In this document: one piece after another, positions 1 through 49,043 of the stretch
Layout of the letters: the number at the start of each line of letters is the position of its first letter
Position numbering within the stretch: the first letter of the stretch is position 1
The notes under the pieces: model-generated
Database searches by the model: none
Told to the model about the DNA's origin: nothing
The model's input: only the letters and a program-made list of their open reading frames with translations
Sequence record: NC_049830.1
Direction: 5' to 3' (one strand)
Origin: Escherichia phage PGN590
Length of the DNA stretch: 49,043 nt
Position numbers and translations under genes: made by a program

Positions 1-122
1 ATGCCCTTCATAACTTCATCAACATACTTCCCGCGCTTTTCAACATCCGCCTTCATTGCCTCGCCGCACTTCTTAGCCTGGCGTTTTGCAGCGTTGAATT
101 GTGCCTCGTTCATTCCAAACAT
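1..122 (-). CDS. hypothetical protein, partial (N-terminus only; runs off window start)
   Basis: ATG at 120-122 overlapping TAA of upstream ORF (TAATG); open frame to position 1; MFGMNEAQFNAAKRQAKK... Confidence 0.3.
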   Translation of the reverse strand, partial: MFGMNEAQFNAAKRQAKKCGEAMKADVEKRGKYVDEVMKG

Positions 123-250
123 TACAGACCTCTACCCTTCCACAAGTTGTACATTTCGAAATAGTGCATTGCTGTTTCAGTATCGCCGCTATCTAATGCC
201 TCCTCCTGCTTCTGTGCGCACCATTGCGACGGTTTTATGTAGTTATCCAT
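122..250 (-). CDS. small hypothetical protein (42 aa), not in ORF track
   Basis: ATG 248-250, TAA 122-124; below 60-aa cutoff; sits in minus-strand gene array. Confidence 0.25.
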   Translation of the reverse strand: MDNYIKPSQWCAQKQEEALDSGDTETAMHYFEMYNLWKGRGL

Positions 251-320
251 TGAATCACCTTACCTTAAAAATGCCTCGTCAAAATGCGTCCTGTTCGCTG
301 TATGAGGCATTCAATTTTAA

Positions 321-635
321 TTAAAAATCGTCGAGCAACTCACGAAAGTTGTTAAGAGTTGCAACTTTGGCACAATCCCACTCCGTCGATCCTGCTTCTT
401 CCCACGGAGAACCAGGCCCGTGGTTTGTCATATCATCAATCAAGCAAGAGATCTCATCAATGACAACATCTTTTAAATGCTCGCGGTGCTCAATATCTTC
501 CACAGGCTCAAAAGCCTGAATTACACCACCCAAAACGCGTTGCTGTGCTTTAGCATCGTCGAGCGTGTCACAAATTGCTCTGCGCTCCTGCTTGTTTTCG
601 TTTGTCCCGATCTGGTAGTAGTGAATGAAAATCAT
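321..635 (-). CDS. hypothetical protein
   Basis: ORF track; ATG 633-635 overlaps stop of upstream gene (ATGA). Confidence 0.5.
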   Translation of the reverse strand: MIFIHYYQIGTNENKQERRAICDTLDDAKAQQRVLGGVIQAFEPVEDIEHREHLKDVVIDEISCLIDDMTNHGPGSPWEEAGSTEWDCAKVATLNNFRELLDDF

Positions 636-940
636 TTATATTTCTCCGCTACATGCTTTGCAACTGATTGTGCGTAATTGGCAAATGCCGACTCCACTCT
701 TTCATTCTTTCTCTTCCAGTTGTGAACCTTTAAAGCCGTGTATCCATTCTCAGCAAGCCATTTTGCAGTTTCTGCCGCGTCAGTTGGACGCGGTGAGAAT
801 TTTTGCTCAAGCTGAGTAAAAAGCTCTCTTGCAACCTCATGATCAATAATCATTTCATCAGTTGATCCGCAAAGTGCGCGAGAACCTACAGCACGCAGGA
901 GTTTCTTTGCTTGTTCTTCTGAAAGGTTAATCGTGATCAT
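632..940 (-). CDS. hypothetical protein
   Basis: ORF track, start moved to ATG 938-940 (MITINLSEEQ) overlapping upstream stop (ATGA). Confidence 0.5.
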   Translation of the reverse strand: MITINLSEEQAKKLLRAVGSRALCGSTDEMIIDHEVARELFTQLEQKFSPRPTDAAETAKWLAENGYTALKVHNWKRKNERVESAFANYAQSVAKHVAEKYK

Positions 941-1149
941 TCTTCTACTACCTCGCATTCGTCATGGTTTACGCCGATGTTATCACCGATTCGAATTTCT
1001 TCCGTGTTGCGGATTGCCAACACGCAGTAAGAACCATCGCGAAAGAATCCGTCAACATCCACAATGTCACCAACTTTAAACCCGCATTGCTCAAGGGTAA
1101 TGCTTCCGTCGTTGCGGTCAATGTCAACCCTGGTGATTCGAATTTTCAT
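937..1149 (-). CDS. hypothetical protein
   Basis: ATG 1147-1149 preceded by GAGGA RBS; downstream of repeat copy at 1207. Confidence 0.5.
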   Translation of the reverse strand: MKIRITRVDIDRNDGSITLEQCGFKVGDIVDVDGFFRDGSYCVLAIRNTEEIRIGDNIGVNHDECEVVEE

Positions 1150-1206
1150 TTTGATTTCCTCTGTTTCGCTTCAATGAGGACACTTTAACAAATGCCCTCG
1201 CGGAAG

Positions 1207-1226
1207 TTTTAACAAAAAGTGCTATT
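1207..1226 (-). promoter_or_regulatory. intergenic 20-bp repeat, promoter-like
   Basis: sense AATAGCACTTTTTGTTAAAA; overlaps TAA of 1225-1512; TAAAGT about 22 nt downstream. Confidence 0.55.
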
Positions 1227-1512
1227 AGCTCATATAATAAATTTCATCGCGCACAAAATCGTCAAAATCAGATTGCGTTAATGGTCGATCCTCTAATGCT
1301 GCCTGTTCAATCATTTCCACCAGGGCGCAATCCATAGCAAGGTAATGCGCATCAAGATCATACCATGAAGCCATTTGACGCGCCCAGGAGCGGCAATTCT
1401 TGAATCCGTAGCGTCGGATACAGTTTGCCGTGTGAAATGAGTCATTCCAACCACGCTCAAGCGCTGCCTTTTCGAATGCGTTAATCAACATTTTACGATT
1501 GCTTTTAGCCAT
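1225..1512 (-). CDS. hypothetical protein
   Basis: ATG 1510-1512 with GGAGG RBS; stop overlaps repeat motif. Confidence 0.55.
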   Translation of the reverse strand: MAKSNRKMLINAFEKAALERGWNDSFHTANCIRRYGFKNCRSWARQMASWYDLDAHYLAMDCALVEMIEQAALEDRPLTQSDFDDFVRDEIYYMS

Positions 1513-1555
1513 TTGATTCCTCCTTTTAGCGCCACCGAAGCGGCGCGATTAAACA

Positions 1556-1732
1556 TTATTTCTTTCCGGTCAGAATGTAGCGCTTGCCATTTTTAAATCC
1601 ATCGCCGTAGCCGTAATATGCGCCAGCCAGGAAGATAATCATTCCCCCGAATGACTCAACAATGCCGCTATACCCATAAGCCAAATGGGAACCAACGATA
1701 AGGGCAATAAAGGTGATAATTGCTCTTTTCAT
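1556..1732 (-). CDS. small membrane protein (2 predicted TM helices)
   Basis: ATG 1730-1732 overlaps upstream stop (ATGA); hydrophobic IITFIALIVG and GMIIFLAGAYYGY. Confidence 0.45.
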   Translation of the reverse strand: MKRAIITFIALIVGSHLAYGYSGIVESFGGMIIFLAGAYYGYGDGFKNGKRYILTGKK

Positions 1733-1992
1733 TCGTGATCCCATACGTCGCATTTTTTGACAACCAGCAAACGCAGCTTGTAAGGTCGGAACTTGTGCAA
1801 CTTTTTAGCGTATTCTCGCGCCTCACTGTAACTATTGAACTCCATAGCCCAAAAGCCTAAAGCATCATCCGTCAGATATTCCCAATCCCCACTAATAACG
1901 CGGCGGCGTTGCAGACAATAAATCTTGCATTCTGTGCAAGCAACGATCCGGTATTCAGGTTTGAAGATTCGTTTTAGTGCATTAAAAACCAT
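1729..1992 (-). CDS. hypothetical protein (CxxC pair)
   Basis: ATG 1990-1992 with GAGGG RBS; VACTECKIYC. Confidence 0.45.
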   Translation of the reverse strand: MVFNALKRIFKPEYRIVACTECKIYCLQRRRVISGDWEYLTDDALGFWAMEFNSYSEAREYAKKLHKFRPYKLRLLVVKKCDVWDHE

Positions 1993-2091
1993 AGTGCCGC
2001 CCTCACTGAATAAACAACTAAGAGAATAAAGAATAACACAATCATGATTTCATGAAAATTAAATGGAGGCTTTGGATTGGTTGCGTTGTTG

Positions 2092-2496
2092 TTATTTCCC
2101 AGCATTTCGCGCAATCCCTTTGTACATTCTGTAAAAATTACTGCCAGGATTTTTGAACTTGATCGCGTTTCGAGCAAGTCGGCGCATCCGTCGCGCATCG
2201 TATCGCGCTCGCTGAAATGGCATTTTCATTGTCTTAATATGGCAGCCGCGATGATCGCTGATTCGCTTAAGCTCAATCAAAACGCCTTGAGTTGCCACTA
2301 CGTAATAATGTTCAAATCCCAAACGGCGAGTTATGATATAGCCATTCTTGATGCGTGGTCGGTTAAACTCTTTGGTCGATCCGATATAGCGATCTGAAGC
2401 CGTTACAATCTCGCCTTTACGAATACCGCATATCTCACCACATACCCAGGTTACAACAAATTTTGTGCCTACGCGGATTTTTTGAAGTTCTAACAT
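2092..2496 (-). CDS. hypothetical protein, basic C-terminus (possible nucleic-acid binding)
   Basis: start set to ATG 2494-2496 (MLELQKIR) after GAGAGGG RBS; track start lies inside promoter-like TATAAT. Confidence 0.45.
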   Translation of the reverse strand: MLELQKIRVGTKFVVTWVCGEICGIRKGEIVTASDRYIGSTKEFNRPRIKNGYIITRRLGFEHYYVVATQGVLIELKRISDHRGCHIKTMKMPFQRARYDARRMRRLARNAIKFKNPGSNFYRMYKGIARNAGK

Positions 2497-2545
2497 GTTC
2501 AAGCCCTCTCGTTTATTGGTGTTTGCATTATAGCGAGGCATTGCG

Positions 2546-2570
2546 CCCCGCTTTTAGCAATTCGTGCTAT
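2546..2570 (-). promoter_or_regulatory. divergent repeat copy (AATAGCACGAATTGCTAAAAG), promoter-like
   Basis: overlaps TAG of kinase gene; GC hairpin then TATAAT (plus-strand 2526-2531). Confidence 0.45.
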
Positions 2571-3157
2571 TTGATCTTAACGTGTTTCCACTGGACAGTT
2601 TTGATGATCTCGTCAACTGTCTTTTCTGGATCGCCATCAGTCATTGTGAAGTCGTAATGTTTTATGCGGTGATGGTATCCGCTCAGGTCAATATAGTTTC
2701 GTGAATCGCCATCAAACGTGAAACCTTCGCGGTGCAGTCTGCAAATGTGAACTTCATGGCCTGCCTTAACGAGCGGCTTGATTTCTTCAGGAAATCCGCC
2801 ATCACTAATTACAACAGCCAAATCCCTGCACATCTCGTGTACTTGCTCAACCATGCGATTTCCGAAATATTGCTCGCCAAAAGCTGGCTTCATAATTTCT
2901 TCGCTAATCCAGATCATGAACTGGCGAGGCGACTTGCCTTGCAAGATTGCTTGAGGCTTTTCTTTCTGCTCGCGGTCGTTATACAGATCAATAAACTCGT
3001 CATATCGGTAAACGCCAAGCATGGAGAATGCAATATCAAACATAGGCTGTTTAAACGACGCTTTAACGGCTGCGTAACGATGACCTGTTAAGTATGCCGC
3101 AAGCGTATCCTTGCCAACTCCTGGCGGTCCGTTAAGGATTATAATGTCTCGCTTCAT
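2567..3157 (-). CDS. P-loop nucleotide/polynucleotide kinase-like protein
   Basis: Walker A LNGPPGVGKDT near N-terminus; GGAG RBS before ATG 3155-3157. Confidence 0.6.
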   Translation of the reverse strand: MKRDIIILNGPPGVGKDTLAAYLTGHRYAAVKASFKQPMFDIAFSMLGVYRYDEFIDLYNDREQKEKPQAILQGKSPRQFMIWISEEIMKPAFGEQYFGNRMVEQVHEMCRDLAVVISDGGFPEEIKPLVKAGHEVHICRLHREGFTFDGDSRNYIDLSGYHHRIKHYDFTMTDGDPEKTVDEIIKTVQWKHVKIK

Positions 3158-3351
3158 ATTAATTTTCTCCATATTGGATTGAATGTTTACCTGGACGCTG
3201 GCGCTTCTTGCGATAGCGTTGATTCGTCTCTTGGTGCTCGTGGTAGCTGTATCGCTTCTTTTTGGATACGATTTTCTCGAAGTTTCGCATCTTCATGATC
3301 TCATGTTGTTATCTCAACATAGCGCACTGCATGAATGCGCTATAGCAAGAA

Positions 3352-3537
3352 TCACCACTTAAATCCGCTTTCATCCCGCACAATCTGGTAAAGCGCCACC
3401 CAAAACCACACAAACCAGAAAATCAGAACAAGATGCTGATCTTTATCAGTGCAATCACACTCTTTAACCAATGCGCGGAAGATGAATAATCCTGAAATAT
3501 AAAAGAAAACCACTAAAAATACAAGTAACCAAATCAT
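3352..3537 (-). CDS. small membrane protein
   Basis: AAGGAGG RBS; two hydrophobic segments (LLVFLVVFFYISGLFIF, LIFWFVWFWVALY). Confidence 0.45.
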   Translation of the reverse strand: MIWLLVFLVVFFYISGLFIFRALVKECDCTDKDQHLVLIFWFVWFWVALYQIVRDESGFKW

Positions 3538-3611
3538 TTATTGCCTCCTTCAATTACCAGCGTGTAAAGCAGAACTGGATTTTGCATGTCGCGGCGGCGC
3601 GGCTCTAGTTG

Positions 3612-3797
3612 CTAATCTAGCCATGCACATTTACCGTTCGCCACAATATAACCCACCAGGTCACTAAGTTTTGATATACCGTCTCGACTAATCACGTTGT
3701 ATGCAACGTCTTCGCCGTCAATGGAATGGATAGCAAAGAAACTTGGCGCGCCGTCAATCTTGTCTACCGCTTTGAAAAACTCCACTTTATTAGCCAT
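3612..3797 (-). CDS. hypothetical protein
   Basis: ATG 3795-3797 preceded by conserved leader CATCGACAACAAACGAGGATTAAATC. Confidence 0.5.
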   Translation of the reverse strand: MANKVEFFKAVDKIDGAPSFFAIHSIDGEDVAYNVISRDGISKLSDLVGYIVANGKCAWLD

Positions 3798-3853
3798 GAT
3801 TTAATCCTCGTTTGTTGTCGATGGGCTTACTATACCGCAAGCCCGATAATCTG

Positions 3854-3873
3854 TTTTTGCAAAAAGTGCTATT
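3854..3873 (-). promoter_or_regulatory. intergenic repeat (variant TTGCAAAAA), promoter-like
   Basis: overlaps TAG of phosphatase gene; TATAGT 22 nt downstream, then conserved leader. Confidence 0.5.
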
Positions 3874-4582
3874 CAGCGTTAACAAAATCGCCGTCACTAT
3901 GATCGAATGACCAGGTACATCCAGAATCATCATGAACTATAAAGCTCTTGTCATGATAAGAAACAACGTCATAGGCTATTCCTCTAGTAAAGCTGGCATT
4001 GACCAAGCTGTCTTTGCTGCCGACGAATCTGGCGCGCTTCGTGATCTTGATGACCTCAACGCCGTGCGATTGGATGTGACTATGTGGCTTGTCGTATTCC
4101 GTGACCTGATAGGTTGTGATTCCCAGGCTGCGGAAGTGCTTAACCACGTTAGGCGAATCATCAAAAGCGCACACAATGTTTTCCAGTCCGATAGCGCGTA
4201 AGACTTCTTCTTTGATGATTGTGTCTTTGCGGTTATCTTCCTTGCGGCGCATGATTAACGCATCGTACTTGATGCCGCTTTCGTTAAGCCATTTGCAGGT
4301 GTCCGCCATTACTTCGTCGCTACGTCCGGTCAGGATAACAATGGCAAATCCTGACATCCATAATCCGTTAACCACTGCAACCGTGCTCTTAATCGGCGAA
4401 TCTCCAACAGCCGCCTTATTGAACTCAGACCAGCTTTCTGTAAGGTGCAAATCTTCTGTCGGAAGCAGGTGCAAGCGATGCGTTCCATCGGATAAAGTGC
4501 CGTCAAGATCAACAATAACAATCGGCTTGCTGGTGGAAAAATGGTATTTGCTGCCCCAAAGTTCAAATTCGTATTTTTTCAT
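3869..4582 (-). CDS. HAD-superfamily phosphatase (polynucleotide 3'-phosphatase-like)
   Basis: DxDxT motif VIVDLDGTLSDG near N-terminus; ATG 4580-4582. Confidence 0.6.
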   Translation of the reverse strand: MKKYEFELWGSKYHFSTSKPIVIVDLDGTLSDGTHRLHLLPTEDLHLTESWSEFNKAAVGDSPIKSTVAVVNGLWMSGFAIVILTGRSDEVMADTCKWLNESGIKYDALIMRRKEDNRKDTIIKEEVLRAIGLENIVCAFDDSPNVVKHFRSLGITTYQVTEYDKPHSHIQSHGVEVIKITKRARFVGSKDSLVNASFTRGIAYDVVSYHDKSFIVHDDSGCTWSFDHSDGDFVNAE

Positions 4583-4593
4583 TATCAAACCTA

Positions 4594-4815
4594 TCAATTA
4601 AAGTGGATTTGCTTGTATTCGATTTCATCTGCCAGATCATTTAACTTATCCGCCAGCTTGCGCACCTGGTCAATGGTGAGTATTGACCTAAAATCCGGCC
4701 TGCGCCCACCCTCAAACGTGCCATCAATAAACACGCGATCTCCGAACTTATATACTTCAAGTGAATCACCATGATTATCAATAAACTTGTGCTTGACGCG
4801 CTTATTTGTTTCCAT
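4594..4815 (-). CDS. hypothetical protein
   Basis: ATG 4813-4815 with GAGGAAG RBS. Confidence 0.5.
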   Translation of the reverse strand: METNKRVKHKFIDNHGDSLEVYKFGDRVFIDGTFEGGRRPDFRSILTIDQVRKLADKLNDLADEIEYKQIHFN

Positions 4816-5032
4816 CTTTCACTTCCTCAAATTCAGCAATTACCATAGCGTGCGCCATAACCTTAGTGCCTTCGCCTCCGTTCAGGAACATGCGATGCCC
4901 TTTACTATTGCTCACGTAAAATGATCCGGTTGATGATTTCATCTTTTGCGCCGTATAGATTTCGCCAGGCTTGAACATACCAGAGCAAGCATAGTTAACG
5001 GAAACGCATTTCATCTTCTTTTTAATGTACAT
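4802..5032 (-). CDS. hypothetical protein
   Basis: start moved to ATG 5030-5032 (AAGGA RBS); track start lies inside repeat motif. Confidence 0.45.
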   Translation of the reverse strand: MYIKKKMKCVSVNYACSGMFKPGEIYTAQKMKSSTGSFYVSNSKGHRMFLNGGEGTKVMAHAMVIAEFEEVKDGNK

Positions 5033-5086
5033 CGTTTTATATCCTTCATTGAAAGTGAGGCCATTATACCTGGCCCCACATTTGAG

Positions 5087-5106
5087 TTTTAACAAAAAGT
5101 GCTATT
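5087..5106 (-). promoter_or_regulatory. intergenic 20-bp repeat, promoter-like
   Basis: canonical copy; consensus TATAAT at plus-strand 5063-5068, 21 nt downstream. Confidence 0.6.
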
Positions 5107-5330
5107 TCTTAATACATAGCGTGTGAGTGTACGCATAAAACCTGTTGTTGCTCTTGATCTGCTCTCGTGCCTCAATGCAAGATTGCTGGCTATTCATTTC
5201 GATATGGTCAACGCCGCCATCAATCATAAGAATCAGTAAAATCCAAGTAGCCATCTCTCACCTCAATAAAAGATAAACAGGTAGGCAAACAATCCGATCC
5301 ATGCGGCGACGTGCGCCGCAGTGAACAAAC

Positions 5331-6212
5331 TCAAATCTTTACCTCCCACTTAACCATCGTTCCGCGCTTGATGCTGATCTCACCTGCAACAGTCCGGTTT
5401 TTAGAGCCGCCATAGTGAAGCAGGAGGATAACAACATCATCATGAATCTCGATAGTCTTTGGTTTCGCCGTTAATTCATACCAGATGCCGTCATCAAGCT
5501 GGACTCCTTTTAGCGTAGCTGCAAGTGGCATATCTTCAATGGCGCTCTGACTTACGAGGTTTCGCGCAACAATGCCATGCCCATTGATTGTTTGACTGTG
5601 AATCTGTTCACCAATACGTCGCGCGGCGTTATCTATAGCCTGAGCAATGTGTGACTTACCGCCACCGATTGGCGCATCTCCAAACAAGTGTTTTGTAATG
5701 TCTTCCACATAGTAAATCTTATCTTTTTCATTGTGCGGATTGTATTTATTATGACCATTAACAAAGAAATCCACCTTAAGCTCTGATTTCTGACCATCGC
5801 TATAAACGCCATTGTCGCGCGATGTGTAGCGAATCGTTGAATTACCAGCGGAGCGGAAAGTGATCGGATATTTGATATTATCCACGTCTAAGCACCACAA
5901 TTTTTTGTAGTCGCATGTATTCATCTTGATCATCGGAATCTCTGCGCGTTCCGGTGAGCGCACCGGTAACACCTGGCCCCTGTATGGCTTGTAGTGGAAA
6001 CATGTATATCCTGGCATTGCATAGCCGTAGTCTTTTCGCGAGTTATAGTGCTTGTTATGCACATCAATGAAGTACTCAATCTCCATTGATGAAACACCAG
6101 GCTTTCCGTATTCGTTAAACGTAGTGCATGTATTTTCATCGGTGAACATGAAGTGTCCGACCCCCTTTGATTGGAAGGTGATCGGGAATTTGATGTTAGC
6201 AAGTTTTAACAT
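5331..6212 (-). CDS. hypothetical protein with tandem duplicated N-terminal domain
   Basis: AGGAGA RBS; NIKFPITFQSKG...FIDVHNKHYN repeated as NIKYPITFRSAGN...FVNGHNKYNP; IGGGKSH Walker-A-like segment. Confidence 0.55.
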   Translation of the reverse strand: MLKLANIKFPITFQSKGVGHFMFTDENTCTTFNEYGKPGVSSMEIEYFIDVHNKHYNSRKDYGYAMPGYTCFHYKPYRGQVLPVRSPERAEIPMIKMNTCDYKKLWCLDVDNIKYPITFRSAGNSTIRYTSRDNGVYSDGQKSELKVDFFVNGHNKYNPHNEKDKIYYVEDITKHLFGDAPIGGGKSHIAQAIDNAARRIGEQIHSQTINGHGIVARNLVSQSAIEDMPLAATLKGVQLDDGIWYELTAKPKTIEIHDDVVILLLHYGGSKNRTVAGEISIKRGTMVKWEVKI

Positions 6213-6291
6213 GGTGCTTTCTCCTGATTGGTTTTGTGGGCGACGCCGTGCCGCCCTATGTTATTTATTATGCCTGGTTATCGTTTTTTAG

Positions 6292-6311
6292 TTTTAACAA
6301 AAAGTGCTATT
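6292..6311 (-). promoter_or_regulatory. intergenic 20-bp repeat, promoter-like
   Basis: abuts TAA of 6311-6496; CATAAT about 22 nt downstream. Confidence 0.55.
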
Positions 6312-6496
6312 TAGAATTTTACCTCTTCAACAAGCTCAACCATTTTATAACCTAGCAGATAAGAGTCACCGAACAACAAGATCCCCATAAATTCATCGCG
6401 GCTTATTGACTCTTTACCAACCGTTCTAAGCTCGCCATTGTGAATCACAGTATCGCTGATATTGATTTCTGATTTATGGACTAATTTCGTTTTCAT
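6311..6496 (-). CDS. hypothetical protein
   Basis: ORF track; ATG 6494-6496. Confidence 0.45.
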   Translation of the reverse strand: MKTKLVHKSEINISDTVIHNGELRTVGKESISRDEFMGILLFGDSYLLGYKMVELVEEVKF

Positions 6497-6511
6497 TTAT
6501 TCACCCGCTAA

Positions 6512-6697
6512 TTAAAAGAAAGCCACATAGTTTGCAATGCCTTTGGCGTCATCGTTTGGCATTGCTTTTACAGCCAGGTCATAACCTGCATCTACCTTCT
6601 GTTTTGCTGTTTCTTCGTTGTAGCCCCAGATAATCAGAATTTTAACTACGTTTTCTTTGTTCAGTACTTTAAGGTCTTTGGTGATGCGACGTGCCAT
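6512..6697 (-). CDS. hypothetical protein
   Basis: ATG 6695-6697 with GAGGAAA RBS. Confidence 0.5.
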   Translation of the reverse strand: MARRITKDLKVLNKENVVKILIIWGYNEETAKQKVDAGYDLAVKAMPNDDAKGIANYVAFF

Positions 6698-6754
6698 TTT
6701 GTTTTCCTCAATCTCGTTTCGATGAGGCTATTATGCCAGGCTTTGCGCCTGGCG

Positions 6755-6774
6755 TTTTAACAAAAAGTGCTATT
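6755..6774 (-). promoter_or_regulatory. intergenic 20-bp repeat, promoter-like
   Basis: overlaps TAG of lipoprotein gene; GC hairpin in spacer; CATAAT downstream. Confidence 0.55.
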
Positions 6775-7030
6775 TAATATCTGTTGTGACTTGTTGGTGC
6801 ATTACGTTTTTGCCGCTGTTGTATGTGCTATCCGTTGCGCCATTACAATTGGTGTAATAGATTGCTCGACCGTTGTCATAGAATCGGTACGCAGTGCATC
6901 CATCCACAGTAAACAGGCGACCGACTTTAAAATCTGACTCCACTCCTACGACAACCGTTGATTCCGATGCCTTCTCGCATCCGGTCAGGGTAGCAATTGC
7001 AATCAAAACTCCAATTAATGCCTTACTCAT
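6770..7030 (-). CDS. lipoprotein
   Basis: signal peptide plus lipobox LIAIATLTGC; four further Cys in mature part. Confidence 0.55.
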   Translation of the reverse strand: MSKALIGVLIAIATLTGCEKASESTVVVGVESDFKVGRLFTVDGCTAYRFYDNGRAIYYTNCNGATDSTYNSGKNVMHQQVTTDIK

Positions 7031-7508
7031 CCTCTTTCCCTCCAGCGAGTTTACGAATCATGTCCTGGTAGCGCCCTATAGCCTCACACGCTCCAGCAAG
7101 TTTGTCGCCTTCCATGTCTGTGATATTTGGCATTACGTTTACCAGGTGATTAAGAATTTTGCTTACCGCCTTCTCTGCGCGCTTTTCTGCGATCTCGTCG
7201 ATTTCTTCACCAGTCAAAACGCGAGGCTTGCTTTTGGCTTCGGTGAGCGTAAACACAAAGCCATCACCCTCATCAGTCACCTTTCGCTTAATGCTGATCA
7301 CTCCTTTTTGCTTTACTTCTGGCACACGGTTGACAACCTGGCGCATGTACGATGCCGTAATTGCTTCGCCGTTCTCCACATTAGCGCACAAAAAAAGTGC
7401 TGGCATGAATACATTATTACGCTCACCACTACCAATTGCCGCGCCCAAGTCGCGAAGCATATCGCAAAACTCACTACGCGACATGGTGATAATATTTTCT
7501 TCGCTCAT
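7023..7508 (-). CDS. hypothetical protein
   Basis: ORF track; first gene transcribed leftwards from control region. Confidence 0.5.
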   Translation of the reverse strand: MSEENIITMSRSEFCDMLRDLGAAIGSGERNNVFMPALFLCANVENGEAITASYMRQVVNRVPEVKQKGVISIKRKVTDEGDGFVFTLTEAKSKPRVLTGEEIDEIAEKRAEKAVSKILNHLVNVMPNITDMEGDKLAGACEAIGRYQDMIRKLAGGKEDE

Positions 7509-7829
7509 AGCATCTACTCCTTTTGTTGCGTTTAAACTGGATGCATTATTGCCTTGCCTCTCCTACATGTCAATATATTTTGTGTTTTAACAACAATTTT
7601 TGGCATGTGGCGCGTTTAAAGATAACAAAATGCTTCAGTTAAGTCATTGGTTTTTATGTTAAAAATGACCCTGTTGACTTGGTTGACGGAGGATTGCTTC
7701 ATACCCATATATATACATACAAAAATCACCACGCATCATCATTGATTAAAAAATATACAATCACACATACATATCACCACAAACAATACCAATCCACCAC
7801 ATACCCATAGAACAAGCACAACAGTAAAT

Positions 7830-7870
7830 AACAAATATAAATACATATATAACTAACTTATTGATTTTAT
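7830..7870. repeat. conserved block shared by both strand-switch control regions (copy 1)
   Basis: AACAAATATAAATACATATATAACTAACTTATTGATTTTAT; about 33/40 identical to 28024-28063; flanked by CA-rich tracts. Confidence 0.6.
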
Positions 7871-7922
7871 GGGTATATATATAAATTTTATTTTGTTCTT
7901 TTTGTTGATGAACGCCAATTCT

Positions 7923-7957
7923 GTTATCTCAAAGTGCGGAGGCTTATTTGAGATAAC
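7923..7957. repeat. perfect 11-bp inverted repeat with 13-nt loop
   Basis: GTTATCTCAAA ... TTTGAGATAAC in non-coding control region. Confidence 0.6.
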
Positions 7958-8107
7958 GCGGGGAACAGAAATAACAGTTGTGCGCGCCAGGATTGCAGGA
8001 AAGGATGCAAGAGGGCCACATTTCTCTATCCCCTCCACACAAAAAGTTAATCACTTGATTAAAATTGATCAAACTCAAAGTCTCACAATCCAGGTGATCG
8101 CGAATGA

Positions 8108-8150
8108 TTTATTCCTGTTATTCCTGATTAATGGAATAGATGGAATAATG
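8108..8150. promoter_or_regulatory. dyad-symmetric operator-like element
   Basis: TTATTCCTG TTATTCCTG attaat GGAATAGAT GGAATAATG; two direct 9-mers mirrored around ATTAAT, 12 bp upstream of promoter-like repeat. Confidence 0.5.
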
Positions 8151-8161
8151 ACCAGTCAGCA

Positions 8162-8180
8162 AATAGCACTTTTTGTTAAA
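8162..8180 (+). promoter_or_regulatory. intergenic repeat, promoter-like (first rightward promoter)
   Basis: TACATT 22 nt after TTGTTA; drives 8244 gene; dyad element just upstream. Confidence 0.55.
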
Positions 8181-8243
8181 CCTGAATTGCCATGATCGGG
8201 TACATTAGACACATCGAAACGAGATACCCATCAGGAGATAGCA

Positions 8244-8516
8244 ATGAACATCAGCAAAACCACTTTCAACTTTGCAAAGCGTCACGGTCTGGATCTGACT
8301 GTTGAAGATTTTGGCGATGTTCTGCAACTATGCATTTGGGAAGCGGATAACGATTGCGAGTGGCTTTGCTCTTATCGCATCAATTACCATTGCTTAACCT
8401 GGCACGGCAATATCTATCTGCCGCAAGAAGTGAAAGAGGAATTGCCAGCGACCATCAATAATGAAGTGTTTTTGCGCAAAGTCCTGAAGTTTATTGCTGA
8501 GGAGATCAAGAAATGA
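8244..8516 (+). CDS. hypothetical protein
   Basis: AGGAGA RBS; first rightward gene after promoter-like repeat at 8162. Confidence 0.5.
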   Translation: MNISKTTFNFAKRHGLDLTVEDFGDVLQLCIWEADNDCEWLCSYRINYHCLTWHGNIYLPQEVKEELPATINNEVFLRKVLKFIAEEIKK

Positions 8517-8758
8517 TTGATGAAGTGGATTTTGAACTTGCAGAGGCCCAGGTAAGGGCCAAAAAGATGGGATTGCGGATCCTGAAGAAAACAGTCGAGT
8601 TCCCGTCGATGCCGTTCGCATCGTTTCATAAAGTGACGGTATTCAGTAGAAAACGCGAGTGTAATGCGCTAATCCCTGTTGGTGATGATAAGCGCATGGC
8701 TAAATTCATTAACGAGTCCTGTGATGTTCTGATGGCCGTTAAACACGATCAACAATGA
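8513..8758 (+). CDS. hypothetical protein
   Basis: ATG overlaps upstream stop (ATGA). Confidence 0.5.
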   Translation: MIDEVDFELAEAQVRAKKMGLRILKKTVEFPSMPFASFHKVTVFSRKRECNALIPVGDDKRMAKFINESCDVLMAVKHDQQ

Positions 8759-8771
8759 AGGGGAAATAAAG

Positions 8772-9038
8772 ATGGCACGAATCAATGCACCTATTCCAGT
8801 AAAACGCAAAGCACGACTGCTTAACAATGGATGTTACGCCATGCGGCCTGCATTTAAGGATCGCACCTTTCCGGTTATCGTCAACGTGTTGTACGTAAGC
8901 CGTAGCGGGAATCTGGCCTTTGTTAGCGGTGAAGATCTGGCGGCGATTGGATTCTATGGCGGTATTTACAGCGAACCGCTCGGATTCTGGATTGTAAATC
9001 CGTCAACTGGAGAACGCGAAATCGAACTCCTGGACTAA
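8772..9038 (+). CDS. hypothetical protein
   Basis: GAAGGGGAAA RBS; stop overlaps repeat motif. Confidence 0.5.
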   Translation: MARINAPIPVKRKARLLNNGCYAMRPAFKDRTFPVIVNVLYVSRSGNLAFVSGEDLAAIGFYGGIYSEPLGFWIVNPSTGEREIELLD

Positions 9039-9056
9039 TAGCACTTTTTGTTAAAA
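9037..9056 (+). promoter_or_regulatory. intergenic 20-bp repeat, promoter-like
   Basis: overlaps TAA of 8772-9038; TACATT 22 nt downstream; conserved leader. Confidence 0.55.
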
Positions 9057-9114
9057 CTCAATCCTCGTGTTCCTGTACATTACACACATCAACAACGAAT
9101 GCGAGGATTTGAAA

Positions 9115-9267
9115 ATGGTTACTCTGATTACCTGGGAACACGAAAACAGCCAGCCGGAAGCGCGCGAGTTTGAAACTGTAGCGGCATGTTATAACCTTGC
9201 GAAAAATGGTGGCTTCTATAAGGCGCAAATCGTTAACGAATTTGGAGTTGTTGACTATGAGTTCTAA
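9115..9267 (+). CDS. small hypothetical protein (50 aa)
   Basis: start set to ATG 9115 after conserved leader and GAGGA RBS. Confidence 0.45.
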   Translation: MVTLITWEHENSQPEAREFETVAACYNLAKNGGFYKAQIVNEFGVVDYEF

Positions 9268-9547
9268 ATTTTACAGCTACACCGATACCGTGGATTTTGA
9301 GGGGATACAATTGCCCCTCCCTAATATATACCGCTATATCACGCGTGACGAACGCGGATATATTGAAGCGTGGCGCTCATATCCAGTGCGGGATCTTGAA
9401 TTTGGCGGCTTCCGCTCTCTTGAGGGTGAGTTGCCGATCTGCTTCGGTCATCAAAGCGGTGAAAATCTTCCGGTTGTTGCGCGGCAGTATCGCAGACACA
9501 AGATCACAAGAGCACTTATCTCTTTAACTGGATCTGTTGTTGAATAG
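9257..9547 (+). CDS. hypothetical protein
   Basis: ATG 9257 overlapping upstream gene end; stop TAG inside repeat motif. Confidence 0.45.
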   Translation: MSSKFYSYTDTVDFEGIQLPLPNIYRYITRDERGYIEAWRSYPVRDLEFGGFRSLEGELPICFGHQSGENLPVVARQYRRHKITRALISLTGSVVE

Positions 9548-9562
9548 CACTTTTTGTTAAAA
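9543..9562 (+). promoter_or_regulatory. intergenic 20-bp repeat, promoter-like
   Basis: overlaps TAG of 9257-9547; TATATT 22 nt downstream; conserved leader. Confidence 0.55.
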
Positions 9563-9618
9563 ACGGTATGCGCCTGAATGGTATATTACATCCATCAACA
9601 ACGAACGAGGATTTAAAA

Positions 9619-9813
9619 ATGGAAAATCAAGTTGATGTTAAAGTTTTACAGCGTGACACCACTCACGAGAAAGGAATCTTTAAGAAAGGCGCTATCATCA
9701 CAATTGATATTGAGGATATGGTTGCGTACCACTCAGGGCTAACTTGGAACGTTGTTAAACATGGCAATGCTTTCAAACTGCGTGGATTCAATACTATTAT
9801 GGAGGTTGTGTAA
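9619..9813 (+). CDS. small hypothetical protein
   Basis: ATG 9619 after conserved leader CATCAACAACGAACGAGGATTTAAAA. Confidence 0.45.
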   Translation: MENQVDVKVLQRDTTHEKGIFKKGAIITIDIEDMVAYHSGLTWNVVKHGNAFKLRGFNTIMEVV

Positions 9814-10094
9814 TGGCCTACAAAAACAGCGATTTTAAAAACTCAGCCGAAACAATCAATGCGGCGCTAATTAAACAACGCGCTTATAGATTCTGGCTTG
9901 ATTATCATAATCTAAGGAAAAAGATTGATAATCTTATCAAGAATGGTAACGCGTCATGTTCTAACATTACGGTTTGGCGCAATATGAACGCGCAGTACGG
10001 CAAGGGAAAAATCCGTTTATTTGGTGGATCTGTTGAAGCGTATGTGTTTAGCGGAACAAAAGTTGTAAGTTTTAACGTTGTTGGCATTAATTAG
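9813..10094 (+). CDS. hypothetical protein
   Basis: ATG overlaps upstream stop (TAATG). Confidence 0.45.
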   Translation: MAYKNSDFKNSAETINAALIKQRAYRFWLDYHNLRKKIDNLIKNGNASCSNITVWRNMNAQYGKGKIRLFGGSVEAYVFSGTKVVSFNVVGIN

Positions 10095-10195
10095 ATGAAG
10101 CTAATAATATTCCATAATGCCTGGATGGTAGCTGTTGCAAATGATCATTATGGCGGAGACGGCAAGCGAGCAAAGCGCCACAGCTATTTCAACTG

Positions 10196-10214
10196 ATAGC
10201 ACGAATTGCTAAAC
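10196..10214 (+). promoter_or_regulatory. divergent repeat copy (ATAGCACGAATTGCTAAAC), promoter-like
   Basis: CATAGT 22 nt after TTGCTA; upstream of 10269 gene. Confidence 0.45.
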
Positions 10215-10268
10215 AATATTTCTAAAACCTGGCATAGTTACAACACCAAATATAATGAGGATTGCATA

Positions 10269-10496
10269 ATGAAAGCTAAAGTAACTAACATCATGCACAC
10301 TGTTGATGCACATCACCGCGTGGCAGTGAAAATGGATAAATCTTGCGGAATCAACCAGTTAACAATAACAAGCGGTAAAGGTGTGTTTGTTGTTGGATCA
10401 CATCCAGGTAGTAAAATCCGCAAATATACTCGCGAAGAATTGATTAAACTGCTGGAAGAAAACAGCATGTTTATTGAAAGCTGGAAGGCTATCTAA
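10269..10496 (+). CDS. hypothetical protein
   Basis: ATG 10269 after GAGGATTGCATA; followed by hairpin 10506-10523. Confidence 0.45.
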   Translation: MKAKVTNIMHTVDAHHRVAVKMDKSCGINQLTITSGKGVFVVGSHPGSKIRKYTREELIKLLEENSMFIESWKAI

Positions 10497-10505
10497 TTAA
10501 TAAAC

Positions 10506-10526
10506 GGGAGGTTTTCGCCTCCCTTT
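10506..10526 (+). terminator. putative intrinsic terminator (weak U-tract)
   Basis: GGGAGG-ttttcg-CCTCCC then TTT. Confidence 0.4.
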
Positions 10527-10546
10527 AAATAAAGGCGATAATAACG

Positions 10547-10657
10547 ATGAAATTTCTTGATATTTTATTTGGTGTGATGATTGGCCTTGCTGGTCTTTTA
10601 GTTGTCACTGCTGGTCTTGCTATTATTCTGATTGTTATCAAGGAGTTTATGAAATGA
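10547..10657 (+). CDS. small hydrophobic peptide (36 aa, single TM), not in ORF track
   Basis: MKFLDILFGVMIGLAGLLVVTAGLAIILIVIKEFMK; stop overlaps next start (ATGAAATGA). Confidence 0.35.
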   Translation: MKFLDILFGVMIGLAGLLVVTAGLAIILIVIKEFMK

Positions 10658-10878
10658 GTCAGGATGGATTTTTTGAGAGACTGCAAAAAGCGGAAGATGC
10701 TGGACTGAATAAAGAGGCCGCTCTTGAAGTTGCATATAAGATCAGGACACTTGATGATGCGTTGGGTGAAATGGATATGGAACATGAATGCGGTGCTGCA
10801 TTTGCAGATCCAACGATGATTGTTAATGATTGCGGCTGCAATTTTGATCCTAACTGTCCGCGATGCTTTCCGTTTTGA
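10654..10878 (+). CDS. hypothetical Cys-rich protein
   Basis: C-terminal CGCNFDPNCPRC cluster; start coupled to upstream peptide. Confidence 0.45.
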   Translation: MSQDGFFERLQKAEDAGLNKEAALEVAYKIRTLDDALGEMDMEHECGAAFADPTMIVNDCGCNFDPNCPRCFPF

Positions 10879-10887
10879 GGTGATGAA

Positions 10888-11598
10888 ATGCATAAAGGTT
10901 TGATTTTCTCTTTGTTTGATGGATCTGGTAAAGCCGTTAAAGATTGGGCTGACGCTGGATATAAATGCATTTGCTTTAATTACGATGATGCTGATCACGG
11001 TGATTACCACTCAGTGCGCATAATCCACGACAATATTTTTTACGTTAATGTGTGGATTGATGAGCTATTCAAATATACCGCAAAACTTGAAAATTGGGGT
11101 AAGCCTGATTTTATTATGGCGTTCCCTCCATGCACTGACCTTGCAAATAGCGGATCTCGCCATTGGGCTAAAAAACGCATTGAGAATCCATCGTTCCAGG
11201 ATGAAGCCGCCGACACTTGCAAAATAGCGGCGCAAATTGCTGATTATTTCGGTGTTCCGTACATGATAGAGAATCCTGTAGGCAAGCTGTCAACGCTATG
11301 GCGCAAGCCTGATTATACGTTCCATCCGTGCGATTATGCTGGCTATCTGCCGGAAGATGATAAACATCCCGACTTTCCTGATATTATTCCGGCGCGGGAT
11401 AGGTACTTTAAGAAAACATGCCTTTGGACTGGAAACGGATTTGTTATTCCTCCTCGCGCAACAATCCTTCCTAAAGAGGGCGACAAGGATAATCCTGGTT
11501 GGGCCAAAACTGGCGGAAAATCATCTCGCACAAAGATGATCCGCTCCCTCACACCGCGCGGTTTTGCTCGCGCAGTATTTGAAGCAAACGCAAAATAG
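10888..11598 (+). CDS. DNA (cytosine-5) methyltransferase-like protein, compact
   Basis: motif I-like LFDGSGKA, PC motif AFPPCTDLANSGS, ENV-like MIENPVG; no obvious target-recognition domain. Confidence 0.5.
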   Translation: MHKGLIFSLFDGSGKAVKDWADAGYKCICFNYDDADHGDYHSVRIIHDNIFYVNVWIDELFKYTAKLENWGKPDFIMAFPPCTDLANSGSRHWAKKRIENPSFQDEAADTCKIAAQIADYFGVPYMIENPVGKLSTLWRKPDYTFHPCDYAGYLPEDDKHPDFPDIIPARDRYFKKTCLWTGNGFVIPPRATILPKEGDKDNPGWAKTGGKSSRTKMIRSLTPRGFARAVFEANAK

Positions 11599-11613
11599 CA
11601 CTTTTTGTTAAAA
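11594..11613 (+). promoter_or_regulatory. intergenic 20-bp repeat, promoter-like
   Basis: overlaps TAG of methyltransferase-like gene; CATAAT at 11633-11638. Confidence 0.55.
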
Positions 11614-11669
11614 GCTAGGTGTAAAAGCCTGGCATAATCACTTCACCGAAACGAAAGGAGAAATAAACG

Positions 11670-12056
11670 ATGAAAGTTATCTGCAATAAAACCAACGTTT
11701 TGATGAACGGTCGTTATAAAGCTGTATACGAAAAAATTGCTGGTAGCGATGATGTGATCGAGTTGGAACAATTCCAGGTAAAGAGCATTACAAAGGGTAG
11801 CAAGTGGCAAAATGCTGTTGAGTCTGACTATCGTAATATCAAGACAAAAACAATTAAATGCACATTTGTAGATCACAAGATCCCGTGCAAAAAGCATTTC
11901 AAAGAAGGAAAGCGCTACCAGATTGAGCAAGGCCGCGCTCTTGGCGCTGTTGCTGGTTATGTGTTTGATGAAGCTGGCGACCGCTGGACGCTATACCGCG
12001 AAGAAGTTGGGTTTTCCGCTGGTGGCTGTCATTTATTTGAGGCTATGTATAAGTGA
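11670..12056 (+). CDS. hypothetical protein
   Basis: AAAGGAG RBS; promoter-like repeat upstream. Confidence 0.5.
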   Translation: MKVICNKTNVLMNGRYKAVYEKIAGSDDVIELEQFQVKSITKGSKWQNAVESDYRNIKTKTIKCTFVDHKIPCKKHFKEGKRYQIEQGRALGAVAGYVFDEAGDRWTLYREEVGFSAGGCHLFEAMYK

Positions 12057-12274
12057 TCAAGGCTGAATATCGCTATAAGGTGACTCATTCAGCAACAAAA
12101 ACCTTCAAGCCTGGCGATATAGTCAGGCCAATAAAGAAAACGATGGTTGGATGGCTGATTGGTCTTTCTTACCACAAATCACTTTATTTTGATTTTGCTG
12201 ATTCCGTAACCGCGTATTGCCATAGCGCAAGGGAACCAGAAAAAATCTTAGTTAGCATAGAGCGGATCAAATAG
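12053..12274 (+). CDS. hypothetical protein
   Basis: GTG start overlapping upstream stop (GTGA); stop TAG inside repeat motif. Confidence 0.4.
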   Translation: MIKAEYRYKVTHSATKTFKPGDIVRPIKKTMVGWLIGLSYHKSLYFDFADSVTAYCHSAREPEKILVSIERIK

Positions 12275-12288
12275 CATTTTTTGTTAAA
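12270..12288 (+). promoter_or_regulatory. intergenic repeat (variant AATAGCATTTTTTGTTAAA), promoter-like
   Basis: overlaps TAG of 12053-12274; TATTAT at 12309-12314 inside a hairpin. Confidence 0.5.
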
Positions 12289-12343
12289 TGCGGGTAGCAT
12301 TGGTGCGGTATTATTGCCGCATCAAAAAAAGGAGTTATCATCA

Positions 12344-13927
12344 ATGAATTTTTCGTTTGAAACCAATAAACTAACACCAAAACAAATTATCGAATTAGCT
12401 GATGCACAAGGATTGTCTCCGGTGCGCGTGTCCATTCAGGCAAACGGATACCGTCAATCGTCCAGCTTTTGGGGTGAGGTTAATGATGTTAATAACGGAA
12501 ATGATCGCTACCCTGTAATTTCTCTTGGTAATGATGTTGATGTTGTTGGTAAGTTGGCGCGCAACATTGCTCGATCAGTTCAGTTCCCTGAATCATCGGC
12601 ATATATGCACTTTATAGGCTGCGTGTCTGCTGCAATGCTTGGACGCTTCACGGTTGAGTATCACGGAACGGATCAGCCGACCGCTCTTTATGTTGTCACA
12701 AGCCAGCCTCCTTCAACTGGTAAATCCGCCGTTAACAGCCTGGCACTTGCTCCAATGGTTGCAGAAGTGGAAAGAATTAACGATCAGCGAAAGAAGGAAA
12801 GAAAAAAGATTCAGGCAAAGTTGGCAGGTCTTGCAAAAGAGATGAAAAGCGAGCGCTCCGGCGCTGATATGGAATCTCTGTACCAGGAGAAAGAAGATCT
12901 GGAAGAAAAACTTGAAAAGATGTGTGACATTGTTTTCCCTGTGTCCGACACCACGCCGGAAGGACTTGCAAGAATCAACAATCGCCAGGGTAACTTTGCT
13001 GTGATTTCAGACGAGGCAACGAGTATTAACAGCCTTTTAGGTCTGACATATGCCAATAGCGAACGTAAAACCAACAGCGAACTTGTGCTGAAAGCATGGG
13101 ATCATGGTCATGTTTCTATAGCTCGTGCAAACGCTGACAACAATATGAGTTTTAAAGCTCTTGGCTGTATGGCTGTAATTGCCCAGGATGAAACAATCAA
13201 TGCCATCATGGATGCAGGATCGCGCGGTATCGGTGTAAGTGAGCGTTATTTGCTTGTACGCGAGGAATCATTTTTAGGCCGTAGAAAGTTTGTTGATGAT
13301 AACGGTGATTCTACTTATGAGCCTGTTGATGGAGAACTGAAAAGCCAATATTTCAAGCTGATCCATAACATCATGAGTGAATCAAACATCCAGCTTAAGA
13401 TCAGCAAATCAGCAATGCGAGTTCTTAACATGGCTCGTCAGGAGATGGAACCGCACCTTGCTGATGGAGGAAAATATTCGCATACAATGCTGCGCGGCGC
13501 TCTTGGCAAAATGGATAAGCAGGTGATCAGGATTGCTTCGGTTTTGCACACTATCCGAAACTGGTTTAATCCTGGCGGATACCCTCAAAAGTCGAAAGAG
13601 ATTGAGGTTGAAACCGTTCAGGAAGCATTGCTGATGTTTAGCGAGTTGAGCAAAACATACATTAGCGCCGCCAACGCTTCTGGCTATGCTGGTGATGATG
13701 CTGAAATGGGTAAACTAATCGAGATCATCACTCGACACGGCAAGGCTAATAAGGGGATCTTGAATGTGCGCGCAATATATGAGGCTGCACGAAAAGTTAA
13801 GCCGTTTATTGGCCAGGCTGGCGTAATGAAGCGTATGGAAACGCAACTGCTGCCGATGCTTGAAGAAAGAAATTATATTTGTGTGATTAATGGAGTTGTT
13901 TTTGTAAATCCAACATTGCTGGGGTAA
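12344..13927 (+). CDS. P-loop NTPase (SF3-helicase-like Walker A)
   Basis: AAGGAG RBS; Walker A VVTSQPPSTGKSA; Walker B-like FAVISDEA; coiled-coil insert between them. Confidence 0.5.
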   Translation: MNFSFETNKLTPKQIIELADAQGLSPVRVSIQANGYRQSSSFWGEVNDVNNGNDRYPVISLGNDVDVVGKLARNIARSVQFPESSAYMHFIGCVSAAMLGRFTVEYHGTDQPTALYVVTSQPPSTGKSAVNSLALAPMVAEVERINDQRKKERKKIQAKLAGLAKEMKSERSGADMESLYQEKEDLEEKLEKMCDIVFPVSDTTPEGLARINNRQGNFAVISDEATSINSLLGLTYANSERKTNSELVLKAWDHGHVSIARANADNNMSFKALGCMAVIAQDETINAIMDAGSRGIGVSERYLLVREESFLGRRKFVDDNGDSTYEPVDGELKSQYFKLIHNIMSESNIQLKISKSAMRVLNMARQEMEPHLADGGKYSHTMLRGALGKMDKQVIRIASVLHTIRNWFNPGGYPQKSKEIEVETVQEALLMFSELSKTYISAANASGYAGDDAEMGKLIEIITRHGKANKGILNVRAIYEAARKVKPFIGQAGVMKRMETQLLPMLEERNYICVINGVVFVNPTLLG

Positions 13928-13929
13928 TT

Positions 13930-14322
13930 ATGTTTCTTCTGGACCTGTATCGCTGGTGTGAGTCATTCGAATGGTTTACACGTCAACATATAGCGAAATT
14001 TATATTTCAGCATAGAGAATGTGAGCGGCTCGCAAGGGCCGCAGGATTTACACCGAGAATGTTTGCGACTGCCGTTTCAAAAGAGTTTTGCGCAAGAATG
14101 ATGACCGCTGGTTATCTTGATGGAGTTGATGGAAAGTTCTGGTGTAAGAAAGGATCCGCAAATCGCCCTTTCTCGTTTGAACTTTACAGCCTGGAAGGTA
14201 TGCAAAACGAATGGGTTAGGGATGTTTTAAGGATCGGAGAAATGAGCGATGAAGAATTGTTTGCGTCAAATGCTAATAGACAAAATATTGAAGTTCTGCG
14301 CCGTAAGTTCAATCTCACATGA
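13930..14322 (+). CDS. hypothetical protein
   Basis: ATG 13930 three nt after upstream stop. Confidence 0.5.
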   Translation: MFLLDLYRWCESFEWFTRQHIAKFIFQHRECERLARAAGFTPRMFATAVSKEFCARMMTAGYLDGVDGKFWCKKGSANRPFSFELYSLEGMQNEWVRDVLRIGEMSDEELFASNANRQNIEVLRRKFNLT

Positions 14323-14445
14323 AGACTTCATGTACGCAATGTTAACGCTAATTCATTCTGACATGCGAGCGTTTAACATATCAGAGCATAATTTGTGCGA
14401 TGATGACGGCGTTTTGTTGGTTACTGTAAAGCGCATTGAATAACA

Positions 14446-14475
14446 AAGGAGGCGTTAAGCCTCCTTTTTCTTTTC
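14446..14475 (+). terminator. intrinsic terminator ending rightward early operon
   Basis: AAGGAGGC-gttaa-GCCTCCTT then TTTCTTTTC; overlaps 3' end of convergent spanin gene. Confidence 0.6.
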
Positions 14476-14841
14476 TCTCCAGTAAAGACAAATCAGCACA
14501 ATTAACACAACCACGCATATGATTACTGGATCGTACCATCTGCCGTTATTGCCCTGCACAACCTGGATTTTATCAGCCTTGATGGTGTTAGCCTGAATGG
14601 TTGACGTAGTGAAATCCTTCTTGCTGGAAGTGTCAACCTTATCAACCGCAGATTCCTTTATTGTGGTTTCCTGTTTTGTGCTGGTGTCCTGCTTTGCGGT
14701 AACGCCAACGGTCTGCTTTACGTTCTCCGCTCCTGCCTGTGCTGTGATTTCCGGCTTACTACCGATTAATCCGGTCAGTGGAGTAACGCTTGAACATCCA
14801 GACAAAATAACAGCTATAGCGATTGCCGATAACTTTCTCAT
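14455..14841 (-). CDS. unimolecular spanin (lipoprotein with C-terminal TM)
   Basis: lipobox AVILSGC at N-terminus and hydrophobic VIICVVVLIVLICLYW at C-terminus; last gene of lysis cassette. Confidence 0.6.
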   Translation of the reverse strand: MRKLSAIAIAVILSGCSSVTPLTGLIGSKPEITAQAGAENVKQTVGVTAKQDTSTKQETTIKESAVDKVDTSSKKDFTTSTIQANTIKADKIQVVQGNNGRWYDPVIICVVVLIVLICLYWREKKKEA

Positions 14842-14843
14842 AA

Positions 14844-15332
14844 TTACAGATCCTTAATGCAATATTTAAATTCCACGGCGCGGCGGTTGCGCAGTCCTTT
14901 AGACGTTTCTTTCTTTCCTGTTTTTGGATTTGTGTATTTTGTCCATCGCCATAACTGATTGCACGCTTCCATATAACGACCGTTATTAATCAGCTTAAGC
15001 ATGGTTGAATTTCTGAAAGCACCAGTACCAGCATTGTATGTGAATGAATACATTGCCGCTCGCATTGTATCAGGAATCTCAACCTTCACACGTTTATCAA
15101 CTTCATCCTTTGCGATCTTGATATGCTTTTCCAGTAGCGCATCGCACTCTCTCTGTGTGTACGTTTTACCTGGTATTACGTCAGGTCCAGTTATTCCGGC
15201 GCAAACCGTCCATATTCCAGCAATATCTTTGTACGGTTTATGTTTTACTCCTTCTATTTCCTCCAGTAATGGAGAAGTAAGAGCAAGAGCAACGCCGAAA
15301 GCCGCAGCGGTCACTCTTTGTTTTATACTCAT
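14844..15332 (-). CDS. endolysin (lysozyme-like, SAR-type N-terminus)
   Basis: hydrophobic N-terminal [17 protein letters not shown] then E..D..T catalytic spacing ([16 protein letters not shown]). Confidence 0.7.
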
Positions 15333-15547
15333 TATTTACCTCTGATCTCAATAGCTTTCTTAATATCACCGCATTCAAGCGCGTCACGTAGCGCCTTACT
15401 ATCACGCCAACGAAGATAAGCGCCCCACATACCAAATGCAGCCATCAAAACTAAGCTGGCTATTGCGATAGTTGTTTGACCAGTTACCGCCCCAGTGATT
15501 GACGCGCCGCCAGTGCCTGAAGTTACAGCGTTTAAAAAATCTTTCAT
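15332..15547 (-). CDS. holin
   Basis: 71 aa, one TM ([19 protein letters not shown]), charged C-terminus; directly upstream of endolysin. Confidence 0.55.
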
Positions 15548-15620
15548 GATTAGATCTCCTGTAGATAAAAGTCAACAATTAATTGATTGTATCCTAACCA
15601 TTGAACGCACAAAAAGGAAT

Positions 15621-15650
15621 AAAAAAAGGGCGAAGCAAAATGCCTCGCCC
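15621..15650 (-). terminator. intrinsic terminator after phosphoesterase gene
   Basis: minus-strand hairpin GGGCGAGGC/GCTTCGCCC followed by seven U. Confidence 0.6.
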
Positions 15651-15693
15651 AATTAAATTTATGATTTATATTGGTATTTTAATTATTAAAAGT

Positions 15694-16809
15694 TCAATCA
15701 GCCATTTCCGGATAATGCATAAATCGCCCCACTTCTCCGTATTCTTTATCGTAAACAATAACAGCCGCACGGCGACGGGAACGCCATCCACCGCGCGCCG
15801 CATATGCATCTTTTGCCGCCATAGTGCTGTGCACTTCAACAATGCCCAGGCTTGTTTCAGTTACTGTCTGATGATGCCAGTGCCCTACGTGAGCATACAT
15901 CATTTTTGAATTTCCGAAGTCTTCGCGCCAGTCTGCCGCACACATCATGAGCAATGTTTCAGGCTTGCGTATAGTGTGCCCATGATGGTATGCCAGGAAT
16001 GTCTTGCCATATTGTGTGTGATGAACTACTCGCGGAGAAACATCAACATGCACTCGTGGCTCATTCTCATATGCTGCCGCCATTGCTGCGCGCAACCAGA
16101 TCATGCCGCTTTGGTCGTGGTTGCCCTCAATTATCTGAATCTCGACGTTTTTGTGTTTTGATAACAGCTTTGCTATTGCTCGACGCACTGACCGGATTGC
16201 AACGTAAACAAGTTTTGCGTATCGACTATCTTGATCCAATACGTGACCGCTTGCAGGTGTTACCGCTTCCAGTCCGTCGCTGTGAAGCATATCACCACCA
16301 ATCAGCAAGACAGCTTTTTCACTATCCGGCGCGCACTGTATGGAATAATCAATGAAATTATTCATTACGCGCTCTGCTGTTGCTGTATCCCAATTCTCGC
16401 CGCATTCATGCTTATGCGCCATTGCGCCCAGGTGCATATCAAAGATCGGATACAGTGATAACGTCTCGCTATAATCCTTTTGTGATTCCGGTTGCGGATC
16501 AAGTCGCGGAACTTCTTCGCTAAATGCATCCATAGCGGCCTGCATTAATGCTTCTAACTGTTCGCGGTCCTTGCTTGTCTTAATCCATGTCATAACCACA
16601 TTTCCATCTTTATCAATTAGCTTTGATTCTCCAGTAACACCAAAACCAGGTGATCCGATGGTTGTAACTTTACCTTGCTTTGCTAATCGTGCTGCGCGGC
16701 GCTCAATGCTTCGAACGTTCATACCATACTCATTAGCGATCTGCTTATATGTCTTTCCCTGCTTGCGCTCATTGATAAATTGTTCATCTGTTATTTTGAT
16801 TTGCTTCAT
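15694..16809 (-). CDS. HTH-domain calcineurin-like metallophosphoesterase
   Basis: N-terminal HTH (KTYKQIANEYGMNVRSIERR); DxH (FDMHLG), GDxxH (GGDMLHSDG), GNHD motifs; ATG 16807-16809 after AAGGAG. Confidence 0.6.
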   Translation of the reverse strand: MKQIKITDEQFINERKQGKTYKQIANEYGMNVRSIERRAARLAKQGKVTTIGSPGFGVTGESKLIDKDGNVVMTWIKTSKDREQLEALMQAAMDAFSEEVPRLDPQPESQKDYSETLSLYPIFDMHLGAMAHKHECGENWDTATAERVMNNFIDYSIQCAPDSEKAVLLIGGDMLHSDGLEAVTPASGHVLDQDSRYAKLVYVAIRSVRRAIAKLLSKHKNVEIQIIEGNHDQSGMIWLRAAMAAAYENEPRVHVDVSPRVVHHTQYGKTFLAYHHGHTIRKPETLLMMCAADWREDFGNSKMMYAHVGHWHHQTVTETSLGIVEVHSTMAAKDAYAARGGWRSRRRAAVIVYDKEYGEVGRFMHYPEMAD

Positions 16810-16907
16810 CAAAAATTCTCCTTATCTCATTATGACAACATACACAATAGAGATCGCCATCATAACAGGTAAGGGCAAAAGTAACAAACGCCACATGATA
16901 ATAATCC

Positions 16908-17150
16908 TCATTTGTAGTATTTGCGCGGCTCGCGAATTTTCGCCATAGCCTCTTTGAAATCAATCTTTGTTGGTATTGCTGGGACGCGATGCATCTTGCG
17001 CGGGCGTTCATTGAGAAAAGTCATTTTGTCGCCGCTTATAATGCTTATGTCAGCAATATCAAAATATTTTGCTATCCTGGCTATGTCTTCAGAGATACCG
17101 CATTCCTTTGCATGATCCCATACAGCCTGCCTACCTTGTTCAACCTTCAT
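16908..17150 (-). CDS. hypothetical protein
   Basis: start set to ATG 17148-17150 (MKVEQGRQ) overlapping stop of small upstream ORF. Confidence 0.45.
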   Translation of the reverse strand: MKVEQGRQAVWDHAKECGISEDIARIAKYFDIADISIISGDKMTFLNERPRKMHRVPAIPTKIDFKEAMAKIREPRKYYK

Positions 17151-17319
17151 GCTTATAATATGCCTCCGCAAATTCTAATGGGTAGTGACCATATGCAACG
17201 CGAAGTAGAATCATTGCCGCACCCCAATCAAGCTGCATATTGTTTTTAGTTCCACCTTTTACCGCCTCGCGTGAGGTTTGTTGCGCCTGGTCAAATGCTT
17301 TCTTGCTGTATACTACCAT
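17140..17319 (-). CDS. small hypothetical protein (59 aa), not in ORF track
   Basis: ATG 17317-17319 after GAGGAAATAAAA; downstream of promoter-like repeat at 17377. Confidence 0.4.
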   Translation of the reverse strand: MVVYSKKAFDQAQQTSREAVKGGTKNNMQLDWGAAMILLRVAYGHYPLEFAEAYYKHEG

Positions 17320-17376
17320 TTTTATTTCCTCATGTTTGTTTCGTTGAAATAATTATGCCCGACACAAAGCCGGGCG

Positions 17377-17396
17377 TTTTAACAAAAAGTGCTATT
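17377..17396 (-). promoter_or_regulatory. intergenic 20-bp repeat, promoter-like
   Basis: overlaps TAG of 17392-17631; GC hairpin in spacer; CATAAT downstream. Confidence 0.55.
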
Positions 17397-17631
17397 TTGA
17401 TGCTGATTCGTAAAACTCTTGCAAGTCTTTACCGATCTGCTCATGCCATTTTTCAAGCGGTAGTTTTCTTGTTTCCTCAAAGCTCATGTCAAGCGCGCTT
17501 GTAAATTCCCACGGGTCGCAACCTAACAGCGGTTTTATGAACTCGTTTTTATCAAGCGCTTCGCAAACCATAGCGCGAAATAGCAACCACTCTCCAGTTT
17601 CATTTAAATAAACGCTTCTTTCTTTCTGCAT
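17392..17631 (-). CDS. hypothetical protein
   Basis: start set to ATG 17629-17631 (MQKERSVY) with GGAG RBS, 4 nt after dam stop. Confidence 0.45.
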   Translation of the reverse strand: MQKERSVYLNETGEWLLFRAMVCEALDKNEFIKPLLGCDPWEFTSALDMSFEETRKLPLEKWHEQIGKDLQEFYESASK

Positions 17632-17635
17632 GATA

Positions 17636-18337
17636 TTAACTCCGCTTTCTTGCTCGACGCTCTGCCACTGACGGGCAAATGTCGCTGATCTTAACGTATC
17701 GCGTTTTCTGCTGCTCACCTTCTTTCAGTTCGCGCATGATGAAAATAACGCTGCCTTTGTTGTTTCCCTGCACTGGTTTACCTGTAAGCGCTGAAGTGAA
17801 CGCCAGGCGTCCGGTACGGGAATATTCTGTTCCGCGCTCCTGGTAAACTTCTCCAGTGATCCAGATTATTTCCGCTGCGTGCTGTTGCGCCTCATAAAAC
17901 CATCCTGTTGACGTGTCGCAAGGTAAAAGCATGTCGATCTGGTTGCCGTGCTCCATTTGCTCAATTGTTTTCTTAACAAACGGCGTGATATTGCTGTACG
18001 GTGGGTTAAGCCATATATGCTTGTTACTACCCCACCAACGCTTTAAGCAATTTGTCTCCTTGCTGTAGAATTTTTCACATACAGCATTTTCTTTGCTTGC
18101 CGCAGCGTCGATGTCATAATCACCGTATTCACTTTCCATCCATGCGACAAGCTCAGACGGCGTAGACCACAAATCTCGCACAACGTCCGGCGTATTGCTG
18201 CCGTTATAGCGGTTGCCAGTGACTTTATAATATTGATTTGGTTTAACAGCCTGGTAATAGCCTCCGGTAGCAAGAGCATTGCCAATGAATGTTTCTCGTT
18301 CGATTTGTTCAAATGTCACTTCGGTTTCTTTGATCAT
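17636..18337 (-). CDS. dam: DNA N6-adenine methyltransferase (phage Dam-like)
   Basis: catalytic NPPY motif (HIWLNPPYSNI). Confidence 0.8.
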   Translation of the reverse strand: MIKETEVTFEQIERETFIGNALATGGYYQAVKPNQYYKVTGNRYNGSNTPDVVRDLWSTPSELVAWMESEYGDYDIDAAASKENAVCEKFYSKETNCLKRWWGSNKHIWLNPPYSNITPFVKKTIEQMEHGNQIDMLLPCDTSTGWFYEAQQHAAEIIWITGEVYQERGTEYSRTGRLAFTSALTGKPVQGNNKGSVIFIMRELKEGEQQKTRYVKISDICPSVAERRARKRS

Positions 18338-18396
18338 TTCTTAATTACCTGTTGCTTGTTGAACTGGTGTTATTATGGCGCAATCCTTCGCGCCTG

Positions 18397-18416
18397 TTTT
18401 AACAAAAAGTGCTATT
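18397..18416 (-). promoter_or_regulatory. intergenic 20-bp repeat, promoter-like
   Basis: overlaps TAG of VRR-NUC gene; CATAAT downstream; upstream of dam. Confidence 0.55.
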
Positions 18417-18831
18417 TCATCATGTGTTCTACAGCGATCATGAATTGCTTATATCCGTATGTTACGGCAGCGTATCCGCCAAGCTCGCGCACGCGGCGTA
18501 AGAAGGCTTTTTGCTCCTTGCTGACTGGTGAAGCCTTACCCTTGCCAGACTTATTGACGCGCTTCATCTCAATAGCCGCGAAAGGGTAGCGGCCTTTTAA
18601 TCCAATCAGGATGATAAAATCACTTACTCCCTTAACGAGTCCGGCTTGCTGATCCATCATTGCGGTGGCGATCCCCTTGTCGCCCTCGTTTTTCGTATGC
18701 CATGCCAGCAATTCAGGATGAGCATAACTCAACCATTGAAACGCCCCGATCTGGTGTGATTCCTCTTTTAGCGTATCCGTCGGATCTCTTTCGTAAAACT
18801 CCAGATAATCGCCTTTATCAGTCATTGGCAT
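18412..18831 (-). CDS. VRR-NUC-type PD-(D/E)xK nuclease
   Basis: GVSDFIIL and AIEMK motifs (D ... E-x-K); adjacent to helicase. Confidence 0.55.
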   Translation of the reverse strand: MPMTDKGDYLEFYERDPTDTLKEESHQIGAFQWLSYAHPELLAWHTKNEGDKGIATAMMDQQAGLVKGVSDFIILIGLKGRYPFAAIEMKRVNKSGKGKASPVSKEQKAFLRRVRELGGYAAVTYGYKQFMIAVEHMMK

Positions 18832-20863
18832 AATTAAATTCCTTCTTGTATAAATTATCTTCGCCCTTGCTAGTCTTGCGGTGAGTCACACGCGATGGTG
18901 GCATGATGTGATTCACATATTGCATTATTTTTCGTGCATTACGATAGCTCGCCACCATGCCAGCAACACGGCGATCCGGTATGTGCTTAAGAGCAACGCT
19001 TCGCCATTTTGCGCGGCAAATTTGGCTCTCAGATTCAGGGAAAAATATCTCTCTCGCCCTGAAAGTGTCTATGCCATCGGAAAGCTCATAATTAAATATT
19101 ATCCCTTTCTGGTTTTTCGTCATGTCAACCGAGAAAGATTGCACCTTGAACCAGTCGTTTTTTGTGTAGTGCTTTCCGCTCAACTTCTCGTTAGGGTCAA
19201 TCAATGACATGTCGCAATGTCTGCATACCCTGGCCGCAATATCATTCTTCGTTCCGCAACCGCGATGAATAATCTTTTTAGTTCGAGGGTCAATCTGATC
19301 ATCACATGTCCTGAATTTAAAGAACCACTCACATCTGTTGCCGTTTTCGTCTACGTGCATACAACGACGAGCATAATAGCTGTTAAGAGTTCCGCAAATA
19401 GGGCACGGTTTCGGATCTTTACCGTTCCTGAATCGCTTCTGGTGCTGCGCCTGTTCCAGTATCGGATCAAAATAAAGTTCCCCTAGCTCGTCCATCGTTC
19501 CTGAAAAGTCCATAACGAGGTGATCATCTTTCTGGAATCCTTGCTCCTTATGCCACTTCTTAAGTAGTCGCATTCCGCGCCCCAAAAGCTGAATCAGCAA
19601 AGTTAGCGATCCAATCTTGCGCAGTATGACAGACGTATCCCAAAACGGAACGTTAACGCCAGTTGTTAGCGCCTGCACCTGGAAGATGTATTTTACCTTT
19701 CCCTCGTATGCTTCCTTTAACCACTCCTTGCGCTGGTTATCGCCAGTCTTACCAGTAATGATCCTGTAAGTAGTTCCAGGTGGCAATGCTGCCGCTGCCT
19801 CTTTGCAATGCCTTTCTCCCGCACATGTCACAAGTACACCGTTACGGTTTTTACAGATCTCGTGAACTTTAGCCATGATGCGCTTTGTCATGGTCGCTTC
19901 TTCGTGAATTTTTTGTTCCATCCTGCGAAGCGTTTTAGCGTCAAAGTCTGCGACGCCATCCTCGCTGGATGCCTCAAACTCTGAAAGGTCATACCCTAGA
20001 TCGCCAACGTCGCCAAAATTTGTTGGCACAACAGAACCGAATTTGATCAGGTAGTTGGTGTCAATATTAGTAACCTGTTCACGCCAGAATCCTTTCTGTT
20101 TTTTGTCTTCTACCAGGATCGGGACTACTCCGCGAAACTCCGAACCAGTCATACCAAAGATGCGCAGTTCATGACCATATGCTTTCCTGCAACGTCGCAT
20201 CATTTCCATGATAATGACAGTGTATTGCGTGCGGCCTGTTCCCTCCATTGGTAAGCCATCCTCACCAATCAGGAACTCTGTATTTCTGTTCCTGCTGCCC
20301 TTTGTTATGTCATAATCTGGATTTGGTACTTTTTCGCCTTTCTTCGTTGTCATTTGTAAAAATGATTCGTCTTTCTCTATGGCGTCGGCAAGGTCTTCCC
20401 AATCCACCTGGTGACACTCGTCAATCCCGATAACGTGCGGAACATAGTCGCCAAGCGCTTTAAACAGTCCATTAACTACAGTGCCCTCAGAACCAACAAC
20501 AATCGGAAAGTATGCGCTTTTTGTCTTCAGTCCTGCGCAATAGATGGAGTTCGGCACGCCAAGATTTGTTATCTCTTCAGAATCCTGATCCACAATCTCA
20601 GCCTGGCGAGCAAGGACCATCATTTTTAATCCAATTTTCCGGCACTGGTGAGCAACCATTGCAAACATCAATGTTTTGCCAGCCGATACGGACGCTTTAA
20701 CAAAGAATGGATGCTCATAATTTTTCATACGCTTTGCGATCTCAGCGTATGCAACGCACTGGTAAGGGTAAGGCACAATCTCGCCAACAGTGAATCGCTC
20801 CTGAATGGATTTAATTACCGCTTCACCAAGTGCTGATATTTGCTTTTCAATGTTTGGAATCAT
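18818..20863 (-). CDS. SF2 DNA helicase (DEAH-box) with C-terminal zinc-ribbon region
   Basis: Walker A SAGKT, DExH IGIDECHQ; C-terminal Cys clusters; start set to ATG 20861-20863 (AAAGG RBS). Confidence 0.8.
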   Translation of the reverse strand: MIPNIEKQISALGEAVIKSIQERFTVGEIVPYPYQCVAYAEIAKRMKNYEHPFFVKASVSAGKTLMFAMVAHQCRKIGLKMMVLARQAEIVDQDSEEITNLGVPNSIYCAGLKTKSAYFPIVVGSEGTVVNGLFKALGDYVPHVIGIDECHQVDWEDLADAIEKDESFLQMTTKKGEKVPNPDYDITKGSRNRNTEFLIGEDGLPMEGTGRTQYTVIIMEMMRRCRKAYGHELRIFGMTGSEFRGVVPILVEDKKQKGFWREQVTNIDTNYLIKFGSVVPTNFGDVGDLGYDLSEFEASSEDGVADFDAKTLRRMEQKIHEEATMTKRIMAKVHEICKNRNGVLVTCAGERHCKEAAAALPPGTTYRIITGKTGDNQRKEWLKEAYEGKVKYIFQVQALTTGVNVPFWDTSVILRKIGSLTLLIQLLGRGMRLLKKWHKEQGFQKDDHLVMDFSGTMDELGELYFDPILEQAQHQKRFRNGKDPKPCPICGTLNSYYARRCMHVDENGNRCEWFFKFRTCDDQIDPRTKKIIHRGCGTKNDIAARVCRHCDMSLIDPNEKLSGKHYTKNDWFKVQSFSVDMTKNQKGIIFNYELSDGIDTFRAREIFFPESESQICRAKWRSVALKHIPDRRVAGMVASYRNARKIMQYVNHIMPPSRVTHRKTSKGEDNLYKKEFNYAND

Positions 20864-20921
20864 TCTAAAACCTTTGAGTAATGCCATTTGGCGTGTATAA
20901 TACACAATCATTAAATCATCG

Positions 20922-20940
20922 TTTAACAAAAAATGCTATT
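20922..20940 (-). promoter_or_regulatory. intergenic repeat (variant), promoter-like, helicase side of divergent region
   Basis: sense AATAGCATTTTTTGTTAAA; TATTAT (plus-strand 20897-20902) downstream. Confidence 0.5.
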
Positions 20941-20952
20941 GGAGAATGAATA

Positions 20953-21426
20953 ATGAAAGAAAAGCGGATCGCGGTATCAACTGGCAAAATTGACAAACGC
21001 ACAATCAATGGCAATAACGGAACTCGACGTGGTAAAGATAAGAAAAAGCGCAAGCGCCCTACAGGATACTATGTTTTAAAAGATGAAGTGCGCGCAGGAC
21101 TAAAAGCACGGCTTGACATTCTTATTGAGTATTACGGAAGCGTGTCAGCAATGGCAAAGCGTCTTAACGTTAGCCAGCAAACTGTAAATCAGTGGCGTGT
21201 TCGAGGTATGATTTCAGCCGCTGGCGCTCAAAAGGTGCATAACGATTACAAGAAATATGGTTGTCAAGGCTATCGCGCTTCATTCTGCCGTCCAGATCTA
21301 CGATTTGATTCCAATGGCAAACCGCTCACAAAGAGATGTGATAAGCGTGAAATGTTGCGAGTAGTAAGAATGTCAGATTATGAACCTGGCGGATTCCTGT
21401 ATAAACCTGAAAGCACTAATTGCTAA
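20953..21426 (+). CDS. HTH DNA-binding protein (putative regulator)
   Basis: basic N-terminus, HTH-like SVSAMAKRLNVSQQTVNQW. Confidence 0.45.
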   Translation: MKEKRIAVSTGKIDKRTINGNNGTRRGKDKKKRKRPTGYYVLKDEVRAGLKARLDILIEYYGSVSAMAKRLNVSQQTVNQWRVRGMISAAGAQKVHNDYKKYGCQGYRASFCRPDLRFDSNGKPLTKRCDKREMLRVVRMSDYEPGGFLYKPESTNC

Positions 21427-21481
21427 AAACAATGCCTGGCATGATGTTATCATCTGTCAGGCTTTTTTGTTTGAGGTGTAT

Positions 21482-22414
21482 ATGAATAACGAAAACTTTA
21501 TGGTTTATCAAAAGGAAGATGTACTCCCATATATGCAAGGATTGTGGCGTGATGCGCTACAAAGTATTTGCGGTCTTCCAAATGAAGTTTTTAACGGCAA
21601 GCATCAATCTTGCCCACACTGCGGCGGAAAGGATCGCTTCAGATGGACGGATAAACTTGGCGATAAAAAAGGCGATGGCGGTGCGATCTGCAACGTGTGC
21701 GGTAATGATACCGGAATTGGTTGGATCATGAAGCTAACCGGAGAGCCTTACAGCGAAGTGATCAACATTTTGGGCAGATTTCTTGGAAAAGTTCCTCAGG
21801 ACTATAGAATAAAGGCAAATAAGCGAGTATCTCGTGATTCTGGTTATTCGTTTGGTAAACAGGCAAGTCATGAATGCTGCGAGCGCGTTATGTCAAAAAC
21901 ACTAAAATTTGATCGAACGCCGTTAAGCACATATGAAGGAATATACCCACCTGAAGATGGTCATTATGATTGCGGCGTAAAAGATGGTAGATACATTCAC
22001 GCGCTACCTTGTCACCTGGTACACTCAGATGAGATTGATGATGAAATGTGCAATGTGCTTTTCATTGATGAAGAAGGTAAACAATCTTTTCTAGCAAAGG
22101 ACTACACGCGCGGGTCGGTAGTGAGAACAGGAAGCACCGATAAGACTATCTATCTTTGCGTTGACTGGATTGATGCGCAACACATCCATCTTGCAACTGG
22201 TCAAGAGGTTTGGTCATGTTTTGATGCAACTAACATTGAGATTGTGGCTTACAGGTATAAAGGCAACAGAAGAATGCGAGTTGTCTGTAAGAGTACAGAC
22301 CGTGACACAATCATTGCTGCTGAGGAAAGAGGTATTGAAATTATGATTCCGATTAATGATAATTACAGGCAAGGGATAGAGAGGAAAGTTTACAAACCTG
22401 AATCTCTTCTCTAA
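21482..22414 (+). CDS. DNA primase (zinc-ribbon type)
   Basis: GAGGTG RBS; CPHCGG...CNVCG zinc ribbon near N-terminus; strong terminator follows. Confidence 0.6.
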   Translation: MNNENFMVYQKEDVLPYMQGLWRDALQSICGLPNEVFNGKHQSCPHCGGKDRFRWTDKLGDKKGDGGAICNVCGNDTGIGWIMKLTGEPYSEVINILGRFLGKVPQDYRIKANKRVSRDSGYSFGKQASHECCERVMSKTLKFDRTPLSTYEGIYPPEDGHYDCGVKDGRYIHALPCHLVHSDEIDDEMCNVLFIDEEGKQSFLAKDYTRGSVVRTGSTDKTIYLCVDWIDAQHIHLATGQEVWSCFDATNIEIVAYRYKGNRRMRVVCKSTDRDTIIAAEERGIEIMIPINDNYRQGIERKVYKPESLL

Positions 22415-22431
22415 ATGTCACTGCTATTTTA

Positions 22432-22455
22432 CCCCGCATTGCGGGGTTTTTTTTT
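22432..22455 (+). terminator. intrinsic terminator after primase
   Basis: CCCCGC-att-GCGGGG followed by nine T. Confidence 0.8.
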
Positions 22456-22512
22456 GCCTTAGCAAATGCTATTATCTGCATTGACATTAACATGCAACAT
22501 GGGAGAAAACGC

Positions 22513-24738
22513 ATGGCAATTTACAGAACCGGACAAGCGTCAATGGACGCTCAAGGTTATATTACTGGATACGACACGAAATGGCGAGAGCAACTAACGC
22601 TCATTCGCCCTGGTGCAACAATCTTTTTCATTGATGCGCCATTTCAAGCGGCTGTGATCAGTGAAGTTATCAGCGATACACAAATCCGCGCCATCACAAC
22701 TGGAGGCGCTGAAATTGGGCGAAGCAATTACATTATTTTGCTGCATGACTCAATCACGGTTGACGGCCTGGCGCAAGATGTTGCGGAAACTCTGCGTTAC
22801 TATCAAAGCAAAGAAACTCAGATCGAGGAAGCTATTGAATTTTTCAAAAACTTTGACCTAAAACAGTTGCAAGATCTGGCTAATCAGGTTAAGGGTGATG
22901 CAGAGAAAACAGCCAATGATCGTGCTGCTACTGAACAACTGAAAAACGACACTCAACAGATAAAGGATTCTGCTGTTGCTGAAACAAACCAGATTAAAGC
23001 AGACACTAACGCAATCAAGGAGCAAACGCAACAGATTAAAGATTCTGCGATAACGGAAGTTAATTCCGCACGCGATCAAGGTGTTTTAGCTGTAAACCAG
23101 ACTAAAGATCAGGCTGTTTCAGAAATGAATCAGATAAAGGGTGATGTTTCGAATCTGAAAAACGAAGCTATTTCAGCAAGGGATTCAGCCCAGCAATACA
23201 TGACTGGCGCTCAATCTGCAAATAGCGCCGCTGAAACTGCAAAGCATGGTGCTGAAACTGCGCGTGATGAAGCTCGCCAATGGGCGCAACAGGTACAGCC
23301 TGAAAATCTGCTGCATAAAGATCAAAACCTTAATGATCTGGAAAATAAAGACCTTGCAAGGGAAGTATTGAAGGTTGACCGATTTAATCAGGTCGATGGT
23401 GAAACGCTTATTCGGTCGCCAGATAAGATCAAATACCTTACAGTTCGTAACGATGGTTGGGGTTACTGGGATACCGAATTGCAACGTTTTATTCCTCTTT
23501 CAATTTATGCCGGAGGTACTGGATCTAATAGTGAAGCTGGAGCAAGAAAGAACATTAATGCTGCTGTTGGGAATAGGGCTGTTTCAATTGCTGACAATAC
23601 TGATATTCTCAGTTTTTTTATAAACAATCCAGAAGGCGGATATTATTCTTCTGGTGGCGGCGTTGTAGGTTATCCGGAAGTCGCCGCTTGGTGGATGTAT
23701 AATTTACATGTTCACGGAAAGACTAGTGATGAAAGTAAATTGCTATATGGTCTTCTTTCAGCAACAGCTAACTCTGGTAACAAATGGGAAAATGTTTGCG
23801 ATAACGGTAACTGGCGTGGTTGGAAAAGAGTTTTTAGAAGCGATAACGTAATTGAACTTACTGGTGAAAAAGGAGCTACTCTTGGTGAATACTCAATAGC
23901 AATTGGAGATAATGATACAGGTTTTAAATGGGGTGGTGACGGAATATTGCATGTTTTTTGTAATGCTGGGAGTGTTGCATCATTTTCTCCTCAAAACATT
24001 CGTTTTGATGGTAGTTTAACCATATATCCTGTTGATGATAATGCAATTAGGGTTGCTGGCGTTAGGTCAGGCGGTGGAAGTGCCATGATTGCCGGTCAAA
24101 TTGGGGGAGGCTCTTTTGCTGGTTGGCGTGATCGTGGTTGTGGGTTGCTTTGTGAGATTACAGGAAAAGACGCAGCCTTTAACGTATTCAAGGTTGTTCA
24201 TTGGGGTGATGATTGGATTGCTGGAATGGATGCCATTAACTTTTCTGGTGGCGGCGCTGAAACTCACCTTTATGTAAAGGGAGGTGAATTCATTTTCAAT
24301 AGCAGTGGAAATGCTACTTGTAGCCAATGGATTTCTACGTCAGACATAAGGATGAAAGCGCAACTAAAAGAGATTGAAACGGCATCCGACAAAATTGATT
24401 ATCTAACTGGTTATACTTACTACAAGCGCAATAATCTTATAGAAGATGAAAACAGCGTTTATAGCATTGAGGCTGGATTGATCGCTCAAGATGTTGAAAG
24501 GGTTTTGCCGGAAGCTGTTCACTCTTTAAACAATGATGAGGGATTAGATCCAAAAGGTGAGTCAATCAAAGGAATTAACTATAATGGAGTTGTGGCTCTT
24601 TTGGTTAACGCATTCAAAGAGCAAAAGGCAAAAGTTGACAAGCAACAAGAGGAGATCGAAAAACTTAAATCTGAAATTGCAGATCTCAAAGAGGCGGTGG
24701 CTGCGTTACTCGACAAGCCAACAACGCTGGAAAATTAA
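22513..24738 (+). CDS. tail fibre protein with C-terminal intramolecular chaperone (peptidase S74-like) domain
   Basis: coiled-coil heptad repeats (QIKDSA..), Gly-rich beta region, C-terminal SDIRMKAQL...YTYYKRN chaperone signature. Confidence 0.7.
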   Translation: MAIYRTGQASMDAQGYITGYDTKWREQLTLIRPGATIFFIDAPFQAAVISEVISDTQIRAITTGGAEIGRSNYIILLHDSITVDGLAQDVAETLRYYQSKETQIEEAIEFFKNFDLKQLQDLANQVKGDAEKTANDRAATEQLKNDTQQIKDSAVAETNQIKADTNAIKEQTQQIKDSAITEVNSARDQGVLAVNQTKDQAVSEMNQIKGDVSNLKNEAISARDSAQQYMTGAQSANSAAETAKHGAETARDEARQWAQQVQPENLLHKDQNLNDLENKDLAREVLKVDRFNQVDGETLIRSPDKIKYLTVRNDGWGYWDTELQRFIPLSIYAGGTGSNSEAGARKNINAAVGNRAVSIADNTDILSFFINNPEGGYYSSGGGVVGYPEVAAWWMYNLHVHGKTSDESKLLYGLLSATANSGNKWENVCDNGNWRGWKRVFRSDNVIELTGEKGATLGEYSIAIGDNDTGFKWGGDGILHVFCNAGSVASFSPQNIRFDGSLTIYPVDDNAIRVAGVRSGGGSAMIAGQIGGGSFAGWRDRGCGLLCEITGKDAAFNVFKVVHWGDDWIAGMDAINFSGGGAETHLYVKGGEFIFNSSGNATCSQWISTSDIRMKAQLKEIETASDKIDYLTGYTYYKRNNLIEDENSVYSIEAGLIAQDVERVLPEAVHSLNNDEGLDPKGESIKGINYNGVVALLVNAFKEQKAKVDKQQEEIEKLKSEIADLKEAVAALLDKPTTLEN

Positions 24739-24754
24739 CAAAAAATAATCACAA

Positions 24755-24781
24755 GGCGCGGCTACGGTTGCGCCTTTTTTT
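24755..24781 (+). terminator. intrinsic terminator after tail fibre gene
   Basis: GGCGC..GCGCC hairpin followed by seven T. Confidence 0.75.
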
Positions 24782-25099
24782 GTCTTTATGCCATTTGCTG
24801 ACATATCGCTTACAAATATTTTATATCTATTCCTGGTAATTTGGCGCACACCATTTGTCGTACCATAAATATTGCAAACTTTTTTAATTTTTTAACGTCA
24901 AAGAGAGCACACACAATATCTGATTAAGGTCAATCACCAATATCAATTATGAAATCGGCAATGTCAGGTTTTAACGGGCTTGGAAGTATGAGCGGAATGT
25001 TGTCAATAATGACCAATGGAAAACTTAATGCTCATCAAACTGAACTTGCAAAGCGAATTGCTGTTAAGGTTATTGCCGTTCTTGTGATGGATGAAAGTG

Positions 25100-25120
25100 G
25101 AAAAGGGGCGCAATGCCCCT
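25100..25120 (-). terminator. putative terminator after ssb
   Basis: hairpin AGGGGC/GCCCCT with four U on minus strand. Confidence 0.4.
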
Positions 25121-25127
25121 TTGTTGA

Positions 25128-25580
25128 TCAGAAAGGAATGTCATCGTCAAAGTCCATAGGAGGCTGATTGCTTTGTCTTGGCTGTTGCGGTTGTTGCGGT
25201 TGATTCTGTTGTTGTGGTTGGCCCCATCCCCCTTGCGTTCGCTGCTGATATTGTTGATGGCTTTCCCCGCGCTGACTGAAGATAAGATTTGCAAATCCAC
25301 CAGGCATCAAACTTGAATACATCTTTCCGTTGTGTTCTCGCGTTTCAATGCGCAGAGTGTCACAAGAAACAGAAATAACCTTGCCAACCTGGAACGCCTC
25401 AGCATACCAACCATTAAGTCCGTCAGTTTTCGCATTAAAAAAGAAACTGTAGTTTGTATATTGCCAGTTTCCATCTTTATCTTTGTATCGCTCTGAAAGT
25501 TCAACCACATAAAGTGTGCTGCCGTTAGGCATTTGCTTTACTCGCGGCTCTTTTCGGATCTCACCAGTAATAATATGCAT
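25128..25580 (-). CDS. ssb: single-stranded DNA-binding protein
   Basis: OB-fold-like N-terminus, Gln/Pro-rich linker, acidic tail DFDDDIPF. Confidence 0.85.
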   Translation of the reverse strand: MHIITGEIRKEPRVKQMPNGSTLYVVELSERYKDKDGNWQYTNYSFFFNAKTDGLNGWYAEAFQVGKVISVSCDTLRIETREHNGKMYSSLMPGGFANLIFSQRGESHQQYQQRTQGGWGQPQQQNQPQQPQQPRQSNQPPMDFDDDIPF

Positions 25581-25624
25581 TATTTATTCTCCTGTAAGAA
25601 AGGGGCGCAAGCGCCCCATGTCAA

Positions 25625-26281
25625 TTATTCAAAATCAGTGATACTTTGTGATTTTACTTGCTCGTCGTTTTTTGTGTCAACGTCTTGAGCGGCGAGATTT
25701 TGCTTTGGTTGCGCTGGATTAAATCCTCGTGCTTTTCCGATCTCAAGCTCTGCTTTGCGTTTTTCGTAATGCTCTTTAATTACCTGCTTGCTTGCCGGAT
25801 CGCTTGCCTTCCATGCTGATTTGAGCACTTCTTGTAATTCGTTTACGCTTTCACATTTCTCAATGTCACGCTTCCAGTCATTTGCAGATTTAACGGCAAT
25901 CTGTGCGTCATCGTCTGCCTGGCTTAATCCAAATGCGGCTGCTGCTGCATAACGACGAGCATATGTGAATGCAGATCCGACGCCTTGAGGATCGTTTTTA
26001 ACTATTGGTAATTCAGCATAGAATTTAACCCACTGACCGGAAACATGCAGGACTGTAGTTTCAACCTTGATTCGGTTAGGTTGTTCGCTTTCAATCATAT
26101 CCTGCATCAACATTAGCTCGTTATCGTTGAGTGCTGGAGTGATTGCATCAAGTACGGCATCAAGTGTTGCGTAACGGTTTTTAAGGTGCGTGTTTTGCTT
26201 ATCCTTCTTCACCTTTACAAACAAACTGCGCGCCTTATGCAGTGCTGGCAAAACCTTGTCGAATTGCTCTGATAGTTTCAT
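25625..26281 (-). CDS. Erf-family single-strand annealing protein
   Basis: [23 protein letters not shown] resembles Erf core as recalled from P22 Erf. Confidence 0.65.
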
Positions 26282-26326
26282 GATTAATTCCCGTAATTAA
26301 TGGCGGCTTTCGCCGCCTTATTGCTG

Positions 26327-26605
26327 TTAGTGCTTTGCCTCTTCTTTGGTGTGTAATTTAATCAGATTTTCCATCATGCGATCAGAACTTTCTTTTACAG
26401 CCTTGATTGCTTCATCGTTTTCTTCGCTCATTGTTGCAATAAGTACGACGTTATCGACCGCATCAATTACTTTTCTGATGTACTCCATTTCTTCTTCGCC
26501 TGCAGTTGGATCAAGTGGCGCCACAAAGTCACGAAGCAACATAGCCATGCCAGTTGCAAAATTGTTGATATGAACTGCCACCTCTGACACTTGCTTGTTT
26601 TCCAT
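26327..26605 (-). CDS. hypothetical protein
   Basis: GAGGAAATAAA RBS; between exonuclease and Erf. Confidence 0.45.
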   Translation of the reverse strand: MENKQVSEVAVHINNFATGMAMLLRDFVAPLDPTAGEEEMEYIRKVIDAVDNVVLIATMSEENDEAIKAVKESSDRMMENLIKLHTKEEAKH

Positions 26606-26686
26606 ATTTATTTCCTCACGCTTGTTGTTAACTTATGCGGTGAATTATAACACCGCATTTTTCATTTGTTTAGCTATTTGTGCTGT

Positions 26687-27748
26687 TTAAATAAGATATT
26701 GCTTAAACTGGCGGCGCACCCAATCAGGAGTATCAAGGCAAACCTCAGGCTCACCGTTTGAATACGAAGGCCAAACGTCATGTTGCTGGCACATGGCAAA
26801 CTGGTTAATCACGCTCGTGTACTGAATGCGCCCGATCTTCAACTGCTCGCTATTCATGCGGAAAGCCAACGGCAAATAAGGCTCTTTCTTCTCTTGGGCT
26901 AACAGTCGCACAACTATAGGTCGCTTTTCTTCTGGATATGCTTTCCTGAATAAATCACATTGCAACGCCATTTTCAAATAATATCCGTGATTGTAAGCCA
27001 GGCGCATAAACTCAACCGGATTAGCGCTCATTGTGGTTTTGTAGTCTGTGATCACAATGGCCTCTGGATAAATAATATCTCTGCAAATAGGCTGGCCTTT
27101 TTCATCGTAACCATCAATCAGCGTTGCGGTGACGTTCTTTGTTACGTCAACGTGATCGCATCGAACTTTGACTTTTACGCCGTTAATTTCACCGAATAGC
27201 GATAATTCACGTTGTGCTGTCTTGCTATTCATACATGCGTTATGTTCAGGTATGGATTCAAGAACCTGGCGCATTGCCACGCACGCATCGTAATCTTTAG
27301 CCTCGATTAACTGAACCCCATCGGCCCTGGCTTGACTTTCTGCGATCATCTCAATCAACCACATAACGTTAAGGTCTTCTCCGCAATCAACCATCATTTT
27401 GATAAGATCTGGATAAGTCTTTCCGGTTGTACCTTTCAGGCCAAATGATTTCAGTTTTGCAGCCAGCGCCGTTTGGCTAGTTATCAGATCCTTAAAGTCT
27501 TCTGTCGCTGGCGCACGGCGATAGTTTTTTTCGAAAAGCTCCTTGCTTTCAAAGTTGGTATGCGACTGCGTACCGAAAACTAGCGCTTTGCTCTTATCAT
27601 CACGAGGCTTGAACTTCCACGCCGCCGGGCATGTGCTGTAAATCTCTGCCAGGCTTGATCCGCTAACATAATCAGCCGTCCACGCTTCTGGATCGTGATA
27701 AAGCTCGTTGCTCATTTCTTCGCTGGTGTACGCCATAAACTTATTCAT
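26687..27748 (-). CDS. RecB-family PD-(D/E)xK exonuclease
   Basis: ITDYKTT motif typical of RecB/Cas4-type nuclease domains; partner position to Erf. Confidence 0.65.
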   Translation of the reverse strand: MNKFMAYTSEEMSNELYHDPEAWTADYVSGSSLAEIYSTCPAAWKFKPRDDKSKALVFGTQSHTNFESKELFEKNYRRAPATEDFKDLITSQTALAAKLKSFGLKGTTGKTYPDLIKMMVDCGEDLNVMWLIEMIAESQARADGVQLIEAKDYDACVAMRQVLESIPEHNACMNSKTAQRELSLFGEINGVKVKVRCDHVDVTKNVTATLIDGYDEKGQPICRDIIYPEAIVITDYKTTMSANPVEFMRLAYNHGYYLKMALQCDLFRKAYPEEKRPIVVRLLAQEKKEPYLPLAFRMNSEQLKIGRIQYTSVINQFAMCQQHDVWPSYSNGEPEVCLDTPDWVRRQFKQYLI

Positions 27749-28023
27749 GATTTGCCCTCATTGGTTGGTATGTCTGCATTGTAGCTATTTGATGCGTTTA
27801 GTCAATAGTTATTTTGTTTTTTCTGTTCTAACAACGTTCTCACCAACTTTGGTAACAAAACTTACATGTAAGAGATTGATAAATATCAGTGTTGTCTTTT
27901 TGTTCTCTTGTTCATCCATTTGCGCCGGATATAGATATATAGACACACAAACACTAACACATACACAACCAAATAAAAATTACCAGACACACAAAATCAC
28001 ACAAAACATAGATAACAAGAAAA

Positions 28024-28063
28024 AACAAATATAAATATATACACTACTAACTCATTGATTTAT
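28024..28063. repeat. conserved block shared by both strand-switch control regions (copy 2)
   Basis: AACAAATATAAATATATACACTACTAACTCATTGATTTAT; flanked by CA-rich and TATATA tracts. Confidence 0.6.
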
Positions 28064-28172
28064 ATATATGTATATATACTTATCTGTATGTATAGCGCTC
28101 TATTACTGTTCACTTTTTGAGCTAAATTTAAGCCTCCGCAGATTTGAGAACGAAGGAAAACAAAAAGAACAG

Positions 28173-28191
28173 AATAGCACTTTTTGCTAAA
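28173..28191 (+). promoter_or_regulatory. intergenic repeat (variant TTGCTAAA), promoter-like
   Basis: in control region 2; TATAGT at 28211-28216; drives lipoprotein gene. Confidence 0.5.
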
Positions 28192-28247
28192 CGCACGCCG
28201 CAAGATCGTGTATAGTTGCAACTAACAATAACTAAGGAGAAAACAAG

Positions 28248-28475
28248 ATGAAAAAATTAATCGCCGTTTTGATTGCAGCCGTAACCCTGACTGGTTGCGC
28301 AAATATGCCTAAGCGTGAATGCACGGCTATTTATGAAAATAGCGGTATGCAGTATTCAGTTGCTATTTTTGGAGTAAAACGAGTTGGCGACCGCACTCTT
28401 GTTAAGGCTGGCTATCCGTTTAATTTTCAGTGGGTAAGCATTGATAACTTTAAAAACGCTGATTGCAGTATGTAA
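28248..28475 (+). CDS. small lipoprotein, Cor/Llp-like superinfection-exclusion candidate
   Basis: AAGGAGA RBS; lipobox AAVTLTGC; 75 aa with two distal Cys; adjacent to tail genes. Confidence 0.5.
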   Translation: MKKLIAVLIAAVTLTGCANMPKRECTAIYENSGMQYSVAIFGVKRVGDRTLVKAGYPFNFQWVSIDNFKNADCSM

Positions 28476-28485
28476 ATAAAAATAA

Positions 28486-28506
28486 AGGGGCAAAAGCCCC
28501 TTTTTC
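28486..28506. terminator. bidirectional intrinsic terminator between convergent genes
   Basis: AGGGGC-aaaa-GCCCCT flanked by A-run upstream and T-run downstream. Confidence 0.7.
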
Positions 28507-28507
28507 A

Positions 28508-29179
28508 TTAGTCGTAAATATCAGTCTTAATGGCTGTTATTGCATTGCCATTATTTGTATACCCAACAACAGATCCGGTTGCATTATTACCGCTTGCTGC
28601 TGATATTCTTGTTGTTGACCCGTTAAACCTAGCGCCTGTGTATGCAGTAATAGAAATCACCTGTGGTTGACCTTGAACAAAAAATCTAATTAGCGTAGAA
28701 CCCAATATTCCAGGTGATACTGCATAACTTCCTGATAACGTTTCATCTATATTTATACCACCATTAACTCCAGGTGCCCCAACGGTCACAAGATCTGTTA
28801 AAACCTTTGATTCATTTGTTAATATACACGTACCTCCTTCATCCCAAATTGCCATTCCATATTTTGGTAATGGCTGAGGGAATCTTGCAAAAACATAAGC
28901 TGTTAAAGTGTGTGATTGACCAAATGGATTGCTTGAGCTAACAACTATACTGTCTCCATTTCTTCTTGATCCAACTGTTGTTGGTTGTGCTGTGTAAGTT
29001 GTTTTCAAAAATGCTATTGCCGGATAACTTGAACTGATTGGAATATTAGTTGATGCTGATTGAAAAACTCCGTTAGCGGAAGATGATACATTTACTTTTT
29101 TATATAATACAAAAGGCGTTGAATTTGGCGTAACAAATGGATTACCGTTATTAAGATTTAATAAAGCACCGTAACTCAT
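28508..29179 (-). CDS. tail fibre-associated protein
   Basis: GGAG RBS; Ser/Gly/Thr/Asn-rich; downstream of J-like gene. Confidence 0.45.
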   Translation of the reverse strand: MSYGALLNLNNGNPFVTPNSTPFVLYKKVNVSSSANGVFQSASTNIPISSSYPAIAFLKTTYTAQPTTVGSRRNGDSIVVSSSNPFGQSHTLTAYVFARFPQPLPKYGMAIWDEGGTCILTNESKVLTDLVTVGAPGVNGGINIDETLSGSYAVSPGILGSTLIRFFVQGQPQVISITAYTGARFNGSTTRISAASGNNATGSVVGYTNNGNAITAIKTDIYD

Positions 29180-29180
29180 A

Positions 29181-29486
29181 TTAAGATTTCTCCACAAAAA
29201 CTACCAATTCACAAGCAGACGCAGCATAATTTCCAGGCCCAACGTTACTTGCAGGTGAAACTTTTATTGTATTTCCTGATGCTACTATATTCCTCCCCAC
29301 GCCAACATCACCTTGATCAAGAGCAATTGCGAATCCGACTTTCATCCCGCTTGGTATTGTAAAGGACCAAGATCCACTTGTTTGGCCTTGACTTAAAGAA
29401 ATGATGCCAACAACTGAAACAGGCTTGATCCCATAGTTATTATAATTACCGTTTGCATCCCACGTTGAAATCCCATACTCAGCCAT
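29181..29486 (-). CDS. tail-associated protein
   Basis: GGAGG RBS before ATG 29484-29486; between J-like gene and next tail gene. Confidence 0.45.
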   Translation of the reverse strand: MAEYGISTWDANGNYNNYGIKPVSVVGIISLSQGQTSGSWSFTIPSGMKVGFAIALDQGDVGVGRNIVASGNTIKVSPASNVGPGNYAASACELVVFVEKS

Positions 29487-29529
29487 TATTAAACCTCCAT
29501 AAATGCGGGGCAATCGCCCCGCTTTGATT

Positions 29530-32500
29530 TTACCACGCACCAGTCAGCCTACCAATCTGAACACGCAAAACGCCGTTTGCATCCCTAACGCTGATCGTTT
29601 CGTTTGTCATTTTCATGGCTCCCTCTCCAGGAGTAGAACCATAATTTTCAAACGTGCCGTTTTTATCCAGCCTCCATCCTGCTTGATTCCAAACGTAATT
29701 GTTTGATTGGATGAAGTTACCGATCATGGCGTTTGTGATTGATCCGTTTTTCACTAACAGGCTGTTAATGAAAACTTGGTTATTTTCAACCACAAAAGGC
29801 AATGTATACGACCCTCCGGTCGAACTTGTCATGATAGCGAACCTGTTCGCATCAAACAAAATCTGCGAAATAAGGCCGGATGAACCCTGCGAAAGCTGCA
29901 TTACCATTCCTGCGCTGTACTGCTGCCCGTTGTAGGTCAGTCCCAATTTCATTGCGTACTGTGCGCCAACTCCATTAACACCAGCCCATGAATCAAGTTT
30001 TTCTGTCAGCGCTGATTCAACATCTCCAAACTTCGCTGTTAATGCCGTATCAGCCGAAACGCGCGCCTCTGTTTCGCTTGCAATCGCTTCCTCAACCCGC
30101 GTTAGTTGCCCCTGAATATCATCACCAATCTGTGATTTCAATTCCTCAATGGCTGTTGCTCGCGTTTCCGATTCTGTTGCAATTGCCTGATCAAGCCTTG
30201 TTACTTCGCTAGTTATTTCCTCGTCAAATTCAGCCTTGAGTTGCGTCATTGCGGTAACGCGCGCCTCAGTTTCATCTGCGATCAACTGTATTGATTGCCT
30301 GAATTCGGCTTTGCGTTTTCCGTTTTCCTTCCTCATAATCCTAACGTCTGCATCATTCGCCAATGCGTTTTGAATGATGCTTTGTGCCTGATCCTTGATT
30401 TTGTTTGCGCTATCAATGGCATTCTCTTTCAGATCCTTTCCTGCTTCGGTATCAAAAATCTTATCAAGAATATCGCCTAAAACAGCCTCCACATCATCTG
30501 AAGCCATGCCTCTAACAAAATCAGTCCAGCCGGAAACGTTGCCGATTCTGTCAACGCTGCGGATTCTATACCATACAACATGACCAGCCGGAAGCGTGCC
30601 GTGCCAATATTCATATTGTGGGTATGGTATCAGCGTTAACAGGCTTGAGTTTTCAGCCGTTCCATCAGGCGATTGATGAAGCTCAATGTATGCCGTGTCT
30701 CCGCTGCCTTCTGGCATTCCCCACTTAACACGAATGCCAAACACCTCATTGTCGGATGCAGTTAAGTTAACTGGCGCGCCTGGCTCTCCTACCTTACCAG
30801 TCAGTGAAGCTGTCACAATTCTGGACCATGGAGACGTAGAACCGGAAGCAGAAACAGATCTTACCCTTACCTGGTAGTTTCCTGAATAAATACCTTCAAC
30901 CTCAATTTCTTTGTTTGCAGTCTGTGGTGTATTCAGCCAGTTGCCATCACCTTTTCGCCACTGCATTTCATACAGCGATGCGTAAGGTACTTTATCCCAC
31001 GACACAACCATTGTTTCAACGCTTGCACCCTGGACAATTCGCGAGTATGAGGATATTTGCACGTTTTCCGGTGCTGCCATTGTGTCAGGCTGGACAATTG
31101 AAGTCGGCCTGTCATCAATGTTTACTCCGTAATCAATCTCGTCGTATTTGTTCGGATCATATTCAACAGCTGTGATGGAGTATGTAAATTCATCATCATC
31201 ATCACCTTTGCCGATACTCGTTACAACGTATTGCTGCAATGCAATATCAGTGCGGTCGATTGCAAAAACCGTGTCAGGTTTAACCTCAAATCCAAACCCA
31301 ATGTTTAGCTCAATGGTTTTTCCGTCACCGCTTACCTTTGAGATTGTGCGCTTAACTGGCTTTCCATCCGGCTTGTTGATGATAATGAAATCACCTGGTC
31401 GTGCGTCAATCTTAAACGGAGCGAACACTTGCAAGCCGGAAACTTCCATCACGCGCCCTGATAGGTTTAATTTAAGGTTGCTGCTGTGAAAATTGTCAGC
31501 AATAGCAATCACATCACCTATTGATGGGATCATGCCTTCAAGTCCAGTAGCAAAGTTTACCGTAGTGCTGCGCAAGTTGGTTTTTAGTATCCATCGACCG
31601 CGCCGATTAGCCTCACTTCTGCGTGTACATCCGATCGCTGTTATGCTTGTAGGATTGTATCCAAAGCGCAATGATGCCTCGGTGTCGAATACGCCCTCTA
31701 CGTCCTGTTGATACATGTTTTGTTCGTCATCGAACGTCACGTTGCACTGCGTGTACATGCTCTTTTCGCTTGCTGTTGTGTACTGAAAATCACCATCAAC
31801 AACGTTGTCATTGGTGAAGATGTACGATGGATCGCGCGGCTTATCAATGACGATTGACAAGCTCTCCCCATTCCAAAAGCTCATGCCTCGGAAGATTGAG
31901 CAAATATCACGAATAAGCTGATAAGCCTCAATCTGGCTTTGAATCACAACGTCGCATAGATAACGCGGCTCTGTACCGCCTTTTCCATCCGGCACTTTCT
32001 GATCGCAGTATTGCGCCGCTTCGTAAAGACTCCATTTGTCAACCTGCACACCAAGTTCTCGCTGATCTAATCCGTATCGCTGGTTTGTGATAATGTCATA
32101 AAGAACCCACGCCGGATTGTTCGACCACGCTTTCTTGAAAGTACCATCCCATGAACCGTGATACTCTCGCATTACCGGATCGTAATTGCTCGGAACATTA
32201 ATCAACTTCCATTTCTTCTTGATTGAAATGTTAGGGATCTGGTTAGGGAATAACTCACTGTCAAATTCAACATATACAAGACCAGTCAGAGGATAACGGA
32301 ATTTTGCATCAATAACCTCAGCGTAACTTTGTAGCTTAATCAGATCGGTAACGCGAGAAGATGTGCTGTCTGCCGTAACCCTTCTAACCCTAAGCAATAC
32401 GCGATCATTAAATGCCGGAAGGTCAATCCTTCGGCTTCTGTCGTAACCGGAACGCGTTTTACCTTCGATGGTGTCTAGTAATACTTCTTTGTAAGAGTCT

Positions 32501-32955
32501 CCGTCAACAGCCATATCAACAGCATAAGTAACCTTAACGCCTACAAGATCGCCGTTATCCTCTTGCTTAATGCCTGTTGGCATTAGCATTTTGATTCTGA
32601 TAGCCGATAATGTTTTGTTGGTCACAGAAATTACATAAGGATTTGATGTAGTAATGTCACGCGCCAGCGTCACTTCGCTTGATGTGTCAGTAAACCCCTG
32701 AATGTAATCTTGCGTCTGTGTTCCAGGTCGAAATTCAGCTTTCACACCCTGGTAGTTAACAGTTCCATCATCTGCAATTACCGGAACATCATCAAGATAC
32801 AGATCGCGAAGTGTAAAATCTGGATCGCACTCGCCATCGGAAACGGCAAGAAGGATTTTGATTTTGTTGATTGAGATCAGGTTATCTTCCATCTCTTTCG
32901 GAACATAAGGTTTTGATGATCCGCCCTTACTTCCCGTTATCATATTTTCAGCCAT
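29530..32955 (-). CDS. central tail fibre / tip attachment protein (lambda J-like)
   Basis: block YHGSWDGTFKKAWSNNPAWVLYD...QYCDQKVPDGKGGTEPRY matches lambda J as recalled; coiled-coil C-terminal region. Confidence 0.9.
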   Translation of the reverse strand: MAENMITGSKGGSSKPYVPKEMEDNLISINKIKILLAVSDGECDPDFTLRDLYLDDVPVIADDGTVNYQGVKAEFRPGTQTQDYIQGFTDTSSEVTLARDITTSNPYVISVTNKTLSAIRIKMLMPTGIKQEDNGDLVGVKVTYAVDMAVDGDSYKEVLLDTIEGKTRSGYDRSRRIDLPAFNDRVLLRVRRVTADSTSSRVTDLIKLQSYAEVIDAKFRYPLTGLVYVEFDSELFPNQIPNISIKKKWKLINVPSNYDPVMREYHGSWDGTFKKAWSNNPAWVLYDIITNQRYGLDQRELGVQVDKWSLYEAAQYCDQKVPDGKGGTEPRYLCDVVIQSQIEAYQLIRDICSIFRGMSFWNGESLSIVIDKPRDPSYIFTNDNVVDGDFQYTTASEKSMYTQCNVTFDDEQNMYQQDVEGVFDTEASLRFGYNPTSITAIGCTRRSEANRRGRWILKTNLRSTTVNFATGLEGMIPSIGDVIAIADNFHSSNLKLNLSGRVMEVSGLQVFAPFKIDARPGDFIIINKPDGKPVKRTISKVSGDGKTIELNIGFGFEVKPDTVFAIDRTDIALQQYVVTSIGKGDDDDEFTYSITAVEYDPNKYDEIDYGVNIDDRPTSIVQPDTMAAPENVQISSYSRIVQGASVETMVVSWDKVPYASLYEMQWRKGDGNWLNTPQTANKEIEVEGIYSGNYQVRVRSVSASGSTSPWSRIVTASLTGKVGEPGAPVNLTASDNEVFGIRVKWGMPEGSGDTAYIELHQSPDGTAENSSLLTLIPYPQYEYWHGTLPAGHVVWYRIRSVDRIGNVSGWTDFVRGMASDDVEAVLGDILDKIFDTEAGKDLKENAIDSANKIKDQAQSIIQNALANDADVRIMRKENGKRKAEFRQSIQLIADETEARVTAMTQLKAEFDEEITSEVTRLDQAIATESETRATAIEELKSQIGDDIQGQLTRVEEAIASETEARVSADTALTAKFGDVESALTEKLDSWAGVNGVGAQYAMKLGLTYNGQQYSAGMVMQLSQGSSGLISQILFDANRFAIMTSSTGGSYTLPFVVENNQVFINSLLVKNGSITNAMIGNFIQSNNYVWNQAGWRLDKNGTFENYGSTPGEGAMKMTNETISVRDANGVLRVQIGRLTGAW

Positions 32956-33000
32956 GCTTTTTCACCTTTTGTGCTATTTGATTTGTTGAATTATACGGGC

Positions 33001-33027
33001 AAAAAAAAAGCCGCGCAACGCGCGACT
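33001..33027 (-). terminator. intrinsic terminator between I-like and J-like genes
   Basis: GC-rich stem followed by nine U on minus strand; RBS and J start follow. Confidence 0.55.
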
Positions 33028-33035
33028 CTTTTATA

Positions 33036-33632
33036 TTAAGCCTTATCCTCTGCATAACTCCCAGCCGACCATATAGCTCCGCCGACGGTCCTTTGACCGT
33101 ATGGCAATGGTATTGGGTATCCTGCCGCCGTTGTGTTAACTGCACCGCCAAAAGCGTAAGACGGCTTATTCTCTGCTGATTGGGATGATAACCGCGACCC
33201 GCCTTGCTGTGGTGAAATCATTTGCATTACACCACCCAGCACCATAGCACCACCCATCATGAAAGCAGACGATGCAAAAGCGCCCATCAAAGCAAGTGAG
33301 GAGCCGCCAGTGAAAAATGCAGTAGCCATAATAACCGCGCCAAGAACAACCTGAAACAACCCGCCAGACTTTGAACCTGTTGGGATTGGAATAATCCTCA
33401 CTTCCTTTGCACATTGCCACGCTTTTTCATCGTTCTGCCCTACATTCTTACCGTCAACAAATACAGCGTAACGCATTCTCGATCCCACTTCGCTTTGCAT
33501 GTAGTCCTTGAATCCTTCCACCTGCGAAGATAGTGCGCGTATTGCTTCGGGGTATGAATCAACAGCCAGCTTATGAAATACTCCAAATCTTCGGCCTAAA
33601 GATCCAGATAATTTAATTACCTTCAAAGTCAT
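33036..33632 (-). CDS. tail assembly protein (lambda I-like)
   Basis: PEAIRALSSQ and GSKSGGLFQVVLGAV with Gly/Ala-rich hydrophobic C-terminal half, as in lambda I. Confidence 0.7.
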   Translation of the reverse strand: MTLKVIKLSGSLGRRFGVFHKLAVDSYPEAIRALSSQVEGFKDYMQSEVGSRMRYAVFVDGKNVGQNDEKAWQCAKEVRIIPIPTGSKSGGLFQVVLGAVIMATAFFTGGSSLALMGAFASSAFMMGGAMVLGGVMQMISPQQGGSRLSSQSAENKPSYAFGGAVNTTAAGYPIPLPYGQRTVGGAIWSAGSYAEDKA

Positions 33633-34344
33633 ATTTTAGATCCTTATGTCTACAAACCATTTTTGCATGTTCCTGATACCATCCAGAATACAGATCAACC
33701 CTTGACAACTTGCCAAAGGCATGATGAAGCAACTGATTGTTGCCAAGATAAATGCCTGCATGATTCCACACTGGCGCGGAAAGCTGAAAGATAACCATAT
33801 CACCAGGTTTTGGCGGCTCTCCTGTTTCAATAAAACCCTCTTTCAGATAATTTTCTTGATAAAGATTTTCACCGTGCTCAGGCTTCCACCATTCATATGG
33901 TTTCCTGAAGTCATTCAGGATAACGCCATGTTGCTTATGCCATGCCATAATAAGCCCCCAGCAATCATACGCCCCAAGCGACCATGGGCGACCAATCAGA
34001 GGACGAGATTCAGGCTCAATGATTCTCATATCACCTTCGGGCCATGACACAATAACCCATGAAACACCCATTTCATCACACATGCATGTATCATGGGCGC
34101 TTGGAATTGTACTCGCCCCGTCTCCAGTGTGGCTATGCACAACAGCAATAAGCTCGCCACTTTCGCACGCTTCAACGTATTCAATTGCGTCCATCTCAAA
34201 ATGATTTTCAGGATCATCATGTACGTTGGTTATGCGGCGGTATTTTTGCACGCGTGATTTTTGAGTGATAACACCGCACGCCTCGCGCGGGTATTCATCT
34301 TTTACGTGCTGCATTATTTCAAGTTTTATTTTTGCACTAATCAT
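33613..34344 (-). CDS. tail assembly protein (lambda K-like, MPN/JAMM plus NlpC/P60)
   Basis: VHSHTGDG (JAMM-like) and AYDCWGL (NlpC/P60 Cys); ATG 34342-34344 overlaps L stop. Confidence 0.75.
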   Translation of the reverse strand: MISAKIKLEIMQHVKDEYPREACGVITQKSRVQKYRRITNVHDDPENHFEMDAIEYVEACESGELIAVVHSHTGDGASTIPSAHDTCMCDEMGVSWVIVSWPEGDMRIIEPESRPLIGRPWSLGAYDCWGLIMAWHKQHGVILNDFRKPYEWWKPEHGENLYQENYLKEGFIETGEPPKPGDMVIFQLSAPVWNHAGIYLGNNQLLHHAFGKLSRVDLYSGWYQEHAKMVCRHKDLKYDFEGN

Positions 34345-35105
34345 CACTGATTTCTCCTTAACAGGCTTGCTACTGGCGCACCGCCAAAATCAAGCTGCTG
34401 ATCTGCACCAAAACGAAGTTTGCACGCTGTTACAGTTCCGGCGCAAAAGTCTTGAGATGGATCGGTTACAGGATTGTTGTCTTTGTCAAACATTCGCGAT
34501 CCATTGTATCCGCAACCATTTCCGCTTCGATACCATCCACGCTGCGCCCAATAACAAACGCTTTGAGTTATTCGCGGAGGAATCATTATTCCATCCATAT
34601 CATAAGGCGATGTCAGATCAAACTTTGCCATCATTCTATTGTAATGGCTTGGGCGCTCAATGTAATAAACCAGCTTTCTTGAAGCGCCATCTTTAATGCT
34701 GCCATCTTTACCCATTAATTCTGCTGGCGTGATCCAGATTGTAACCTTAGCTTGCATCATGCCGTTAAAGTTGCGAATCATCGCGCTCACCTGGCTGTCA
34801 AGGTTTGACAGTATCAATTGTGGCTTATCAGCCTTTCCGTTGCTTGTGAAGTTGATACCTGATATTCCGAACGGGCGCGCGCCGTAAACCTCACCACGGA
34901 ATGTAATCTCTTTCGGCGGAAGAACTCCAGTTTCTCGCGCCTGCAATAATTCTTCCGCAGTGTATGAGATGTTCTCATTGTGTATGCGGTAAATGTTTGC
35001 GCCAAACTTTGTTCCGTCAATTTCAATTAGCGTGATAATCTCGCCAGGGTAAAGGCTTTGCAGACAATTTTCAAGATCCGCGCGACCTGTTGTTTCATTA
35101 GCCAT
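34344..35105 (-). CDS. minor tail protein (lambda L-like)
   Basis: AAGGAGG RBS; N-terminal MANETTGRADLENCLQSLYPGEIITLIEIDG; C-terminal Cys cluster. Confidence 0.7.
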   Translation of the reverse strand: MANETTGRADLENCLQSLYPGEIITLIEIDGTKFGANIYRIHNENISYTAEELLQARETGVLPPKEITFRGEVYGARPFGISGINFTSNGKADKPQLILSNLDSQVSAMIRNFNGMMQAKVTIWITPAELMGKDGSIKDGASRKLVYYIERPSHYNRMMAKFDLTSPYDMDGIMIPPRITQSVCYWAQRGWYRSGNGCGYNGSRMFDKDNNPVTDPSQDFCAGTVTACKLRFGADQQLDFGGAPVASLLRRNQ

Positions 35106-35139
35106 AACTGCACCTCCTTTCGTACATTGTATCATCAAT

Positions 35140-35162
35140 AAAAAAGCCGCACAAAGGCGGCT
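35140..35162 (-). terminator. intrinsic terminator between M-like and L-like genes
   Basis: minus-strand AGCCGCC/GGCGGCT hairpin plus six U, then AAGGAGG RBS. Confidence 0.6.
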
Positions 35163-35166
35163 TGAA

Positions 35167-35523
35167 TTATTGCATTGATGTAAATTGCTCAATAAATGTT
35201 GCTTTCACTTCCTGAACGGTTGCTGATATTGGAGTTAATCCAACGCTACCAGATTTTACCCTGAACAGACCAGGTTGACCATCAGGCATAAACCATAAAA
35301 ACGGCTTCAGCCTGTGCCCATTCAGGAAGTCAACAACGTCTCTGTAATCCTTGCCAACATAGACAATAGAAAACTCCCTGCGTACCGTGTTAAACCCTCC
35401 TGAAGCAACCTGCGTGTAACCATTGCCAAATGAGATTTCCCTGTCGTTATTTGATGTGGTCATAGTGCCGCCGCCTCCTTGCGTTTGCGTGCACCATTTG
35501 AATTGCTCAAGTTTCACTATCAC
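35167..35523 (-). CDS. minor tail protein (lambda M-like)
   Basis: KLEQFKW...[13 protein letters not shown] parallels lambda M N-terminus; GTG start overlapping tape-measure stop. Confidence 0.65.
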
Positions 35524-38192
35524 CCCCGCTTAGACATAACAAATTCGTAAACTTCCCCACCCTGCGTACAGGAACGCTTAATCATATCAGTGAAAATCAT
35601 TTTTACACCAGTCTCCAACCCTTTCGGATCGCTTCCGTTGTTAATATCAACGCTGATCCCGCCAATATTAAGATTTGTTGCTCCAGATGAAACGCCGCCG
35701 CCAGTGTATGAAGTTCCGCCAACAACGCCGCCATTTGCATAACCGCGCATCATTTTGTAAAGGTTTCCAACTCCGATCCGCTTCGTGGCCTCCTTCGTCA
35801 TGACAAACTCGCCTTTATGGACAACACCTGCTGGCTCATACTTCCCGCCGTCGCCAGTGTATCCACCAGTTGCAAACCCAACATTTTTAAGAAGGCTCCC
35901 AATCGTCCAAGTGTCACCGCCAATCGCACCAGATATGGCATTAAAGATAACCATCTTTGTGATCATCTGAATAATCATTTGGATGATTGACGTTGCGAAG
36001 CTCTTAAAATTTGCCTTACCTGTTGCAAGGAATGTAGCCATTTGATTGGTTAGACCATTGAGCGCCTCGCTTGCAATATCTTGCACGTTGCCGTACATAT
36101 CCATTGCATCTTGTCCGTAAACCTCCCAAGCGTTTTTTGCTCCTGCAATCCAGTTATTTCTAAGCTGATCTTCAGTGGCGTAATACTCCTTCAGCTTTGC
36201 TTCCATCTGCTGATAAATTTCATCGTCGATACTACCTCCGCCAGCAACATAATCAGTTCGCAACTTCTTCAACTCAAGCTCTCGCTGGATTTGCAGATCT
36301 GTAGCTCCAGACTGTCGCAAGTTCATAGCGTCAATAGCATCTGATGTTTGCTGAATGAATTTAAGCCCTTCCTGGTATTGCTTGTTCTTTCTCTGTTGCA
36401 AAACAATCTGATCGCCTATCTCTGCCTTTTCTTTTGCCATAGCAATAACTGCTTTTTGCTCGTTTAGTAACGCCTGTTCCGCTTTTGTCAGCTTGCGTTT
36501 GCTTTGCGCTTCCTCAAGGATCTGGATCTGCTTTTCAATACTCCACAAAGATTGCCTCTGGCGTGAAATAACATCATTTACAGTTCGGTGCTCTTTCAGC
36601 GTTTCAAGTTGCGCCTTGAGAACATATAGCTCCTTATCAAGCTGCTCTGTTGGTGCTTTTACAACTCCACCAACTTTCTCCTTTTGCTGCTGCGCCTTTT
36701 TCGCCTCTTCAAGCTCTTTTCGCCTGAACTCCACGTTCTCAGCTGCTCGTTTTTTCAACTCTTCGTCTGCTGTCCTTGCTACGTTCTTCTGATCCTCTAT
36801 GGCTTTGTTTAAAGCCTCTTGCGCCGCTCGCACTCTGTTTAATGAAAGGTTTTCCCTGTCTATGCGTGCTGCTCGTTCCGCCATATCCTTATTCGCATCT
36901 TTTACGATCTTTCCTATATCCTCATAGGTGTTCTTCGCAAATTGCAGCATTGGATTCACATAACCAAGCTCTTTCCCCAACAGCCCGCCTGACGGTGAAG
37001 CATAATCACGTTTTGCTTTTAAGACCGCATACCATGAATCGCCAAGCTCAAGAACTTTGTTTTTGTGATCGGCAATTTCATTGTTAAGACTTACAAAACT
37101 TGATGCTTTTTTGTATTCGTTTACTTTTGCCTTTGCTTCGTCATAGGTAAATCCAACATCGACGAGTTTTTGTATGGCCTCGCTTGCTCCATCCTTAGTG
37201 CTTATGTAAGCCTTTGCCAGATTATCGGCGCTCTCACCTGTCTTGTCAGATAGCGCCTGGATTCCCGTTGCAATCCGCTCCGCAAACTCACCAGAAAGAC
37301 CAGTAGCCTCCTGAACGGTTTTTGTGATCTCCTTCAGTTGCGCATTTGCTTTGTATGCATTATATGCAGCATAACCAAGAGCACCAGTCAGCGCCGTCAT
37401 TCCTACACTTAACGGCGTGACAAATGTCATTAGTGCTTTGAACGTATTCGCAACACCACCGAATGAGTCCTTGATCTGTCCACCCTGCTGGATTGCGACC
37501 ATCCACACTGGCATTCCTGAAGCAAGAGAAGTAACAACGTCAGTGATCTGCATTGGTAATTGCGCCATTGCTTGCTTATACTGCCCCATAGAAACGCCAA
37601 GTTTTGAGGCTTGTTTTTCCTGCTCCTTCATTTTTGCAATAAATGGCGCTGCCTCTGCACTAACTCCAAGTTGTGCAGCTCTCATTTCAACAAGTTCTGA
37701 TTTTGTCTTTTCTGCTGCGTCTGCTTGTGCCTGTAATGCCGCAATGAACTTTCTGGCCTCAGCCTCTGCCCTGGCTTTATTCTTTGCTTCCTCAAGCGCC
37801 GCTCGGCCTTCTTCTGTTAGCGCCTTTTTCGTTGCGATCAGCTTGTTTTGCTGCGTCTCAAGAATTGAACCTAATTCAAAGAATGTATCATCCGGTACAA
37901 TTCCTTTTTTCCATAGTGCATCAAGCTGTGTCGCAGCCTGGCGCAACTTATCCATCTTGCTGGCTGTTGGATCTATTGCCGACTGAATTGCTTTAAATTC
38001 TTGCTTCTGCTTTGCCAATTCCTCAGCCAGTTGTTTGGCTCTTTGTCTTGCAACAACCTCTGAATCAACAAAACCCTCAACGCTTCCCTTTGCGTCGTCG
38101 TTTGCCTTCTTGAATTGCTGCAAAGACTTTACAGCATTGTTGAGTTGAGAAACGTCAACCCCAAGCGTCAAGCCTGCGTATTGTTCTGACAT
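35520..38192 (-). CDS. tail tape measure protein
   Basis: 890 aa, long alpha-helical/coiled-coil, Gly-rich C-terminal segment; sits between chaperone genes and M-like gene. Confidence 0.85.
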
Positions 38193-38211
38193 TATTAATC
38201 CTCCAGGTAAT

Positions 38212-38233
38212 AAAAAAGCGCCCGTAGGCGCTT
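38212..38233 (-). terminator. terminator-like hairpin between chaperone and tape measure genes
   Basis: AAGCGCC-cgta-GGCGCTT plus six U; overlaps T stop; GGAGG RBS follows. Confidence 0.55.
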
Positions 38234-38860
38234 ATTTTGAATGCATCATTTCAAGTGCTTTTTGCTCCATGATTCGCAAGTCGTTTAGCGCCATCTCGCG
38301 ATCCTCAACCTTGTAAATCTCAAAAAGCATAGGCAAGACATTATAATCAAATCCGTAAGCACCACCGCCTGAACATCTCCATTGCGTTTGCATTGCGCAA
38401 AATATATCCCATGATTGCATCATGCTTTCATCAAATATAACCTCTGGCGGATCTTCTCCTTCATAGTCTGCCCTTGTAAGGCCAACAGCCTCAAGCTCTG
38501 CATCTGTCGGCGGTTTCTGATAAAACAGGTAAACCGCCCTTTTTAGTTTTTTACTCGCTGCCCCGCAAGCGCTTTCATGTATGCGCTAGTTAATCCGATT
38601 GCTGTTGCTGGGTAGTAATCAAGAAGCCGTTTAATATTTTCTTCGTTAAATTCATCATCAAGATTCCAACCAGAAGCAAGGAAGGTGATCATTTCAACAT
38701 CGCTCATTGGAGTATCTGACGTGTAGCGCTCGTGAATCTCACTTGTTTTGCGGTGGCGAACTGTGAAGATAATTGTTTGATCTTCTCCGTTAGGCATTGC
38801 AAATTCCACTGGTAATTTAAAGTCAGGAAGCGGCCCAATCGTCAATTTCATTTTTGACAT
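38232..38860 (-). CDS. tail assembly chaperone frameshift fusion (G-T-like) via -1 slip
   Basis: -1 frame from slippery site 38546-38552 is open through ORF 38232-38423; checked codon by codon. Confidence 0.55.
38543..38860 (-). CDS. tail assembly chaperone (lambda G-like)
   Basis: 105 aa acidic protein upstream of tape measure; ends ..QRVKN with slippery A_AAA_AAC. Confidence 0.65.
   Translation of the reverse strand: MSKMKLTIGPLPDFKLPVEFAMPNGEDQTIIFTVRHRKTSEIHERYTSDTPMSDVEMITFLASGWNLDDEFNEENIKRLLDYYPATAIGLTSAYMKALAGQRVKN
38546..38552 (-). other. -1 programmed ribosomal frameshift slippery site (A_AAA_AAC)
   Basis: last two sense codons of G-like gene; -1 frame open into downstream ORF. 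Confidence 0.55.
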
Positions 38861-38873
38861 TTCTTTCTCCTTG

Positions 38874-38892
38874 ATAGCACTTTTTGTTAAAA
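38874..38892 (+). promoter_or_regulatory. repeat copy oriented antisense to the late genes
   Basis: ATAGCACTTTTTGTTAAAA on plus strand between major tail and G genes; TATCAT 22 nt downstream. Confidence 0.4.
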
Positions 38893-38931
38893 GAATTGAT
38901 TATGAATCGTGTATCATGATTGTACAGTAAC

Positions 38932-38954
38932 AAAAAAAGGGGCGCAACGCCCCT
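38932..38954 (-). terminator. intrinsic terminator after major tail gene
   Basis: AGGGGCG-caa-CGCCCCT plus seven U on minus strand. Confidence 0.75.
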
Positions 38955-38959
38955 TGTGA

Positions 38960-39622
38960 TTATGCTACTTGAGAAGGTAGGAAGGTGAATCGACCTTTCA
39001 GGGATACAGAAAGGGAAACAGTTTCCATTTCGTTAACGGTCGTTTGTGGGATCTCGTTAAACGAAAGCACACCAGCCCAGCAACGCATCTCTTTTGCTTT
39101 TGGTACATACATGCGAAGAGCGGTTACTTCTCCTGATTCATCTGCTGAACGCAATAGCGGATAGATCGCGTTATCGTATTCGTGCGCAAAAGTGTAGGTA
39201 AGAGAAACGGCGCTCTTATATGTAGGTAACTGCTGTTCTTGATCGTCTGCCAAACACTGATAAGTGTAGTATTGCTGTTCGCCGCCGTCCTGCGACAAAT
39301 CTTGAACGCAAGGAATCTCAGTCCATGCATCAATTTTTGCAAAAGATGCAGTACCGCCAGACGGGAAAACGTTCTGATCAGTAGTATCTACACCTTCAAG
39401 AGTCACGCTTGTTTCTTCGCCGTTAGCCTTTACACGCATAACACGATCAATCAGCTTACCCCAAGAAGACGCAGTGATGATAACATAATCACCTTTCTTG
39501 TACGAAGTGCCGCCAGATGCAACGGTGAATACAGGATCTTTAGCGTTTGATACTGCCGTTGCTTGGATTTCGCTGCCGCGATTGCTCTCAACGAAAATTT
39601 GCGATCCATTTGGTAAATGCAT
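38960..39622 (-). CDS. major tail protein
   Basis: AAAGGAG RBS; position immediately upstream of chaperone genes; strong terminator after stop. Confidence 0.6.
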   Translation of the reverse strand: MHLPNGSQIFVESNRGSEIQATAVSNAKDPVFTVASGGTSYKKGDYVIITASSWGKLIDRVMRVKANGEETSVTLEGVDTTDQNVFPSGGTASFAKIDAWTEIPCVQDLSQDGGEQQYYTYQCLADDQEQQLPTYKSAVSLTYTFAHEYDNAIYPLLRSADESGEVTALRMYVPKAKEMRCWAGVLSFNEIPQTTVNEMETVSLSVSLKGRFTFLPSQVA

Positions 39623-39626
39623 AATT

Positions 39627-40025
39627 TTACTCCTTTGTTTCAATTCGAACATAAAATCTTACAGGGAGAAGCCAACCGCTTTCACTCTTGAGCGGCTTGT
39701 GAACTCTTGCACCCTCATATATATAACCATGCTCCAACATTTTACCATCGTAAAAGAATTGCGCAATCTCTTTAGCGAGAACGCGCGGCCTGTCAGTTCC
39801 GTAACCTGGTGGAAACACAATGCCAACCTGAATCATTCCGATATAGGAAACGCATTTTCGATCCAATGACAAGTATTCTGTATCAACTTCGGCATAGTCA
39901 AACTTCAACCACGGCGAACCGTCACCAGGTGGCGTAAACTCTACGTTTTCATAAGCGATCTTGAATCTGCTCTCGTATTCAGTCGCCAGCGCCTTACGCG
40001 CTGATAGCATTAATTCATAGTGCAT
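39627..40025 (-). CDS. tail terminator/completion protein (by position)
   Basis: synteny between head-tail joining genes and major tail gene. Confidence 0.45.
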   Translation of the reverse strand: MHYELMLSARKALATEYESRFKIAYENVEFTPPGDGSPWLKFDYAEVDTEYLSLDRKCVSYIGMIQVGIVFPPGYGTDRPRVLAKEIAQFFYDGKMLEHGYIYEGARVHKPLKSESGWLLPVRFYVRIETKE

Positions 40026-40458
40026 TTTTAGCCCTCGACTCTTTTATTGCTTCAGCCATATAAGATCTCAACTTAACCGCGACAATCCCAAGCACACCCG
40101 CTGGCGCTTGTTTTGAATGACCGTACTCAAGCGCGTTAGCGTAAATAAGCATATTTGAAAAATAAATGGCCCTTACTGCGCCGCCACCTCTCAATATTGC
40201 GTATATGGCGCGCTTGCCTTCCGCTATCGTTTTGTCGCCGTGCTTATCGTACTGATTAAGCGCATACAATGGCGGCTTGTTTGCTGTTACCTGCCAGTTT
40301 GCACGGTAACGACCAGTATCTACCGGAGAACGCTTAACCAAATCTGTGTGTACTTTTTCGGCGAACAACTCCACGCAATCTTTTAGTCCACTATCAACGG
40401 CGTTTATCCACGCATCAATGTTGCCGTGAAATTCCCTTATCGTGTAGTTTTTAGCCAT
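40015..40458 (-). CDS. tail completion protein (HK97 gp10-like motif)
   Basis: RSPVDTGRYRANW resembles the VDTG..R signature of HK97 gp10-type tail components. Confidence 0.5.
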   Translation of the reverse strand: MAKNYTIREFHGNIDAWINAVDSGLKDCVELFAEKVHTDLVKRSPVDTGRYRANWQVTANKPPLYALNQYDKHGDKTIAEGKRAIYAILRGGGAVRAIYFSNMLIYANALEYGHSKQAPAGVLGIVAVKLRSYMAEAIKESRAKNAL

Positions 40459-40822
40459 GTACGGAAATCCTTCTCAAAATAGGCCGATAAGCAACAGTGA
40501 CATTAGTTTGTCTGATTGGTCTTGCTTCAACTACAACATATAATTCACCATCAACATCAATATGATACCCGTTCTTAATTTCAACTTTATTGTTAAAAAC
40601 TCCCAACTTATCGGTTACTCGTATTGTCTCTCCGTCAACCTCGCGGAATTTTGGGGAGCGAATTAAACCTTTAATCATTACACTGATCTCTGGCTTTTCT
40701 ACTTCTTCGCCTCCGATGATTTCAACGCTTCCACGCTGCGTTATGCACTTAAACTCACCGTTGTCATCACTGAAGAAGTTTATTCCTTCAGTTGCCATTC
40801 TTGCGATCTCGTTATAGTTCAT
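40451..40822 (-). CDS. head-tail adaptor/closure protein (by position)
   Basis: ATG 40820-40822 with GGAG RBS overlapping upstream stop. Confidence 0.4.
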
Positions 40823-41235
40823 TTGCAACGTCTCCGAAATCCAGTCACAAGGCCAAATCCACCGCCTTTCTTACGATTTAGCGTTTCATACATTTTTCCC
40901 CAGGGAGTTTGTCTAATCTCTTTTCCGCCAGAGTCGCCTGACACTCGATCAAAAGTCTGGCTAAATTCACCAGTCAGGGAAAATGATGCAACTCGCCGCG
41001 AGTAACTTTCTACGCTTTCCCCTTCTTGCTTCATTGCTCCGTCAAGCGTCATAAGGTGCAACGTATAAAGAGCAACCGCTTTGGGATATGATTCTTTAAA
41101 CCGCTTCTTGCAAACAAATTCCTTTGCAAGATCAATCCATGCCGCCATTAAATCTGGATCAATCTGCTTCATCGGTGGCGCCAATTTCACGATTTGCTGC
41201 GTGATTTCTGCGTCAGTGAAAAATTCATCAACCAT
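40819..41235 (-). CDS. head-tail connector protein (by position)
   Basis: GGAGGAA RBS; synteny downstream of capsid gene. Confidence 0.4.
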
Positions 41236-41282
41236 TGTGTTTCCTCCAGATATGACAAAGGGCGCTTATAGCGCCCTCTTTA

Positions 41283-41555
41283 TTAATAGATGCCGCCGTC
41301 TTCAAGTTCGGCTTTGCTCTTGCCCTCTCGCGGGTCTTTTTTACGTTTGCTTGCTGCGCTCTGTTTGATTTCTTCGTTCAATGCGGAGTTATCTTTAACC
41401 TCCAGATCGCCTTTTGCAATTAGATATTCAAACGCGCTTGTTTTCAATTTTGATTCTTCTACGTCAAACTCTTTTCCTGGGTGATAATGCTCACCATCAA
41501 CAATGATAAGGCACACGCCGGAAACCTTTAGCGTTACAGTTTTTTCTTTAGCCAT
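41283..41555 (-). CDS. hypothetical head-associated protein
   Basis: GGAGG RBS directly after terminator hairpin 41577-41598. Confidence 0.4.
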   Translation of the reverse strand: MAKEKTVTLKVSGVCLIIVDGEHYHPGKEFDVEESKLKTSAFEYLIAKGDLEVKDNSALNEEIKQSAASKRKKDPREGKSKAELEDGGIY

Positions 41556-41570
41556 TTCATAACCTCCAAT

Positions 41571-41598
41571 AAAAAAGGGAATCCAGTTAAGGATTCCC
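41571..41598 (-). terminator. intrinsic terminator after major capsid gene
   Basis: GGGAATCC-agttaa-GGATTCCC plus six U; GGAGG RBS follows. Confidence 0.7.
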
Positions 41599-41611
41599 CA
41601 ATGCTATACGA

Positions 41612-42586
41612 TTAACCTGTTTTTTTCAAGCCAGTAATAAGCACTAGCGTAAACGGACGGTAAATCGTCAGGCCAGTGCATTTTGAAGTGCACGGAACTT
41701 TGAAATGCAGATCTTTTGGTTGCGCCGGAAGCATGTTAAATGCTTCTGGAATTTCGATAGACATGTTCATCGGGTCTTTCTCATATACCAGGCAACCTTT
41801 CGTTCCAGTGCCATCAATATCCTCAAGCTCTGCGATTGAGTCGAAGGTTATTCCGCTGTTTTGTTTCTGGAAGTATTCCAGATAACTTTCAGTGGTGTTT
41901 TCCATTCGAACAGAAAGAACCTTGCGCATAGACGGCGGAATCAGGATATTGGTTGCGCGGTGCTGACCATTGGTGATGGTCTGAATGGTTTCAATAGCCT
42001 TTTCCAGTTCATCAGATGCTGCCTGCGGGAACTTAGTGTTTTCATCAGCACTTAACCAGCCAGTTGACACGATCTTTGTCAGGTTAGGATGTTCAAACAC
42101 CGAAAGAATCTTATGCGGCTTTGAACCCTTAAACACCAGGCGGTTAACTTCCTGATCATGAGCGTTTTGCGCTGCGTTTGCCTTGCGAGTCGAAAGGCTC
42201 TTACCAGTGCGCTGACCAGCCTTGATTTCGTCAATGGAGATCAAGAACGCGTTACCCAGGCGGAACACCTTGCCAAACTCGCTTGACATTAAAGCGTCAA
42301 CAGTTGGCAGATCGTCGGTGTAATCAGCGATAATTTTTGCGTAACCAACCCTGTCAAACATCTGATATTCAAAAGTCTTATCAGTATCAGAAAGCTCATT
42401 AGTTACAGGGAACACACGAAGCGCTGAACCTGCCGGATACTCTTTCTCGTAAGCAGTTGAGCGGATCTTGTGAAGCTCTTGCGCCGTCCAGATACCCATA
42501 TCAGAAGCATCACCCTTAACGCCGCGAGTAGCCAGATAGCTAGAAACAATATCCGCATCTAGCTGATCAAATTTTTCTTTTTCCAT
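41612..42586 (-). CDS. major capsid protein
   Basis: 324 aa; GGAGGAAGAA RBS; position between scaffold/decoration genes and head-tail genes. Confidence 0.8.
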   Translation of the reverse strand: MEKEKFDQLDADIVSSYLATRGVKGDASDMGIWTAQELHKIRSTAYEKEYPAGSALRVFPVTNELSDTDKTFEYQMFDRVGYAKIIADYTDDLPTVDALMSSEFGKVFRLGNAFLISIDEIKAGQRTGKSLSTRKANAAQNAHDQEVNRLVFKGSKPHKILSVFEHPNLTKIVSTGWLSADENTKFPQAASDELEKAIETIQTITNGQHRATNILIPPSMRKVLSVRMENTTESYLEYFQKQNSGITFDSIAELEDIDGTGTKGCLVYEKDPMNMSIEIPEAFNMLPAQPKDLHFKVPCTSKCTGLTIYRPFTLVLITGLKKTG

Positions 42587-42632
42587 TTTCTTCCTCCATA
42601 TATAAAGGTCGTTAGTATGTAACGGACCAATG

Positions 42633-42650
42633 ATAGCATTTTTTGTTAAA
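42633..42650 (+). promoter_or_regulatory. repeat copy oriented antisense to the late genes
   Basis: ATAGCATTTTTTGTTAAA on plus strand upstream of capsid gene; weak TATGAG 22 nt downstream. Confidence 0.35.
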
Positions 42651-42669
42651 CGTGCAACCTAATTTTGTG

Positions 42670-43104
42670 TTATGAGTCAATGCTTACCCCGACAATATAT
42701 GAATCATGATCAACCTTTACATGTTCGCCAGTAAAGATCCAACCGCTCAGTAAGTCGCCTTCACTGTATGCCGCATCTCCATCTTGCGTTACAAATACTT
42801 TATCTCCATATTCTGGCGCTTCGCTCTCAGAAGTTAAGCACCAAACAATACCTCGACTAACAACACTAATTGGATCACCATCCTCATATATGCACGAGTC
42901 CAGCGGCCTTACTGCCACGCCAATAACAAGATCCCCATTAATACTGGCTATTTTGTATCCATTTGTTATATGTGATAGTCGAACAATCTTACCTGGCGCA
43001 ATAAATTCATCTCCGCACACGAAAGATCCGTTAATCACCATTATTGAAGAATCGACCATGCACCCTGGCGACTCAACGCCAACAATGACTGAATAATCAC
43101 TCAT
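42670..43104 (-). CDS. head structural/decoration-like protein (paralogue of 43151-43663)
   Basis: start set to ATG 43102-43104 (MSDYSV, GGAG RBS); shares GxVWxL...DGxxxxxSGxIxxxWIxTG pattern with neighbour. Confidence 0.45.
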   Translation of the reverse strand: MSDYSVIVGVESPGCMVDSSIMVINGSFVCGDEFIAPGKIVRLSHITNGYKIASINGDLVIGVAVRPLDSCIYEDGDPISVVSRGIVWCLTSESEAPEYGDKVFVTQDGDAAYSEGDLLSGWIFTGEHVKVDHDSYIVGVSIDS

Positions 43105-43120
43105 GAGAAACTCCAAATAT

Positions 43121-43143
43121 AAAAAAGGCGCTCAGTGAGCGCC
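43121..43143 (-). terminator. intrinsic terminator between paralogous head genes
   Basis: GGCGCTC-agt-GAGCGCC plus six U; GGAG RBS follows. Confidence 0.7.
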
Positions 43144-43150
43144 ATATTTA

Positions 43151-43663
43151 TTAACCTGCTGAAACTGCCGGAACTTTTTGCACCTGAACCTCTACCAGCT
43201 TCAAGCCTTGAAACTCGGTGAAATCACCAGTCGCGATCCAGTTGGTTTCGATAGTGCCAGACGCGGTGTCAACCTGACCATCATCAGAAAGTTTGATTGT
43301 AGCGCCGAACGCTGGCGCGGAAGCGTCTTTAGCCAACATCCAAACACGCCCCTCAGTCATTACGTTGATTCCGCTGCCAGATTCATAAATCATTCTACCG
43401 TCAGCCGAAGTCGTCTGGAAGTGGGATCGAATTGCAACACCGTAAGCCTTGCCGCTTGCCGCCATCGGCTTAATTAGCTTATTGCCCATAGCATCAACGC
43501 CGCCATGCTGGACTGCAACACCAACAAAAATGTTTTTGTTCTGGTTGCCTGCCGCATTCTCAAGAACACAAGCGCCATCAATATTATAAGCTGAAGTATC
43601 AGAAACCTGACCAGGTAACGCACGAGACATTACAGCAAAATAACTTGCTCCAATTGTAGCCAT
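43151..43663 (-). CDS. head structural/decoration-like protein (paralogue of 42670-43104)
   Basis: NVMTEGRVWMLA...LSDDGQVDTASGTIETNWIATGDF parallels neighbour. Confidence 0.45.
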   Translation of the reverse strand: MATIGASYFAVMSRALPGQVSDTSAYNIDGACVLENAAGNQNKNIFVGVAVQHGGVDAMGNKLIKPMAASGKAYGVAIRSHFQTTSADGRMIYESGSGINVMTEGRVWMLAKDASAPAFGATIKLSDDGQVDTASGTIETNWIATGDFTEFQGLKLVEVQVQKVPAVSAG

Positions 43664-43675
43664 GTTTATTTCTCC

Positions 43676-44788
43676 TTATTTAAGTTTTTTCAAACGCGCA
43701 GTCGGATCAAGGGAGTCGGTTTTTTCACTCTTGCCAGATTCGAAAGAATCGCCCTTGACAGATTTACGCTGCGCCGCCATTTTATCAGACTGCTTCGCAA
43801 GGTCAAAAGCTGTTTCAATATATGCATCGGCTTTTTCTGAAATATCAGCGCCAGTGACTTCTTTGACGTAAGCAACCTTGATCGCTTTAGCGTCCAAGCC
43901 GTCACACTTGATGCCAATTTCAGTTGCATCTGCAACCAGCTTGGCATGTTCTTCTGCGTCAGTCTTTGCCTTCTTAACAGCTTCTGCAATCTGCGCCGGA
44001 ATGCCATCGACTTTAGTTTTCAGGGCGTCGCGCTCTGCCTCAAGGCCATCAGCTTTTTCGGTTGCAGCTTTTGCATCTGCCTTTAACGCCTCAATATGAT
44101 CAGCAACGGCCTTTGGAACATCAAATTCTACCGCGCCATCAAGTTTGATTTTTACTGTCATTTCCTCATCTCCTTTGTCATTTGGAACCTCGTCACTATA
44201 CGGAAAATCCTGTTCGCTATCAAGATTTAATTTGGCAATGCCAGCACGACCACGAAAGACAAGTGCAATGTGATTAACGCGGATATTCGTCTGAATGGCG
44301 TCAAATTTAACCCAATCAGGAGAATCAGGCTTCCAGTCTTCCTTTAGGTCTTCCTCAAACAAGTAATCACCGGTTTTATTATTACCCCAGCCTGGCTTGT
44401 CAATATCAACCGATGTGTAACCAACTGAAATTTCCGCTGTGTCTTTCTTTTTTGCGCTCTCAATTGCTCGCTTTGAGTAAATGCTTAACGGAACTTCAAC
44501 GCCAATCCCATTTGGAACACCAGCGCCAGCGCATGAACCAACAACAACCTGATCCGCATTATCTGGCGTTACTGTGACGTGACCGATAGTGATCGGCTTG
44601 CCTGCGAACGTAGCAAGCGAATCAGCCTTAAACACCTCTGAGGCTGGTCGGAACTCTCGTCTTATTCCGTATGGTGTGCGGTACTCCTGCAAACCAATTC
44701 GCGCCACAATTGGGCGATCCACTAAAAAACCATTATCATCAAAATGCGCCTTAACCTGAACGCTATCAAATCTTTGTTTTGCCTTCAT
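43676..44788 (-). CDS. prohead scaffolding protein (possible N-terminal protease-like domain)
   Basis: C-terminal Ala/Lys/Glu/Asp-rich coiled coil; position between head morphogenesis and capsid genes. Confidence 0.5.
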   Translation of the reverse strand: MKAKQRFDSVQVKAHFDDNGFLVDRPIVARIGLQEYRTPYGIRREFRPASEVFKADSLATFAGKPITIGHVTVTPDNADQVVVGSCAGAGVPNGIGVEVPLSIYSKRAIESAKKKDTAEISVGYTSVDIDKPGWGNNKTGDYLFEEDLKEDWKPDSPDWVKFDAIQTNIRVNHIALVFRGRAGIAKLNLDSEQDFPYSDEVPNDKGDEEMTVKIKLDGAVEFDVPKAVADHIEALKADAKAATEKADGLEAERDALKTKVDGIPAQIAEAVKKAKTDAEEHAKLVADATEIGIKCDGLDAKAIKVAYVKEVTGADISEKADAYIETAFDLAKQSDKMAAQRKSVKGDSFESGKSEKTDSLDPTARLKKLK

Positions 44789-44791
44789 TAA

Positions 44792-45556
44792 TTACTCTCC
44801 TTTATTATTCCAATCTGGAATCGCCCAGCAACGGCAACCCCACGGCTCACCAGGGAAATCATGAATTGCATCAAGCGCTATTCTTTTACCTTCCCATAAC
44901 ACATGCTGCAATCGCTCTCTATCATCTAACATCCCATGCCAGAAATAATGAGTCACCTTAGCATCATAAAGGCGCTGGCGCATCAGGCGACTATTCCACG
45001 CTCCGATAATGTTTTCTGATCTCGTTTTACCCCAAGAGCTATAAACAGCAAATCTCTTTTCTGCAAGATCATTAACCTGTTTATCATTGCTTCCGCGAAA
45101 GTTTGCATTGCGAATGTTTGTTGACCAGTCAGACACAATATTTGTGAATAGCTTCCTTAGCGATGATTCTGTAAGGCCGTGCCATTGACCGTAAAGCGTC
45201 TTATACCACTCCTCGTTAGCGTTAGCGCCAACCGCGATCAAAACAATTACCGCCGTATTATCCTTTCCGCCTGTTGACTTGGCAACATTTATGAACTGCT
45301 TCGCATTGAACTTATAGATGGTCAACGCGATTGCAGGAAGAGTGGAAACAATGCCAGCTATAAGGTCAGTTGCCAGGCTGTTAATTTCATCTTCTGCGCT
45401 GTTGATCTCATTATCTGTTGCGTCAAACTTCATCGCTTTTGTTCGCTTGCGCATGAGAATTACAAGATCTCTGATTGCCTCCTGAATTGAGCGGCTAAGT
45501 TGCCGCTCGCTTGCTTCAGGAAAGCGCCATTGTTTAACGACGCCCTTCACTTTCAT
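44792..45556 (-). CDS. head morphogenesis protein (Mu F / SPP1 gp7-like)
   Basis: C-terminal HYFWHGMLDDRE...GEPWGCRCWAIPDW; directly downstream of portal. Confidence 0.65.
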   Translation of the reverse strand: MKVKGVVKQWRFPEASERQLSRSIQEAIRDLVILMRKRTKAMKFDATDNEINSAEDEINSLATDLIAGIVSTLPAIALTIYKFNAKQFINVAKSTGGKDNTAVIVLIAVGANANEEWYKTLYGQWHGLTESSLRKLFTNIVSDWSTNIRNANFRGSNDKQVNDLAEKRFAVYSSWGKTRSENIIGAWNSRLMRQRLYDAKVTHYFWHGMLDDRERLQHVLWEGKRIALDAIHDFPGEPWGCRCWAIPDWNNKGE

Positions 45557-46836
45557 TACTCATTCCCCTGTGTGCCTGGCTCCGGCTCCGTTGGATCCGG
45601 CAGCTTGATTTTATTAGTGTCCTTTAGTTTAACGCTTGGGGCGATTGCTCGCAACGTGTCTCGCGCTTCTTCAACATCAAGGAACTGACCATCAATAGCC
45701 TTGCTGATTGAGTCGATATTCTTATTCAGAATTTCAGCCTGATCCTTATCGCTAGGTACGTTCAAAGGTGAAAACTTAACACTCCACTCCTGCTCACTAA
45801 TGATGAACGGCAATAGAAATTCAAGGATTGGCTTGTAATCCTCGACGCGTTTTCGTTCAATCAGCTTATAGAATGTTTCAAGCGCCGTGTTTTGGCTTGC
45901 GCTAACGCCGCCAACGTTTTTATTTTTCAGGATGATTTCATGAATACCTGAAAGGGAAACGATGCGATCCATTTTCTTTTCCAGAAAAGAATCAACGCCG
46001 CTAATGTCAGAGTTAAGAACATCATATTCTTCATCTTCTGCATCAATACCAATTGCCTTGCCTACTCCGCCCTCATCGTCAACCTGCGCAAGTCTCAGGC
46101 GTGCCGCGCTAACACCTTCCTCATCATCGCACAAGTCAGCGAGTCCTTTAGCCTTCCATACCGCCTGTTGCTTCCGCCGCAATAATTGCGTTGCTAATGT
46201 TTCACAATAGTTATAATCAACAATAGCCTCAACAAGTCGCTTGTTAAGAACTGACTCACCCCAGCCATCATTGCTGCGTCGCTTTGCGTTAGGTATCCGC
46301 TCACCATCGATAATGCAAACTCGCGTGTAGTGAACTTGGTATTCCGGCAAGTCTCCACCAGGCGTTACAGTGTAAAGCACTGGCTCACCATAGCGAACCT
46401 TGCGGGGATTAGTTTCGCGCGCTTCAACGCGAATCTGATAACGATCATAAACGCGCACATCTTCCAGGATAGCTCCAGGCTTTACAGGTGATTTGAGCGC
46501 TCGCCCATCCTGAACAAGAGCAATGATTGCAGATCCACCAAACAAACGCGACCAACAAAGCGCATCAATAATTTTTGCATTGAGTCGCTTCTCATCCCAC
46601 AAAGAACGGAATGCTGCCTCGTCTGCCACGCCGTCAATAGTAAAGCCAGGGGAAACCATTTCCTCTGGTACTACGTCAATAACCCTTTTTGCCAGGCCAT
46701 CTTTTTCGTAAAAGTCAGCAAGCGTCTTGTATGGCATTGATTGCATGTAGAATGGTTGCTCTGCTCGCGATTTGCAATTCTCGCCTTTAAAGATCTCATT
46801 ATAGCCGTCAGCCTTAACGATTCGTGATTTACTCAT
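45556..46836 (-). CDS. portal protein
   Basis: 426 aa; position between large terminase and head morphogenesis gene. Confidence 0.75.
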   Translation of the reverse strand: MSKSRIVKADGYNEIFKGENCKSRAEQPFYMQSMPYKTLADFYEKDGLAKRVIDVVPEEMVSPGFTIDGVADEAAFRSLWDEKRLNAKIIDALCWSRLFGGSAIIALVQDGRALKSPVKPGAILEDVRVYDRYQIRVEARETNPRKVRYGEPVLYTVTPGGDLPEYQVHYTRVCIIDGERIPNAKRRSNDGWGESVLNKRLVEAIVDYNYCETLATQLLRRKQQAVWKAKGLADLCDDEEGVSAARLRLAQVDDEGGVGKAIGIDAEDEEYDVLNSDISGVDSFLEKKMDRIVSLSGIHEIILKNKNVGGVSASQNTALETFYKLIERKRVEDYKPILEFLLPFIISEQEWSVKFSPLNVPSDKDQAEILNKNIDSISKAIDGQFLDVEEARDTLRAIAPSVKLKDTNKIKLPDPTEPEPGTQGNE

Positions 46837-46851
46837 TATCTTTCCTCCAAT

Positions 46852-46874
46852 AAAAAAGGCTGGATTTACCAGCC
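46852..46874 (-). terminator. intrinsic terminator between terminase large subunit and portal
   Basis: GGCTGG-attta-CCAGCC plus six U; GGAGG RBS and portal ATG follow. Confidence 0.65.
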
Positions 46875-46904
46875 TTTGATTATATATTGGTTTGTCGATT
46901 CGTG

Positions 46905-48473
46905 CTATTTGTTCCGCAAACCTGCCAATTTTTTCATTCTTCCTACCGGATCATCTGCCATGTTCATTTCAATGTTAACCGCATCAATGATGTTATCAAC
47001 AATATCATCATGAGGATGCGAATCATCGAATGTGAACGCCGCAACTTCAGCGAGTATCTCAGCCAGCATAGGATGATATTCTGGAAGTGCCACGCGTCCG
47101 GCGCGCATTACTGGCGCTGCGTCCATTGCTCGCGTAACCTTATCTTTATCTCGCTGAACAGGATTGATCTTGATCATAATTTTTTTCGCTGCGCTCTGAA
47201 TCAAGCCAGTGCCAGATGACTTATCTTCAACATGAATCCTTCGCAACGTTCCGCATTCTTTATTGCGCTTCCAGCACTGATTAACAAATGCAACAAAATT
47301 CGTCTCAAGGTCAGGCGCTTCCCATTTTCCGCGAACACCATCAATGAAGTAAACGCGATCTTTATACATCCCCCAATAACAGATCACGGAGTAGTCGTTA
47401 AGCTCACCTGTTTTCTGCGCGGTATCAACCGTGATAAATGTATATTCAAAGCGATCCGGTTTTGGTAGCGTGCATTTCTCGCTGCTGCCGTAATACTGAA
47501 ACCACTCCGTTTTAAACACGTTACCGCCAAGCGCAACAGGCTGTTGCTGATACTGACTAGCGAACGTGTACGGATCAGCATTTCGAAGTGCAAGTAATTC
47601 CTCCGCGCTTTCCTTAGCAGGCCAGAATGAATAATGAGCAACACCATCAATCATTACTGGCTTACTGGATAAAACATCGCGATCAAATTCAGGCTTTAAC
47701 CAATCAGGAAGCGTTTCGCGATATTCCTTAGTAACGAGCGCCGGAATGCTAACTACTTTAAACTGGATGCCGCCCATGCCGCCGTTTGTCATGAACCATG
47801 TTGAATCATTGACGTGTAGACGTTGCTGGACCATTACAATCGGCGTTGTGTCCTTCATTCGACGTGATCGCACCGTGTTCTTTAGGCGCATGTGTCCGGC
47901 TTCGCGCTTCACCTTAGAAAGCATATCGTCCGGTTTGTCTGGATCATCAAGAACCAGCATACCAGTAAATCCATCGTCCATGTAGCCGCCACGCAGACCA
48001 GTAACCTGACCACCGATAGAACGCGAGTTAACTTGTAACTTAACCTTGCCGCCATCGGTTACAATCAAATCCTTTGCGCTCGCCTTTGCCAGCTTTCCTG
48101 GCCATAGCTCCTGCCATTCTGGAGAGCCAATAATCTCCTTAATTCGGTTGCTATTCTGCTGGACAAGGCCATCACTAAACGAAAGATTAAGATTTCGCAC
48201 CTTCTTACTTTTCAATGACGCATAAGGTGACATGTGGATCGAGAATATCTCTGTTTTACCACTGCCTGGTGTTATGTTGAAAATTACATTCTGTGACTCG
48301 CCTTTGATGATTTTTTCAACTTCGCTGCATAGGTAACTGAAATGCCAGTTTCCTAAGAACCTTTGCCCCTGGAGAAGTTGAAACCAAATGCGGATCATCT
48401 TTTCGAATGAATATTCGCTCATTTCCTTAATGGCGCGTTTTTGCGCCGCTGTTAAGTCTTCCCAAATCAGCAT
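46905..48473 (-). CDS. terminase large subunit
   Basis: N-terminal ATPase (P-loop ITPGSGKTE, Walker B MLVLDDPD) and C-terminal nuclease-like domain. Confidence 0.85.
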   Translation of the reverse strand: MLIWEDLTAAQKRAIKEMSEYSFEKMIRIWFQLLQGQRFLGNWHFSYLCSEVEKIIKGESQNVIFNITPGSGKTEIFSIHMSPYASLKSKKVRNLNLSFSDGLVQQNSNRIKEIIGSPEWQELWPGKLAKASAKDLIVTDGGKVKLQVNSRSIGGQVTGLRGGYMDDGFTGMLVLDDPDKPDDMLSKVKREAGHMRLKNTVRSRRMKDTTPIVMVQQRLHVNDSTWFMTNGGMGGIQFKVVSIPALVTKEYRETLPDWLKPEFDRDVLSSKPVMIDGVAHYSFWPAKESAEELLALRNADPYTFASQYQQQPVALGGNVFKTEWFQYYGSSEKCTLPKPDRFEYTFITVDTAQKTGELNDYSVICYWGMYKDRVYFIDGVRGKWEAPDLETNFVAFVNQCWKRNKECGTLRRIHVEDKSSGTGLIQSAAKKIMIKINPVQRDKDKVTRAMDAAPVMRAGRVALPEYHPMLAEILAEVAAFTFDDSHPHDDIVDNIIDAVNIEMNMADDPVGRMKKLAGLRNK

Positions 48474-48994
48474 TATATCTTCTCCAGAATGTCAATTACC
48501 GCCTCTTTGACTTCCTCCGCCGTTACAGCGTCAACGCTGGCGCTTGTGTTATTCTCAATGGTAACGGTAGCTGGCTTTTCAATGCCGATCTCCTTACCAA
48601 TGAATCCGGCGTTAACAATATTGTTTGCGGCAAGCTGGAATTTTTGCTCATAAACAACGCCGTCGATAAAGTCCATAACCTCGCTGAATCCTGGCTCACG
48701 TCGCCATTTTTCAAGTACGGAAGCAGAAAGGCCAGCGAATAATCGGAATCCGTTTAAGGTGAACACTCGCGGCTTGTGAATCTTGCTTTCGTATACATTA
48801 CCCTGAAAGGATGCCGTTTCTGCAGCCTGTATATGATTTTCCTCGGCCCACGTAAAGTAACGAACAGCAAGATCAAATGCCTGTTCCGGCGTGTATTTGT
48901 GCGCCTTTGTCATTTTTGCTATATCGCCATATTGCTTATTATATAGTTTTTTAAAATTGCAAGCCTTTACTGCTGGCTCAACGTTTTTAGCCAT
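48473..48994 (-). CDS. terminase small subunit
   Basis: start set to ATG 48992-48994 (MAKNVEP) after AAAGGAGGG; stop overlaps TerL start. Confidence 0.6.
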   Translation of the reverse strand: MAKNVEPAVKACNFKKLYNKQYGDIAKMTKAHKYTPEQAFDLAVRYFTWAEENHIQAAETASFQGNVYESKIHKPRVFTLNGFRLFAGLSASVLEKWRREPGFSEVMDFIDGVVYEQKFQLAANNIVNAGFIGKEIGIEKPATVTIENNTSASVDAVTAEEVKEAVIDILEKI

Positions 48995-49043
48995 AATGCG
49001 CCCTCCTTTATAACAAAGCATCATTATAGACAAATTGCAGGCA

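Follow-up and report, generated by a model that had tools for sequence, protein, structure and literature searches.

A repeated intergenic element of Escherichia phage PGN590 resembles the marbox of class II host promoters

The DNA examined here, referred to as the window, is a stretch of 49,043 nucleotides from Escherichia phage PGN590 (NC_049830.1), a T1-like coliphage of the Drexlerviridae, genus Hanrivervirus, with ~93% identity to phage herni. Distributed along it are 20 copies of a repeat with the pattern AATAGCAC-nnn-TTG-n-TAAAA. A search with AATAGCACTTTTTGTTAAAA allowing three or fewer mismatches located 16 of these (0.03 expected by chance; equalled in none of 100 shuffles), and the repeat family noticed in a preliminary description of the window is thus confirmed. 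That description counted 18 copies rather than 20, and several of its coordinates were wrong by 1-6 nt. A relaxed-core search added the copies at 2552-2571 (minus strand, formerly placed at 2546), 10195-10214 (plus strand), and 21409-21428 (plus strand). One more divergent copy lies at 26668-26687 on the minus strand, and the positions 20922, 38874, and 42633 become 20921, 38873, and 42632. The repeat itself has been published before, in the 2024 re-annotation of phage TLS (PMC11447400), where intergenic 21-nt direct repeats with the consensus aaATAGCACnnnTTGnTAAAA were reported in TLS, T1, Rtp, and Rogue1. [quoted passage not shown] A stoperator, an enhancer site, and an UP element were named as options for their function; the fixed -10 hexamer, the marbox match, the hairpin classes, and the reversed copy in the capsid promoter presented below do not form part of that report. 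The units of the window, each composed of the element, a gap, and a hexamer, are as follows.

1182..1226, minus strand: unit, AATAGCACTTTTTGTTAAAA, 19 nt, TAAAGT; hairpin around the -10; would drive the 70-aa gene at 937-1149
2527..2571, minus strand: unit, 'GAA' variant, AATAGCACGAATTGCTAAAA, 19 nt, TATAAT; spacer hairpin; TAG stop of a P-loop gene within the element
3829..3873, minus strand: unit, AATAGCACTTTTTGCAAAAA, 19 nt, TATAGT; hairpin around the -10; TAG stop of the polynucleotide kinase within the element
5063..5106, minus strand: unit, 20-mer, 18 nt, TATAAT; hairpin around the -10
6267..6311, minus strand: unit, 20-mer, 19 nt, CATAAT; without a spacer hairpin
6730..6774, minus strand: unit, 20-mer, 19 nt, CATAAT; TGg before the -10; spacer hairpin CCAGGC/GCCTGG
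8162..8206, plus strand: unit, AATAGCACTTTTTGTTAAAC, 19 nt, TACATT; full classical marbox consensus matched exactly
9037..9081, plus strand: unit, 20-mer, 19 nt, TACATT
9543..9587, plus strand: unit, 20-mer, 19 nt, TATATT
10195..10238, plus strand: unit, 'GAA' variant, GATAGCACGAATTGCTAAAC, 18 nt, CATAGT; classical marbox consensus matched exactly
11594..11638, plus strand: unit, 20-mer, 19 nt, CATAAT; spacer hairpin; TAG stop of the cytosine methylase within the element
12270..12314, plus strand: unit of the 527-aa helicase gene, AATAGCATTTTTTGTTAAAT, 19 nt, TATTAT; hairpin around the -10
17352..17396, minus strand: unit, 20-mer, 19 nt, CATAAT; spacer hairpin
18372..18416, minus strand: unit of the Dam methylase gene, 20-mer, 19 nt, CATAAT; spacer hairpin terminator-like on the opposite strand
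20897..20940, minus strand: unit of the 680-aa helicase gene in a divergent region, AATAGCATTTTTTGTTAAAC, 18 nt, TATTAT
21409..21453, plus strand: unit of the primase gene, GAAAGCACTAATTGCTAAAA, 19 nt, TATCAT; within the 3' end of the HTH gene
26644..26687, minus strand: divergent 20th unit, AACAGCACAAATAGCTAAAC, 18 nt, TATAAT; hairpin around the -10; upstream of the gene at 26327-26605 and the erf and ssb genes
28173..28216, plus strand: unit of the cor superinfection-exclusion gene, AATAGCACTTTTTGCTAAAC, 18 nt, TATAGT; classical marbox consensus matched exactly
38873..38917, plus strand: unit antisense to the late genes, located between the major tail and tail chaperone genes, GATAGCACTTTTTGTTAAAA, 19 nt, TATCAT

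As judged from the ORF ends, 14 of the 20 copies share bases with the stop codon of the gene upstream, in agreement with the earlier statement that this is the case for most of them. The stop is a TAG inside AATAG in nine copies, a TAA that uses flanking bases in four, and a TAA in the 3' half in one. Except for these overlaps the copies are intergenic, as had been described. The copy at 8162 was thought to have no upstream gene, but ORF 7869-8195 runs through it. Eighteen of the 20 units face a start codon located 73-99 nt from the beginning of the 20-mer, with a ribosome-binding site at a fixed distance downstream. The unit at 38873..38917 would fire into a bidirectional terminator (38937-38955), and its TAnnnT is retained in all orthologues.

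A hexamer of the form [T/C]A-nnn-[T/G] follows every copy, 19 nt past the 20-mer in 14 and 18 nt past it in six. It had been placed 21-23 nt after TTGTTA and is found at 21-22 nt in all 20. The motif is both conserved and fixed in position in a sample of 371 distinct units from ~40 relatives, some with a helicase only 64-73% identical and including contigs at the identity level of Klebsiella Webervirus. In these units [TC]AnnnT, with a background rate of 3% per position, occurs exactly 19 nt past the 20-mer in 83% and at 18-20 nt in 94%, such that the spacing is kept to within 1 bp in the latter fraction. The unrelated enterobacterial phage DS8 has no such sites, which argues that the design is a trait of the lineage rather than one forced by the host. 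Immediately upstream of the -10, a G is found at -14 in 84% of the units and a T at -15 in 41%; a good -10 combined with this G may allow substantial activator-independent activity. No -35 hexamer is present at the expected position, where the window units average 1.95 matches of six. A conserved CA lies 7 nt after the -10 and 47 nt downstream of the G of GCAC. Canonical sigma-70 promoters are rare in positions 1-20000 (27 versus 41.5 expected); two operons are headed by them (7545-7573 and 27778-27805, both on the minus strand). The fixed hexamer, together with conservation and position in the relatives, supports the earlier proposals that the repeats constitute a promoter family, that the hexamer is its -10, and that TTGTTA lies too far upstream for a sigma-70 -35 box. 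The accompanying suggestion of an UP-element half-site did not hold. The T-run is the variable part (TTT, GAA, TAA, AAA), whereas GCAC and TTG-n-TAAA are invariant, and this pattern points to a sequence-specific protein site. Our reading of the sequence is that the repeat represents a promoter family and is neither an UP element nor a displaced -35.

The marbox is an asymmetric 20-bp site bound by the monomeric AraC/XylS-type activators MarA, SoxS, and Rob, with RamA as the corresponding activator in Klebsiella, Salmonella, and Enterobacter. Two models of it were employed, namely the ChIP-derived gcannwwntgnnaaa (PMC12052159) and the classical AYnGCACnnWnnRYYAAAYn. The former has 22 exact matches in the window versus 1.8 expected; these cover 19 of the 20 copies and miss only the divergent one at 26668-26687. 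In T1 the same model gives 20 matches versus 0.5 expected. AYnGCACnnWnnRYYAAAY is matched exactly four times in the window versus 0.05 expected. The marbox register corresponds to positions 2-20 of the 20-mer as previously delineated plus the next base (2-21). Across the 371 units, the only variable positions are the n, n, W, Y, and last two of the marbox; W is only ever A or T, Y is C in 43% and T in 57%, and GCAC, TG, and AAA are conserved at at least 93-100%. Counting against a marbox, the phage motif is far more uniform than those of the host. An A at marbox position 3 and TT at 11-12, free in the host, are fixed in the phage, and at position 19 the phage usually has A in place of the Y of the classical consensus. 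This uniformity could reflect a different, more specific binder, or concerted evolution together with overlapping stop-codon and T-run functions.

In class II promoters a forward marbox overlaps the -35 region with its center near -41, the -10 is canonical, and there is no recognisable -35 (an average of 1.9 matches of six). The phage units share with the micF and fumC promoters a common asymmetric 20-bp site (A site GCAC, B site YAAA), its orientation and register, a canonical -10, and the absence of a -35 hexamer. At micF (NC_000913.3), 18 bp separate the marbox ACAGCACTGAATGTCAAAAC from the downstream TAGAAT; in the phage the site is likewise forward, and the gap is 18 bp in 14 of the 20 copies and 17 bp in six. 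The G of GCAC is located at -48 from the annotated micF 5' end, at -46 at fumC, and at -47 in the paper describing the Rob-TAC structure. The phage differs in that ~20 near-identical copies occur in a 49-kb virulent genome as opposed to degenerate single chromosomal sites, and in that the units, for which binding by the host proteins is predicted, incorporate an upstream stop codon and a nested hairpin. On balance, each repeat is probably a marbox within a class II activator-dependent sigma-70 promoter.

In the forward marbox, GCAC occupies approximately -47 to -44 and TAAA approximately -36 to -33, with a near-consensus -10 placed 18 bp downstream. By analogy with the solved Rob-RNAP-micF complex, the bound activator would replace the contact between sigma region 4 and the -35, touch the alpha C-terminal domain as well as sigma region 4, and recruit the host RNA polymerase. 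Transcription is predicted to begin at the conserved CA, yielding a leader of ~25-30 nt (AUCGAAACGA...GAGG), and approximately 18 units would head small operons of one to four early or replication genes each in both early arms.

The remaining copy is positioned differently, within the following feature.

42630..42657, minus strand: late promoter of the major capsid gene, TTGCAC (42657-42652), 16 nt, TATCAT (42635-42630)

The -10 of this conserved promoter is preceded by TGc. A promoter spacer as such needs no particular sequence. The reverse-complemented repeat (42632-42651) constitutes the spacer and part of the -10, and this reversed copy is nearly invariant across five genera. A marbox in the spacer of Escherichia coli pbpG leads to repression by MarA, SoxS, and Rob (PMC12052159). 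Both promoters thus carry a site in the stretch that separates the -35 from the -10, and by analogy an activator bound to the reversed site should repress capsid transcription, although for the phage this effect is only inferred.

With regard to the binder, a phmmer search of the six-frame translation with MarA gave no match, and Pfam found no HTH_18/AraC match in any of the non-structural ORFs. The sole DNA-binding signature is that of one conserved Cro-like HTH protein of 157 aa (20953-21426). The immediate-early DUF7174 protein is of the alpha/beta type, with no significant match in the PDB. Given that no AraC-like protein was found in the phage and that nearly all early genes depend on the units, the site is most likely bound by a host protein that is already there at time zero, and we infer that MarA, SoxS, and Rob, or RamA in Klebsiella, are the likeliest binders. 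The first candidate is Rob, a constitutive and abundant protein, to which MarA or SoxS would add under stress. Unstressed cells contain little MarA or SoxS and keep Rob largely sequestered until it is induced, and the fast growth of T1-like phages in plain broth counts against the marbox reading. The loci affected in classical T1-resistant mutants are fhuA and tonB, not rob; redundancy of the three activators would hide a rob phenotype. Klebsiella hosts possess RamA, MarA, SoxS, and Rob. A literature search retrieved no paper connecting mar/sox/rob with T1-like phages. A near-perfect copy of the marbox before ~18 early genes, at the very place from which the stress and antibiotic-resistance activators of the host act on their own promoters, suggests that the phage borrows these activators to run the genes.

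An unlikely alternative is that a phage-encoded protein, either the 157-aa HTH protein or an immediate-early protein such as DUF7174, binds the 20-mer and directs the host polymerase to -35-less promoters. The T4 middle promoters, with their MotA box and AsiA sigma appropriation, form just such a phage-wide class in which a protein site replaces the -35 contact, and their core TTGCT is superficially alike. The MotA box, however, is centered at -30, ~12 bp from the -10, unlike the phage site at ~-41, and no MotA or AsiA homologue was found in the phage. The uniformity of the motif would suit a dedicated protein, and the operons with canonical promoters could supply an early factor. The HTH gene has its own ribosome-binding site adjoining a copy, on the other strand of the element of unit 20897..20940, and the C variants contain an inverted repeat, TAGCA-N5-TGCTA, appropriate for a dimeric HTH protein. 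Half of the units, however, break this palindrome (TTGTTA). Conservation is asymmetric (AATAGCAC versus TTGnTAAAA) and the orientation to the -10 is strict, such that a monomeric binder with two HTH motifs fits better than a symmetric dimer. That a phage-specific site should by chance agree with the marbox in its 18-bp spacing as well as in sequence, degeneracy pattern, and orientation is very unlikely, and, as noted, no AraC-like fold or family was found in the phage. An accumulating phage-made activator would also increasingly repress the capsid promoter, the wrong direction for a late gene.

It is quite improbable that the promoters are activator-independent, with the host polymerase using the strong -10 and the 20-mer offering the alpha C-terminal domain a contact of the UP-like or bent A/T-tract kind, an option raised both in the TLS paper (PMC11447400) and in the preliminary description. 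The T5 and A4 tracts do resemble the UP-element core, which is TTTT-nn-AAAA. The bases at -14 and -15 are in keeping with such activity, and several E. coli class II marbox promoters show MarA-independent basal activity. Nevertheless, the tract varies (GAA and TAA variants) around an invariant GCAC and TTG, the distance of the element from the -10 is ~9 bp shorter than that of an UP element, and no conserved G and C are needed for contacts of the alpha C-terminal domain.

The GC-rich hairpin present in about half of the units is under selection. Folding energies of -10 or lower were obtained for 59% of units versus 9.6% of random 41-mers, and the hairpin of unit 12270..12314 is preserved in orthologues although the stem sequences differ. 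A hairpin next to the hexamer had been described as frequent; only 10 of the 19 copies folded have a spacer hairpin, five enclosing the -10 and a distinct five adjoining the A-run. The proposed antisense terminator is partly supported: only five of 19 hairpins are near enough to the A-run for TTTTAAC to follow on the opposite strand, and a simple terminator scan flags one hairpin only. In unit 21409..21453 the hairpin and T-run double as a sense-strand terminator. Ends of homology blocks relative to related phages fall inside units in 13% of cases versus 6% expected. Each of the four early genes with the greatest divergence from herni comes first after a unit, and the cassette gene at 5331-6212, downstream of unit 6267..6311, is only 60% identical to its herni counterpart. 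These hairpins and boundaries, along with a copy placed in a promoter spacer where binding should repress, would suit a chiefly non-promoter element (a stoperator repressor site, terminator module, or recombination linker), but this is very improbable, since a TAnnnT so fixed in position, followed by the CA and ribosome-binding site at fixed distance, cannot be an incidental -10, and such roles are add-ons compatible with a promoter rather than alternatives to one.

For units read as marbox promoters, the nested stem-loop would probably attenuate or insulate transcription arriving from upstream, by analogy with the PeSL cassettes of the T4-type phages RB49 and phi1 (PMC2839356); in a minority it resembles an antisense terminator as well. 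The PeSL cassettes are likewise repeated and intergenic, extending from a stop codon to the next ATG. Both comprise an early promoter whose GC-rich stem-loop covers the -10 or falls between it and the upstream element. Each PeSL promoter is of the full sigma-70 type, with a -35 and A/T-rich upstream sequence, whereas the phage units carry a marbox in place of the -35; mini-circle formation and terminator activity were measured for PeSL. The identical cassettes are probably exchange points in gene shuffling, and both types are associated with small orphan genes and mosaic boundaries.

The 20-mer AATAGCACTTTTTGTTAAAA is found in 16 copies in the window with three or fewer mismatches, as compared to 0.03 expected. 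Variants centred on GAA or TAA occur at 2552-2571(-), 10195-10214(+), and 21409-21428(+), and a more divergent copy at 26668-26687(-) brings the total to 20. The preliminary description of an 18-copy repeat is borne out by these results, apart from small coordinate slips and two copies that were missed. A hexamer of the form (T/C)A-nnn-(T/G) follows all 20 copies, 19 nt on in 14 and 18 nt on in six, and in 18 the distance from the first base of the repeat to a co-oriented start codon is 73-99 nt. The stop codon of the upstream gene, taken from the ORF ends, overlaps the repeat in 14 copies. In T1 the same design is present 18 times. When phage TLS was re-annotated in 2024, 18 intergenic 21-nt direct repeats with the consensus aaATAGCACnnnTTGnTAAAA were listed, for which roles as stoperators, enhancer sites, or UP elements were proposed and the function was left as a question (PMC11447400); a literature search revealed no other paper on the repeat. 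It is a real and previously published element and a component of promoters. New here is its reading as a marbox, the 20-bp binding site of the host activators MarA, SoxS, and Rob, in the class II configuration.

Genes were assigned by carrying over the annotation of phage herni by tblastn. The first 12 kb of the window are 91-93% identical to herni, JakobBernoulli/Bas07, and pSf-1, which are coliphages of the genus Hanrivervirus (Drexlerviridae, Tempevirinae). Host genera of the phage family include Escherichia, Shigella, Salmonella, Klebsiella, Citrobacter, and Enterobacter. The overall layout is as follows.

Gene blocks of the window
7508 down to 1, leftward: small early gene block
7869-14322, rightward: early block
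20863 down to 14455, leftward: replication and lysis block
20953-24738: regulator-primase-tail fibre block
27748 down to 25128, leftward: recombination block
28248-28475: cor gene
48994 down to 28508, minus strand: late structural genes

The anatomy of the unit, defined as the repeat, 18-19 nt, and the -10-like hexamer, was examined in a family set consisting of herni, T1, and, from IMG/VR, 37 loci surrounding the helicase gene (helicase protein identity 64-100%). A loose match allowing five or fewer mismatches in 21 yielded 371 distinct units. The IMG/VR pattern scan, in which the loci are fragmentary and the multi-copy contigs measure 46-53 kb save one of 28 kb, was used only qualitatively. 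In 308 of the 371 units (83%) the distance from the 20-mer to a [TC]AnnnT hexamer is exactly 19 nt, and in 94% it is 18-20 nt, against a background of 3% per position; the spacing noted in the preliminary description is indeed kept among relatives. The hexamer profile is (T/C)ATAAT, with the second-position A present in 89% and the last-position T in 91%, and there is a G at -14 in 84% of the units. Seven nucleotides past the hexamer, where transcription is expected to start, is a conserved CA (75-78%) followed by the leader tCGAAACGA, likewise conserved, and by a Shine-Dalgarno sequence. The -35 position reads AAAAcn, with a mean match to TTGACA of 1.95/6. Variation in the 20-mer is found at positions 9-11 (T/G, T/A, T/A), 15 (C 43%, T 57%), and 20-21, with the remainder 92-100% conserved, and the asymmetry of AATAGCAC versus TTGnTAAAA is kept throughout. 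Units of the same design are also present in distant relatives.

Canonical sigma-70 promoters are scarcer than expected in the early half of the window (27 versus 41.5), and only two strong ones were found there. Both are candidate immediate-early promoters with no need of a marbox.

Strong canonical sigma-70 promoters of the early half
7573-7545, minus strand: TTGACA-17-AATAAT, before the operon for DUF7174, a putative immediate-early protein
27805-27778, minus strand: TTGACT-16-TACAAT, before recE

Given the conserved -10, CA, and Shine-Dalgarno anatomy and the paucity of canonical sigma-70 promoters, the units appear to be the main early promoters of the phage. They are -35-less promoters with a conserved 20-bp site centred near -41, and that they function as promoters is very likely in our judgment. 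The leader from +1 to +30 (6700-6729 on the minus strand, for example) reads CAUCGAAACGA or CAUCAACAACGA and then GAGG. Rich in A and C and lacking structure, it might serve as a translational enhancer.

From its second base the element reads ATAGCAC-nnW-TTG-Y-TAAA-(A/C), and the classical marbox consensus is AYnGCACnnWnnRYYAAAYn. The full 19-mer of that consensus has four exact sites in the window versus 0.05 expected, the divergent copy at 26668-26687 among them, and the remaining copies depart from it at position 19 only, where an A replaces Y. A marbox form derived from ChIP data, gcannwwntgnnaaa (PMC12052159), has 22 exact matches in the window versus 1.8 expected and 20 in T1 versus 0.5 expected. 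It fits 19 of the 20 copies, the exception being 26668-26687. Among the 371 units the variation is confined to the degenerate positions of the marbox, such that W is only A or T and Y only C or T. The site is asymmetric and oriented, with 18 of the 20 copies facing the same way as the downstream gene.

In class II mar/sox/rob promoters a forward marbox lies over the -35 region, clustered near -41, no -35 hexamer can be recognised (mean match 1.9/6 in Salmonella), and the -10 is normal (PMC12052159, PMC10268841). The cryo-EM structure of Rob, RNA polymerase, and micF places the GCAC of the A site with its G at -47 and its A at -45, and the CAAA of the B site overlaps the -35 (PMC9178005). Sigma region 4 is there moved off the DNA by Rob, which contacts both this region and the alpha C-terminal domain (PMC9178005). 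In MG1655, micF consists of the marbox ACAGCACTGAATGTCAAAAC, 18 bp, TAGAAT, and an RNA 5' end 8 nt on. The phage units consist of a marbox at approximately -50 to -31, 18 bp (17 in a minority), and a -10, and the G of GCAC lies 47 nt upstream of the conserved CA. For fumC, with the marbox ATGGCACGAAAGACCAAACA, this G is at -46 from the mapped start, and the mar marbox, ATGCCACGTTTTGCTAAATC, has the B half GCTAAA in common with the phage. The units thus display the forward marbox near -41, the fixed distance to a canonical -10, and the missing -35 hexamer of class II promoters. The agreement with this class extends to sequence, degeneracy, orientation, and register, and we estimate the chance of such agreement by an unrelated conserved 20-mer to be well below one in a million. 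A marbox-type activator-site geometry is considered likely. In the host fumA-fumC intergenic region, 4 nt separate the T-run behind the fumA terminator hairpin from the fumC marbox, which is how terminator and marbox are packed in the phage cassettes too.

Several other identities for the site were considered. The Lrp consensus, YAGHAWATTWTDCTR, is matched at 11-12 of 15 positions, but Lrp leaves the fixed geometry unexplained and the central mismatches fall at conserved Lrp positions. An UP-element half-site had been suggested in the preliminary description on account of the A/T runs; UP elements, however, have A/T tracts from -59 to -38 and no conserved G/C, whereas the phage element occupies -51 to -32, contains invariant GCAC and TTG, and is variable precisely in its A/T centre, so that the suggestion is not supported. 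A sigma-54 promoter (-24/-12, TGGCAC-N5-TTGC) shares the GCAC and TTG(C/T) blocks, but their separation is 3 rather than 5 nt, AG replaces GG, and a sigma-70-type -10 lies at a fixed distance. A dimer operator, TAGCA-N5-TGCTA, can be discerned, but its palindrome is broken in half of the units and the flanks are asymmetrically conserved. A sigma-28 promoter (TAAA-N15-GCCGATAA) is 2 nt out of register and lacks the CGA core. The similarity to a MotA box is in the wrong position, and TTGTTA as the -35 of another -10 has nothing 17 nt downstream.

With regard to the protein that binds, the marbox in its class II configuration points first to host MarA, SoxS, and Rob as candidates, both for early activation and for gating of the capsid promoter. 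Since almost all early genes lie behind units, the simplest solution is a factor that is already there when infection begins. Rob expression is constitutive and high; MarA and SoxS are stress-induced, with RamA taking the role in Klebsiella. Host MarA, SoxS, or Rob would then bind the repeats and drive early transcription in T1-like phages. A search with phmmer of the six-frame ORFs of the window, using a MarA query, detected no AraC/XylS-type phage protein, and a Pfam search of the concatenated non-structural ORFs gave no HTH_18 or AraC match ("Serglycin" matches are an artefact of the GS linker). The sole DNA-binding signature in the phage is a single Cro-like HTH in a conserved 157-aa protein encoded beside the primase gene, for which PHROGs and PDB searches returned the Cro-like domain only.

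The HTH gene and its terminator
20953-21426, plus strand: 157-aa HTH protein, Cro/YdaS-like HTH at residues 54-91, basic N-terminus
21417-21460, plus strand: sense terminator of the Cro-like HTH gene, hairpin GCCTGGCATGATG...CATCTGTCAGGC then TTTTTTGTTT

This protein may be a regulator of the early-to-late switch. The ribosome-binding site of its gene directly adjoins the reversed repeat of the helicase promoter, and a promoter of its own is not evident. DUF7174, expressed from the one clear canonical immediate-early promoter, is predicted by AlphaFold to have an alpha/beta fold (pLDDT 77.5), and the model has no significant match in the PDB. The unrelated outgroup Shigella phage DS8 has no such sites and no marbox enrichment, which argues that the unit design is a lineage trait. 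Against host factors, the phage motif is far more uniform than host marboxes, some positions free in the consensus are fixed, and position 19 is mostly A. Rob is also reported to be largely sequestered in the absence of inducers. A literature search yielded no published MarA, SoxS, or Rob binding data for these repeats. On balance, dependence of the early promoters on a host protein is moderately favoured.

Many of the units contain hairpins. Of the 19 window copies folded, 10 have a strong stem-loop, with a folding energy no higher than -11 and a z no higher than -3.5, in one of two placements.

Hairpins in the units
2571, 6774, 11594, 17396, 18416: hairpin within the spacer
1226, 3873, 5106, 12270, 21409: hairpin with the -10 in its loop

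Across relatives, 59% of 326 units fold with an energy of -10 or lower, versus 9.6% of random 41-mers (p = 6e-45). In orthologous helicase promoters the stem around the -10 is kept while its sequence differs (GGTGCGG, GGGCCGT, GTTGCCGT, GGTTGACC, GGTTCCGG). The enrichment, together with the retention of stems with different sequences, indicates that the structure is under selection. Situated ahead of the predicted start, the hairpin can be formed only by DNA or by RNA whose transcription began further upstream, and it is missing from the four units without a co-oriented upstream gene (20940, 28173, 38873, and 42632). The stem-loops of the promoter-early stem-loop (PeSL) cassettes of T4-type phages have the same two placements and were shown to work as terminators or attenuators (PMC2839356); in both systems a stable stem-loop is nested in a repeated intergenic promoter. 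On the basis of position, pattern of absence, and this precedent, the hairpins are read as probable insulators against read-through. The earlier proposal that the units double as terminators on the opposite strand could apply to the five spacer hairpins only, where the tail would be TTTTAAC and a simple scan flags one. In the 21409 unit the terminator of the HTH gene overlaps the primase promoter, the -10 of which sits in the hairpin loop. A search of Rfam identified no known RNA family in the window.

T1 has the two antisense copies, 38873 and 42632, in the corresponding places and with the same orientation. On the late strand, 42632-42651 falls inside the canonical promoter of the major capsid gene.

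Major capsid late promoter
42580-42700, minus strand: TTGCAC, 16 nt, TATCAT preceded by TGc

The spacer and one half of the -10 come from the reversed repeat, with the predicted start ~37 nt before the ATG. This arrangement is kept in eight phages of five genera, with the reversed site near-invariant and the flanks diverging; the T1 promoter is TTGACG-16-TGcTATTAT, and an A-rich tract (ATAACAtAAAA) precedes TTGCAC or TTGACG. In most relatives a 5'-UTR hairpin and then TTT precede the capsid ribosome-binding site. The plus-strand hexamer after the 42632 copy lacks its final T in every orthologue (TATGAG, TATACA, TATTCA), and this copy is thus not an antisense promoter. In E. coli pbpG, a marbox in the spacer leads to repression by MarA, SoxS, and Rob (PMC12052159). 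By analogy, the activator of the early promoters might also hold the capsid promoter off. The 38873 copy keeps TAnnnT in all orthologues (TATCAT, TAGCAT, TAAGAT, TAGGAT, TAGAGT, TATATT), and its unit (38873-38960, plus strand) is aimed antisense to the late genes, into a bidirectional terminator behind the major tail gene. The predicted RNA, running from 38924 to ~38960 on the plus strand, is ~35-45 nt, and the same arrangement is observed in T1, herni, and several IMG/VR contigs.

Taken further, Rob, MarA, or SoxS at infection would activate ~18 early and replication promoters while repressing the late capsid promoter. Upon replication, ~20 high-affinity sites per genome in hundreds of copies, with host synthesis shut off, would titrate the activators; the early promoters would fade and the capsid promoter open, a copy-number timer requiring no phage-encoded regulator. 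That the temporal programme of T1-like phages is wired wholly to mar/sox/rob, timer included, is regarded as rather unlikely. If such a timer operated, infection efficiency would vary with the state of the host in respect of antibiotics, bile, or oxidative stress, and phage DNA would be a sink blunting the multidrug-resistance response.

The marbox reading itself provides a specific and immediately testable answer to the question of repeat function. It would exemplify a virulent phage family using host stress and multidrug-resistance activators for most early promoters, in contrast to plain sigma-70 promoters or a factor encoded by the phage. If this proves correct, Drexlerviridae infection should be altered by the state of the mar/sox/rob regulon, including marR mutants (common in resistant clinical isolates), bile salts, salicylate, and redox drugs, with relevance to phage therapy and phage-antibiotic combinations in E. 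coli, Shigella, Salmonella, and Klebsiella. Studies of class II activation would also gain from the units as a natural collection of compact, very strong marbox promoters.

The units may also be sites of exchange. Ends of homology blocks with relatives fall in units in 13% of cases versus 6% expected (~two-fold), many exactly at the 5' edge of the repeat, although intergenic DNA is less conserved, a confounder that makes these breakpoints weak evidence. Divergence from herni is greatest in four early genes (60-77% identity versus ~95% for their neighbours), each of which is the first after a unit; our own arithmetic gives a probability of about 0.016 for this. These observations hint at PeSL-like cassette exchange at the units.

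A few additional features deserve mention. The annotated first rightward gene (7869-8195, plus strand) encodes 108 aa with a hydrophobic N-terminus, spans the repeat at 8162, and stops 14 nt past it; the overlap may be genuine, or else the gene has been over-called. One G-poor, A/C-rich plus-strand tract of ~170-200 bp with CACA, TATATA, and CATACCCATA motifs is present in each of the two divergent control regions (7690-7860 and 27900-28100); possible identities are an origin, a binding array, and a long leader. Finally, ~20 GenBank records labelled "Campylobacter phage" (A14a and A113, for example) are 95-97% identical to the window in the region tested and look like T1-like contaminants or phages with mis-assigned hosts.

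What the first reader, a model, noticed from the sequence alone, without database searches (positions are those of the whole stretch)
2567..4582. Split Pnk-like pair: P-loop kinase and HAD phosphatase encoded as separate genes around two small membrane-protein genes
2567-3157 has a kinase-type Walker A (GPPGVGKDT) and 3869-4582 has the HAD DxDxT motif (DLDGTL). Together they resemble the two halves of polynucleotide kinase-phosphatase, an RNA/DNA end-healing enzyme that in T4 counters tRNA-cleaving host defence. Here they are separate genes flanking two small genes, one of which (3352-3537) is a predicted two-TM membrane protein. No RNA ligase signature (KxDG) was found nearby, so the repair pathway, if any, would rely on a host ligase.
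Basis: inference. Interest (0 to 1): 0.45.

Follow-up and report, generated by a model that had tools for sequence, protein, structure and literature searches.

The report
Phage 3'-phosphatase and nucleotide-kinase gene pair
A T1-like coliphage carries a polynucleotide-kinase-type 3'-phosphatase gene and a T4 gp1-like nucleotide kinase gene that travel together across many phages and are sometimes fused, so they work as a unit, more likely in DNA-precursor or DNA-end metabolism than in tRNA repair.

Summary
On the minus strand, 2567-3157 encodes a 196-aa P-loop kinase (GPPGVGKDT) and 3869-4582 a 237-aa HAD phosphatase (DLDGTL). Three small ORFs lie between them, not two; one has two hydrophobic segments. 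The window is a Drexlerviridae (Hanrivervirus-like) genome, and relatives already annotate the pair as 'polynucleotide kinase' and 'dNMP kinase'.

The two genes are nevertheless coupled. In 76 of 77 phosphatase-anchored loci the kinase follows on the same strand. Two metagenomic proteins are phosphatase-kinase fusions. A helix-turn-helix metallophosphoesterase, and sometimes an ATP-dependent DNA ligase, is usually adjacent. The window has no RNA ligase, no DNA ligase and no tRNA gene.

My best reading (0.45) is that this is a DNA-breakdown and dNTP-supply module. A true split end-healing enzyme remains possible (about 0.3). No experiment exists for either.

The parts
3869..4582 (-). 237-aa stand-alone PNKP-type HAD 3'-phosphatase. 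The catalytic domain is about residues 1-165. A lineage-specific 58-aa beta domain (residues 180-237) is encoded at 3872-4045.
3612..3797 (-). 61-aa acidic small ORF of unknown function, inserted between the phosphatase and kinase genes.
   Evidence: ORF with a GAGGA ribosome-binding site. No Pfam or PHROG hit. The content of this spacer differs between relatives.
3352..3537 (-). 61-aa small protein with two hydrophobic segments, a likely membrane protein (phrog_9755, function unknown).
   Evidence: phrog_9755 at 1e-27. AAGGAGG ribosome-binding site. Two Kyte-Doolittle hydrophobic segments.
3159..3296 (-). 45-aa very basic small ORF (net charge +10). Its stop abuts the kinase start codon.
   Evidence: phrog_8176 at 1e-5 and a weak Pfam Phage_1_1 hit at 0.0085. 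Charge. A gene at this position in JakobBernoulli is annotated 'putative DNA-binding protein'.
2567..3157 (-). 196-aa P-loop kinase of the T4 gp1 / phosphomevalonate-kinase fold group, annotated in relatives as dNMP kinase, ATP-binding protein or P-loop NTPase.
15694..16812 (-). 372-aa helix-turn-helix plus metallophosphoesterase protein (phrog_704, 'DNA repair exonuclease'). It is the recurrent third partner of the pair in other phages, but here it sits 11 kb away beside the lysis genes.
   Evidence: phrog_704 at 4e-151. MPE motifs DMH, GD, GNHD, HHGH and GHWHH can be read in the translation. Weak Pfam Metallophos and HTH hits. It lies directly upstream of phosphatase-kinase in 27 of 80 kinase loci and directly downstream of the fusion gene in L176.

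Best explanation
Two co-functioning early genes of a T1-like phage encode an active PNKP-type 3'-phosphatase and a T4 gp1-like nucleotide kinase. Together with the phage's HTH-metallophosphoesterase nuclease they form a conserved module. The module most likely feeds phage DNA synthesis from DNA breakdown products in three steps.

1. The nuclease releases nucleotides.
2. The phosphatase removes 3'-phosphates from DNA ends, oligonucleotides or 3',5'-bisphosphates that would otherwise block that route.
3. The kinase converts the resulting 5'-dNMPs to dNDPs.

What is shown: family membership of each protein, intact catalytic residues, and genetic coupling (linkage and fusion).
What is inferred: the substrates and the pathway.

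On this reading each enzyme keeps the chemistry known for its family, and the module is not a tRNA-repair system.
For: Kinase family:
- The kinase shares a PHROG with gp1.
- gp1 dNMP-pocket residues R68, R132, M135, W152, D175 and E181 map to R62, R78, M81, F98, D119 and E125, which are invariant or nearly invariant in the family (residue list from PMC10653934 Table 2).

Nucleotide-metabolism context of relatives:
- Homologs at 34-36% identity in Vequintavirus and in 145-kb Klebsiella phages lie beside thymidylate synthase and ribonucleotide reductase genes.
- A distant relative is fused to a nucleoside 2-deoxyribosyltransferase.
- gp1-type kinases are experimentally established dNMP kinases (T4, T5, P. 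putida PP_1964; PMC10653934).

Phosphatase:
- All Pnkp catalytic residues are kept, but T4 R279 is lost. From memory of the T4 Pnkp structure work, R279 is thought to hold a backbone phosphodiester of the polynucleotide substrate.
- The stand-alone clade has a 14-residue helical insertion after motif I and also scores above the Pfam cut-off for class B acid phosphatases. From memory, that family includes nucleotidases.
- A homolog sits immediately after nrdB in a phage that also has a full Pnkp.

Coupling:
- 66 of 80 kinase-anchored loci and 76 of 77 phosphatase-anchored loci carry both genes on one strand in the same order.
- Two fusion proteins exist. One is followed directly by the MPE gene.

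Other: the window has no RNA ligase and no tRNA gene. A 2026 paper independently guessed 'nucleotide supply' for this pair (PMC13164509).
Against: - No member of this kinase subfamily or of the stand-alone phosphatase clade has been assayed.
- Two of the four gp1 residues that bind the dNMP phosphate are lost: K37 becomes F40 and R177 becomes G121, within an invariant DGGF. The kinase also misses the Pfam DNMK model.
- Every characterised enzyme I know of that joins a PNKP-type phosphatase to a kinase is a polynucleotide end-healing enzyme.
- The phosphatase and the kinase do not catalyse obviously consecutive steps unless the substrate is a 3',5'-bisphosphate, so this model does not readily explain the fusion.
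- An ATP-dependent DNA ligase directly downstream in at least 13 of 80 loci, and a 'DNA repair exonuclease' upstream, fit an end-processing cassette equally well.
- The sampled loci are dominated by Drexlerviridae, so part of the linkage is shared ancestry.
Confidence: 0.45

Rival explanations
1. True split (and sometimes fused) polynucleotide kinase-phosphatase. The gp1-like kinase has been recruited to phosphorylate 5'-OH nucleic-acid ends while the HAD enzyme removes 3'-phosphates. Together they heal DNA or RNA breaks made by host nucleases or toxins. Sealing would be done by a phage DNA ligase where one is present and by a host ligase in T1-like phages.
For: - The phosphatase is a bona fide PNKP-family member with the full catalytic set.
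- There is obligate-looking linkage and two natural phosphatase-kinase fusions. The fusions are in the phosphatase-first order that, from memory, mammalian PNKP also has.
- Tight operons of MPE-phosphatase-kinase-DNA ligase, or MPE-kinase-DNA ligase, occur in several podophage-sized contigs. The second resembles the kinase / MPE-phosphatase / ligase composition of bacterial Pnkp.
- Loss of the gp1 R177 equivalent, within an invariant DGGF, could open the acceptor site.
Against: - Most of the gp1 nucleotide pocket is retained.
- The same active-site signature is present in homologs that lack any phosphatase partner and sit among ThyX/RNR genes.
- The window has no ligase of any kind.
- In jumbo phages, end-healing enzymes track with RNA ligases (PMC7824862), and RNA ligases are absent here.
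- T7 sets a precedent for a ligase gene near a nucleotide-kinase gene without any end healing (my own knowledge).
Confidence: 0.3
2. The two genes have independent functions. A DNA 3'-phosphatase serves replication or recombination, and a dNMP kinase serves precursor supply. They are neighbours only through inherited synteny of DNA-metabolism genes.
For: - In the window they are separated by three unrelated small ORFs (0.7 kb). In relatives the spacer reaches up to 2.2 kb, and per the KanT1 paper and an HNH endonuclease lies there in T1.
- Kinase homologs exist without the phosphatase (14 of 80 loci, plus Vequintavirus), and the phosphatase exists without the kinase (RB49-like phage; L165).
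Against: - Two fusion proteins share a conserved linker motif, GPELHG.
- The pair stays together, in the same order, in two different genome positions within Drexlerviridae and in unrelated phage groups.
- 4-bp or longer gene overlaps occur in many loci.
Confidence: 0.12
3. Pool-editing or counter-defence role at the small-molecule level. The HAD enzyme would hydrolyse a particular mononucleotide or a nucleotide-derived immune signal bearing a 3'- or 2'-phosphate. The kinase would re-phosphorylate or trap the wanted species.
For: - The stand-alone clade has a cap-like insertion and lacks the R279 equivalent.
- The pair lies in an early-gene arm full of small accessory ORFs.
Against: - Nothing points to a specific signal molecule.
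- The best structural and sequence matches remain the polynucleotide phosphatases.
- The consistent partners are DNA enzymes.
Confidence: 0.08

Closest known systems
T4 polynucleotide kinase-phosphatase (Pnkp, pseT; PDB 1LTQ, 5UJ0)
   Different: The kinase is a different P-loop family (gp1-like, not Pnk-like). The genes are separate and in the order phosphatase then kinase. The R279 equivalent is absent and there is a 14-residue insertion after motif I. There is no companion RNA ligase. The partners are an MPE nuclease and sometimes a DNA ligase.
T4 gp1 deoxynucleoside monophosphate kinase (PDB 1DEK; Pfam DNMK; phrog_139), with T5 Dnk and P. putida PP_1964
   Different: Only 17% identity. The window kinase lacks the roughly 36-residue insertion of gp1. 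It misses the Pfam DNMK model. K37 and R177 are not conserved. It is genetically tied to a 3'-phosphatase, which gp1 is not.
Pnkp1 of the bacterial Pnkp1-Rnl-Hen1 RNA repair complex (PDB 4XRP)
   Different: Pnkp1 is a fused Pnk-type kinase-phosphatase that works with an RNA ligase and Hen1. None of those partners is present here.
Mammalian PNKP (from my own knowledge)
   Same: Domain order is phosphatase then kinase, as in the phage gene order and in the fusions P0358 and P0365. It acts on DNA ends.
   Different: The mammalian kinase domain is Pnk-type, and the protein has an FHA domain. Homology of the kinase parts is not supported.
T7 gp1.7 nucleotide kinase with the gp3/gp6 host-DNA breakdown route (from my own knowledge)
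   Same: It is a functional analogy for the favoured model: a phage nucleotide kinase that recycles dNMPs released from host DNA, encoded near the DNA ligase gene.
   Different: The protein fold is unrelated, and T7 has no associated 3'-phosphatase.

Membership tests
Bifunctional polynucleotide 5'-kinase/3'-phosphatase (T4 Pnkp type) | DxDxT acylphosphatase (HAD) domain with the Pnkp catalytic constellation | tested here: met
Bifunctional polynucleotide 5'-kinase/3'-phosphatase (T4 Pnkp type) | Kinase domain homologous to the Pnk kinase (P-loop plus acceptor-site Asp/Arg residues) | tested here: not met
Bifunctional polynucleotide 5'-kinase/3'-phosphatase (T4 Pnkp type) | Both activities on one polypeptide | tested here: not met
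   In the window they are separate genes 0.7 kb apart. Fused versions exist elsewhere: P0358 of 403 aa and P0365 of 461 aa.
Bifunctional polynucleotide 5'-kinase/3'-phosphatase (T4 Pnkp type) | 5'-OH polynucleotide kinase and 3'-phosphatase activities on nucleic-acid ends | not testable with these tools
   This needs enzyme assays.
Bifunctional polynucleotide 5'-kinase/3'-phosphatase (T4 Pnkp type) | Companion RNA ligase for tRNA repair | tested here: not met
   No RnlA-like or ligase-like sequence in the window. None is annotated in the close relative. There are no tRNA genes.
Pfam HAD_PNKP (PF25109) | Score above the curated gathering threshold | tested here: met
   78.2 bits against a cut-off of 27.6, covering residues 26-167 of the 242-aa ORF 3869-4597 that was scanned (21-162 in the 237-aa numbering used elsewhere), which match profile positions 3-140 of 143.
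gp1-type dNMP kinase (Pfam DNMK PF21448 / phrog_139) | Profile membership | tested here: inconclusive
   phrog_139 at 7e-51, and T4 gp1 itself falls in phrog_139 at 2e-65. There is no Pfam DNMK hit even at E 0.1. A sequence profile finds no PDB relative beyond the P-loop.
gp1-type dNMP kinase (Pfam DNMK PF21448 / phrog_139) | gp1 fold with an NMP-binding helical domain and a lid | tested here: met
gp1-type dNMP kinase (Pfam DNMK PF21448 / phrog_139) | Residues that bind the dNMP phosphate (gp1 K37, R68, R132, R177) | tested here: inconclusive
   R68 maps to R62 and R132 to R78, both invariant. K37 maps to F40, with an invariant K36 one turn earlier. R177 maps to G121.
gp1-type dNMP kinase (Pfam DNMK PF21448 / phrog_139) | dNMP to dNDP activity | not testable with these tools
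   This needs an assay or complementation of tmk or gmk mutants.
Class B/C acid phosphatases, from memory nucleotidases (Pfam PF03767, HAD IIIB) | Profile score and fold closer to these than to PNKP phosphatases | tested here: not met

The most novel reading that the evidence does not exclude
The pair, and its fused forms, would be a third, independently assembled class of polynucleotide kinase-phosphatase. In it, a gp1/phosphomevalonate-kinase-type P-loop kinase has displaced the Pnk-type kinase. It would work with an HTH-metallophosphoesterase, and in some phages with a DNA ligase, as a complete clean-and-seal cassette. That cassette would let phages survive host nucleases that leave 3'-phosphate/5'-OH breaks.
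Probability: 0.25. Interest if true: 0.6.

Novelty: new variant of a known kind. Interest (0 to 1): 0.4.

Why it matters
Automatic annotation in public phage records labels the stand-alone phosphatase 'polynucleotide kinase' or '3'-phosphatase, 5'-polynucleotide kinase'. That label is wrong for the kinase half, because the protein has no kinase domain.

The real kinase partner is a separate gp1-like gene that is often left as 'hypothetical' or 'ATP-binding'. Recognising phosphatase plus gp1-like kinase plus HTH-metallophosphoesterase as one conserved, sometimes fused, module gives a concrete and cheap set of experiments in a tractable model: the BASEL phage Bas07 or T1.

Either outcome is useful. 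One would define a new route by which small lytic phages turn DNA breakdown products into precursors. The other would reveal a non-orthologous end-healing enzyme relevant to nuclease-based immunity and possibly useful as a reagent.

Tried and rejected
- Sequence searches of the kinase against PDB gave only P-loop matches, both as a single sequence and as a profile. Structure prediction was needed.
- Pfam gave no family for the kinase. NCBIfam gave nothing above cut-off for either protein.
- The scan of bacterial genomes found only 6 weak loci. It did not recover the experimentally studied P. putida PP_1964, so no direct bridge to a tested enzyme could be made.
- IMG/VR scans for relatives of the two fusion proteins found nothing. 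Exact-sequence look-ups succeeded instead.
- Teplyakov 1996 (the gp1 structure paper) and Burroughs & Aravind 2016 were not available. The gp1 contact residues were therefore taken from Table 2 of PMC10653934.
- A literature search for experiments on T1-like 'kinase-phosphatase' genes returned only annotation-level statements. The retron Eco2 paper mentions Drexlerviridae and PNK only in unrelated contexts.
- The 'PNKP adenylyltransferase and ligase domain' annotation of the gene next to the kinase in an Edwardsiella phage was checked. The gene is an ordinary ATP-dependent DNA ligase (PF01068 plus the OB domain), not an RNA-repair ligase.
- The 'DNA polymerase exonuclease subunit' next to Vequintavirus kinase homologs is DnaQ-like, not a metallophosphoesterase.
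- The phrog_221 metallophosphoesterase has no PDB sequence relative.
- Promoter and terminator scans around the pair were not enriched over shuffles.
- I could not inspect model coordinates, so I did not analyse acceptor-pocket geometry.
Full report
**What the window is.** The 2-6.3 kb region is 83-91% identical to many T1-like coliphages of Drexlerviridae/Tempevirinae, such as pSf-1, JakobBernoulli (Bas07), egaa and herni. The annotated relative shows the same gene order. All genes from about 7.5 kb down to position 1 run on the minus strand. They form an arm of mostly small ORFs typical of early genes.

**Checking the observation.** ORF 2567-3157(-) encodes 196 aa beginning MKRDIIILNGPPGVGKDT. 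ORF 3869-4582(-) encodes 237 aa containing VIVDLDGTL. Both have the lengths annotated in relatives.
- The kinase hits phrog_139 at 7e-51.
- The phosphatase hits Pfam HAD_PNKP at 9e-22, far above its cut-off, and phrog_415 at 6e-66.
- Three small ORFs, not two, lie between them. The 61-aa product of 3352-3537 has two hydrophobic segments and a strong ribosome-binding site.
- No ligase and no tRNA gene is present.

**The phosphatase.**
- By sequence, the only solved relatives are Pnkp1 (4xrp, 1e-7) and T4 Pnkp (5uj0 and 1ltq).
- An alignment with a T4-type Pnkp shows the nucleophile and acid-base aspartates D25 and D27. It also shows the equivalents of D187, S211 (here Thr, a substitution I recall being tolerated in T4 Pnkp), R213, R246, D254, K258, D277 and D278. 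The roles of D165, D167, K258, S211 and D278 are described in PMC3592404.
- Two differences mark the stand-alone clade. First, the R279 equivalent is Ser, Leu, Ala or Asn. Second, a conserved 14-residue insertion (HRLHLLP...ESWxEFN) forms two short helices after motif I.
- The window protein also carries a 58-aa C-terminal beta domain found in only 25 closely related phage records.

**The kinase.**
- Pfam, NCBIfam and PDB sequence searches gave only P-loop matches.
- T4 gp1 itself belongs to phrog_139.
- Profile alignment to gp1 covers the GKDT P-loop and the LNGKSP motif. In global mode it covers 179 columns at E 6e-8. Alignment to a T4-type Pnkp covers only 25 P-loop columns.
- I mapped the gp1 contact residues tabulated in PMC10653934. 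R68, R132, M135, W152, D175 and E181 correspond to family-invariant or nearly invariant R62, R78, M81, F98, D119 and E125.
- K37 and R177 are not conserved. R177 falls on G121 of an invariant DGGF.
- BFVD structural neighbours are nearly all annotated dNMP kinase. One distant relative is fused to a nucleoside 2-deoxyribosyltransferase.

**Genomic coupling.** I sampled loci anchored on each gene.

| Sample | Result |
|---|---|
| 80 IMG/VR loci anchored on the kinase | 66 carry the phosphatase upstream on the same strand: 34 with a spacer of more than 150 bp (689-2171 bp in the phosphatase-anchored set), as in the window, and 32 tightly adjacent |
| Same 80 loci | 36 have a metallophosphoesterase gene upstream; at least 13 have an ATP-dependent DNA ligase immediately downstream |
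| 77 loci anchored on the phosphatase | 76 have the kinase downstream |

- The tight layout MPE-phosphatase-kinase occurs in Klebsiella Webervirus, where the phosphatase and kinase genes overlap by 4 bp, and in an Aeromonas autographivirus. It also occurs in contigs of about 44 kb.
- An Edwardsiella phage has MPE-kinase-ligase.
- The kinase profile was searched against 1.84 billion representative proteins and found 4178 relatives. Two of the top 150 are fusions with an N-terminal HAD_PNKP domain carrying the clade-specific insertion. They share a conserved linker motif and have the kinase at the C-terminus.
- One fusion is encoded as a single ORF on three contigs, including a 60-kb phage contig. 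There it is followed directly by a 43%-identical homolog of the window's HTH-MPE.
- The window's own HTH-MPE (15694-16812; phrog_704; MPE motifs visible in the translation) sits 11 kb away next to the lysis genes.

Functional coupling of phosphatase and kinase, and association with the MPE, is therefore well supported.

**What the module does.** Two coherent models remain.

*Salvage model.* Each protein keeps its family's known chemistry: a nuclease, a 3'-phosphatase and a dNMP kinase that convert DNA breakdown products to dNDPs. Support comes from:
- the kinase's fold and pocket;
- kinase homologs among ThyX/ThyA and RNR genes in large myoviruses;
- a stand-alone phosphatase directly after nrdB in an RB49-like phage that already has Pnkp and RnlA;
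- the absence of RNA ligases, which normally accompany end-healing enzymes in phages (PMC7824862);
- the independent suggestion of 'nucleotide supply' in PMC13164509.

*End-healing model.* The gp1-like kinase would have become a 5'-OH polynucleotide kinase. Support comes from:
- the fusion and linkage pattern itself, since all characterised PNKP-phosphatase/kinase combinations I know of are end-healing enzymes;
- the neighbouring DNA ligase and 'DNA repair exonuclease';
- the loss of the gp1 R177 equivalent.

The same DGGF signature occurs in homologs with no phosphatase partner. I cannot examine pocket geometry, so I favour salvage at about 0.45 against end healing at about 0.3. tRNA repair specifically is the least supported version of the second model.

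**Comparison with known systems and novelty.**
- The phosphatase is a member of the PNKP phosphatase family.
- The kinase is a divergent member of the gp1/PMK fold group, but its membership of the curated DNMK family is not established.
- The pair is not a member of the T4 Pnkp family, because the kinase criterion fails.
- The genes themselves are common and already annotated, partly wrongly, in hundreds of phage records. Their co-occurrence downstream of the exonuclease was noted in 2026.
- Among the papers I could search, I found no description of the fusions, of the three-gene module across unrelated phage groups, or of the non-Pnk nature of the kinase, and no experiment on any of them.

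I rate this a new variant of a known kind, of moderate interest.

Noticed in passing
window 3872-4045 (-), residues 180-237 of the phosphatase: A confidently modelled 58-aa beta-rich C-terminal domain is appended to the phosphatase. By tblastn it occurs in only 25 Tempevirinae phage records and never as a separate gene. Most homologs are about 160-180 aa and lack it.
   Followed up: partly
window 15694-16812 (-): A 372-aa protein with an N-terminal helix-turn-helix and all metallophosphoesterase motifs (phrog_704, 'DNA repair exonuclease'). No Pfam hit above threshold and no PDB sequence relative. It is the recurrent neighbour of the phosphatase-kinase pair in other phages.
   Followed up: partly
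IMG/VR loci L121, L122, L124, L153, L157, L158, L160: In these Webervirus-like loci the tblastn matches to phosphatase and kinase overlap by 102-132 nt in different reading frames. This suggests a longer phosphatase gene overlapping the kinase gene.
   Followed up: no
window 5331-6212 (-): The 293-aa protein of unknown function (phrog_7116) looks internally duplicated: NIKFPITFQSKG... and NIKYPITFRSAG... The PHROG match comes in two stretches.
   Followed up: no
window 7545-7573 (-): A near-consensus sigma-70 promoter (TTGACA, 17 nt, AATAAT; 11 of 12) lies at the divergent junction upstream of the leftward gene arm that contains the pair. The scan as a whole was not enriched over shuffles.
   Followed up: no
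GenBank records such as MG065657.1 (related loci, not in the window): About 20 records of roughly 50 kb named 'Campylobacter phage' match this E. coli T1-like region at megablast level. One (MG065657.1) encodes a phosphatase 91.6% identical to the window's. They are probably T1-like contaminants or mis-assigned hosts.
   Followed up: no
BFVD entries A0A6J5RPH7 and A0A7S6HV70: Kinase relatives occur fused to a nucleoside 2-deoxyribosyltransferase (297 aa) and within a 518-aa protein annotated as containing a DOD-type homing endonuclease domain, in Escherichia phage JEP1.
   Followed up: no
locus L092 (Krischvirus RB49-like phage MT478991): A 158-aa stand-alone PNKP-type phosphatase (43% identical to the window's) overlaps the end of nrdB by 4 bp. 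The same phage also encodes a full-length Pnkp and RnlA about 4 kb away.
   Followed up: partly

What the first reader, a model, noticed from the sequence alone, without database searches (positions are those of the whole stretch)
5331..6212. 293-aa protein with a tandem duplicated domain and a Walker-A-like segment
Residues around NIKFPITFQSKG...EIEYFIDVHNKHYN are repeated about 100 residues later as NIKYPITFRSAGN...KVDFFVNGHNKYNP, a clear internal duplication. The C-terminal third contains GDAPIGGGKSHIAQ, reminiscent of a P-loop. No family assignment is possible by eye. It is the largest gene in the leftward small-gene block and has its own promoter-like repeat (6292).
Basis: seen in the sequence. 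Interest (0 to 1): 0.45.

Follow-up and report, generated by a model that had tools for sequence, protein, structure and literature searches.

The report
Modular T1-like phage accessory protein
This is a real but uncharacterised accessory protein of T1-like coliphages, built from two copies of a small domain with no known structural relative plus an SH3-like barrel; the apparent ATP-binding motif is a chance resemblance in a flexible linker.

The parts
6286..6312 (-). Upstream half of the reiterated promoter-like motif (AATAGCACTTTTTGTTAAAAC; -35-like TTAAAA at 6292-6297)
   Evidence: Direct-repeat family D1/D3. About 17 oriented copies in the window, each in front of a gene. A copy precedes the ortholog in every related locus, including T1 and distant relatives.
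6267..6272 (-). -10-like hexamer CATAAT, 19 nt after TTAAAA
   Evidence: The same geometry (N18-19, then [TC]A[TC]AAT) is seen in the other copies of the motif. This is a consensus match only; the transcription start has not been mapped.
6238..6256 (-). 5'-UTR GC hairpin GGGCGGC-ACGGC-GUCGCCC (7 bp stem, 5-nt loop)
   Evidence: RNA fold -13.9 kcal/mol, z -2.0. Sequence conserved in all six long-form loci. Role unknown.
6221..6225 (-). Shine-Dalgarno AGGAG, 8 nt before the ATG
   Evidence: Read directly from the sequence.
5331..6212 (-). CDS of gp08, 293 aa, 33 kDa, pI 8.7, no TM segment or signal peptide
   Evidence: 100% identical to PGN590 H1N96_gp08; phrog_7116, E 1.7e-75; dN/dS 0.21; physicochemical properties.
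5964..6212 (-). N-module copy 1 (aa 1-83), the more divergent copy, with a C-terminal extension PGYTCFHYKPYRGQVL
   Evidence: AF2 pLDDT 78-92. hhalign to copy 2 and to single-copy forms. The loop at aa 20-45 is the most variable part (32-81% identity, dN/dS 0.35).
5895..5963 (-). Linker 1 (aa 84-106), predicted disordered
   Evidence: pLDDT <50 for residues 84-103. Carries an insertion allele in L006.
5679..5894 (-). N-module copy 2 (aa 107-178), the copy closest to the single module of T1-type orthologs and the best-conserved segment
5556..5678 (-). Linker 2 (aa 179-219): Gly-rich turn plus a predicted helix at 188-206. Exists as two dissimilar alleles among relatives.
   Evidence: pLDDT 29-39. 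Alleles YFAQAIDNAARRIG... and SIQKIIGEEIHKAA.... 22-90% identity to relatives. Absent in T1-type proteins.
5652..5675 (-). APIGGGKS (aa 180-187), the 'Walker-A-like' string
   Evidence: GGGK[ST] is present in 112/123 long forms and 0/85 short forms. No P-loop fold or profile match.
5334..5555 (-). C-terminal domain (aa 220-293), an all-beta SH3-like barrel with conserved IExMPxGA, IE(V/I)HDD and E.(N/S)IKRGT motifs
5303..5319 (-). GC hairpin GCGGCG-CACGU-CGCCGC, 11 nt after the stop codon
   Evidence: -18.3 kcal/mol, z -1.3, not significant on its own. Conserved in L009 and L010, which also keep the downstream small ORF.
5102..5254 (-). 50-aa downstream ORF (phrog_5579) with no promoter motif of its own; probably co-transcribed with gp08
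   Evidence: Adjacent to the ortholog in most T1-type loci, where the stop and start overlap as TAATG, and in L009/L010. Absent in L005, L006 and L008, where the next promoter motif overlaps the stop codon.

Best explanation
gp08 is a soluble, non-enzymatic, beads-on-a-string accessory protein specific to T1-like (Drexlerviridae) phages. It is transcribed from its own copy of the phage's reiterated sigma-70-like promoter.

Shown here: it consists of two paralogous copies of a ~70-aa alpha/beta module that has no known structural relative, then flexible linkers, then a C-terminal SH3-like beta-barrel. The module copy number is 1, 2 or 3 in different phages. Each module also occurs fused to other phage-only domains. 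The gene is under purifying selection but is a mosaic of independently exchanged segments.

Inferred: the conserved C-terminal barrel docks onto a conserved partner (a host or phage macromolecule) or mediates self-association. The N-modules bind a second, more variable ligand, with copy number setting valency. The protein would act in host takeover or counter-defence in Escherichia, Shigella, Salmonella and Citrobacter hosts, and would be dispensable on laboratory strains. The GGGKS string is a glycine hinge in the linker, not a nucleotide-binding loop.
For: Architecture: three independently folded domains joined by low-confidence linkers, pTM 0.34. The N-module alone gives pLDDT 94.

No enzyme signature: no hits in Pfam, PADLOC or PDB sequence profiles and nothing significant in NCBIfam. 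The only invariant N-module residues are L, P, H and N.

Modularity: among 276 relatives there are 107 with one N-module plus the C-domain, 124 with two, 1 with three, 26 with the C-domain only, and 15 with one N-module and no C-domain (alternative C-termini or fragments). All fusion partners belong to PHROGs of unknown function. The three-copy form sits in the syntenic slot.

Accessory and host-linked: only 60 clusters at 50% identity exist among 1.84e9 representatives, and every context examined is a ~50-kb T1-like genome in the same small-gene block. tblastn hits are in Escherichia, Shigella, Salmonella and Citrobacter phages, with no Klebsiella phages listed, although 255 Klebsiella phage records match the surrounding 25 kb. 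Phage haarsle carries a TGA at codon 52 of copy 1 and is still a viable isolate.

Mosaic evolution: the gene is 69-87% identical where its neighbours are mostly 90-98%. Per-segment identity varies independently: N1 loop 32-81%, linker 2 22-90%, C-domain 50-91%, N2 83-97%. dN/dS is 0.13-0.35.

Own promoter: conserved in all loci.
Against: There is no direct evidence for any ligand, partner or phenotype, and the literature searches found nothing on this gene. 'Non-enzymatic' is an argument from absence. The C-domain has a conserved charged cluster (E226, E255, H257, D258, D259, E278, K282, R283) that could be a metal or active site. PxGGGK[ST] is kept in 112/123 long forms across two otherwise dissimilar linker alleles, which suggests it does something more specific than act as a hinge. 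No clear positive selection was detected, which an arms-race protein might be expected to show. Expression timing is unknown. The structures are predictions.
Confidence: 0.4

Rival explanations
1. P-loop NTPase: the GDAPIGGGKS segment is a Walker A loop and the C-terminal third is a small nucleotide-binding or hydrolysing domain.
For: A180-S187 fits [AG]x4GK[ST], and a predicted helix starts right after K-S, as in P-loops. GGGK[ST] is conserved in 112/123 long forms. There is a 12-bit NCBIfam match to a shikimate-kinase model over residues 180-253.
Against: The motif is absent from 85/85 one-copy orthologs, which keep the rest of the protein. 62 of the 112 long forms that keep GGGK[ST] have T or E at the first position, which breaks the pattern. 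The region has pLDDT ~30 and is preceded by a helix, not a beta-strand. Only ~110 residues follow, and they form an all-beta barrel with no hhhhD/E Walker B. There is no P-loop hit in Pfam at E<=10. The NCBIfam score is 12 against a cut-off of 565.
Confidence: 0.02
2. RNA- or ribosome-directed modulator: the C-terminal barrel is a KOW/EF-P-like or Sm-like nucleic-acid-binding domain that brings the protein to the ribosome or to RNA, to redirect translation or RNA turnover early in infection.
Confidence: 0.12
3. Small metal-dependent enzyme or metal-binding protein: the conserved E/E/H-D-D/E cluster of the C-domain forms a catalytic or metal site, and the N-modules are regulatory or targeting domains.
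Against: All these hits are below significance. H257 and D258/D259 are replaced in several members (DSE, DGE, SDD, GRG, NGN). Catalytic SH3-like barrels are rare (general knowledge).
Confidence: 0.12
4. Polymorphic early-protein locus: the N-module is a conserved 'handle' for targeting, regulation or oligomerisation, and the functional effector is whatever C-terminal domain follows it. The SH3-like barrel would be just one of several interchangeable effectors.
For: The N-module always starts the protein with a near-identical MLKLxxI(K/R)(F/Y)PITF. It is fused to at least four unrelated C-terminal regions (P0253; P0257; P0271; the P0262/68/70/74 group). P0253 occupies the same slot, directly upstream of pnk. 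The promoter is conserved.
Against: The C-domain also occurs without the N-module, either alone or behind other N-terminal regions, so neither module is an obligate handle. No effector activity is known for any of the partners.
Confidence: 0.2
5. Virion, lysis or envelope-associated accessory protein, for example analogous to the lysis-cassette SH3 protein of Drexlerviridae.
For: It has an SH3-like fold. Another stand-alone SH3 protein (DUF7244) is proposed to assist lysis in T1-like phages (PMC13164509). The neighbouring small ORFs include a lipoprotein-like one and a hydrophobic one.
Against: There is no signal peptide or TM segment (max 19-residue Kyte-Doolittle mean 0.76). It does not match DUF7244 or any SH3 Pfam family. 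It lies upstream of pnk in the small-gene block, not between the exonuclease and the holin.
Confidence: 0.04

Closest known systems
PHROG 7116 (phage protein family of unknown function; GenBank 'hypothetical protein' in PGN590 gp08, Bas07 bas07_0071, T1 AZS32503)
   Same: Direct member: E 1.7e-75 over residues 107-292, and 100% identical to the deposited PGN590 gp08.
   Different: The PHROG profile (173 positions) describes the one-copy form only. The extra N-terminal copy, the 1-3 copy-number series and the domain shuffling are not captured by it. None of the literature searches run here found a description of the gene or of these features.
SH3-like small beta-barrels of translation and RNA proteins (EF-P/eIF5A domain I, uL2 C-terminal domain, Pelota N-domain, Sm/Lsm)
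   Different: Sequence identity is only 2-13%. There are no profile matches. The conserved motifs (IExMPxGA, IEVHDD, IKRGT) are unrelated to the KOW or Sm motifs. No function can be transferred.
P-loop NTPases (Walker A GxxxxGK[ST])
   Same: An eight-residue string, APIGGGKS, fits the PROSITE-type pattern.
   Different: There is no alpha/beta core, no Walker B, no conservation in orthologs and no profile match. It is not a member and does not work like one.
DUF7244 stand-alone SH3 protein next to the Drexlerviridae lysis cassette (PMC13164509)
   Same: Same phage family, small SH3-type barrel, accessory ('shell') distribution.
   Different: It is a different gene at a different locus (between the exonuclease and the holin). 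gp08 has no Pfam hit and carries extra N-modules.
Polymorphic or modular effector proteins (conserved N-terminal domain with swappable C-terminal domains, as in bacterial polymorphic toxins). This is an analogy from general knowledge.
   Same: A conserved N-terminal module is joined to several unrelated C-terminal regions at one syntenic slot.
   Different: No secretion or delivery role is apparent, no toxin or immunity pair is present, and the C-domain is itself mobile and more conserved than the N-module.

Membership tests
P-loop NTPase | Walker A string [AG]xxxxGK[ST] in this protein | tested here: met
   APIGGGKS at aa 180-187.
P-loop NTPase | Walker A conserved across orthologs | tested here: not met
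   Only 56 of the first 221 family proteins fit the pattern. GGGK[ST] is absent in 85/85 short forms, and T or E replaces A/G in 62 of the long forms.
P-loop NTPase | Strand-loop-helix embedded in a three-layer alpha/beta core with a Walker B (hhhhD/E) strand | tested here: not met
   In the AF2 model the segment lies in a pLDDT ~30 linker, preceded by a helix and followed by one helix and then an all-beta barrel. No hhhhD/E strand is present. This is a prediction, not a solved structure.
P-loop NTPase | Profile match to any P-loop family | tested here: not met
   Pfam gives 0 hits at E<=10. The NCBIfam best hit is 12.1 bits against a cut-off of 565. The PDB profile search gives nothing relevant.
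P-loop NTPase | Nucleotide binding or hydrolysis | not testable with these tools
   Requires a biochemical assay.
PHROG 7116 | Significant HMM match | tested here: met
   E 1.7e-75, 253.8 bits, residues 107-292 against profile positions 1-173.
SH3-like small beta-barrel fold (C-domain) | Structural superposition on SH3-like, KOW or Sm barrels | tested here: met
SH3-like small beta-barrel fold (C-domain) | Sequence-profile membership in a curated SH3, KOW, Sm or EF-P family | tested here: not met
   No such Pfam hit for 33 diverse C-domains at E<=1. The PDB profile search gave none.
Internally duplicated (tandem-domain) protein | Statistically supported self-similarity and the same predicted fold in both copies | tested here: met
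   z = 12. hhalign 96%, E 4.9e-9. Same secondary-structure order in both copies.
DUF7244 lysis-associated SH3 protein of Drexlerviridae | Pfam DUF7244 match and a position between the exonuclease and the holin | tested here: not met
   No Pfam hit. The gene lies upstream of pnk among small genes of unknown function. The family definition is from PMC13164509.
Known anti-phage-defence proteins (PADLOC models) | Profile match | tested here: not met
   PADLOC gives 0 hits at E<=1. No anti-defence library was available to test.

The most novel reading that the evidence does not exclude
The ~70-aa 'MLKL-IKFPITF...HN' module is a new protein fold. Drexlerviridae would use it as a shared N-terminal handle in a polymorphic, promoter-equipped early locus. 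C-terminal domains would be exchanged by recombination, and the handle amplified in tandem (1 to 3 copies) to tune avidity for a host target such as a defence or takeover hub. This would be a phage counterpart of polymorphic effector systems.
Probability: 0.15. Interest if true: 0.6.

Novelty: new member of a known kind. Interest (0 to 1): 0.3.

Why it matters
About half of the genes in T1-like phage genomes have no known function, and these phages are widely used in defence-system research (the BASEL and SECphi collections). This analysis turns one of the larger 'hypothetical proteins' into a defined three-domain architecture. It removes a misleading ATPase lead. It identifies two mobile, phage-specific domains, one of them with no structural neighbour. 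It also shows copy-number variation and intragenic mosaicism, which mark the gene as a reasonable candidate for host-interaction or counter-defence screens. If a partner is found, the natural 1-, 2- and 3-copy series would be a ready-made test of valency effects.

Tried and rejected
- **Family and sequence-structure searches.** Pfam at E<=10, PADLOC, NCBIfam and PDB sequence profiles for the whole protein and the C-domain gave nothing. The only PDB 'hits' were cytochrome c3 (E 0.19) and Nova-1 (E 0.24), judged to be chance matches.
- **Foldseek against the PDB with the full model.** Best E was 0.45.
- **Member-by-member Pfam scans of both modules.** Only sub-threshold scattered hits appeared: Rv3651-like_C, CooT, AMG1_III.
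- **Fusion partners as a functional clue.** All are unknown PHROGs with no Pfam match. My by-eye 'MazG-like' reading of the P0257 tail was not supported by PDB or Pfam searches. P0253 likewise gave nothing.
- **Literature.** There is no paper on phrog_7116, and PGN590 is only mentioned in passing in other papers. SECphi27 and Drexlerviridae triggers of RAZR (Gp77 recombinase, portal), Mokosh (a 128-aa protein) and CapRel (Gp54) are other genes. The daunorubicin paper and the KanT1 paper do not address this gene. No T1-like transcriptome was found.
- **Positive selection.** Not detected at domain resolution; the maximum pairwise dN/dS of 1.18 was confined to the N1 loop.
- **Flanking GC hairpins as a repeat family.** There is only one match in the window, and the fold z-scores are -2.0 and -1.3.
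- **Zn-site idea.** T1's Cys/His-rich module suggested a metal site, but the cysteines are not conserved; copy 2 of PGN590 has none.
- **C-domain as a third diverged copy of the N-module.** Rejected: hhalign gives 0.2%.

Full report
**Identity of the window and the ORF.**
The 49,043-bp window is Escherichia phage PGN590 (Drexlerviridae; Tempevirinae; Hanrivervirus). The protein encoded at 5331-6212 on the minus strand is 100% identical to its deposited gp08, a 'hypothetical protein'. It is the largest ORF of the leftward block of small genes at 1-7600. That block runs from a divergent promoter region at about 7600-8160 through DUF7174, a DUF4884-like lipoprotein, DUF7421, gp08, a HAD-type polynucleotide kinase/phosphatase and a dNMP kinase, toward the terminase genes.

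**The duplication is real.**
- Residues ~2-70 align with ~107-173 with a local BLOSUM62 score of 84, against 27.7 +/- 4.7 (max 59) for 1000 shuffles, giving z = 12.
- With family alignments, hhalign gives 96% probability (E 4.9e-9) for copy 1 versus copy 2.
- Each copy against the single module of one-copy orthologs gives over 99% (E ~1e-20).
- The C-terminal domain is unrelated to the module (0.2%).
- AlphaFold2 with an 85-sequence alignment gives both copies the same order of four strands, a helix and a strand (pLDDT 78-92). The copies are separated by low-confidence linkers at residues 84-103 and 179-218, with pTM 0.34, so the domains behave as beads on a string.
- Modelled alone with a 37-sequence alignment, the module reaches pLDDT 94 and pTM 0.83.

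**The folds.**

**The Walker-A idea fails.**
- APIGGGKS (aa 180-187) does fit [AG]x4GK[ST].
- It lies in the worst-predicted stretch of the model (pLDDT ~30). It is preceded by a short helix rather than a strand, and followed by one helix and then the beta-barrel, with no room for an NTPase core and no Walker B.
- The whole linker, motif included, is missing from T1-type orthologs. GGGK[ST] occurs in 0 of 85 short forms, and 62 of the 112 long forms that keep it have T or E in the first position.
- Pfam finds no P-loop family at E<=10. NCBIfam gives only a 12-bit match to a shikimate-kinase model whose cut-off is 565.
- One observation remains unexplained. PxGGGK[ST] is retained in 112 of 123 long forms across two otherwise dissimilar linker alleles, so the turn is probably constrained for some reason other than nucleotide binding.

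**Family anatomy.**
- The protein belongs to PHROG 7116, a family of unknown function.
- A word-indexed search returned 336 relatives. An exhaustive HMM search of 1.84 billion cluster representatives found only 60 clusters at 50% identity.
- HMM-based domain counting over the 276 collected proteins gives these architectures:

| Architecture | Proteins | Notes |
|---|---|---|
| One N-module + C-domain | 107 | T1 type, 161-168 aa |
| Two N-modules + C-domain | 124 | PGN590 type, ~293-297 aa |
| Three N-modules + C-domain | 1 | P0057, 374 aa |
| C-domain only | 26 | includes genuine 66-90 aa stand-alone proteins |
| One N-module, no C-domain | 15 | other C-terminal regions or fragments |

- The three-copy protein lies in the syntenic slot, and its copies are well diverged from each other, so it is not an assembly artefact.
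- Copy 2 of PGN590 is closest to the single module of the P0167/P0209-type one-copy orthologs. T1's own module (P0121) is about equally distant from both copies. Copy 1 is the more divergent addition.
- Distant lineages (P0231, P0235, P0245) also have two modules.
- The alternative fusion partners of either module all belong to other PHROGs of unknown function and have no Pfam or PDB matches.

**Genomic setting.**
- Every relative whose context was examined lies on a ~50-kb contig with T1-like organisation, in the same small-gene block upstream of pnk and the terminase genes.
- tblastn finds the gene in 220 phage records from Escherichia, Shigella, Salmonella and Citrobacter phages, plus a few 'Campylobacter' and Vibrio records.
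- Klebsiella phages are not among the organisms listed, although 255 Klebsiella phage records match the surrounding 25 kb at the DNA level. The gene is therefore an accessory gene linked to certain hosts.

**Its own promoter.**
- About 17 oriented copies occur in the window, each in front of a gene.
- A copy precedes the ortholog in all loci examined, including T1 and the most distant relatives.
- A 7-bp GC hairpin in the 5' UTR is conserved among the long forms.
- Downstream there are two arrangements. In some phages the next promoter copy overlaps the stop codon. In PGN590, L009 and L010, a hairpin and a 50-aa ORF (phrog_5579) follow with no promoter of their own. In T1-type phages that ORF overlaps the stop as TAATG. 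gp08 and the small ORF therefore form an optional two-gene unit.

**Evolution.**
- Pairwise Nei-Gojobori dN/dS among six long forms is 0.21 overall and 0.13-0.35 per segment, so every part is under purifying selection and the ORF is a genuine gene.
- In close relatives the protein is only 69-87% identical where its neighbours are mostly 90-98%.
- The deficit is segmental and independent. Identity to PGN590 ranges over 32-81% in the copy-1 loop (aa 20-45), 34-87% in linker 1, 22-90% in linker 2 and 50-91% in the C-domain, against 83-97% in copy 2. This is intragenic mosaicism by cassette exchange.
- Phage haarsle has a TGA at codon 52 of copy 1, and its record annotates only the N2+C part. This suggests copy 1 is dispensable on K-12, unless it is a sequencing error.

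**Interpretation.**
The architecture, the duplication, the family limits, the promoter association and the mosaic evolution are shown. The function is inferred. The protein is soluble (no TM segment, pI 8.7), has no enzyme signature, and is made of small independently folding domains that are shuffled and amplified. I therefore think it most likely acts as a non-enzymatic, multivalent adaptor or binding protein in host takeover or counter-defence. The conserved SH3-like barrel would dock onto a conserved partner or self-associate, and the N-modules would bind a more variable ligand (confidence about 0.4).

The rivals are:
- a metal or catalytic site formed by the conserved E/H/D cluster of the C-domain (0.12);
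- a polymorphic-locus reading in which the N-module is a handle for swappable C-terminal effectors (0.2);
- an envelope or lysis role (0.04);
- the P-loop NTPase reading (0.02).

No publication on this gene was found. The Drexlerviridae proteins known to trigger RAZR, Mokosh or CapRel are different genes, as is the lysis-associated DUF7244 SH3 protein.

**Verdict.**
The object is a new, better-defined member of a familiar kind, a shuffled phage accessory protein of unknown function. Its modest points of novelty are a small domain without structural relatives and a natural 1-, 2- and 3-copy series. Interest is 0.3.

Noticed in passing
window, minus strand at 1223, 3870, 5103, 6308, 6771, 17393, 18413, 20937; plus strand at 8165, 9040, 9546, 11597, 12273, 28176, 38876, 42635: A reiterated promoter-like motif, AATAGCAC(T/G)(T/A)(T/A)TTG(T/C)TAAAA-N18/19-[TC]A[TC]AAT, precedes genes all over the genome (about 17 copies), and the same motif is present in T1. 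The conserved AATAGCAC part upstream of the -35-like hexamer, and the GC palindromes often found inside the spacer (for example GCCAGGCGCAAAGCCTGGC in the 6771 copy), suggest a regulator site or an unusual promoter architecture.
   Followed up: partly
window 6770-7030 (-): An 86-aa ORF with a lipoprotein signal peptide and lipobox (…IATLTGC) and a weak DUF4884 match. It may be a membrane-anchored exclusion or envelope factor in the small-gene block.
   Followed up: no
window 5102-5254 (-); L001 3389-3538: A 50-aa ORF (phrog_5579) with a short hydrophobic N-terminus follows gp08 without its own promoter, and in T1-type phages it overlaps the gp08 stop codon (TAATG). It is missing from some close relatives (L005, L006, L008).
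   Followed up: partly
L007 1758-2642 (Escherichia phage haarsle): The gp08 ortholog has an in-frame TGA at codon 52 (a Cys codon in relatives), inside N-module copy 1. GenBank annotates only the 196-aa N2+C part. This is either a natural truncation or a sequencing error.
   Followed up: partly
P0223 (375 aa, from the representative library): A head-to-tail doubled, frameshifted version of the N2-linker region. It is most likely an assembly wrap-around artefact of a circularly permuted genome, not a real architecture.
   Followed up: no
GenBank MG065685, MG065680, MG065636 ('Campylobacter phage' A112a, A113, A16a): Records labelled as Campylobacter jejuni phages carry T1-like genomes whose gp08 orthologs are ~70% identical to PGN590's. 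They look like coliphage sequences that were mislabelled or came from contamination.
   Followed up: no
window 5652-5675 (-) and orthologs: PxGGGK[ST] is kept in 112/123 two-copy forms across two otherwise dissimilar linker alleles, although it is not a P-loop. The reason for this constraint is unexplained.
   Followed up: partly
window 3869-4597 (-): The polynucleotide kinase/phosphatase ORF has a HAD_PNKP domain at aa 26-167 only. Its ~55-aa C-terminal tail weakly matches a PHROG annotated 'virion structural protein' (E 4e-4). The TTG start listed by the ORF finder is probably upstream of the true start.
   Followed up: no
L003 146-346: A Gp54-family gene (PF25180; from memory, the family of the second CapRel trigger) lies in the divergently transcribed small-gene block upstream of the block that carries the gp08-slot gene in a related T1-like phage. 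This shows that such blocks do contain defence-sensed proteins.
   Followed up: no

Follow-up and report, generated by a model that had tools for sequence, protein, structure and literature searches.

Paired AT-rich non-coding elements in a T1-like phage as candidate replication origins

Two studies of T1-like phages report that no replication origin was found (PMC11447400, PMC7718038). The window analyzed here, the whole 49,043-nt stretch of Escherichia phage PGN590, belongs to a Hanrivervirus (Drexlerviridae), a T1-like phage, and two of its non-coding regions (A and B), 20 kb apart, carry one copy each of a common element. An earlier note had proposed for them a common protein-binding or replication-initiation function. 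What do the two copies share, and which function fits them best? None of the papers found describes these paired elements.

A common element in regions A and B

Block A (7830-7869, AACAAATATAAATACATATATAACTAACTTATTGATTTTA) and block B (28024-28063, AACAAATATAAATATATACACTACTAACTCATTGATTTAT) are identical at 33 of 40 positions without gaps, as the earlier note had counted. A repeat search of the window extended the ungapped pair to 111 nt with 70% identity (7757-7867 and 27951-28061). A gapped local alignment over ~125 nt (7757-7881 and 27951-28078) scored 81, compared with 28.0 ± 4.2 (maximum 42) for shuffles that preserved local composition in 40-nt blocks. The similarity between A and B is far above chance, AT-rich composition included. 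The block is the core of a ~320-bp element present at about 7671-7977 (A) and 27892-28172 (B) in the same genomic orientation. Each copy combines TA runs and a G-depleted CA tract with short phased repeats of the TGTT type, quasi-palindromic GC boxes and an IHF-consensus site (Table 1). Regions A and B hold no credible coding sequence, and no Rfam family matched them.

Table 1. Features of regions A and B
Region	Feature	Position	Strand	Remarks
A	Leftward sigma-70-type promoter, TTGACA-17-AATAAT	7545..7573	-	Promoter scan, 11/12 consensus matches; predicted to drive the gene starting at 7508
A	Left box, CTGTTGACTTGGTTGACGGAGGATT, two TGTTGAC / GGTTGAC repeats	7671..7695	+	
A	First TA run, CATATATATACATACA, 16 nt alternating pyrimidine/purine	7706..7721	.	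Kept in relatives
A	G-depleted CA-rich tract	7715..7824	+	4 G in 120-nt window from 7734
A	Conserved block	7830..7870	.	Nearly invariant among Hanrivervirus relatives
A	TA-rich core, least stable 60-bp duplex	7834..7893	.	
A	IHF-consensus site in block, AATCAATAAGTTA	7854-7866	-	Pattern match
A	TTTTGTTCTTTTTGTTG box, TGTT repeats 9 nt apart	7891..7907	+	
A	Palindrome GTTATCTCAAA / TTTGAGATAAC around GC box GTGCGGAGGCTTA	7923..7957	.	
A	A-specific, highly conserved non-coding segment	7984..8155	.	Absent from B; 14% variable columns
A	IHF-consensus site in A-specific segment	8048-8060	-	
A	Inverted repeats TTATTCC x2 / GGAATA x2 in A-specific segment	8109-8149		
A	Rightward promoter-associated 21-nt family repeat (AATAGCACTTTTTGTTAAA), then -10-like GGTACATTAG	8162..8208	+	
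B	Leftward sigma-70-type promoter, TTGACT-16-TACAAT	27778..27805	-	Promoter scan; predicted to drive the RecE-like exonuclease operon
B	Left boxes, TTGTCTTTTTGTTCTCTTGTTCATCC, then GC box ATTTGCGCCGGATA	27892..27931	+	Kept across Tempevirinae region B alignments
B	First TA run (TATAGATATATAG) and G-depleted CA-rich tract	27930..28023	+	
B	Unstable core: TA run 28061-28079, 10-bp periodic repeats 28061-28094	28023..28094	.	
B	Conserved block	28024..28063	.	
B	IHF-consensus site in block, AATCAATGAGTTA	28048-28060	-	Pattern match
B	Right flank: CTGTTCAC, GC box AAATTTAAGCCTCCGCAGATTTGAG 28124-28148, inverted TGTTCTTTTTGTT box 28159-28172	28106..28172	.	
B	Rightward 21-nt family repeat and -10-like element	28173..28218	+	Upstream of cor-like lipoprotein gene 28248-28475

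In the window both regions lie between divergently oriented genes, as first described. The name "strand-switch control regions" is too narrow: ordinary promoters are located at the margins of each region, with the shared ~320 bp between them. Promoter B is kept across 43 relatives, T1 included, and a distant phage locus (L206) has a TTGACA-17-TACTAT promoter at the position analogous to promoter A. The rightward 21-nt family repeat (21 copies in the window vs. 0.56 expected) has been reported for TLS, with function unknown (PMC11447400).

The CA-rich tracts and TATATA runs seen earlier were confirmed. The CA-rich motifs are ACACATACATAT at 7763-7774 (A) and CACACAAA within 27945-28010 (B), and G makes up 3.6% of the + strand over 7700-7868 and 3.9% over 27935-28062, with a C:G ratio of ~6. 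The two G-poorest 120-nt windows of the whole stretch start at 27946 and 7734 (4 G each; third-lowest 9, mean 24). A tract without G on one strand cannot fold when single-stranded, and the CA tracts were essentially unstructured (minimum free energy -1.3 kcal/mol over 145 nt in A, and -1.8 kcal/mol over 141 nt in B), with no stable or significant fold on either strand. Tract B contains a tandem repeat, CACACAAAAT, in 1.9 copies, and core B a tandem repeat of period 10 in 3.4 copies. Of the heptamer ATATATA, the two regions hold 15 copies vs. 6 in the remaining 48 kb.

By nearest-neighbour free energy, core A is the least stable 60-bp duplex of the window (-57.5 kcal/mol, z = 5.0) and the 60-bp duplex of core B starting at 28023 the second least stable (z = 4.8); the third-ranked site has z = 3.4. 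The least stable 100-bp stretch of the genome starts at 27994, in B (z = 5.0). Among relatives, 30% (A) and 34% (B) of the columns of the CA tracts are variable, compared with 15% of the core block in A and about 10% in B (57 columns, 28024-28080); the core block and the boxes are 2-3 times less variable than the CA tract.

In left box A, GGTTGACGGAGGATT is invariant in eight Hanrivervirus relatives and the next 6 nt vary freely; TLS has TGTTCAC(G) repeats at this position. Both window copies of TGTTCTTTTTGTT fall in the regions, one in the 7891-7907 box and one, inverted, at 28159-28171, and TLS also has the 7891-7907 box, in A as well as in B. The palindrome at 7923-7957 has invariant outer arms (GTTATC / GATAAC), with the inner arms changed in BEK7. 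Its GC box, GTGCGGAGGCTTA, recurs in B in the inverted sense, as found by an inverted-pair repeat search (28124-28148), and related boxes are present in TLS (ATTTACGCCGGAT) and Rtp (TTTCCGCGGAA). The right flanks of B in the window and in TLS are colinear.

Host IHF had been suggested as a binding protein. Both Hanrivervirus cores carry perfect minus-strand matches to its consensus WATCAANNNNTTR (7854-7866 and 28048-28060) with TATATATA tracts 5′ of them, as expected of IHF sites with their upstream AT-rich tract, and 4 of the window's 10 consensus matches lie inside the two regions. The suggestion can apply to the Hanrivervirus group only: no match was found in the cores of TLS, T1 or Rogue1. 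Consensus matches in AT-rich DNA are weak evidence for IHF sites, and the missing conservation outside this group speaks against an origin of the kind proposed below.

Conservation of the pair and analogous elements

Taking one genome per genus (window, T1, TLS, Rtp and Rogue1), the paired element is kept in five genera and four subfamilies of Drexlerviridae, always in two copies. In all five genomes the two cores hold the first two ranks of duplex instability, in 60-bp as well as in 100-bp windows (z-scores 4.2-5.9; at most 3.8 for the third rank). The TA core pair is universal, whereas T1 and Rtp have a weak CA tract or none. Genus-specific short motifs cluster in the two regions: TGTWACA in T1 (6/6 genomic copies), TGTTCAC in TLS (4/8) and CCGCGG in Rtp (3/3, together with GCGT repeats ~10 bp apart). 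The flanking repeats of the window are short and only moderately enriched (ATAACA, 6 observed vs. 0.8 expected), and the "iterons" are clearer in T1 and Rtp.

Similarity between A and B within a genome is at least as high as that between orthologous elements of different genera. The best partner of T1 A is T1 B, Rtp A scores 141 against Rtp B, above any Rogue1 element, and region B of the window scores 81 against its own A vs. 50 against TLS B. This fits co-evolution with a trans-acting factor. The five-genus pair, the motif clustering and the A-B similarity together argue well, if indirectly, for the protein-binding function that had been suggested.

Four further phages with the same DUF3987 helicase (three distant, one divergent T1-like) carry an analogous AT-rich core beside the helicase gene or operon, flanked by lineage-specific repeats in two of the four (L204 and L207). 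The core is the least stable DNA of the locus in L204 (GGGGG, 19 copies in the region vs. 4 outside), in L207 (ACCCCA(G) on the flanks in both orientations) and in L208, the divergent T1-like phage (TGTACG, 5/8 copies in the region). L206 has CTTACA 10 times in the region vs. 11 outside, and a G-free (AAC)12 tract; its stability minimum is not outstanding (z about 3), which counts against an origin. In L207 the element comes after the helicase gene and a terminator and is located between co-directional genes, as is the TLS region B homologue. The divergent setting therefore does not define the element, which is independent of divergent promoters.

Replication initiation as the proposed function

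The least stable cores, and the AT-rich elements beside the DUF3987 gene in four further phages, make replication initiation the function that we infer to fit best. Tentatively, and at slightly less than even chances, we read the elements as paired sites of nucleoprotein assembly and DNA melting, most likely replication origins. Each element comprises a TA-run core flanked by helically phased TGTT(C/A) repeats and GC boxes, preceded in this subfamily by the ~100-nt G-less tract. A phage-encoded DNA-binding protein would occupy the repeats and boxes. This could be the MCM/Orc-like DUF3987 helicase (12344-13927), acting through its winged-helix C-terminus, the 130-aa product of the gene that follows (13930-14322) or a Cro/YdaS-like HTH protein (20953-21426). 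Host IHF, judged from consensus matches only, would bend the core in Hanrivervirus. The TA core, of computed low stability, would then melt, the helicase would load on the structure-free G-less strand, and the Zn-ribbon primase (21380-22414) would prime synthesis.

Both enzymes belong to the phage replication set. The helicase model (pLDDT 86.6) has a winged-helix-like C-terminus, and its best solved-structure matches are MCM2-7 subunits and an origin-bound Orc1/Cdc6. The winged-helix assignment depends on this model, whose TM-scores are modest (about 0.33), and no PDB entry matched the helicase in sequence. Regions A and B have no DnaA boxes and no GATC cluster, so initiation would have to be phage-driven. 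GC skew follows gene orientation only and gave no replication signal, and a rightward fork from B would meet the 20-kb late operon head-on, which speaks against an origin.

Iteron origins with an AT-rich unwinding element (DUE) of phages, plasmids and phage-inducible chromosomal islands are similar in their AT-rich least stable core. They are also similar in having short lineage-specific repeats in both orientations beside the core, seen here in all genera and on both core sides in the window, TLS, T1 region B and Rtp region A. The genome itself encodes the cognate helicase and primase, and the analogous element adjoins the helicase gene in L204, L206 and L207. In contrast to such origins, there are two copies 20 kb apart, neither beside the helicase gene, which region A precedes by 4 kb. 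The window repeats are short and degenerate, and a strand-asymmetric G-free tract is added.

Satellite phage P4 has a two-site origin, ori and crr, bound by its alpha protein at the iteron TGTTCACC. The present elements are likewise two separated cis regions with the same short repeats, and the TLS TGTTCAC(G) repeats resemble that iteron. The phage also has the set of a Zn-ribbon/DnaG-type primase, a P-loop hexameric-type helicase and a winged-helix-like domain, comparable to the domain architecture of the alpha protein (PMC2777425). Here, however, primase and helicase are separate proteins, and the helicase, a DUF3987 family member, resembles MCM/Orc proteins in its structural matches, while no solved structure matched it in sequence. 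The sites are spaced by 20 kb in a 49-kb virulent phage, and cooperation between them is only putative.

In transcription-primed phage origins (T4 oriF/oriG, the T7 primary origin) a promoter precedes an AT-rich unwinding element. The promoter-like left box followed by TA runs and a strand-asymmetric tract is reminiscent of this arrangement, but no convincing promoter was predicted, and R-loop-prone RNA is expected to be G-rich, whereas a rightward transcript would here be G-free.

Alternative functions

The main rival, which we consider rather unlikely, takes the elements as regulatory, operator- or enhancer-like modules upstream of the adjacent promoters. A phage regulator (e.g., the Cro/YdaS-like HTH protein), alone or together with IHF, would bind the GC boxes and TGTT repeats; the AT-rich core would be a bendable spacer or UP-like DNA, and the two operons would be co-regulated as one regulon, for example in an early-to-middle switch. 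Both elements are flanked by sigma-70-type promoters, and the nearly constant distance from the core to the start codon of the leftward gene (265-350 bp in 9 of 10 elements) is also compatible with a regulatory element upstream of the leftward promoter. The quasi-palindromic GC boxes resemble dimeric HTH operators (TTCCGCGGAA in Rtp), the TGTAACAC sites of T1 region A overlap the -10 region of the gene 77 promoter, and the TGTTCTTTTTGTT box is similar to the middle of the 21-nt family repeat associated with promoters. Furthermore, the operons headed by A and B form a single replication and recombination operon in L204 and L206. However, the replication-related operons headed by the two elements run in opposite directions, while the elements themselves are oriented alike, and ~320 bp of extremely unstable DNA with a 100-nt compositionally constrained, strand-asymmetric tract far exceeds the needs of known operators. 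The motif sites are also missing from the regulator's own promoter region, and L207 places its element past a terminator, downstream of the helicase gene.

It is improbable that the function lies in RNA, with the G-poor, C-containing unstructured tract acting as a Rho-loading (rut) site, non-coding RNA or leader, in a rightward transcript that starts at a left-box promoter and terminates or insulates between the divergent units. The + strand tracts, C-rich relative to G and structure-free over >140 nt, would suit this, and the invariant TTGACG, variable spacer and invariant TA run of region A resemble a -35, spacer and -10; the spacer, however, would be 19 nt, region B is without TTGACG, and the consensus scan found no rightward promoter in A or B. 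We found no Rfam match, no stable fold on either strand and no intrinsic terminator. The AT-rich core and boxes are the most conserved parts, not the tract, which T1 and Rtp lack or have in weak form. Lambda nutL/nutR and HK022 putL/putR are conserved paired non-coding elements beside divergent early promoters, and these sites act as RNA, oriented with their transcripts. The likeness extends to a conserved non-coding block that occurs twice per genome close to early promoters, and to a late region full of terminators. Unlike nut and put, both copies have the same genomic orientation, with no conserved RNA structure predicted and no Rfam match.

A role in packaging or recombination, as part of pac or as end hot spots for RecE/Erf-dependent concatemers, is a little more doubtful again. 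The GenBank records of T1, TLS, Sazh, U136B and G29-2 start no more than a few hundred bp away from core A. That of T1 starts inside the region A homologue, with positions 1-2800 annotated as a repeat region, presumably the terminal redundancy. Region B is directly upstream of recE-erf-ssb, and an IHF site beside the terminase site is known from lambda cos. Nevertheless, a single pac end has been described for T1 and TLS (PMC11447400), whereas the element always occurs twice. The A-specific segment 7984-8155, absent from B, is the better pac candidate, with an operator as its other possible role; its TTATTCC / GGAATAAT repeats are kept in T1, ~45 bp from the end of the record. The elements of L204, L206 and L207 adjoin replication genes, although in L206 terminase genes are also within 2-4 kb.

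Least probable is a segmental duplication of an AT-rich promoter region that left two similar copies with no shared function. A and B can be loosely aligned in their left parts, leftward promoters included, which suggests that the whole unit was duplicated once, but the pair is kept in five genera and four subfamilies despite near-complete divergence between subfamilies. Within each genome the copies change in parallel, and the core block is the least variable part.

Returning to replication initiation, we propose that (i) the two elements are both origins, or one origin and a cooperating second site; and (ii) the pair provides the best current candidates for the replication origins of the T1-like family.

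Paired conservation and local stability of the elements

The window, of 49,043 bp, covers essentially the whole genome of a T1-like siphophage that belongs to Hanrivervirus (Tempevirinae, Drexlerviridae). The earlier note had claimed that its non-coding regions A and B share a block with about 33 of 40 identical positions, and this count was exact (7830-7869 vs. 28024-28063). The similarity was longer than the block: an ungapped 111-nt pair showed 70% identity, and a gapped local alignment (7757-7881 with 27951-28078) scored 81, when compared with 28 ± 4 (maximum 42) for shuffles that preserved local composition. The CA-rich tracts described in both regions proved to be the two G-poorest 120-nt windows genome-wide (4 G each vs. 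a mean of 24), and ATATATA occurred 15 times in regions A and B together vs. 6 times in the remaining genome. By the shuffle scores, the G-poverty and the ATATATA counts, the similarity is real and not an artefact of composition.

The window was compared with four complete genomes, those of T1 (Tunavirinae), TLS (Tempevirinae), Rtp (Braunvirinae) and Rogue1 (Rogunavirinae), and with 43 homologues of region B from IMG/VR and 7 of region A. The comparison with related phages proposed in the earlier note supported the similarity, as the paired element was kept in the window, T1, TLS, Rtp and Rogue1. In every genome compared the two elements occupied matching map positions, one heading both clusters of early genes, at the point where the records of T1 and TLS start, and the other upstream of recE. 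The strand-switch setting assigned to both regions applied to the window, but not to region B of TLS, which is flanked by co-directional genes; thus, the element does not depend on a change of transcribed strand. Among close relatives, Escherichia phage herni was 97% identical to the window over region A. About 20 unannotated "Campylobacter phage" records (MG065636-MG065687, host Campylobacter jejuni) carried both regions at 89-94% identity, and these look like mislabelled or contaminant T1-like phages. Searches of 5,426 complete E. coli genomes and of the PLSDB plasmids found no match to the element. Pattern scans of IMG/VR yielded unspecific matches with TTTGTTCTTTTTGT and only three relevant loci with ATATAACTAACYTATTG, and a related-locus search with the gene left of region A yielded one locus.

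A nearest-neighbour profile placed the cores, the TA-run centres of the two elements, as the two least stable 60-bp windows of the window (z = 5.0 and 4.8). In all five genomes the two cores ranked lowest in stability at both window sizes, 60 and 100 bp (z = 4.2-5.9), and the third-ranked unstable site never exceeded z = 3.8. Both cores have the properties of a DNA unwinding element (DUE), being AT-rich and markedly less stable than the rest of the replicon.

The two copies within one genome resembled each other closely. Shared A-B blocks spanned 123 nt at ~85% identity in Rtp and 68 nt at ~82% in Rogue1, and the local score was 66 in T1. In the core similarity matrix, the best partner of the T1 A element was the T1 B element, the Rtp A element was closer to its B counterpart than to any Rogue1 element, and the B element of the window was closer to its own A element than to that of TLS region B. 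The short motifs were genus-specific, yet common to both copies of one genome. The two regions contained all six genomic copies of TGTWACA in T1, four of the eight of TGTTCAC in TLS, and all three CCGCGG palindromes of Rtp, where GCGT repeats phased by ~10 bp were also present. Repeats of the iteron kind were thus clear in T1, Rtp and TLS, whereas the window had only degenerate TGTT(C/A) and ATAACA repeats, and both genomic copies of TGTTCTTTTTGTT fell within the two regions. This parallel motif change suggests that the copies co-evolve with a DNA-binding protein acting in trans, or that selection maintains gene conversion between them, rather than a decaying duplication.

Anatomy of the two regions

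In both regions the ordinary promoters form the outer edges and the shared element lies in between. From left to right, the element consists of a left box with TGTT-type repeats, a GC box (region B), a first TA run, a G-depleted CA tract of ~100 nt, GAACA/ATAACA repeats, the conserved block including a minus-strand site that matches the IHF consensus perfectly, more TA runs, a TTTGTTCTTTTTGTT box, and a quasi-palindromic GC box (GCGGAGGC) whose orientation in A is inverted relative to B.

Coordinates of features in and around regions A and B
Feature	Coordinates	Strand	Description
Region A	7509-8243		flanked by leftward small early genes and by a rightward cluster with the DUF3987 helicase at its end
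Region B	27749-28247		flanked by a leftward recE-like exonuclease operon and by a rightward small cor-like lipoprotein gene, 28248-28475
Sigma-70-type promoter, leftward, region A	7573-7545	-	TTGACA-17-AATAAT
Sigma-70-type promoter, leftward, region B	27805-27778	-	TTGACT-16-TACAAT
IHF consensus WATCAANNNNTTR with AT-rich tract 5′	7854-7866; 8048-8060; 27869-27881; 28048-28060	-	pattern match
21-nt family repeat ATAGCACnnnTTGnTAAA, then -10-like element, rightward, region A	8162-8208	+	
21-nt family repeat ATAGCACnnnTTGnTAAA, then -10-like element, rightward, region B	28173-28218	+	
ATAGCACnnnTTGnTAAA, example site	1208-1225	-	
ATAGCACnnnTTGnTAAA, example sites	8163-8180; 28174-28191; 38874-38891; 42633-42650	+	
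DUF3987 protein, ORF	12281-13927	+	end of the operon headed by region A
DEAD-type helicase	18818-20929		
Cro/YdaS-like HTH protein	20953-21426		
Zn-ribbon primase	21380-22414		

The IHF consensus matched 10 times across the window vs. 4.1 expected. It was kept in Hanrivervirus and near relatives, and no match was found in the A or B cores of TLS, T1 or Rogue1; T1 region B had one match, outside the core. The two longest alternating purine-pyrimidine runs of the window also fell in the regions (19 nt in B and 16 nt in A), but such long runs, which would suit Z-DNA or a cruciform, were not conserved in Rtp or Rogue1.

Among close relatives, variable columns made up 10-15% of the core block and 30-34% of the CA tract, which suggests that the exact sequence matters in the block, and base composition more in the tract. 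A-to-G substitutions in the CA tract, which selection against G would suppress, were under-represented in A (4 vs. 17 C/T transitions) and not in B (8 vs. 8). The only public annotation found to touch either element is a repeat_region of phage haarsle (1579-1612 of its locus L001, MN850600.1 27022-27055), which covers the CACACAAAAT tandem and corresponds to ~27978-28011 of the window, within the CA tract of region B.

The ATAGCACnnnTTGnTAAA repeat occurred 21 times in the window vs. 0.56 expected. A -10-like hexamer lies ~22 nt downstream, so that the repeat is too distant to serve as a normal -35 element. Nineteen copies are oriented along the local genes, and the copies at 38874 and 42633 lie in intergenic gaps of the late operon, against its direction. 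This repeat has been described in TLS, where its function was given as an open question (PMC11447400).

Near each element we noticed a 44-nt inverted match of 77% identity (6976-7019 vs. 28256-28299). It joins the 5′-end of a small gene close to region A (6770-7030, minus strand) and that of the plus-strand cor-like gene beside region B. Both gene starts appear to encode lipoprotein signal peptides (..IAxxTLTGC), and the match together with these predicted peptides points to a paralogous lipoprotein gene start near each element.

ORF 7869-8195 (+) was rejected as a gene, having no Pfam or PHROG match and an inconsistent annotation: it is a hypothetical protein in herni, altered in grams and JLBYU09, and unannotated in BEK7 and aalborv, with a frame-breaking 1-nt indel in BEK7. 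This ORF and ORF 27708-28034 (+) are probably annotation artefacts, and the remaining small ORFs in regions A and B were judged not credible.

Candidate replication origins and the DUF3987 helicase

An oriC-like, DnaA-dependent origin was rejected. No match to the DnaA box (TTWTNCACA) was found in region A or B, and the shared elements are devoid of GATC, which is absent from 7296-8067 and 27691-28204. Initiation at these elements would therefore need to be phage-driven. Across the window GATC is over-represented (275 sites vs. 175 ± 12 expected), which agrees with reports of Dam methylation in T1 and in TLS.

The window encodes several replication proteins (see table). The start of the DUF3987 protein is probably the ATG at 12344, because its homologues have 520-530 aa. 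In its AlphaFold model (pLDDT 86.6), a P-loop core precedes a C-terminal domain that resembles a winged helix, and the best matches among solved structures were MCM2-7 subunits and an origin-bound archaeal Orc1/Cdc6 (E-values of 1e-4 to 2e-3, TM-scores of ~0.33). The DUF3987 helicase and the Cro/YdaS-like HTH protein were considered as putative cognate initiators. Neither the DUF3987 helicase nor a 130-aa protein matched any PDB sequence, including the P4 alpha origin-binding domain, in single-sequence or profile searches.

Four further phages encoding a DUF3987 helicase (34-59% identity) were examined at the loci L204, L206, L207 and L208. In L204 (21.5 kb), stability is lowest in a 611-bp region between divergent genes (z = 4.7-5.7), which immediately precedes the helicase operon and has a TA-run core flanked by GGGGG/CCCCC repeats (19 in the region vs. 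4 outside). The equivalent region of L206 (557 bp) has an AT-rich stretch and 10 CTTACA/TGTAAG sites vs. 11 in the other 21 kb, although its stability minimum does not stand out. With respect to a leftward TTGACA-17-TACTAT promoter, the parts have the order and strand polarity seen in the window, and a perfect G-free (AAC)12 (9390-9430, intergenic, upstream of the DUF3987-primase-helicase operon) is equivalent to the CA tract of the window in position and strand. The L207 element likewise has the lowest stability of its locus (z = 4.3-4.7), with inverted ACCCCA(G) repeats on its flanks, and it lies downstream of the helicase gene, beyond a terminator and outside a divergent-promoter setting. 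In L208, a divergent T1-like phage, the stability minimum of the locus coincides with the region A homologue (z = 4.9-5.8), where five of the eight TGTACG sites of the locus are found. These data suggest that an AT-rich region with repeats travels with the DUF3987 helicase gene across different genomes.

We tentatively regard the shared block as the core of a paired element for nucleoprotein assembly and DNA melting, most likely a pair of candidate replication origins, a reading held with slightly less than even confidence. It builds on what was computed: the paired conservation, the extreme low stability unique to the cores, the parallel motif evolution, a G-less strand free of structure, the link to the helicase gene seen in other phages, and a shared element devoid of coding sequence and of known RNA. 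A putative binding protein would assemble there, IHF may participate, and melting, helicase loading and priming would follow. An AT-rich core with flanking repeats is a well-known type of element. Against the origin reading, the repeats of the window are degenerate, the IHF consensus is kept only within the Hanrivervirus group, a rightward fork from B would run head-on into the late operon, and the constant distance from core to leftward gene start suits an upstream regulatory element equally. GC skew tracks gene orientation only and is uninformative on an origin.

P4 ori and crr form a two-site arrangement of an origin and an enhancer-like second site. Like them, A and B are separated cis regions with common repeats and boxes, here in the five genera examined, and the resemblance is purely structural. 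In its domain logic, the P4 alpha protein (PMC2777425) combines primase, SF3 helicase and winged helix; this combination was not found here, the primase and helicase of the window being separate genes 7 kb apart, and full-length P4 alpha was absent from the structures searched. A bolder form of the proposal, which we consider doubtful, is a coupled pair (two origins, or an origin and an enhancer-like site) read by the DUF3987 winged-helix domain and provided with a polar G-free priming track, a new architecture in Drexlerviridae and DUF3987-helicase phages. The G-free, structure-free strand would then provide a track for polar loading and for priming. The primase recognition triplets of other phage and bacterial primases contain G. 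A G-less strand cannot carry such triplets, which would confine priming to the opposite strand.

Alternative roles and meaning for the family

The main rival is an operator or enhancer module that co-regulates the flanking operons, which is possible but rather unlikely. The palindromic GC boxes would suit it, as would the T1 motif, which is placed like an operator at the gene 77 promoter. The size and strand asymmetry of the element, the way it is oriented with respect to the operons, and the arrangement in L207 argue against it.

An RNA-level role of the CA tract, for example as a rut site or leader, is improbable. The tracts have the composition expected of rut RNA (G 3.6-3.9%, C 21-24%), are at least ~80 nt long, C-rich and G-poor, and as single strands are free of structure (minimum free energy of -1.3 over 145 nt and -1.8 kcal/mol over 141 nt); a promoter-like pattern with a 19-nt spacer is present in region A. 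A consensus scan, however, found no rightward promoter in either region, the universal TA core would be left unexplained, and the inversion of the GC box between A and B argues for recognition of dsDNA and against RNA. A structured RNA was rejected as well, as the whole window had no Rfam match at gathering score and the folds were not significant on either strand of both tracts.

Packaging or recombination, which would fit the record-start positions and the position of recE, is slightly less probable still, as it fits poorly with two copies and with the distant relatives. The region A-specific segment 7984-8155 would be a better pac candidate than the shared element. This strongly conserved non-coding segment has 14% variable columns, fewer than the CA tract, and at 8109-8149 carries TTATTCCTG twice, together with GGAATAGATGGAATAAT, as inverted repeats (TTATTCC/GGAATAA). 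T1 keeps these repeats ~45 bp from the end of its record, where the terminal repeat begins, and TLS has other palindromes at the equivalent place (AGACCAATCGGTCT twice). The segment may serve as pac or in terminase recognition. The least probable reading, a functionless duplication, is contradicted by the paired conservation throughout the family.

T1 belongs to the original set of T phages. No paper on these elements or on an origin in the T1 family was found in the literature searched, and two reports of T1-like phage genomes, published in 2020 and 2024, stated that an origin could not be located (PMC7718038, PMC11447400). With the candidate-origin reading, two precisely bounded sites make the replication origin of a classical phage family, and perhaps that of DUF3987-helicase phages at large, directly testable, and the predicted MCM/Orc-like DUF3987 helicase becomes a candidate initiator. 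If the elements are true origins, they would (i) aid the engineering of T1-like phages and the design of dependent replicons; and (ii) aid the recognition of origins in many DUF3987-helicase phages. If they are operators instead, they would constitute a family-wide regulon switch.

What the first reader, a model, noticed from the sequence alone, without database searches (positions are those of the whole stretch)
7923..8150. Operator-like dyad and a perfect 11-bp inverted repeat upstream of the first rightward promoter
8108-8150 contains two direct TTATTCCTG repeats mirrored by GGAATAGAT and GGAATAATG around a central ATTAAT, a four-half-site arrangement typical of a dimeric or tetrameric DNA-binding protein. 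7923-7957 is a perfect 11-bp inverted repeat (GTTATCTCAAA / TTTGAGATAAC) with a 13-nt loop. Both lie in non-coding DNA immediately upstream of the repeat copy at 8162, so they are well placed to regulate the early rightward operon or to act as origin-associated structure.
Basis: seen in the sequence. Interest (0 to 1): 0.5.

Follow-up and report, generated by a model that had tools for sequence, protein, structure and literature searches.

The report
Conserved heptamer operator upstream of T1-like promoter
The four-half-site dyad is a real, evolutionarily protected protein-binding array sitting just upstream of the first promoter next to the packaging start of a T1-like coliphage, and the same array turns up in unrelated coliphages, which points to an unidentified host protein; the nearby 11-bp hairpin is only a lineage-specific feature.

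Summary
The window is a complete T1-like phage genome (Drexlerviridae, Hanrivervirus). Both features exist as described, in the 735-bp divergent non-coding region 7509-8243.

The dyad (8109-8148) is four TTATTCC/GGAATA(A/G) heptamers in a 7-2-7-8-7-2-7 layout. It is unique in the genome, against 0.017 tandem pairs expected by chance. The heptamers are kept while spacers and flanks diverge, in Hanrivervirus, three to four other Tempevirinae lineages and phage T1 itself. The array always ends 14-15 nt before the first promoter repeat. Its distance to the likely pac end varies from 73 to 93 nt. It is absent from sister genera (Warwickvirus, TLS). No phage gene co-varies with it. The same array occurs in the unrelated phage phiEap-2.

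Best reading: an upstream operator for an unidentified, probably host-encoded, protein that acts on the first rightward promoter.

The 11-bp inverted repeat (7923-7957) is significant here, but it decays or changes within the genus. Only its loop motif and right arm are conserved.

In passing: the known 21-nt T1-like promoter repeat fits the E. coli class II marbox consensus.

The parts
8109..8148 (.). Heptamer array: TTATTCC (8109-8115), TTATTCC (8118-8124), GGAATAG (8133-8139), GGAATAA (8142-8148). Layout 7-2-7-8-7-2-7. Predicted position -104 to -65 from the inferred transcription start.
   Evidence: unique in the genome, 0.017 expected. (phylogenetic footprint).
8160..8166 (+). Degenerate fifth heptamer (CAAATAG) overlapping the 5' end of the promoter repeat. 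It is a perfect GGAATAG, 12-13 nt after the last GGAATAA, in T1, L011, BabyEgg, L058, L071 and L075.
   Evidence: None of about 36 other promoter repeats in the window or T1 is preceded by GG.
8163..8181 (+). Promoter-associated repeat ATAGCACTTTTTGTTAAAC, one copy of the 21-nt T1-like repeat family. It matches the marbox consensus with no mismatch.
   Evidence: Literature: PMC11447400, PMC3709825, PMC12052159.
8201..8206 (+). -10-like hexamer TACATT, 19 nt after the repeat. The inferred transcription start is near 8213 (not measured).
   Evidence: every repeat copy is followed at the same distance by a TATAAT-like hexamer.
8244..8516 (+). First gene of the rightward operon (90 aa, phrog_6147, function unknown).
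8056..8128 (+). Tract of five TGAT motifs at 8056, 8066, 8095, 8105 and 8125, in 10-bp helical phase. It includes TGATCA and TGATCG (GATC sites). AATCA/TGATT-rich tracts occupy the same place in all T1-like lineages.
   Evidence: 0 of 2000 shuffles reach the count or the phasing..
8018..8039 (.). C-rich motif TCTCTATCCCCTCCACAC. Record ends of five independent T1-like genomes fall within about 10 bp of it (window equivalents 8027-8036). This is the probable first packaging cut (inferred).
   Evidence: T1 and TLS record junctions lie in the same region. PMC7718038.
7923..7957 (.). Perfect 11-bp inverted repeat (arms 7923-7933 and 7947-7957) with a 13-nt loop.
7935..7946 (+). Loop motif TGCGGAGGCTTA. 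It is conserved across Tempevirinae lineages and has a second exact copy at 28129-28140 on the minus strand.
   Evidence: 3 matches with at most 1 mismatch against 0.21 expected.
7952..7977 (+). Three phased (A/G)(T/G)AAC(A/G) repeats: ATAACG, GGAACAG, ATAACAG, at a 9-10-bp period. The right arm of the inverted repeat is the first of them.
   Evidence: Read by eye from the sequences shown. The same pattern is seen in 2019SD1, L011, TLS, BabyEgg, aaroes and the paralogous region 28143-28172.
28129..28140 (-). Paralogous copy of the loop motif, in the second divergent control region (27749-28247).
   Evidence: (D7).

Best explanation
The dyad is an upstream operator. It is a single-copy array of four heptamer recognition sites (five in other lineages), consensus GGAATA(A/G), for a sequence-specific oligomeric DNA-binding protein.

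The array is anchored to the first rightward promoter. That promoter consists of a marbox-like repeat at 8163-8181 and a -10 hexamer at 8201-8206. The array covers about -104 to -65. In most lineages it reaches a further heptamer that overlaps the 5' edge of the promoter's activator element.

Occupancy would therefore modulate this one promoter, the pac-proximal entry point of the rightward operon. It could do so by competing or cooperating with whatever binds the repeat, or by contacting RNA polymerase. The direction of the effect is unknown.

No phage gene travels with the array, and the same array is found in unrelated coliphages. The binder is therefore most likely a host (enterobacterial) protein that I could not identify.

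Shown: the existence, uniqueness, footprint, geometry, anchoring to the promoter element and cross-family occurrence of the array.
Inferred: protein binding, the promoter and its start site, the host origin of the factor, and the regulatory outcome.

The 11-bp inverted repeat is a separate, lineage-restricted inverted duplication. It is built on a conserved motif block (TGCGGAGG plus phased GAAC-type repeats) that also occurs in the second divergent control region. Its perfect symmetry is not required.
For: (1) Uniqueness and non-randomness.

(2) Footprint within the genus: 2 of 28 heptamer columns vary against 12 of 38 spacer or flank columns in 11 distinct Hanrivervirus sequences (Fisher p = 0.03).

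(3) Footprint between lineages: BabyEgg keeps all four heptamers and the 7-2-7-8-7-2-7 geometry with unrelated spacers and flanks. T1 and about 9 Tunavirus contigs, plus L011, L058, L071 and L075, keep TTATTCC-2-nTATTCC-8/9-GGAATAA-12/13-GGAATAG, although blastn finds no similarity in this region beyond the promoter repeat.

(4) Anchoring: the distance from the last GGAATAA to the promoter repeat is 14-15 nt in all lineages. The distance to the C-rich motif (the record-end cluster) is 73, 83, 89 and 93 nt.

(5) The fifth heptamer GGAATAG overlaps the promoter repeat only at this promoter.

(6) No co-varying phage gene was found.

(7) Enterobacter phage phiEap-2 (Guernseyvirinae) has two such arrays flanking a leftward gene. 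Ten of its 18 exact heptamers lie in 1.2 kb. It shares only HNH endonucleases and a tail-completion protein with T1-likes. Similar arrays occur in an rV5-like contig and an ST32-like contig.
Against: - No binding protein was identified.
- No comparable array occurs in Enterobacteriaceae representative genomes or in E. coli genomes by blastn. That is unusual for a host transcription factor.
- The array is dispensable. Warwickvirus and TLS have the same promoter and first gene but carry other repeats at this position.
- The transcription start is only predicted.
- The array lies inside the roughly 185-bp stretch that distinguishes this region from its paralogue, and that stretch also carries pac-associated features. 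A packaging role is therefore not excluded.
- A promoter next to the phiEap-2 arrays is not established.
Confidence: 0.5

Rival explanations
1. The array is an accessory or recognition element of the pac site. The small terminase, or a bending protein recruited to the packaging complex, binds the heptamers to position the first cut about 75-115 bp away.
For: The array is a single copy per genome. It lies in the intergenic region where T1 and T1-like pac is placed (PMC7718038). Five independent record ends cluster at window 8027-8036. It sits at the end of a 10-bp-phased TGAT/AATCA tract shared by all lineages. It lies within the 185 bp that are extra relative to the paralogous region.
Against: The distance to the end cluster varies (73-93 nt) while the distance to the promoter is fixed. 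The array is absent from Warwickvirus, whose TerS is closer to the window's (73%) than T1's is (54%). No win=T1-specific residues were found in TerS. The phiEap-2 arrays lie among head genes, 5.5 kb from its terminase genes. There is no meaningful similarity to P22 pac.
Confidence: 0.15
2. The array is the operator of a phage-encoded regulator, for example the Pir homologue (20953-21426) or a small early protein.
For: T1 Orf23 (Pir) is an experimentally shown regulator of T1 promoters (PMC6737242). The window has a 59%-identical homologue with a Cro/YdaS-like HTH.
Against: The Pir HTH region is nearly identical in atuna, which lacks the array. The T1 promoters regulated by Pir (hol, dam, pir, recE) carry no heptamer pairs. 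No ORF is shared by array-positive genomes and missing from array-negative ones, apart from membrane proteins and a 50-aa ORF that also occurs in array-negative contigs. phiEap-2 has the arrays but no shared regulator.
Confidence: 0.1
3. The element works as a nucleic-acid structure, either a hairpin or cruciform in single-stranded DNA or RNA, rather than as a duplex protein site.
For: Both strands of 8100-8156 fold into a two-step hairpin (-6.9 and -7.1 kcal/mol, z about -3.2 to -3.6). T1 has an upstream promoter repeat reading through the array.
Against: The heptamer sequence itself is conserved across lineages, with no compensatory changes. T1, L011 and others have only three heptamers next to each other, so the double stem cannot form. 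There is no Rfam match.
Confidence: 0.07
4. The array is a set of replication-origin iterons beside the AT-rich/CA-rich block 7700-7900.
For: Repeated sites lie near an AT-rich, strand-asymmetric block in a divergent promoter region. No origin is known for T1-like phages (PMC11447400, PMC7718038).
Against: The array is absent from sister genera with the same replication proteins. The AT-rich block exists twice in the genome but the array only once. The phiEap-2 arrays lie in the structural gene region.
Confidence: 0.05

Closest known systems
Upstream operator / activator-site arrays made of tandem and inverted short half-sites (for example NarL heptamer sites, or omega-repressor heptad arrays of pSM19035). 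Recalled from general knowledge, not tested.
   Same: Short 7-bp recognition units occur in both direct and inverted orientation with fixed spacing, placed upstream of a promoter. The units are conserved and the spacers are free.
   Different: The unit sequence (TTATTCC) and the 9-bp direct period match neither NarL (TACYYMT, inverted 7-2-7) nor omega (contiguous WATCACW). The binder is unknown. The array is single-copy per genome and portable between unrelated phages.
Class II marbox promoters of the E. coli mar/sox/rob regulon
   Same: The promoter element that the array abuts fits gcannwwntgnnaaa and AYnGCACnnWnnRYYAAAY. It is in forward orientation, centred about -41, and replaces a -35 hexamer (PMC12052159, PMC3709825).
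   Different: This concerns the neighbouring repeat, not the dyad. Binding of Rob, MarA or SoxS is untested. T1 Pir activates at least one such promoter, Pdam (PMC6737242).
pac sites with phased short repeats flanking the cut (SPP1 pacL/pacR; P1 pac with TGATC(A/G) hexamers). From memory.
   Same: The surrounding region has 10-bp-phased TGAT/AATCA motifs, two TGATC(A/G) hexamers and a cluster of genome-record ends.
   Different: The heptamer array itself is not universal among phages with the same TerS family, and it is not at a fixed distance from the presumed cut.

Membership tests
Transcription-factor operator / upstream regulatory array | Repeated recognition units with fixed geometry, more than chance would give | tested here: met
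   Layout 7-2-7-8-7-2-7. Two tandem pairs observed against 0.017 expected.
Transcription-factor operator / upstream regulatory array | Units conserved while spacers and flanks diverge in relatives | tested here: met
Transcription-factor operator / upstream regulatory array | Fixed position relative to a promoter | tested here: met
   14-15 nt to the promoter repeat in all lineages. The promoter itself is predicted, not mapped.
Transcription-factor operator / upstream regulatory array | A cognate DNA-binding protein | tested here: inconclusive
   No co-varying phage gene. No host protein identified. No host-genome copies.
Transcription-factor operator / upstream regulatory array | Demonstrated binding and an effect on transcription | not testable with these tools
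   Needs EMSA or footprinting and reporter assays.
Headful packaging (pac) recognition site | Single copy, located at the physical first-cut end | tested here: inconclusive
   Single copy. It lies 73-113 bp from the cluster of record ends, which are themselves indirect evidence.
Headful packaging (pac) recognition site | Present wherever the cognate small terminase is present, and co-varies with it | tested here: not met
   Absent in atuna and TLS although TerS is conserved. Window TerS is closer to atuna's than to T1's.
Replication-origin iterons | Universal in phages sharing the replication module and adjacent to an unwinding element | tested here: not met
Intrinsic terminator (for the inverted repeat 7923-7957) | G+C-rich stem followed by a T-run | tested here: not met
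   Not called by the scan. The stem is A+T-rich and is followed by GCGGGG on the plus strand and AGAATT on the minus strand.
Conserved structural hairpin (for the inverted repeat 7923-7957) | Pairing maintained in relatives | tested here: inconclusive
   Kept with different arms in EC147 / 2019SD1 and partly compensated in BEK12B. Reduced to 6 bp in Henu8. Absent in aaroes and in other genera.
Class II marbox promoter (for the neighbouring repeat 8163-8181) | Match to the consensus, forward orientation, centre between -36 and -55 | tested here: met
   20 sites with at most 1 mismatch against 1.3 expected. A -10 hexamer follows 19 nt downstream (PMC12052159).
Class II marbox promoter (for the neighbouring repeat 8163-8181) | Dependence on MarA, SoxS or Rob | not testable with these tools
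   Needs binding and genetic tests. Pir is a rival activator (PMC6737242).

The most novel reading that the evidence does not exclude
The TTATTCC heptamer array is a portable recognition module for an enterobacterial DNA-binding protein whose site has not been described. Unrelated virulent coliphage groups (Drexlerviridae, a Guernseyvirinae phage, rV5-like and ST32-like contigs) would have recruited it independently to control individual promoters. In T1-like phages it would gate the pac-proximal promoter, which is itself a class II marbox promoter. Early T1 transcription would then be wired to two host regulators.
Probability: 0.3. Interest if true: 0.65.

Novelty: new member of a known kind. 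Interest (0 to 1): 0.45.

Why it matters
T1-like phages are very common laboratory and environmental coliphages, yet their transcription programme, pac site and origin are essentially unmapped. The TLS re-annotation (PMC11447400) lists how these phages shut off host syntheses and the function of the 21-nt repeat among its open questions.

This work gives a precisely defined, evolutionarily protected cis-element next to the packaging start and the first promoter. That is a concrete probe for pulling down the responsible protein.

If the binder is a host factor shared by several phage families, it identifies a new phage-host regulatory dependency. The side observation that the 21-nt repeat is a consensus class II marbox makes that open question directly testable, for example by growing T1 on rob/marA/soxS mutants.

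Tried and rejected
- Similarity of the dyad's left edge to the P22 pac sequence (the TerS is of the P22 gp3 family). The best genome-wide matches to the 12-mer and 22-mer lie elsewhere in all four genomes. Rejected.

- Co-variation with the first leftward gene (DUF7174), which is replaced together with part of the intergenic region. L007 combines a window-type DUF7174 with the Warwickvirus-type array. Rejected. Its AlphaFold model (pLDDT 76) has no significant PDB fold match.

- Presence/absence screen of all window ORFs in T1 (array present) against atuna and TLS (array absent). The only hits were membrane proteins and a 50-aa ORF. That ORF also occurs in array-negative contigs.

- T1 Orf65, a reported regulator, has no homologue in the window.

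- Column-pattern screen (window = T1, different from atuna and TLS) over 39 orthologues. No convincing cluster appeared in TerS, Pir or any other protein.

- Host-genome search for the array: none in Enterobacteriaceae, and no blastn match in E. coli genomes.

- Rfam: no match.

- A viral-contig scan with TTTTGTTCTTTTTGTT was too unspecific and gave nothing useful.

- Known E. coli sites compared from memory only, none fitting: DnaA box, ARG box, IHF, Fis, NarL heptamer, RcsAB box, IclR box, Lrp, OxyR.

- The ORF 7869-8195 annotated in phage herni, which would make both features coding, is rejected. It has no family hits and single-base indels in 2019SD1 shift its frame.

Full report
**Context**

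The window is a whole T1-like phage genome. It is 95% identical to Escherichia phage herni (Drexlerviridae, Tempevirinae, Hanrivervirus) over 7000-9500. The finding lies in the 735-bp non-coding region 7509-8243, which separates two divergent sets of small genes. The leftward set runs from 7508 to position 1 and continues to the terminase genes at the other end of the window. The rightward set starts at 8244.

In phage T1 the record junction lies in the homologous divergent region. That junction is the pac-defined left end, annotated repeat_region 1..2800. The literature places pac of T1-like phages in this untranslated region (PMC7718038). The pac of phage TLS was mapped by restriction digests, and its record junction falls in the equivalent region (PMC11447400).

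**The observation**

Both features are exactly as described.

The dyad is TTATTCC-TG-TTATTCC-TGATTAAT-GGAATAG-AT-GGAATAA (8109-8148). Tandem pairs with at most one mismatch occur only here in the genome, once on each strand, against 0.017 expected.

The inverted repeat at 7923-7957 has perfect 11-bp arms and a 13-nt loop. No equal arm appeared in 200 shuffles, and the single-strand fold has z = -4.2.

**Conservation of the dyad**

Within Hanrivervirus, 11 distinct sequences were compared. Two of 28 heptamer columns vary, each in one sequence. Twelve of 38 spacer or flank columns vary (Fisher p = 0.03).

The comparisons between lineages are much stronger. In these, blastn sees no similarity left of the promoter repeat.
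- Phage BabyEgg keeps four heptamers in the same 7-2-7-8-7-2-7 layout, with unrelated spacers and flanks.
- Phage T1, Shfl1 and about eight further Tunavirus contigs have TTATTCC-2-ATATTCC-9-GGAATAA-12-GGAATAG.
- Four other lineages (L011, L058, L071, L075) have the same arrangement.

In all of these the last GGAATAG is the 5' end of the promoter repeat (GGAATAGCAC). None of the other repeat copies listed in the window or in T1 is preceded by GG.

The array is unique in the T1 genome as well. It is absent from TLS and from the Warwickvirus atuna.
- Warwickvirus carries 10-bp-phased TGATTAC repeats at this position.
- TLS carries two tandem AGACCAATCGGTCT palindromes there.

**What the array is attached to**

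The distance from the last GGAATAA to the promoter repeat is 14-15 nt in every lineage, although the intervening bases differ. The distance to the conserved C-rich motif on the other side is 73, 83, 89 and 93 nt. The array is therefore anchored to the promoter.

That promoter consists of the known 21-nt T1-like repeat followed 19 nt later by a TATAAT-like hexamer. The function of the repeat is stated as unknown in PMC11447400. With an inferred start near 8213, the array spans about -104 to -65 and the repeat is centred near -41.

**Who binds?**

I looked for a phage protein that travels with the array and found none.
- The hypervariable first leftward gene (DUF7174) recombines independently of the array.
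- ORFs shared by T1 and the window but missing in atuna and TLS are membrane proteins and a 50-aa ORF. That ORF is also present in array-negative contigs.
- TerS and the Pir homologue show no window = T1-specific residues.
- The Pir HTH is nearly the same in atuna.
- The T1 promoters that Pir regulates (PMC6737242) lack the heptamers.

The same array also occurs outside the family.
- Enterobacter phage phiEap-2 (Guernseyvirinae) has two clusters flanking a leftward gene among its head genes. Ten of its 18 exact heptamers lie in 1.2 kb, with two tandem pairs. It shares only HNH endonucleases and a tail-completion protein with T1-likes.
- An rV5-like contig and an ST32-like contig carry similar arrays.

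A cis-element that moves between unrelated coliphages without a linked gene is most simply read by a host protein. I could not name it. There is no such array in enterobacterial genomes, and this counts against the idea.

**Packaging context**

The region between the two features carries three elements.
- A C-rich motif at 8018-8039, shared with T1 and Warwickvirus.
- A tract of five TGAT motifs in strict 10-bp phase (0 of 2000 shuffles).
- AATCA/TGATT-rich equivalents of that tract in every lineage.

The record ends of G29-2, haarsle, XY3, an IMG/VR isolate contig and Shfl1 fall within about 10 bp of the C-rich motif. The T1 and TLS junctions lie in the AATCA tract.

The second divergent region, 27749-28247, is colinear with this one up to about 7978. 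It lacks the next 185 bp or so, which hold the C-rich motif, the TGAT tract and the dyad.

So the dyad sits in a pac-associated insert. However, its variable distance to the ends, its absence from phages with a closely related TerS, and its occurrence among phiEap-2 head genes argue against it being the pac recognition element. The shared AATCA tract is the better TerS candidate (inference).

**The inverted repeat**

- The full repeat is present in the window, herni and A16a.
- One arm position is lost in L002 and in L008.
- Only GTTATC/GATAAC is left in Henu8.
- BEK12B has 5+4 bp with compensating changes.
- EC147 and 2019SD1 have different arms (TGTTATGCG/CGCATAACA) and a different loop.
- aaroes and other genera have no repeat.

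What is conserved is the loop motif TGCGGAGG and the right arm. The right arm is the first of three phased GAAC-type repeats. Both recur in the second divergent region, with the loop motif inverted there. There is no T-run, so it is not a terminator. I regard the perfect symmetry as a lineage-specific duplication around a conserved but unexplained motif block.

**Verdict**

The dyad is a real functional element, most likely an upstream operator of the first rightward promoter read by an unidentified and probably host-encoded protein (confidence 0.5). A packaging role is the main rival (0.15).

It is a new example of a familiar kind of element. It is of moderate interest, raised somewhat by the cross-family occurrence.

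Noticed in passing
window 8163-8181 and 19 further sites (e.g. 1207, 5087, 6292, 6755, 9038, 9544, 11595, 17377, 18397, 28174, 38874): The 21-nt T1-like promoter repeat (function unknown per PMC11447400) fits the E. coli marbox consensus AYnGCACnnWnnRYYAAAY / gcannwwntgnnaaa. There are 20 sites with at most 1 mismatch against 1.3 expected. [quoted passage not shown] This suggests activation by host Rob, MarA or SoxS, or by a mimic. T1 Pir activates Pdam, which carries the repeat. No paper in the library links marbox and T1-like phages.
   Followed up: partly
window 27749-28247 compared with 7509-8243: A second divergent control region is a paralogue of the first. It has the same CA-rich, strand-asymmetric block (7757-7867 and 27951-28061, 70% identical), ATATA palindromes, the TGCGGAGGCTTA motif (inverted) and phased GAAC repeats. 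It lacks the roughly 185 bp that hold the C-rich motif, the TGAT tract and the dyad. The function of the shared blocks is unknown.
   Followed up: partly
window 8018-8128: The C-rich motif TCTCTATCCCCTCCACAC coincides with the record ends of five independent T1-like genomes. It is followed by five TGAT motifs in 10-bp phase, including TGATCA and TGATCG (GATC sites, reminiscent of the P1 pac hexamers, from memory). This is probably the real pac region.
   Followed up: partly
window 7934-7942 and 8031-8039: GTGCGGAGG in the loop of the inverted repeat is the reverse complement of CCTCCACAC in the C-rich motif, except at one position. That position varies among relatives (A, G or C) without compensation. 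Its significance is unknown.
   Followed up: no
window 7869-8195 (+): A 108-aa ORF, annotated as a CDS in phage herni, spans both features. It has no Pfam or PHROG match, and single-base deletions in 2019SD1 shift its frame. It is almost certainly not a gene.
   Followed up: yes
window 7023-7508 (-): The first leftward gene (DUF7174, 161 aa) is only 25% identical to its atuna counterpart, while neighbouring genes are 93-97% identical. It is a mosaic cassette that recombines independently of the right half of the intergenic region. The AlphaFold model shows an N-terminal helix-strand domain and long C-terminal helices, with no significant PDB fold match.
   Followed up: partly
L103 (phage TLS) about 49800-49840; L003/L104 (Warwickvirus) upstream of the first promoter: At the position of the dyad, TLS has TAGACCAATCGGTCTAGACCAATCGGTCTA. 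This is four AGACC/GGTCT units, and AGACC is the EcoP1I type III site (from memory). Warwickvirus has four to six TGATTAC direct repeats at a 10-bp period. Each lineage carries its own repeat set there.
   Followed up: no
L327 (Enterobacter phage phiEap-2) 11500-12700: Ten of the 18 exact TTATTCC/GGAATAA heptamers of this unrelated 40-kb phage cluster around a leftward gene (11567-11779) among head genes. They include the palindrome GGAATAAATTATTCC and two 7-2-7 tandems.
   Followed up: partly
window 9568-9813 (+): This small early protein matches Pfam PF25180, 'Phage antiviral trigger protein Gp54' (E = 4e-36).
   Followed up: no
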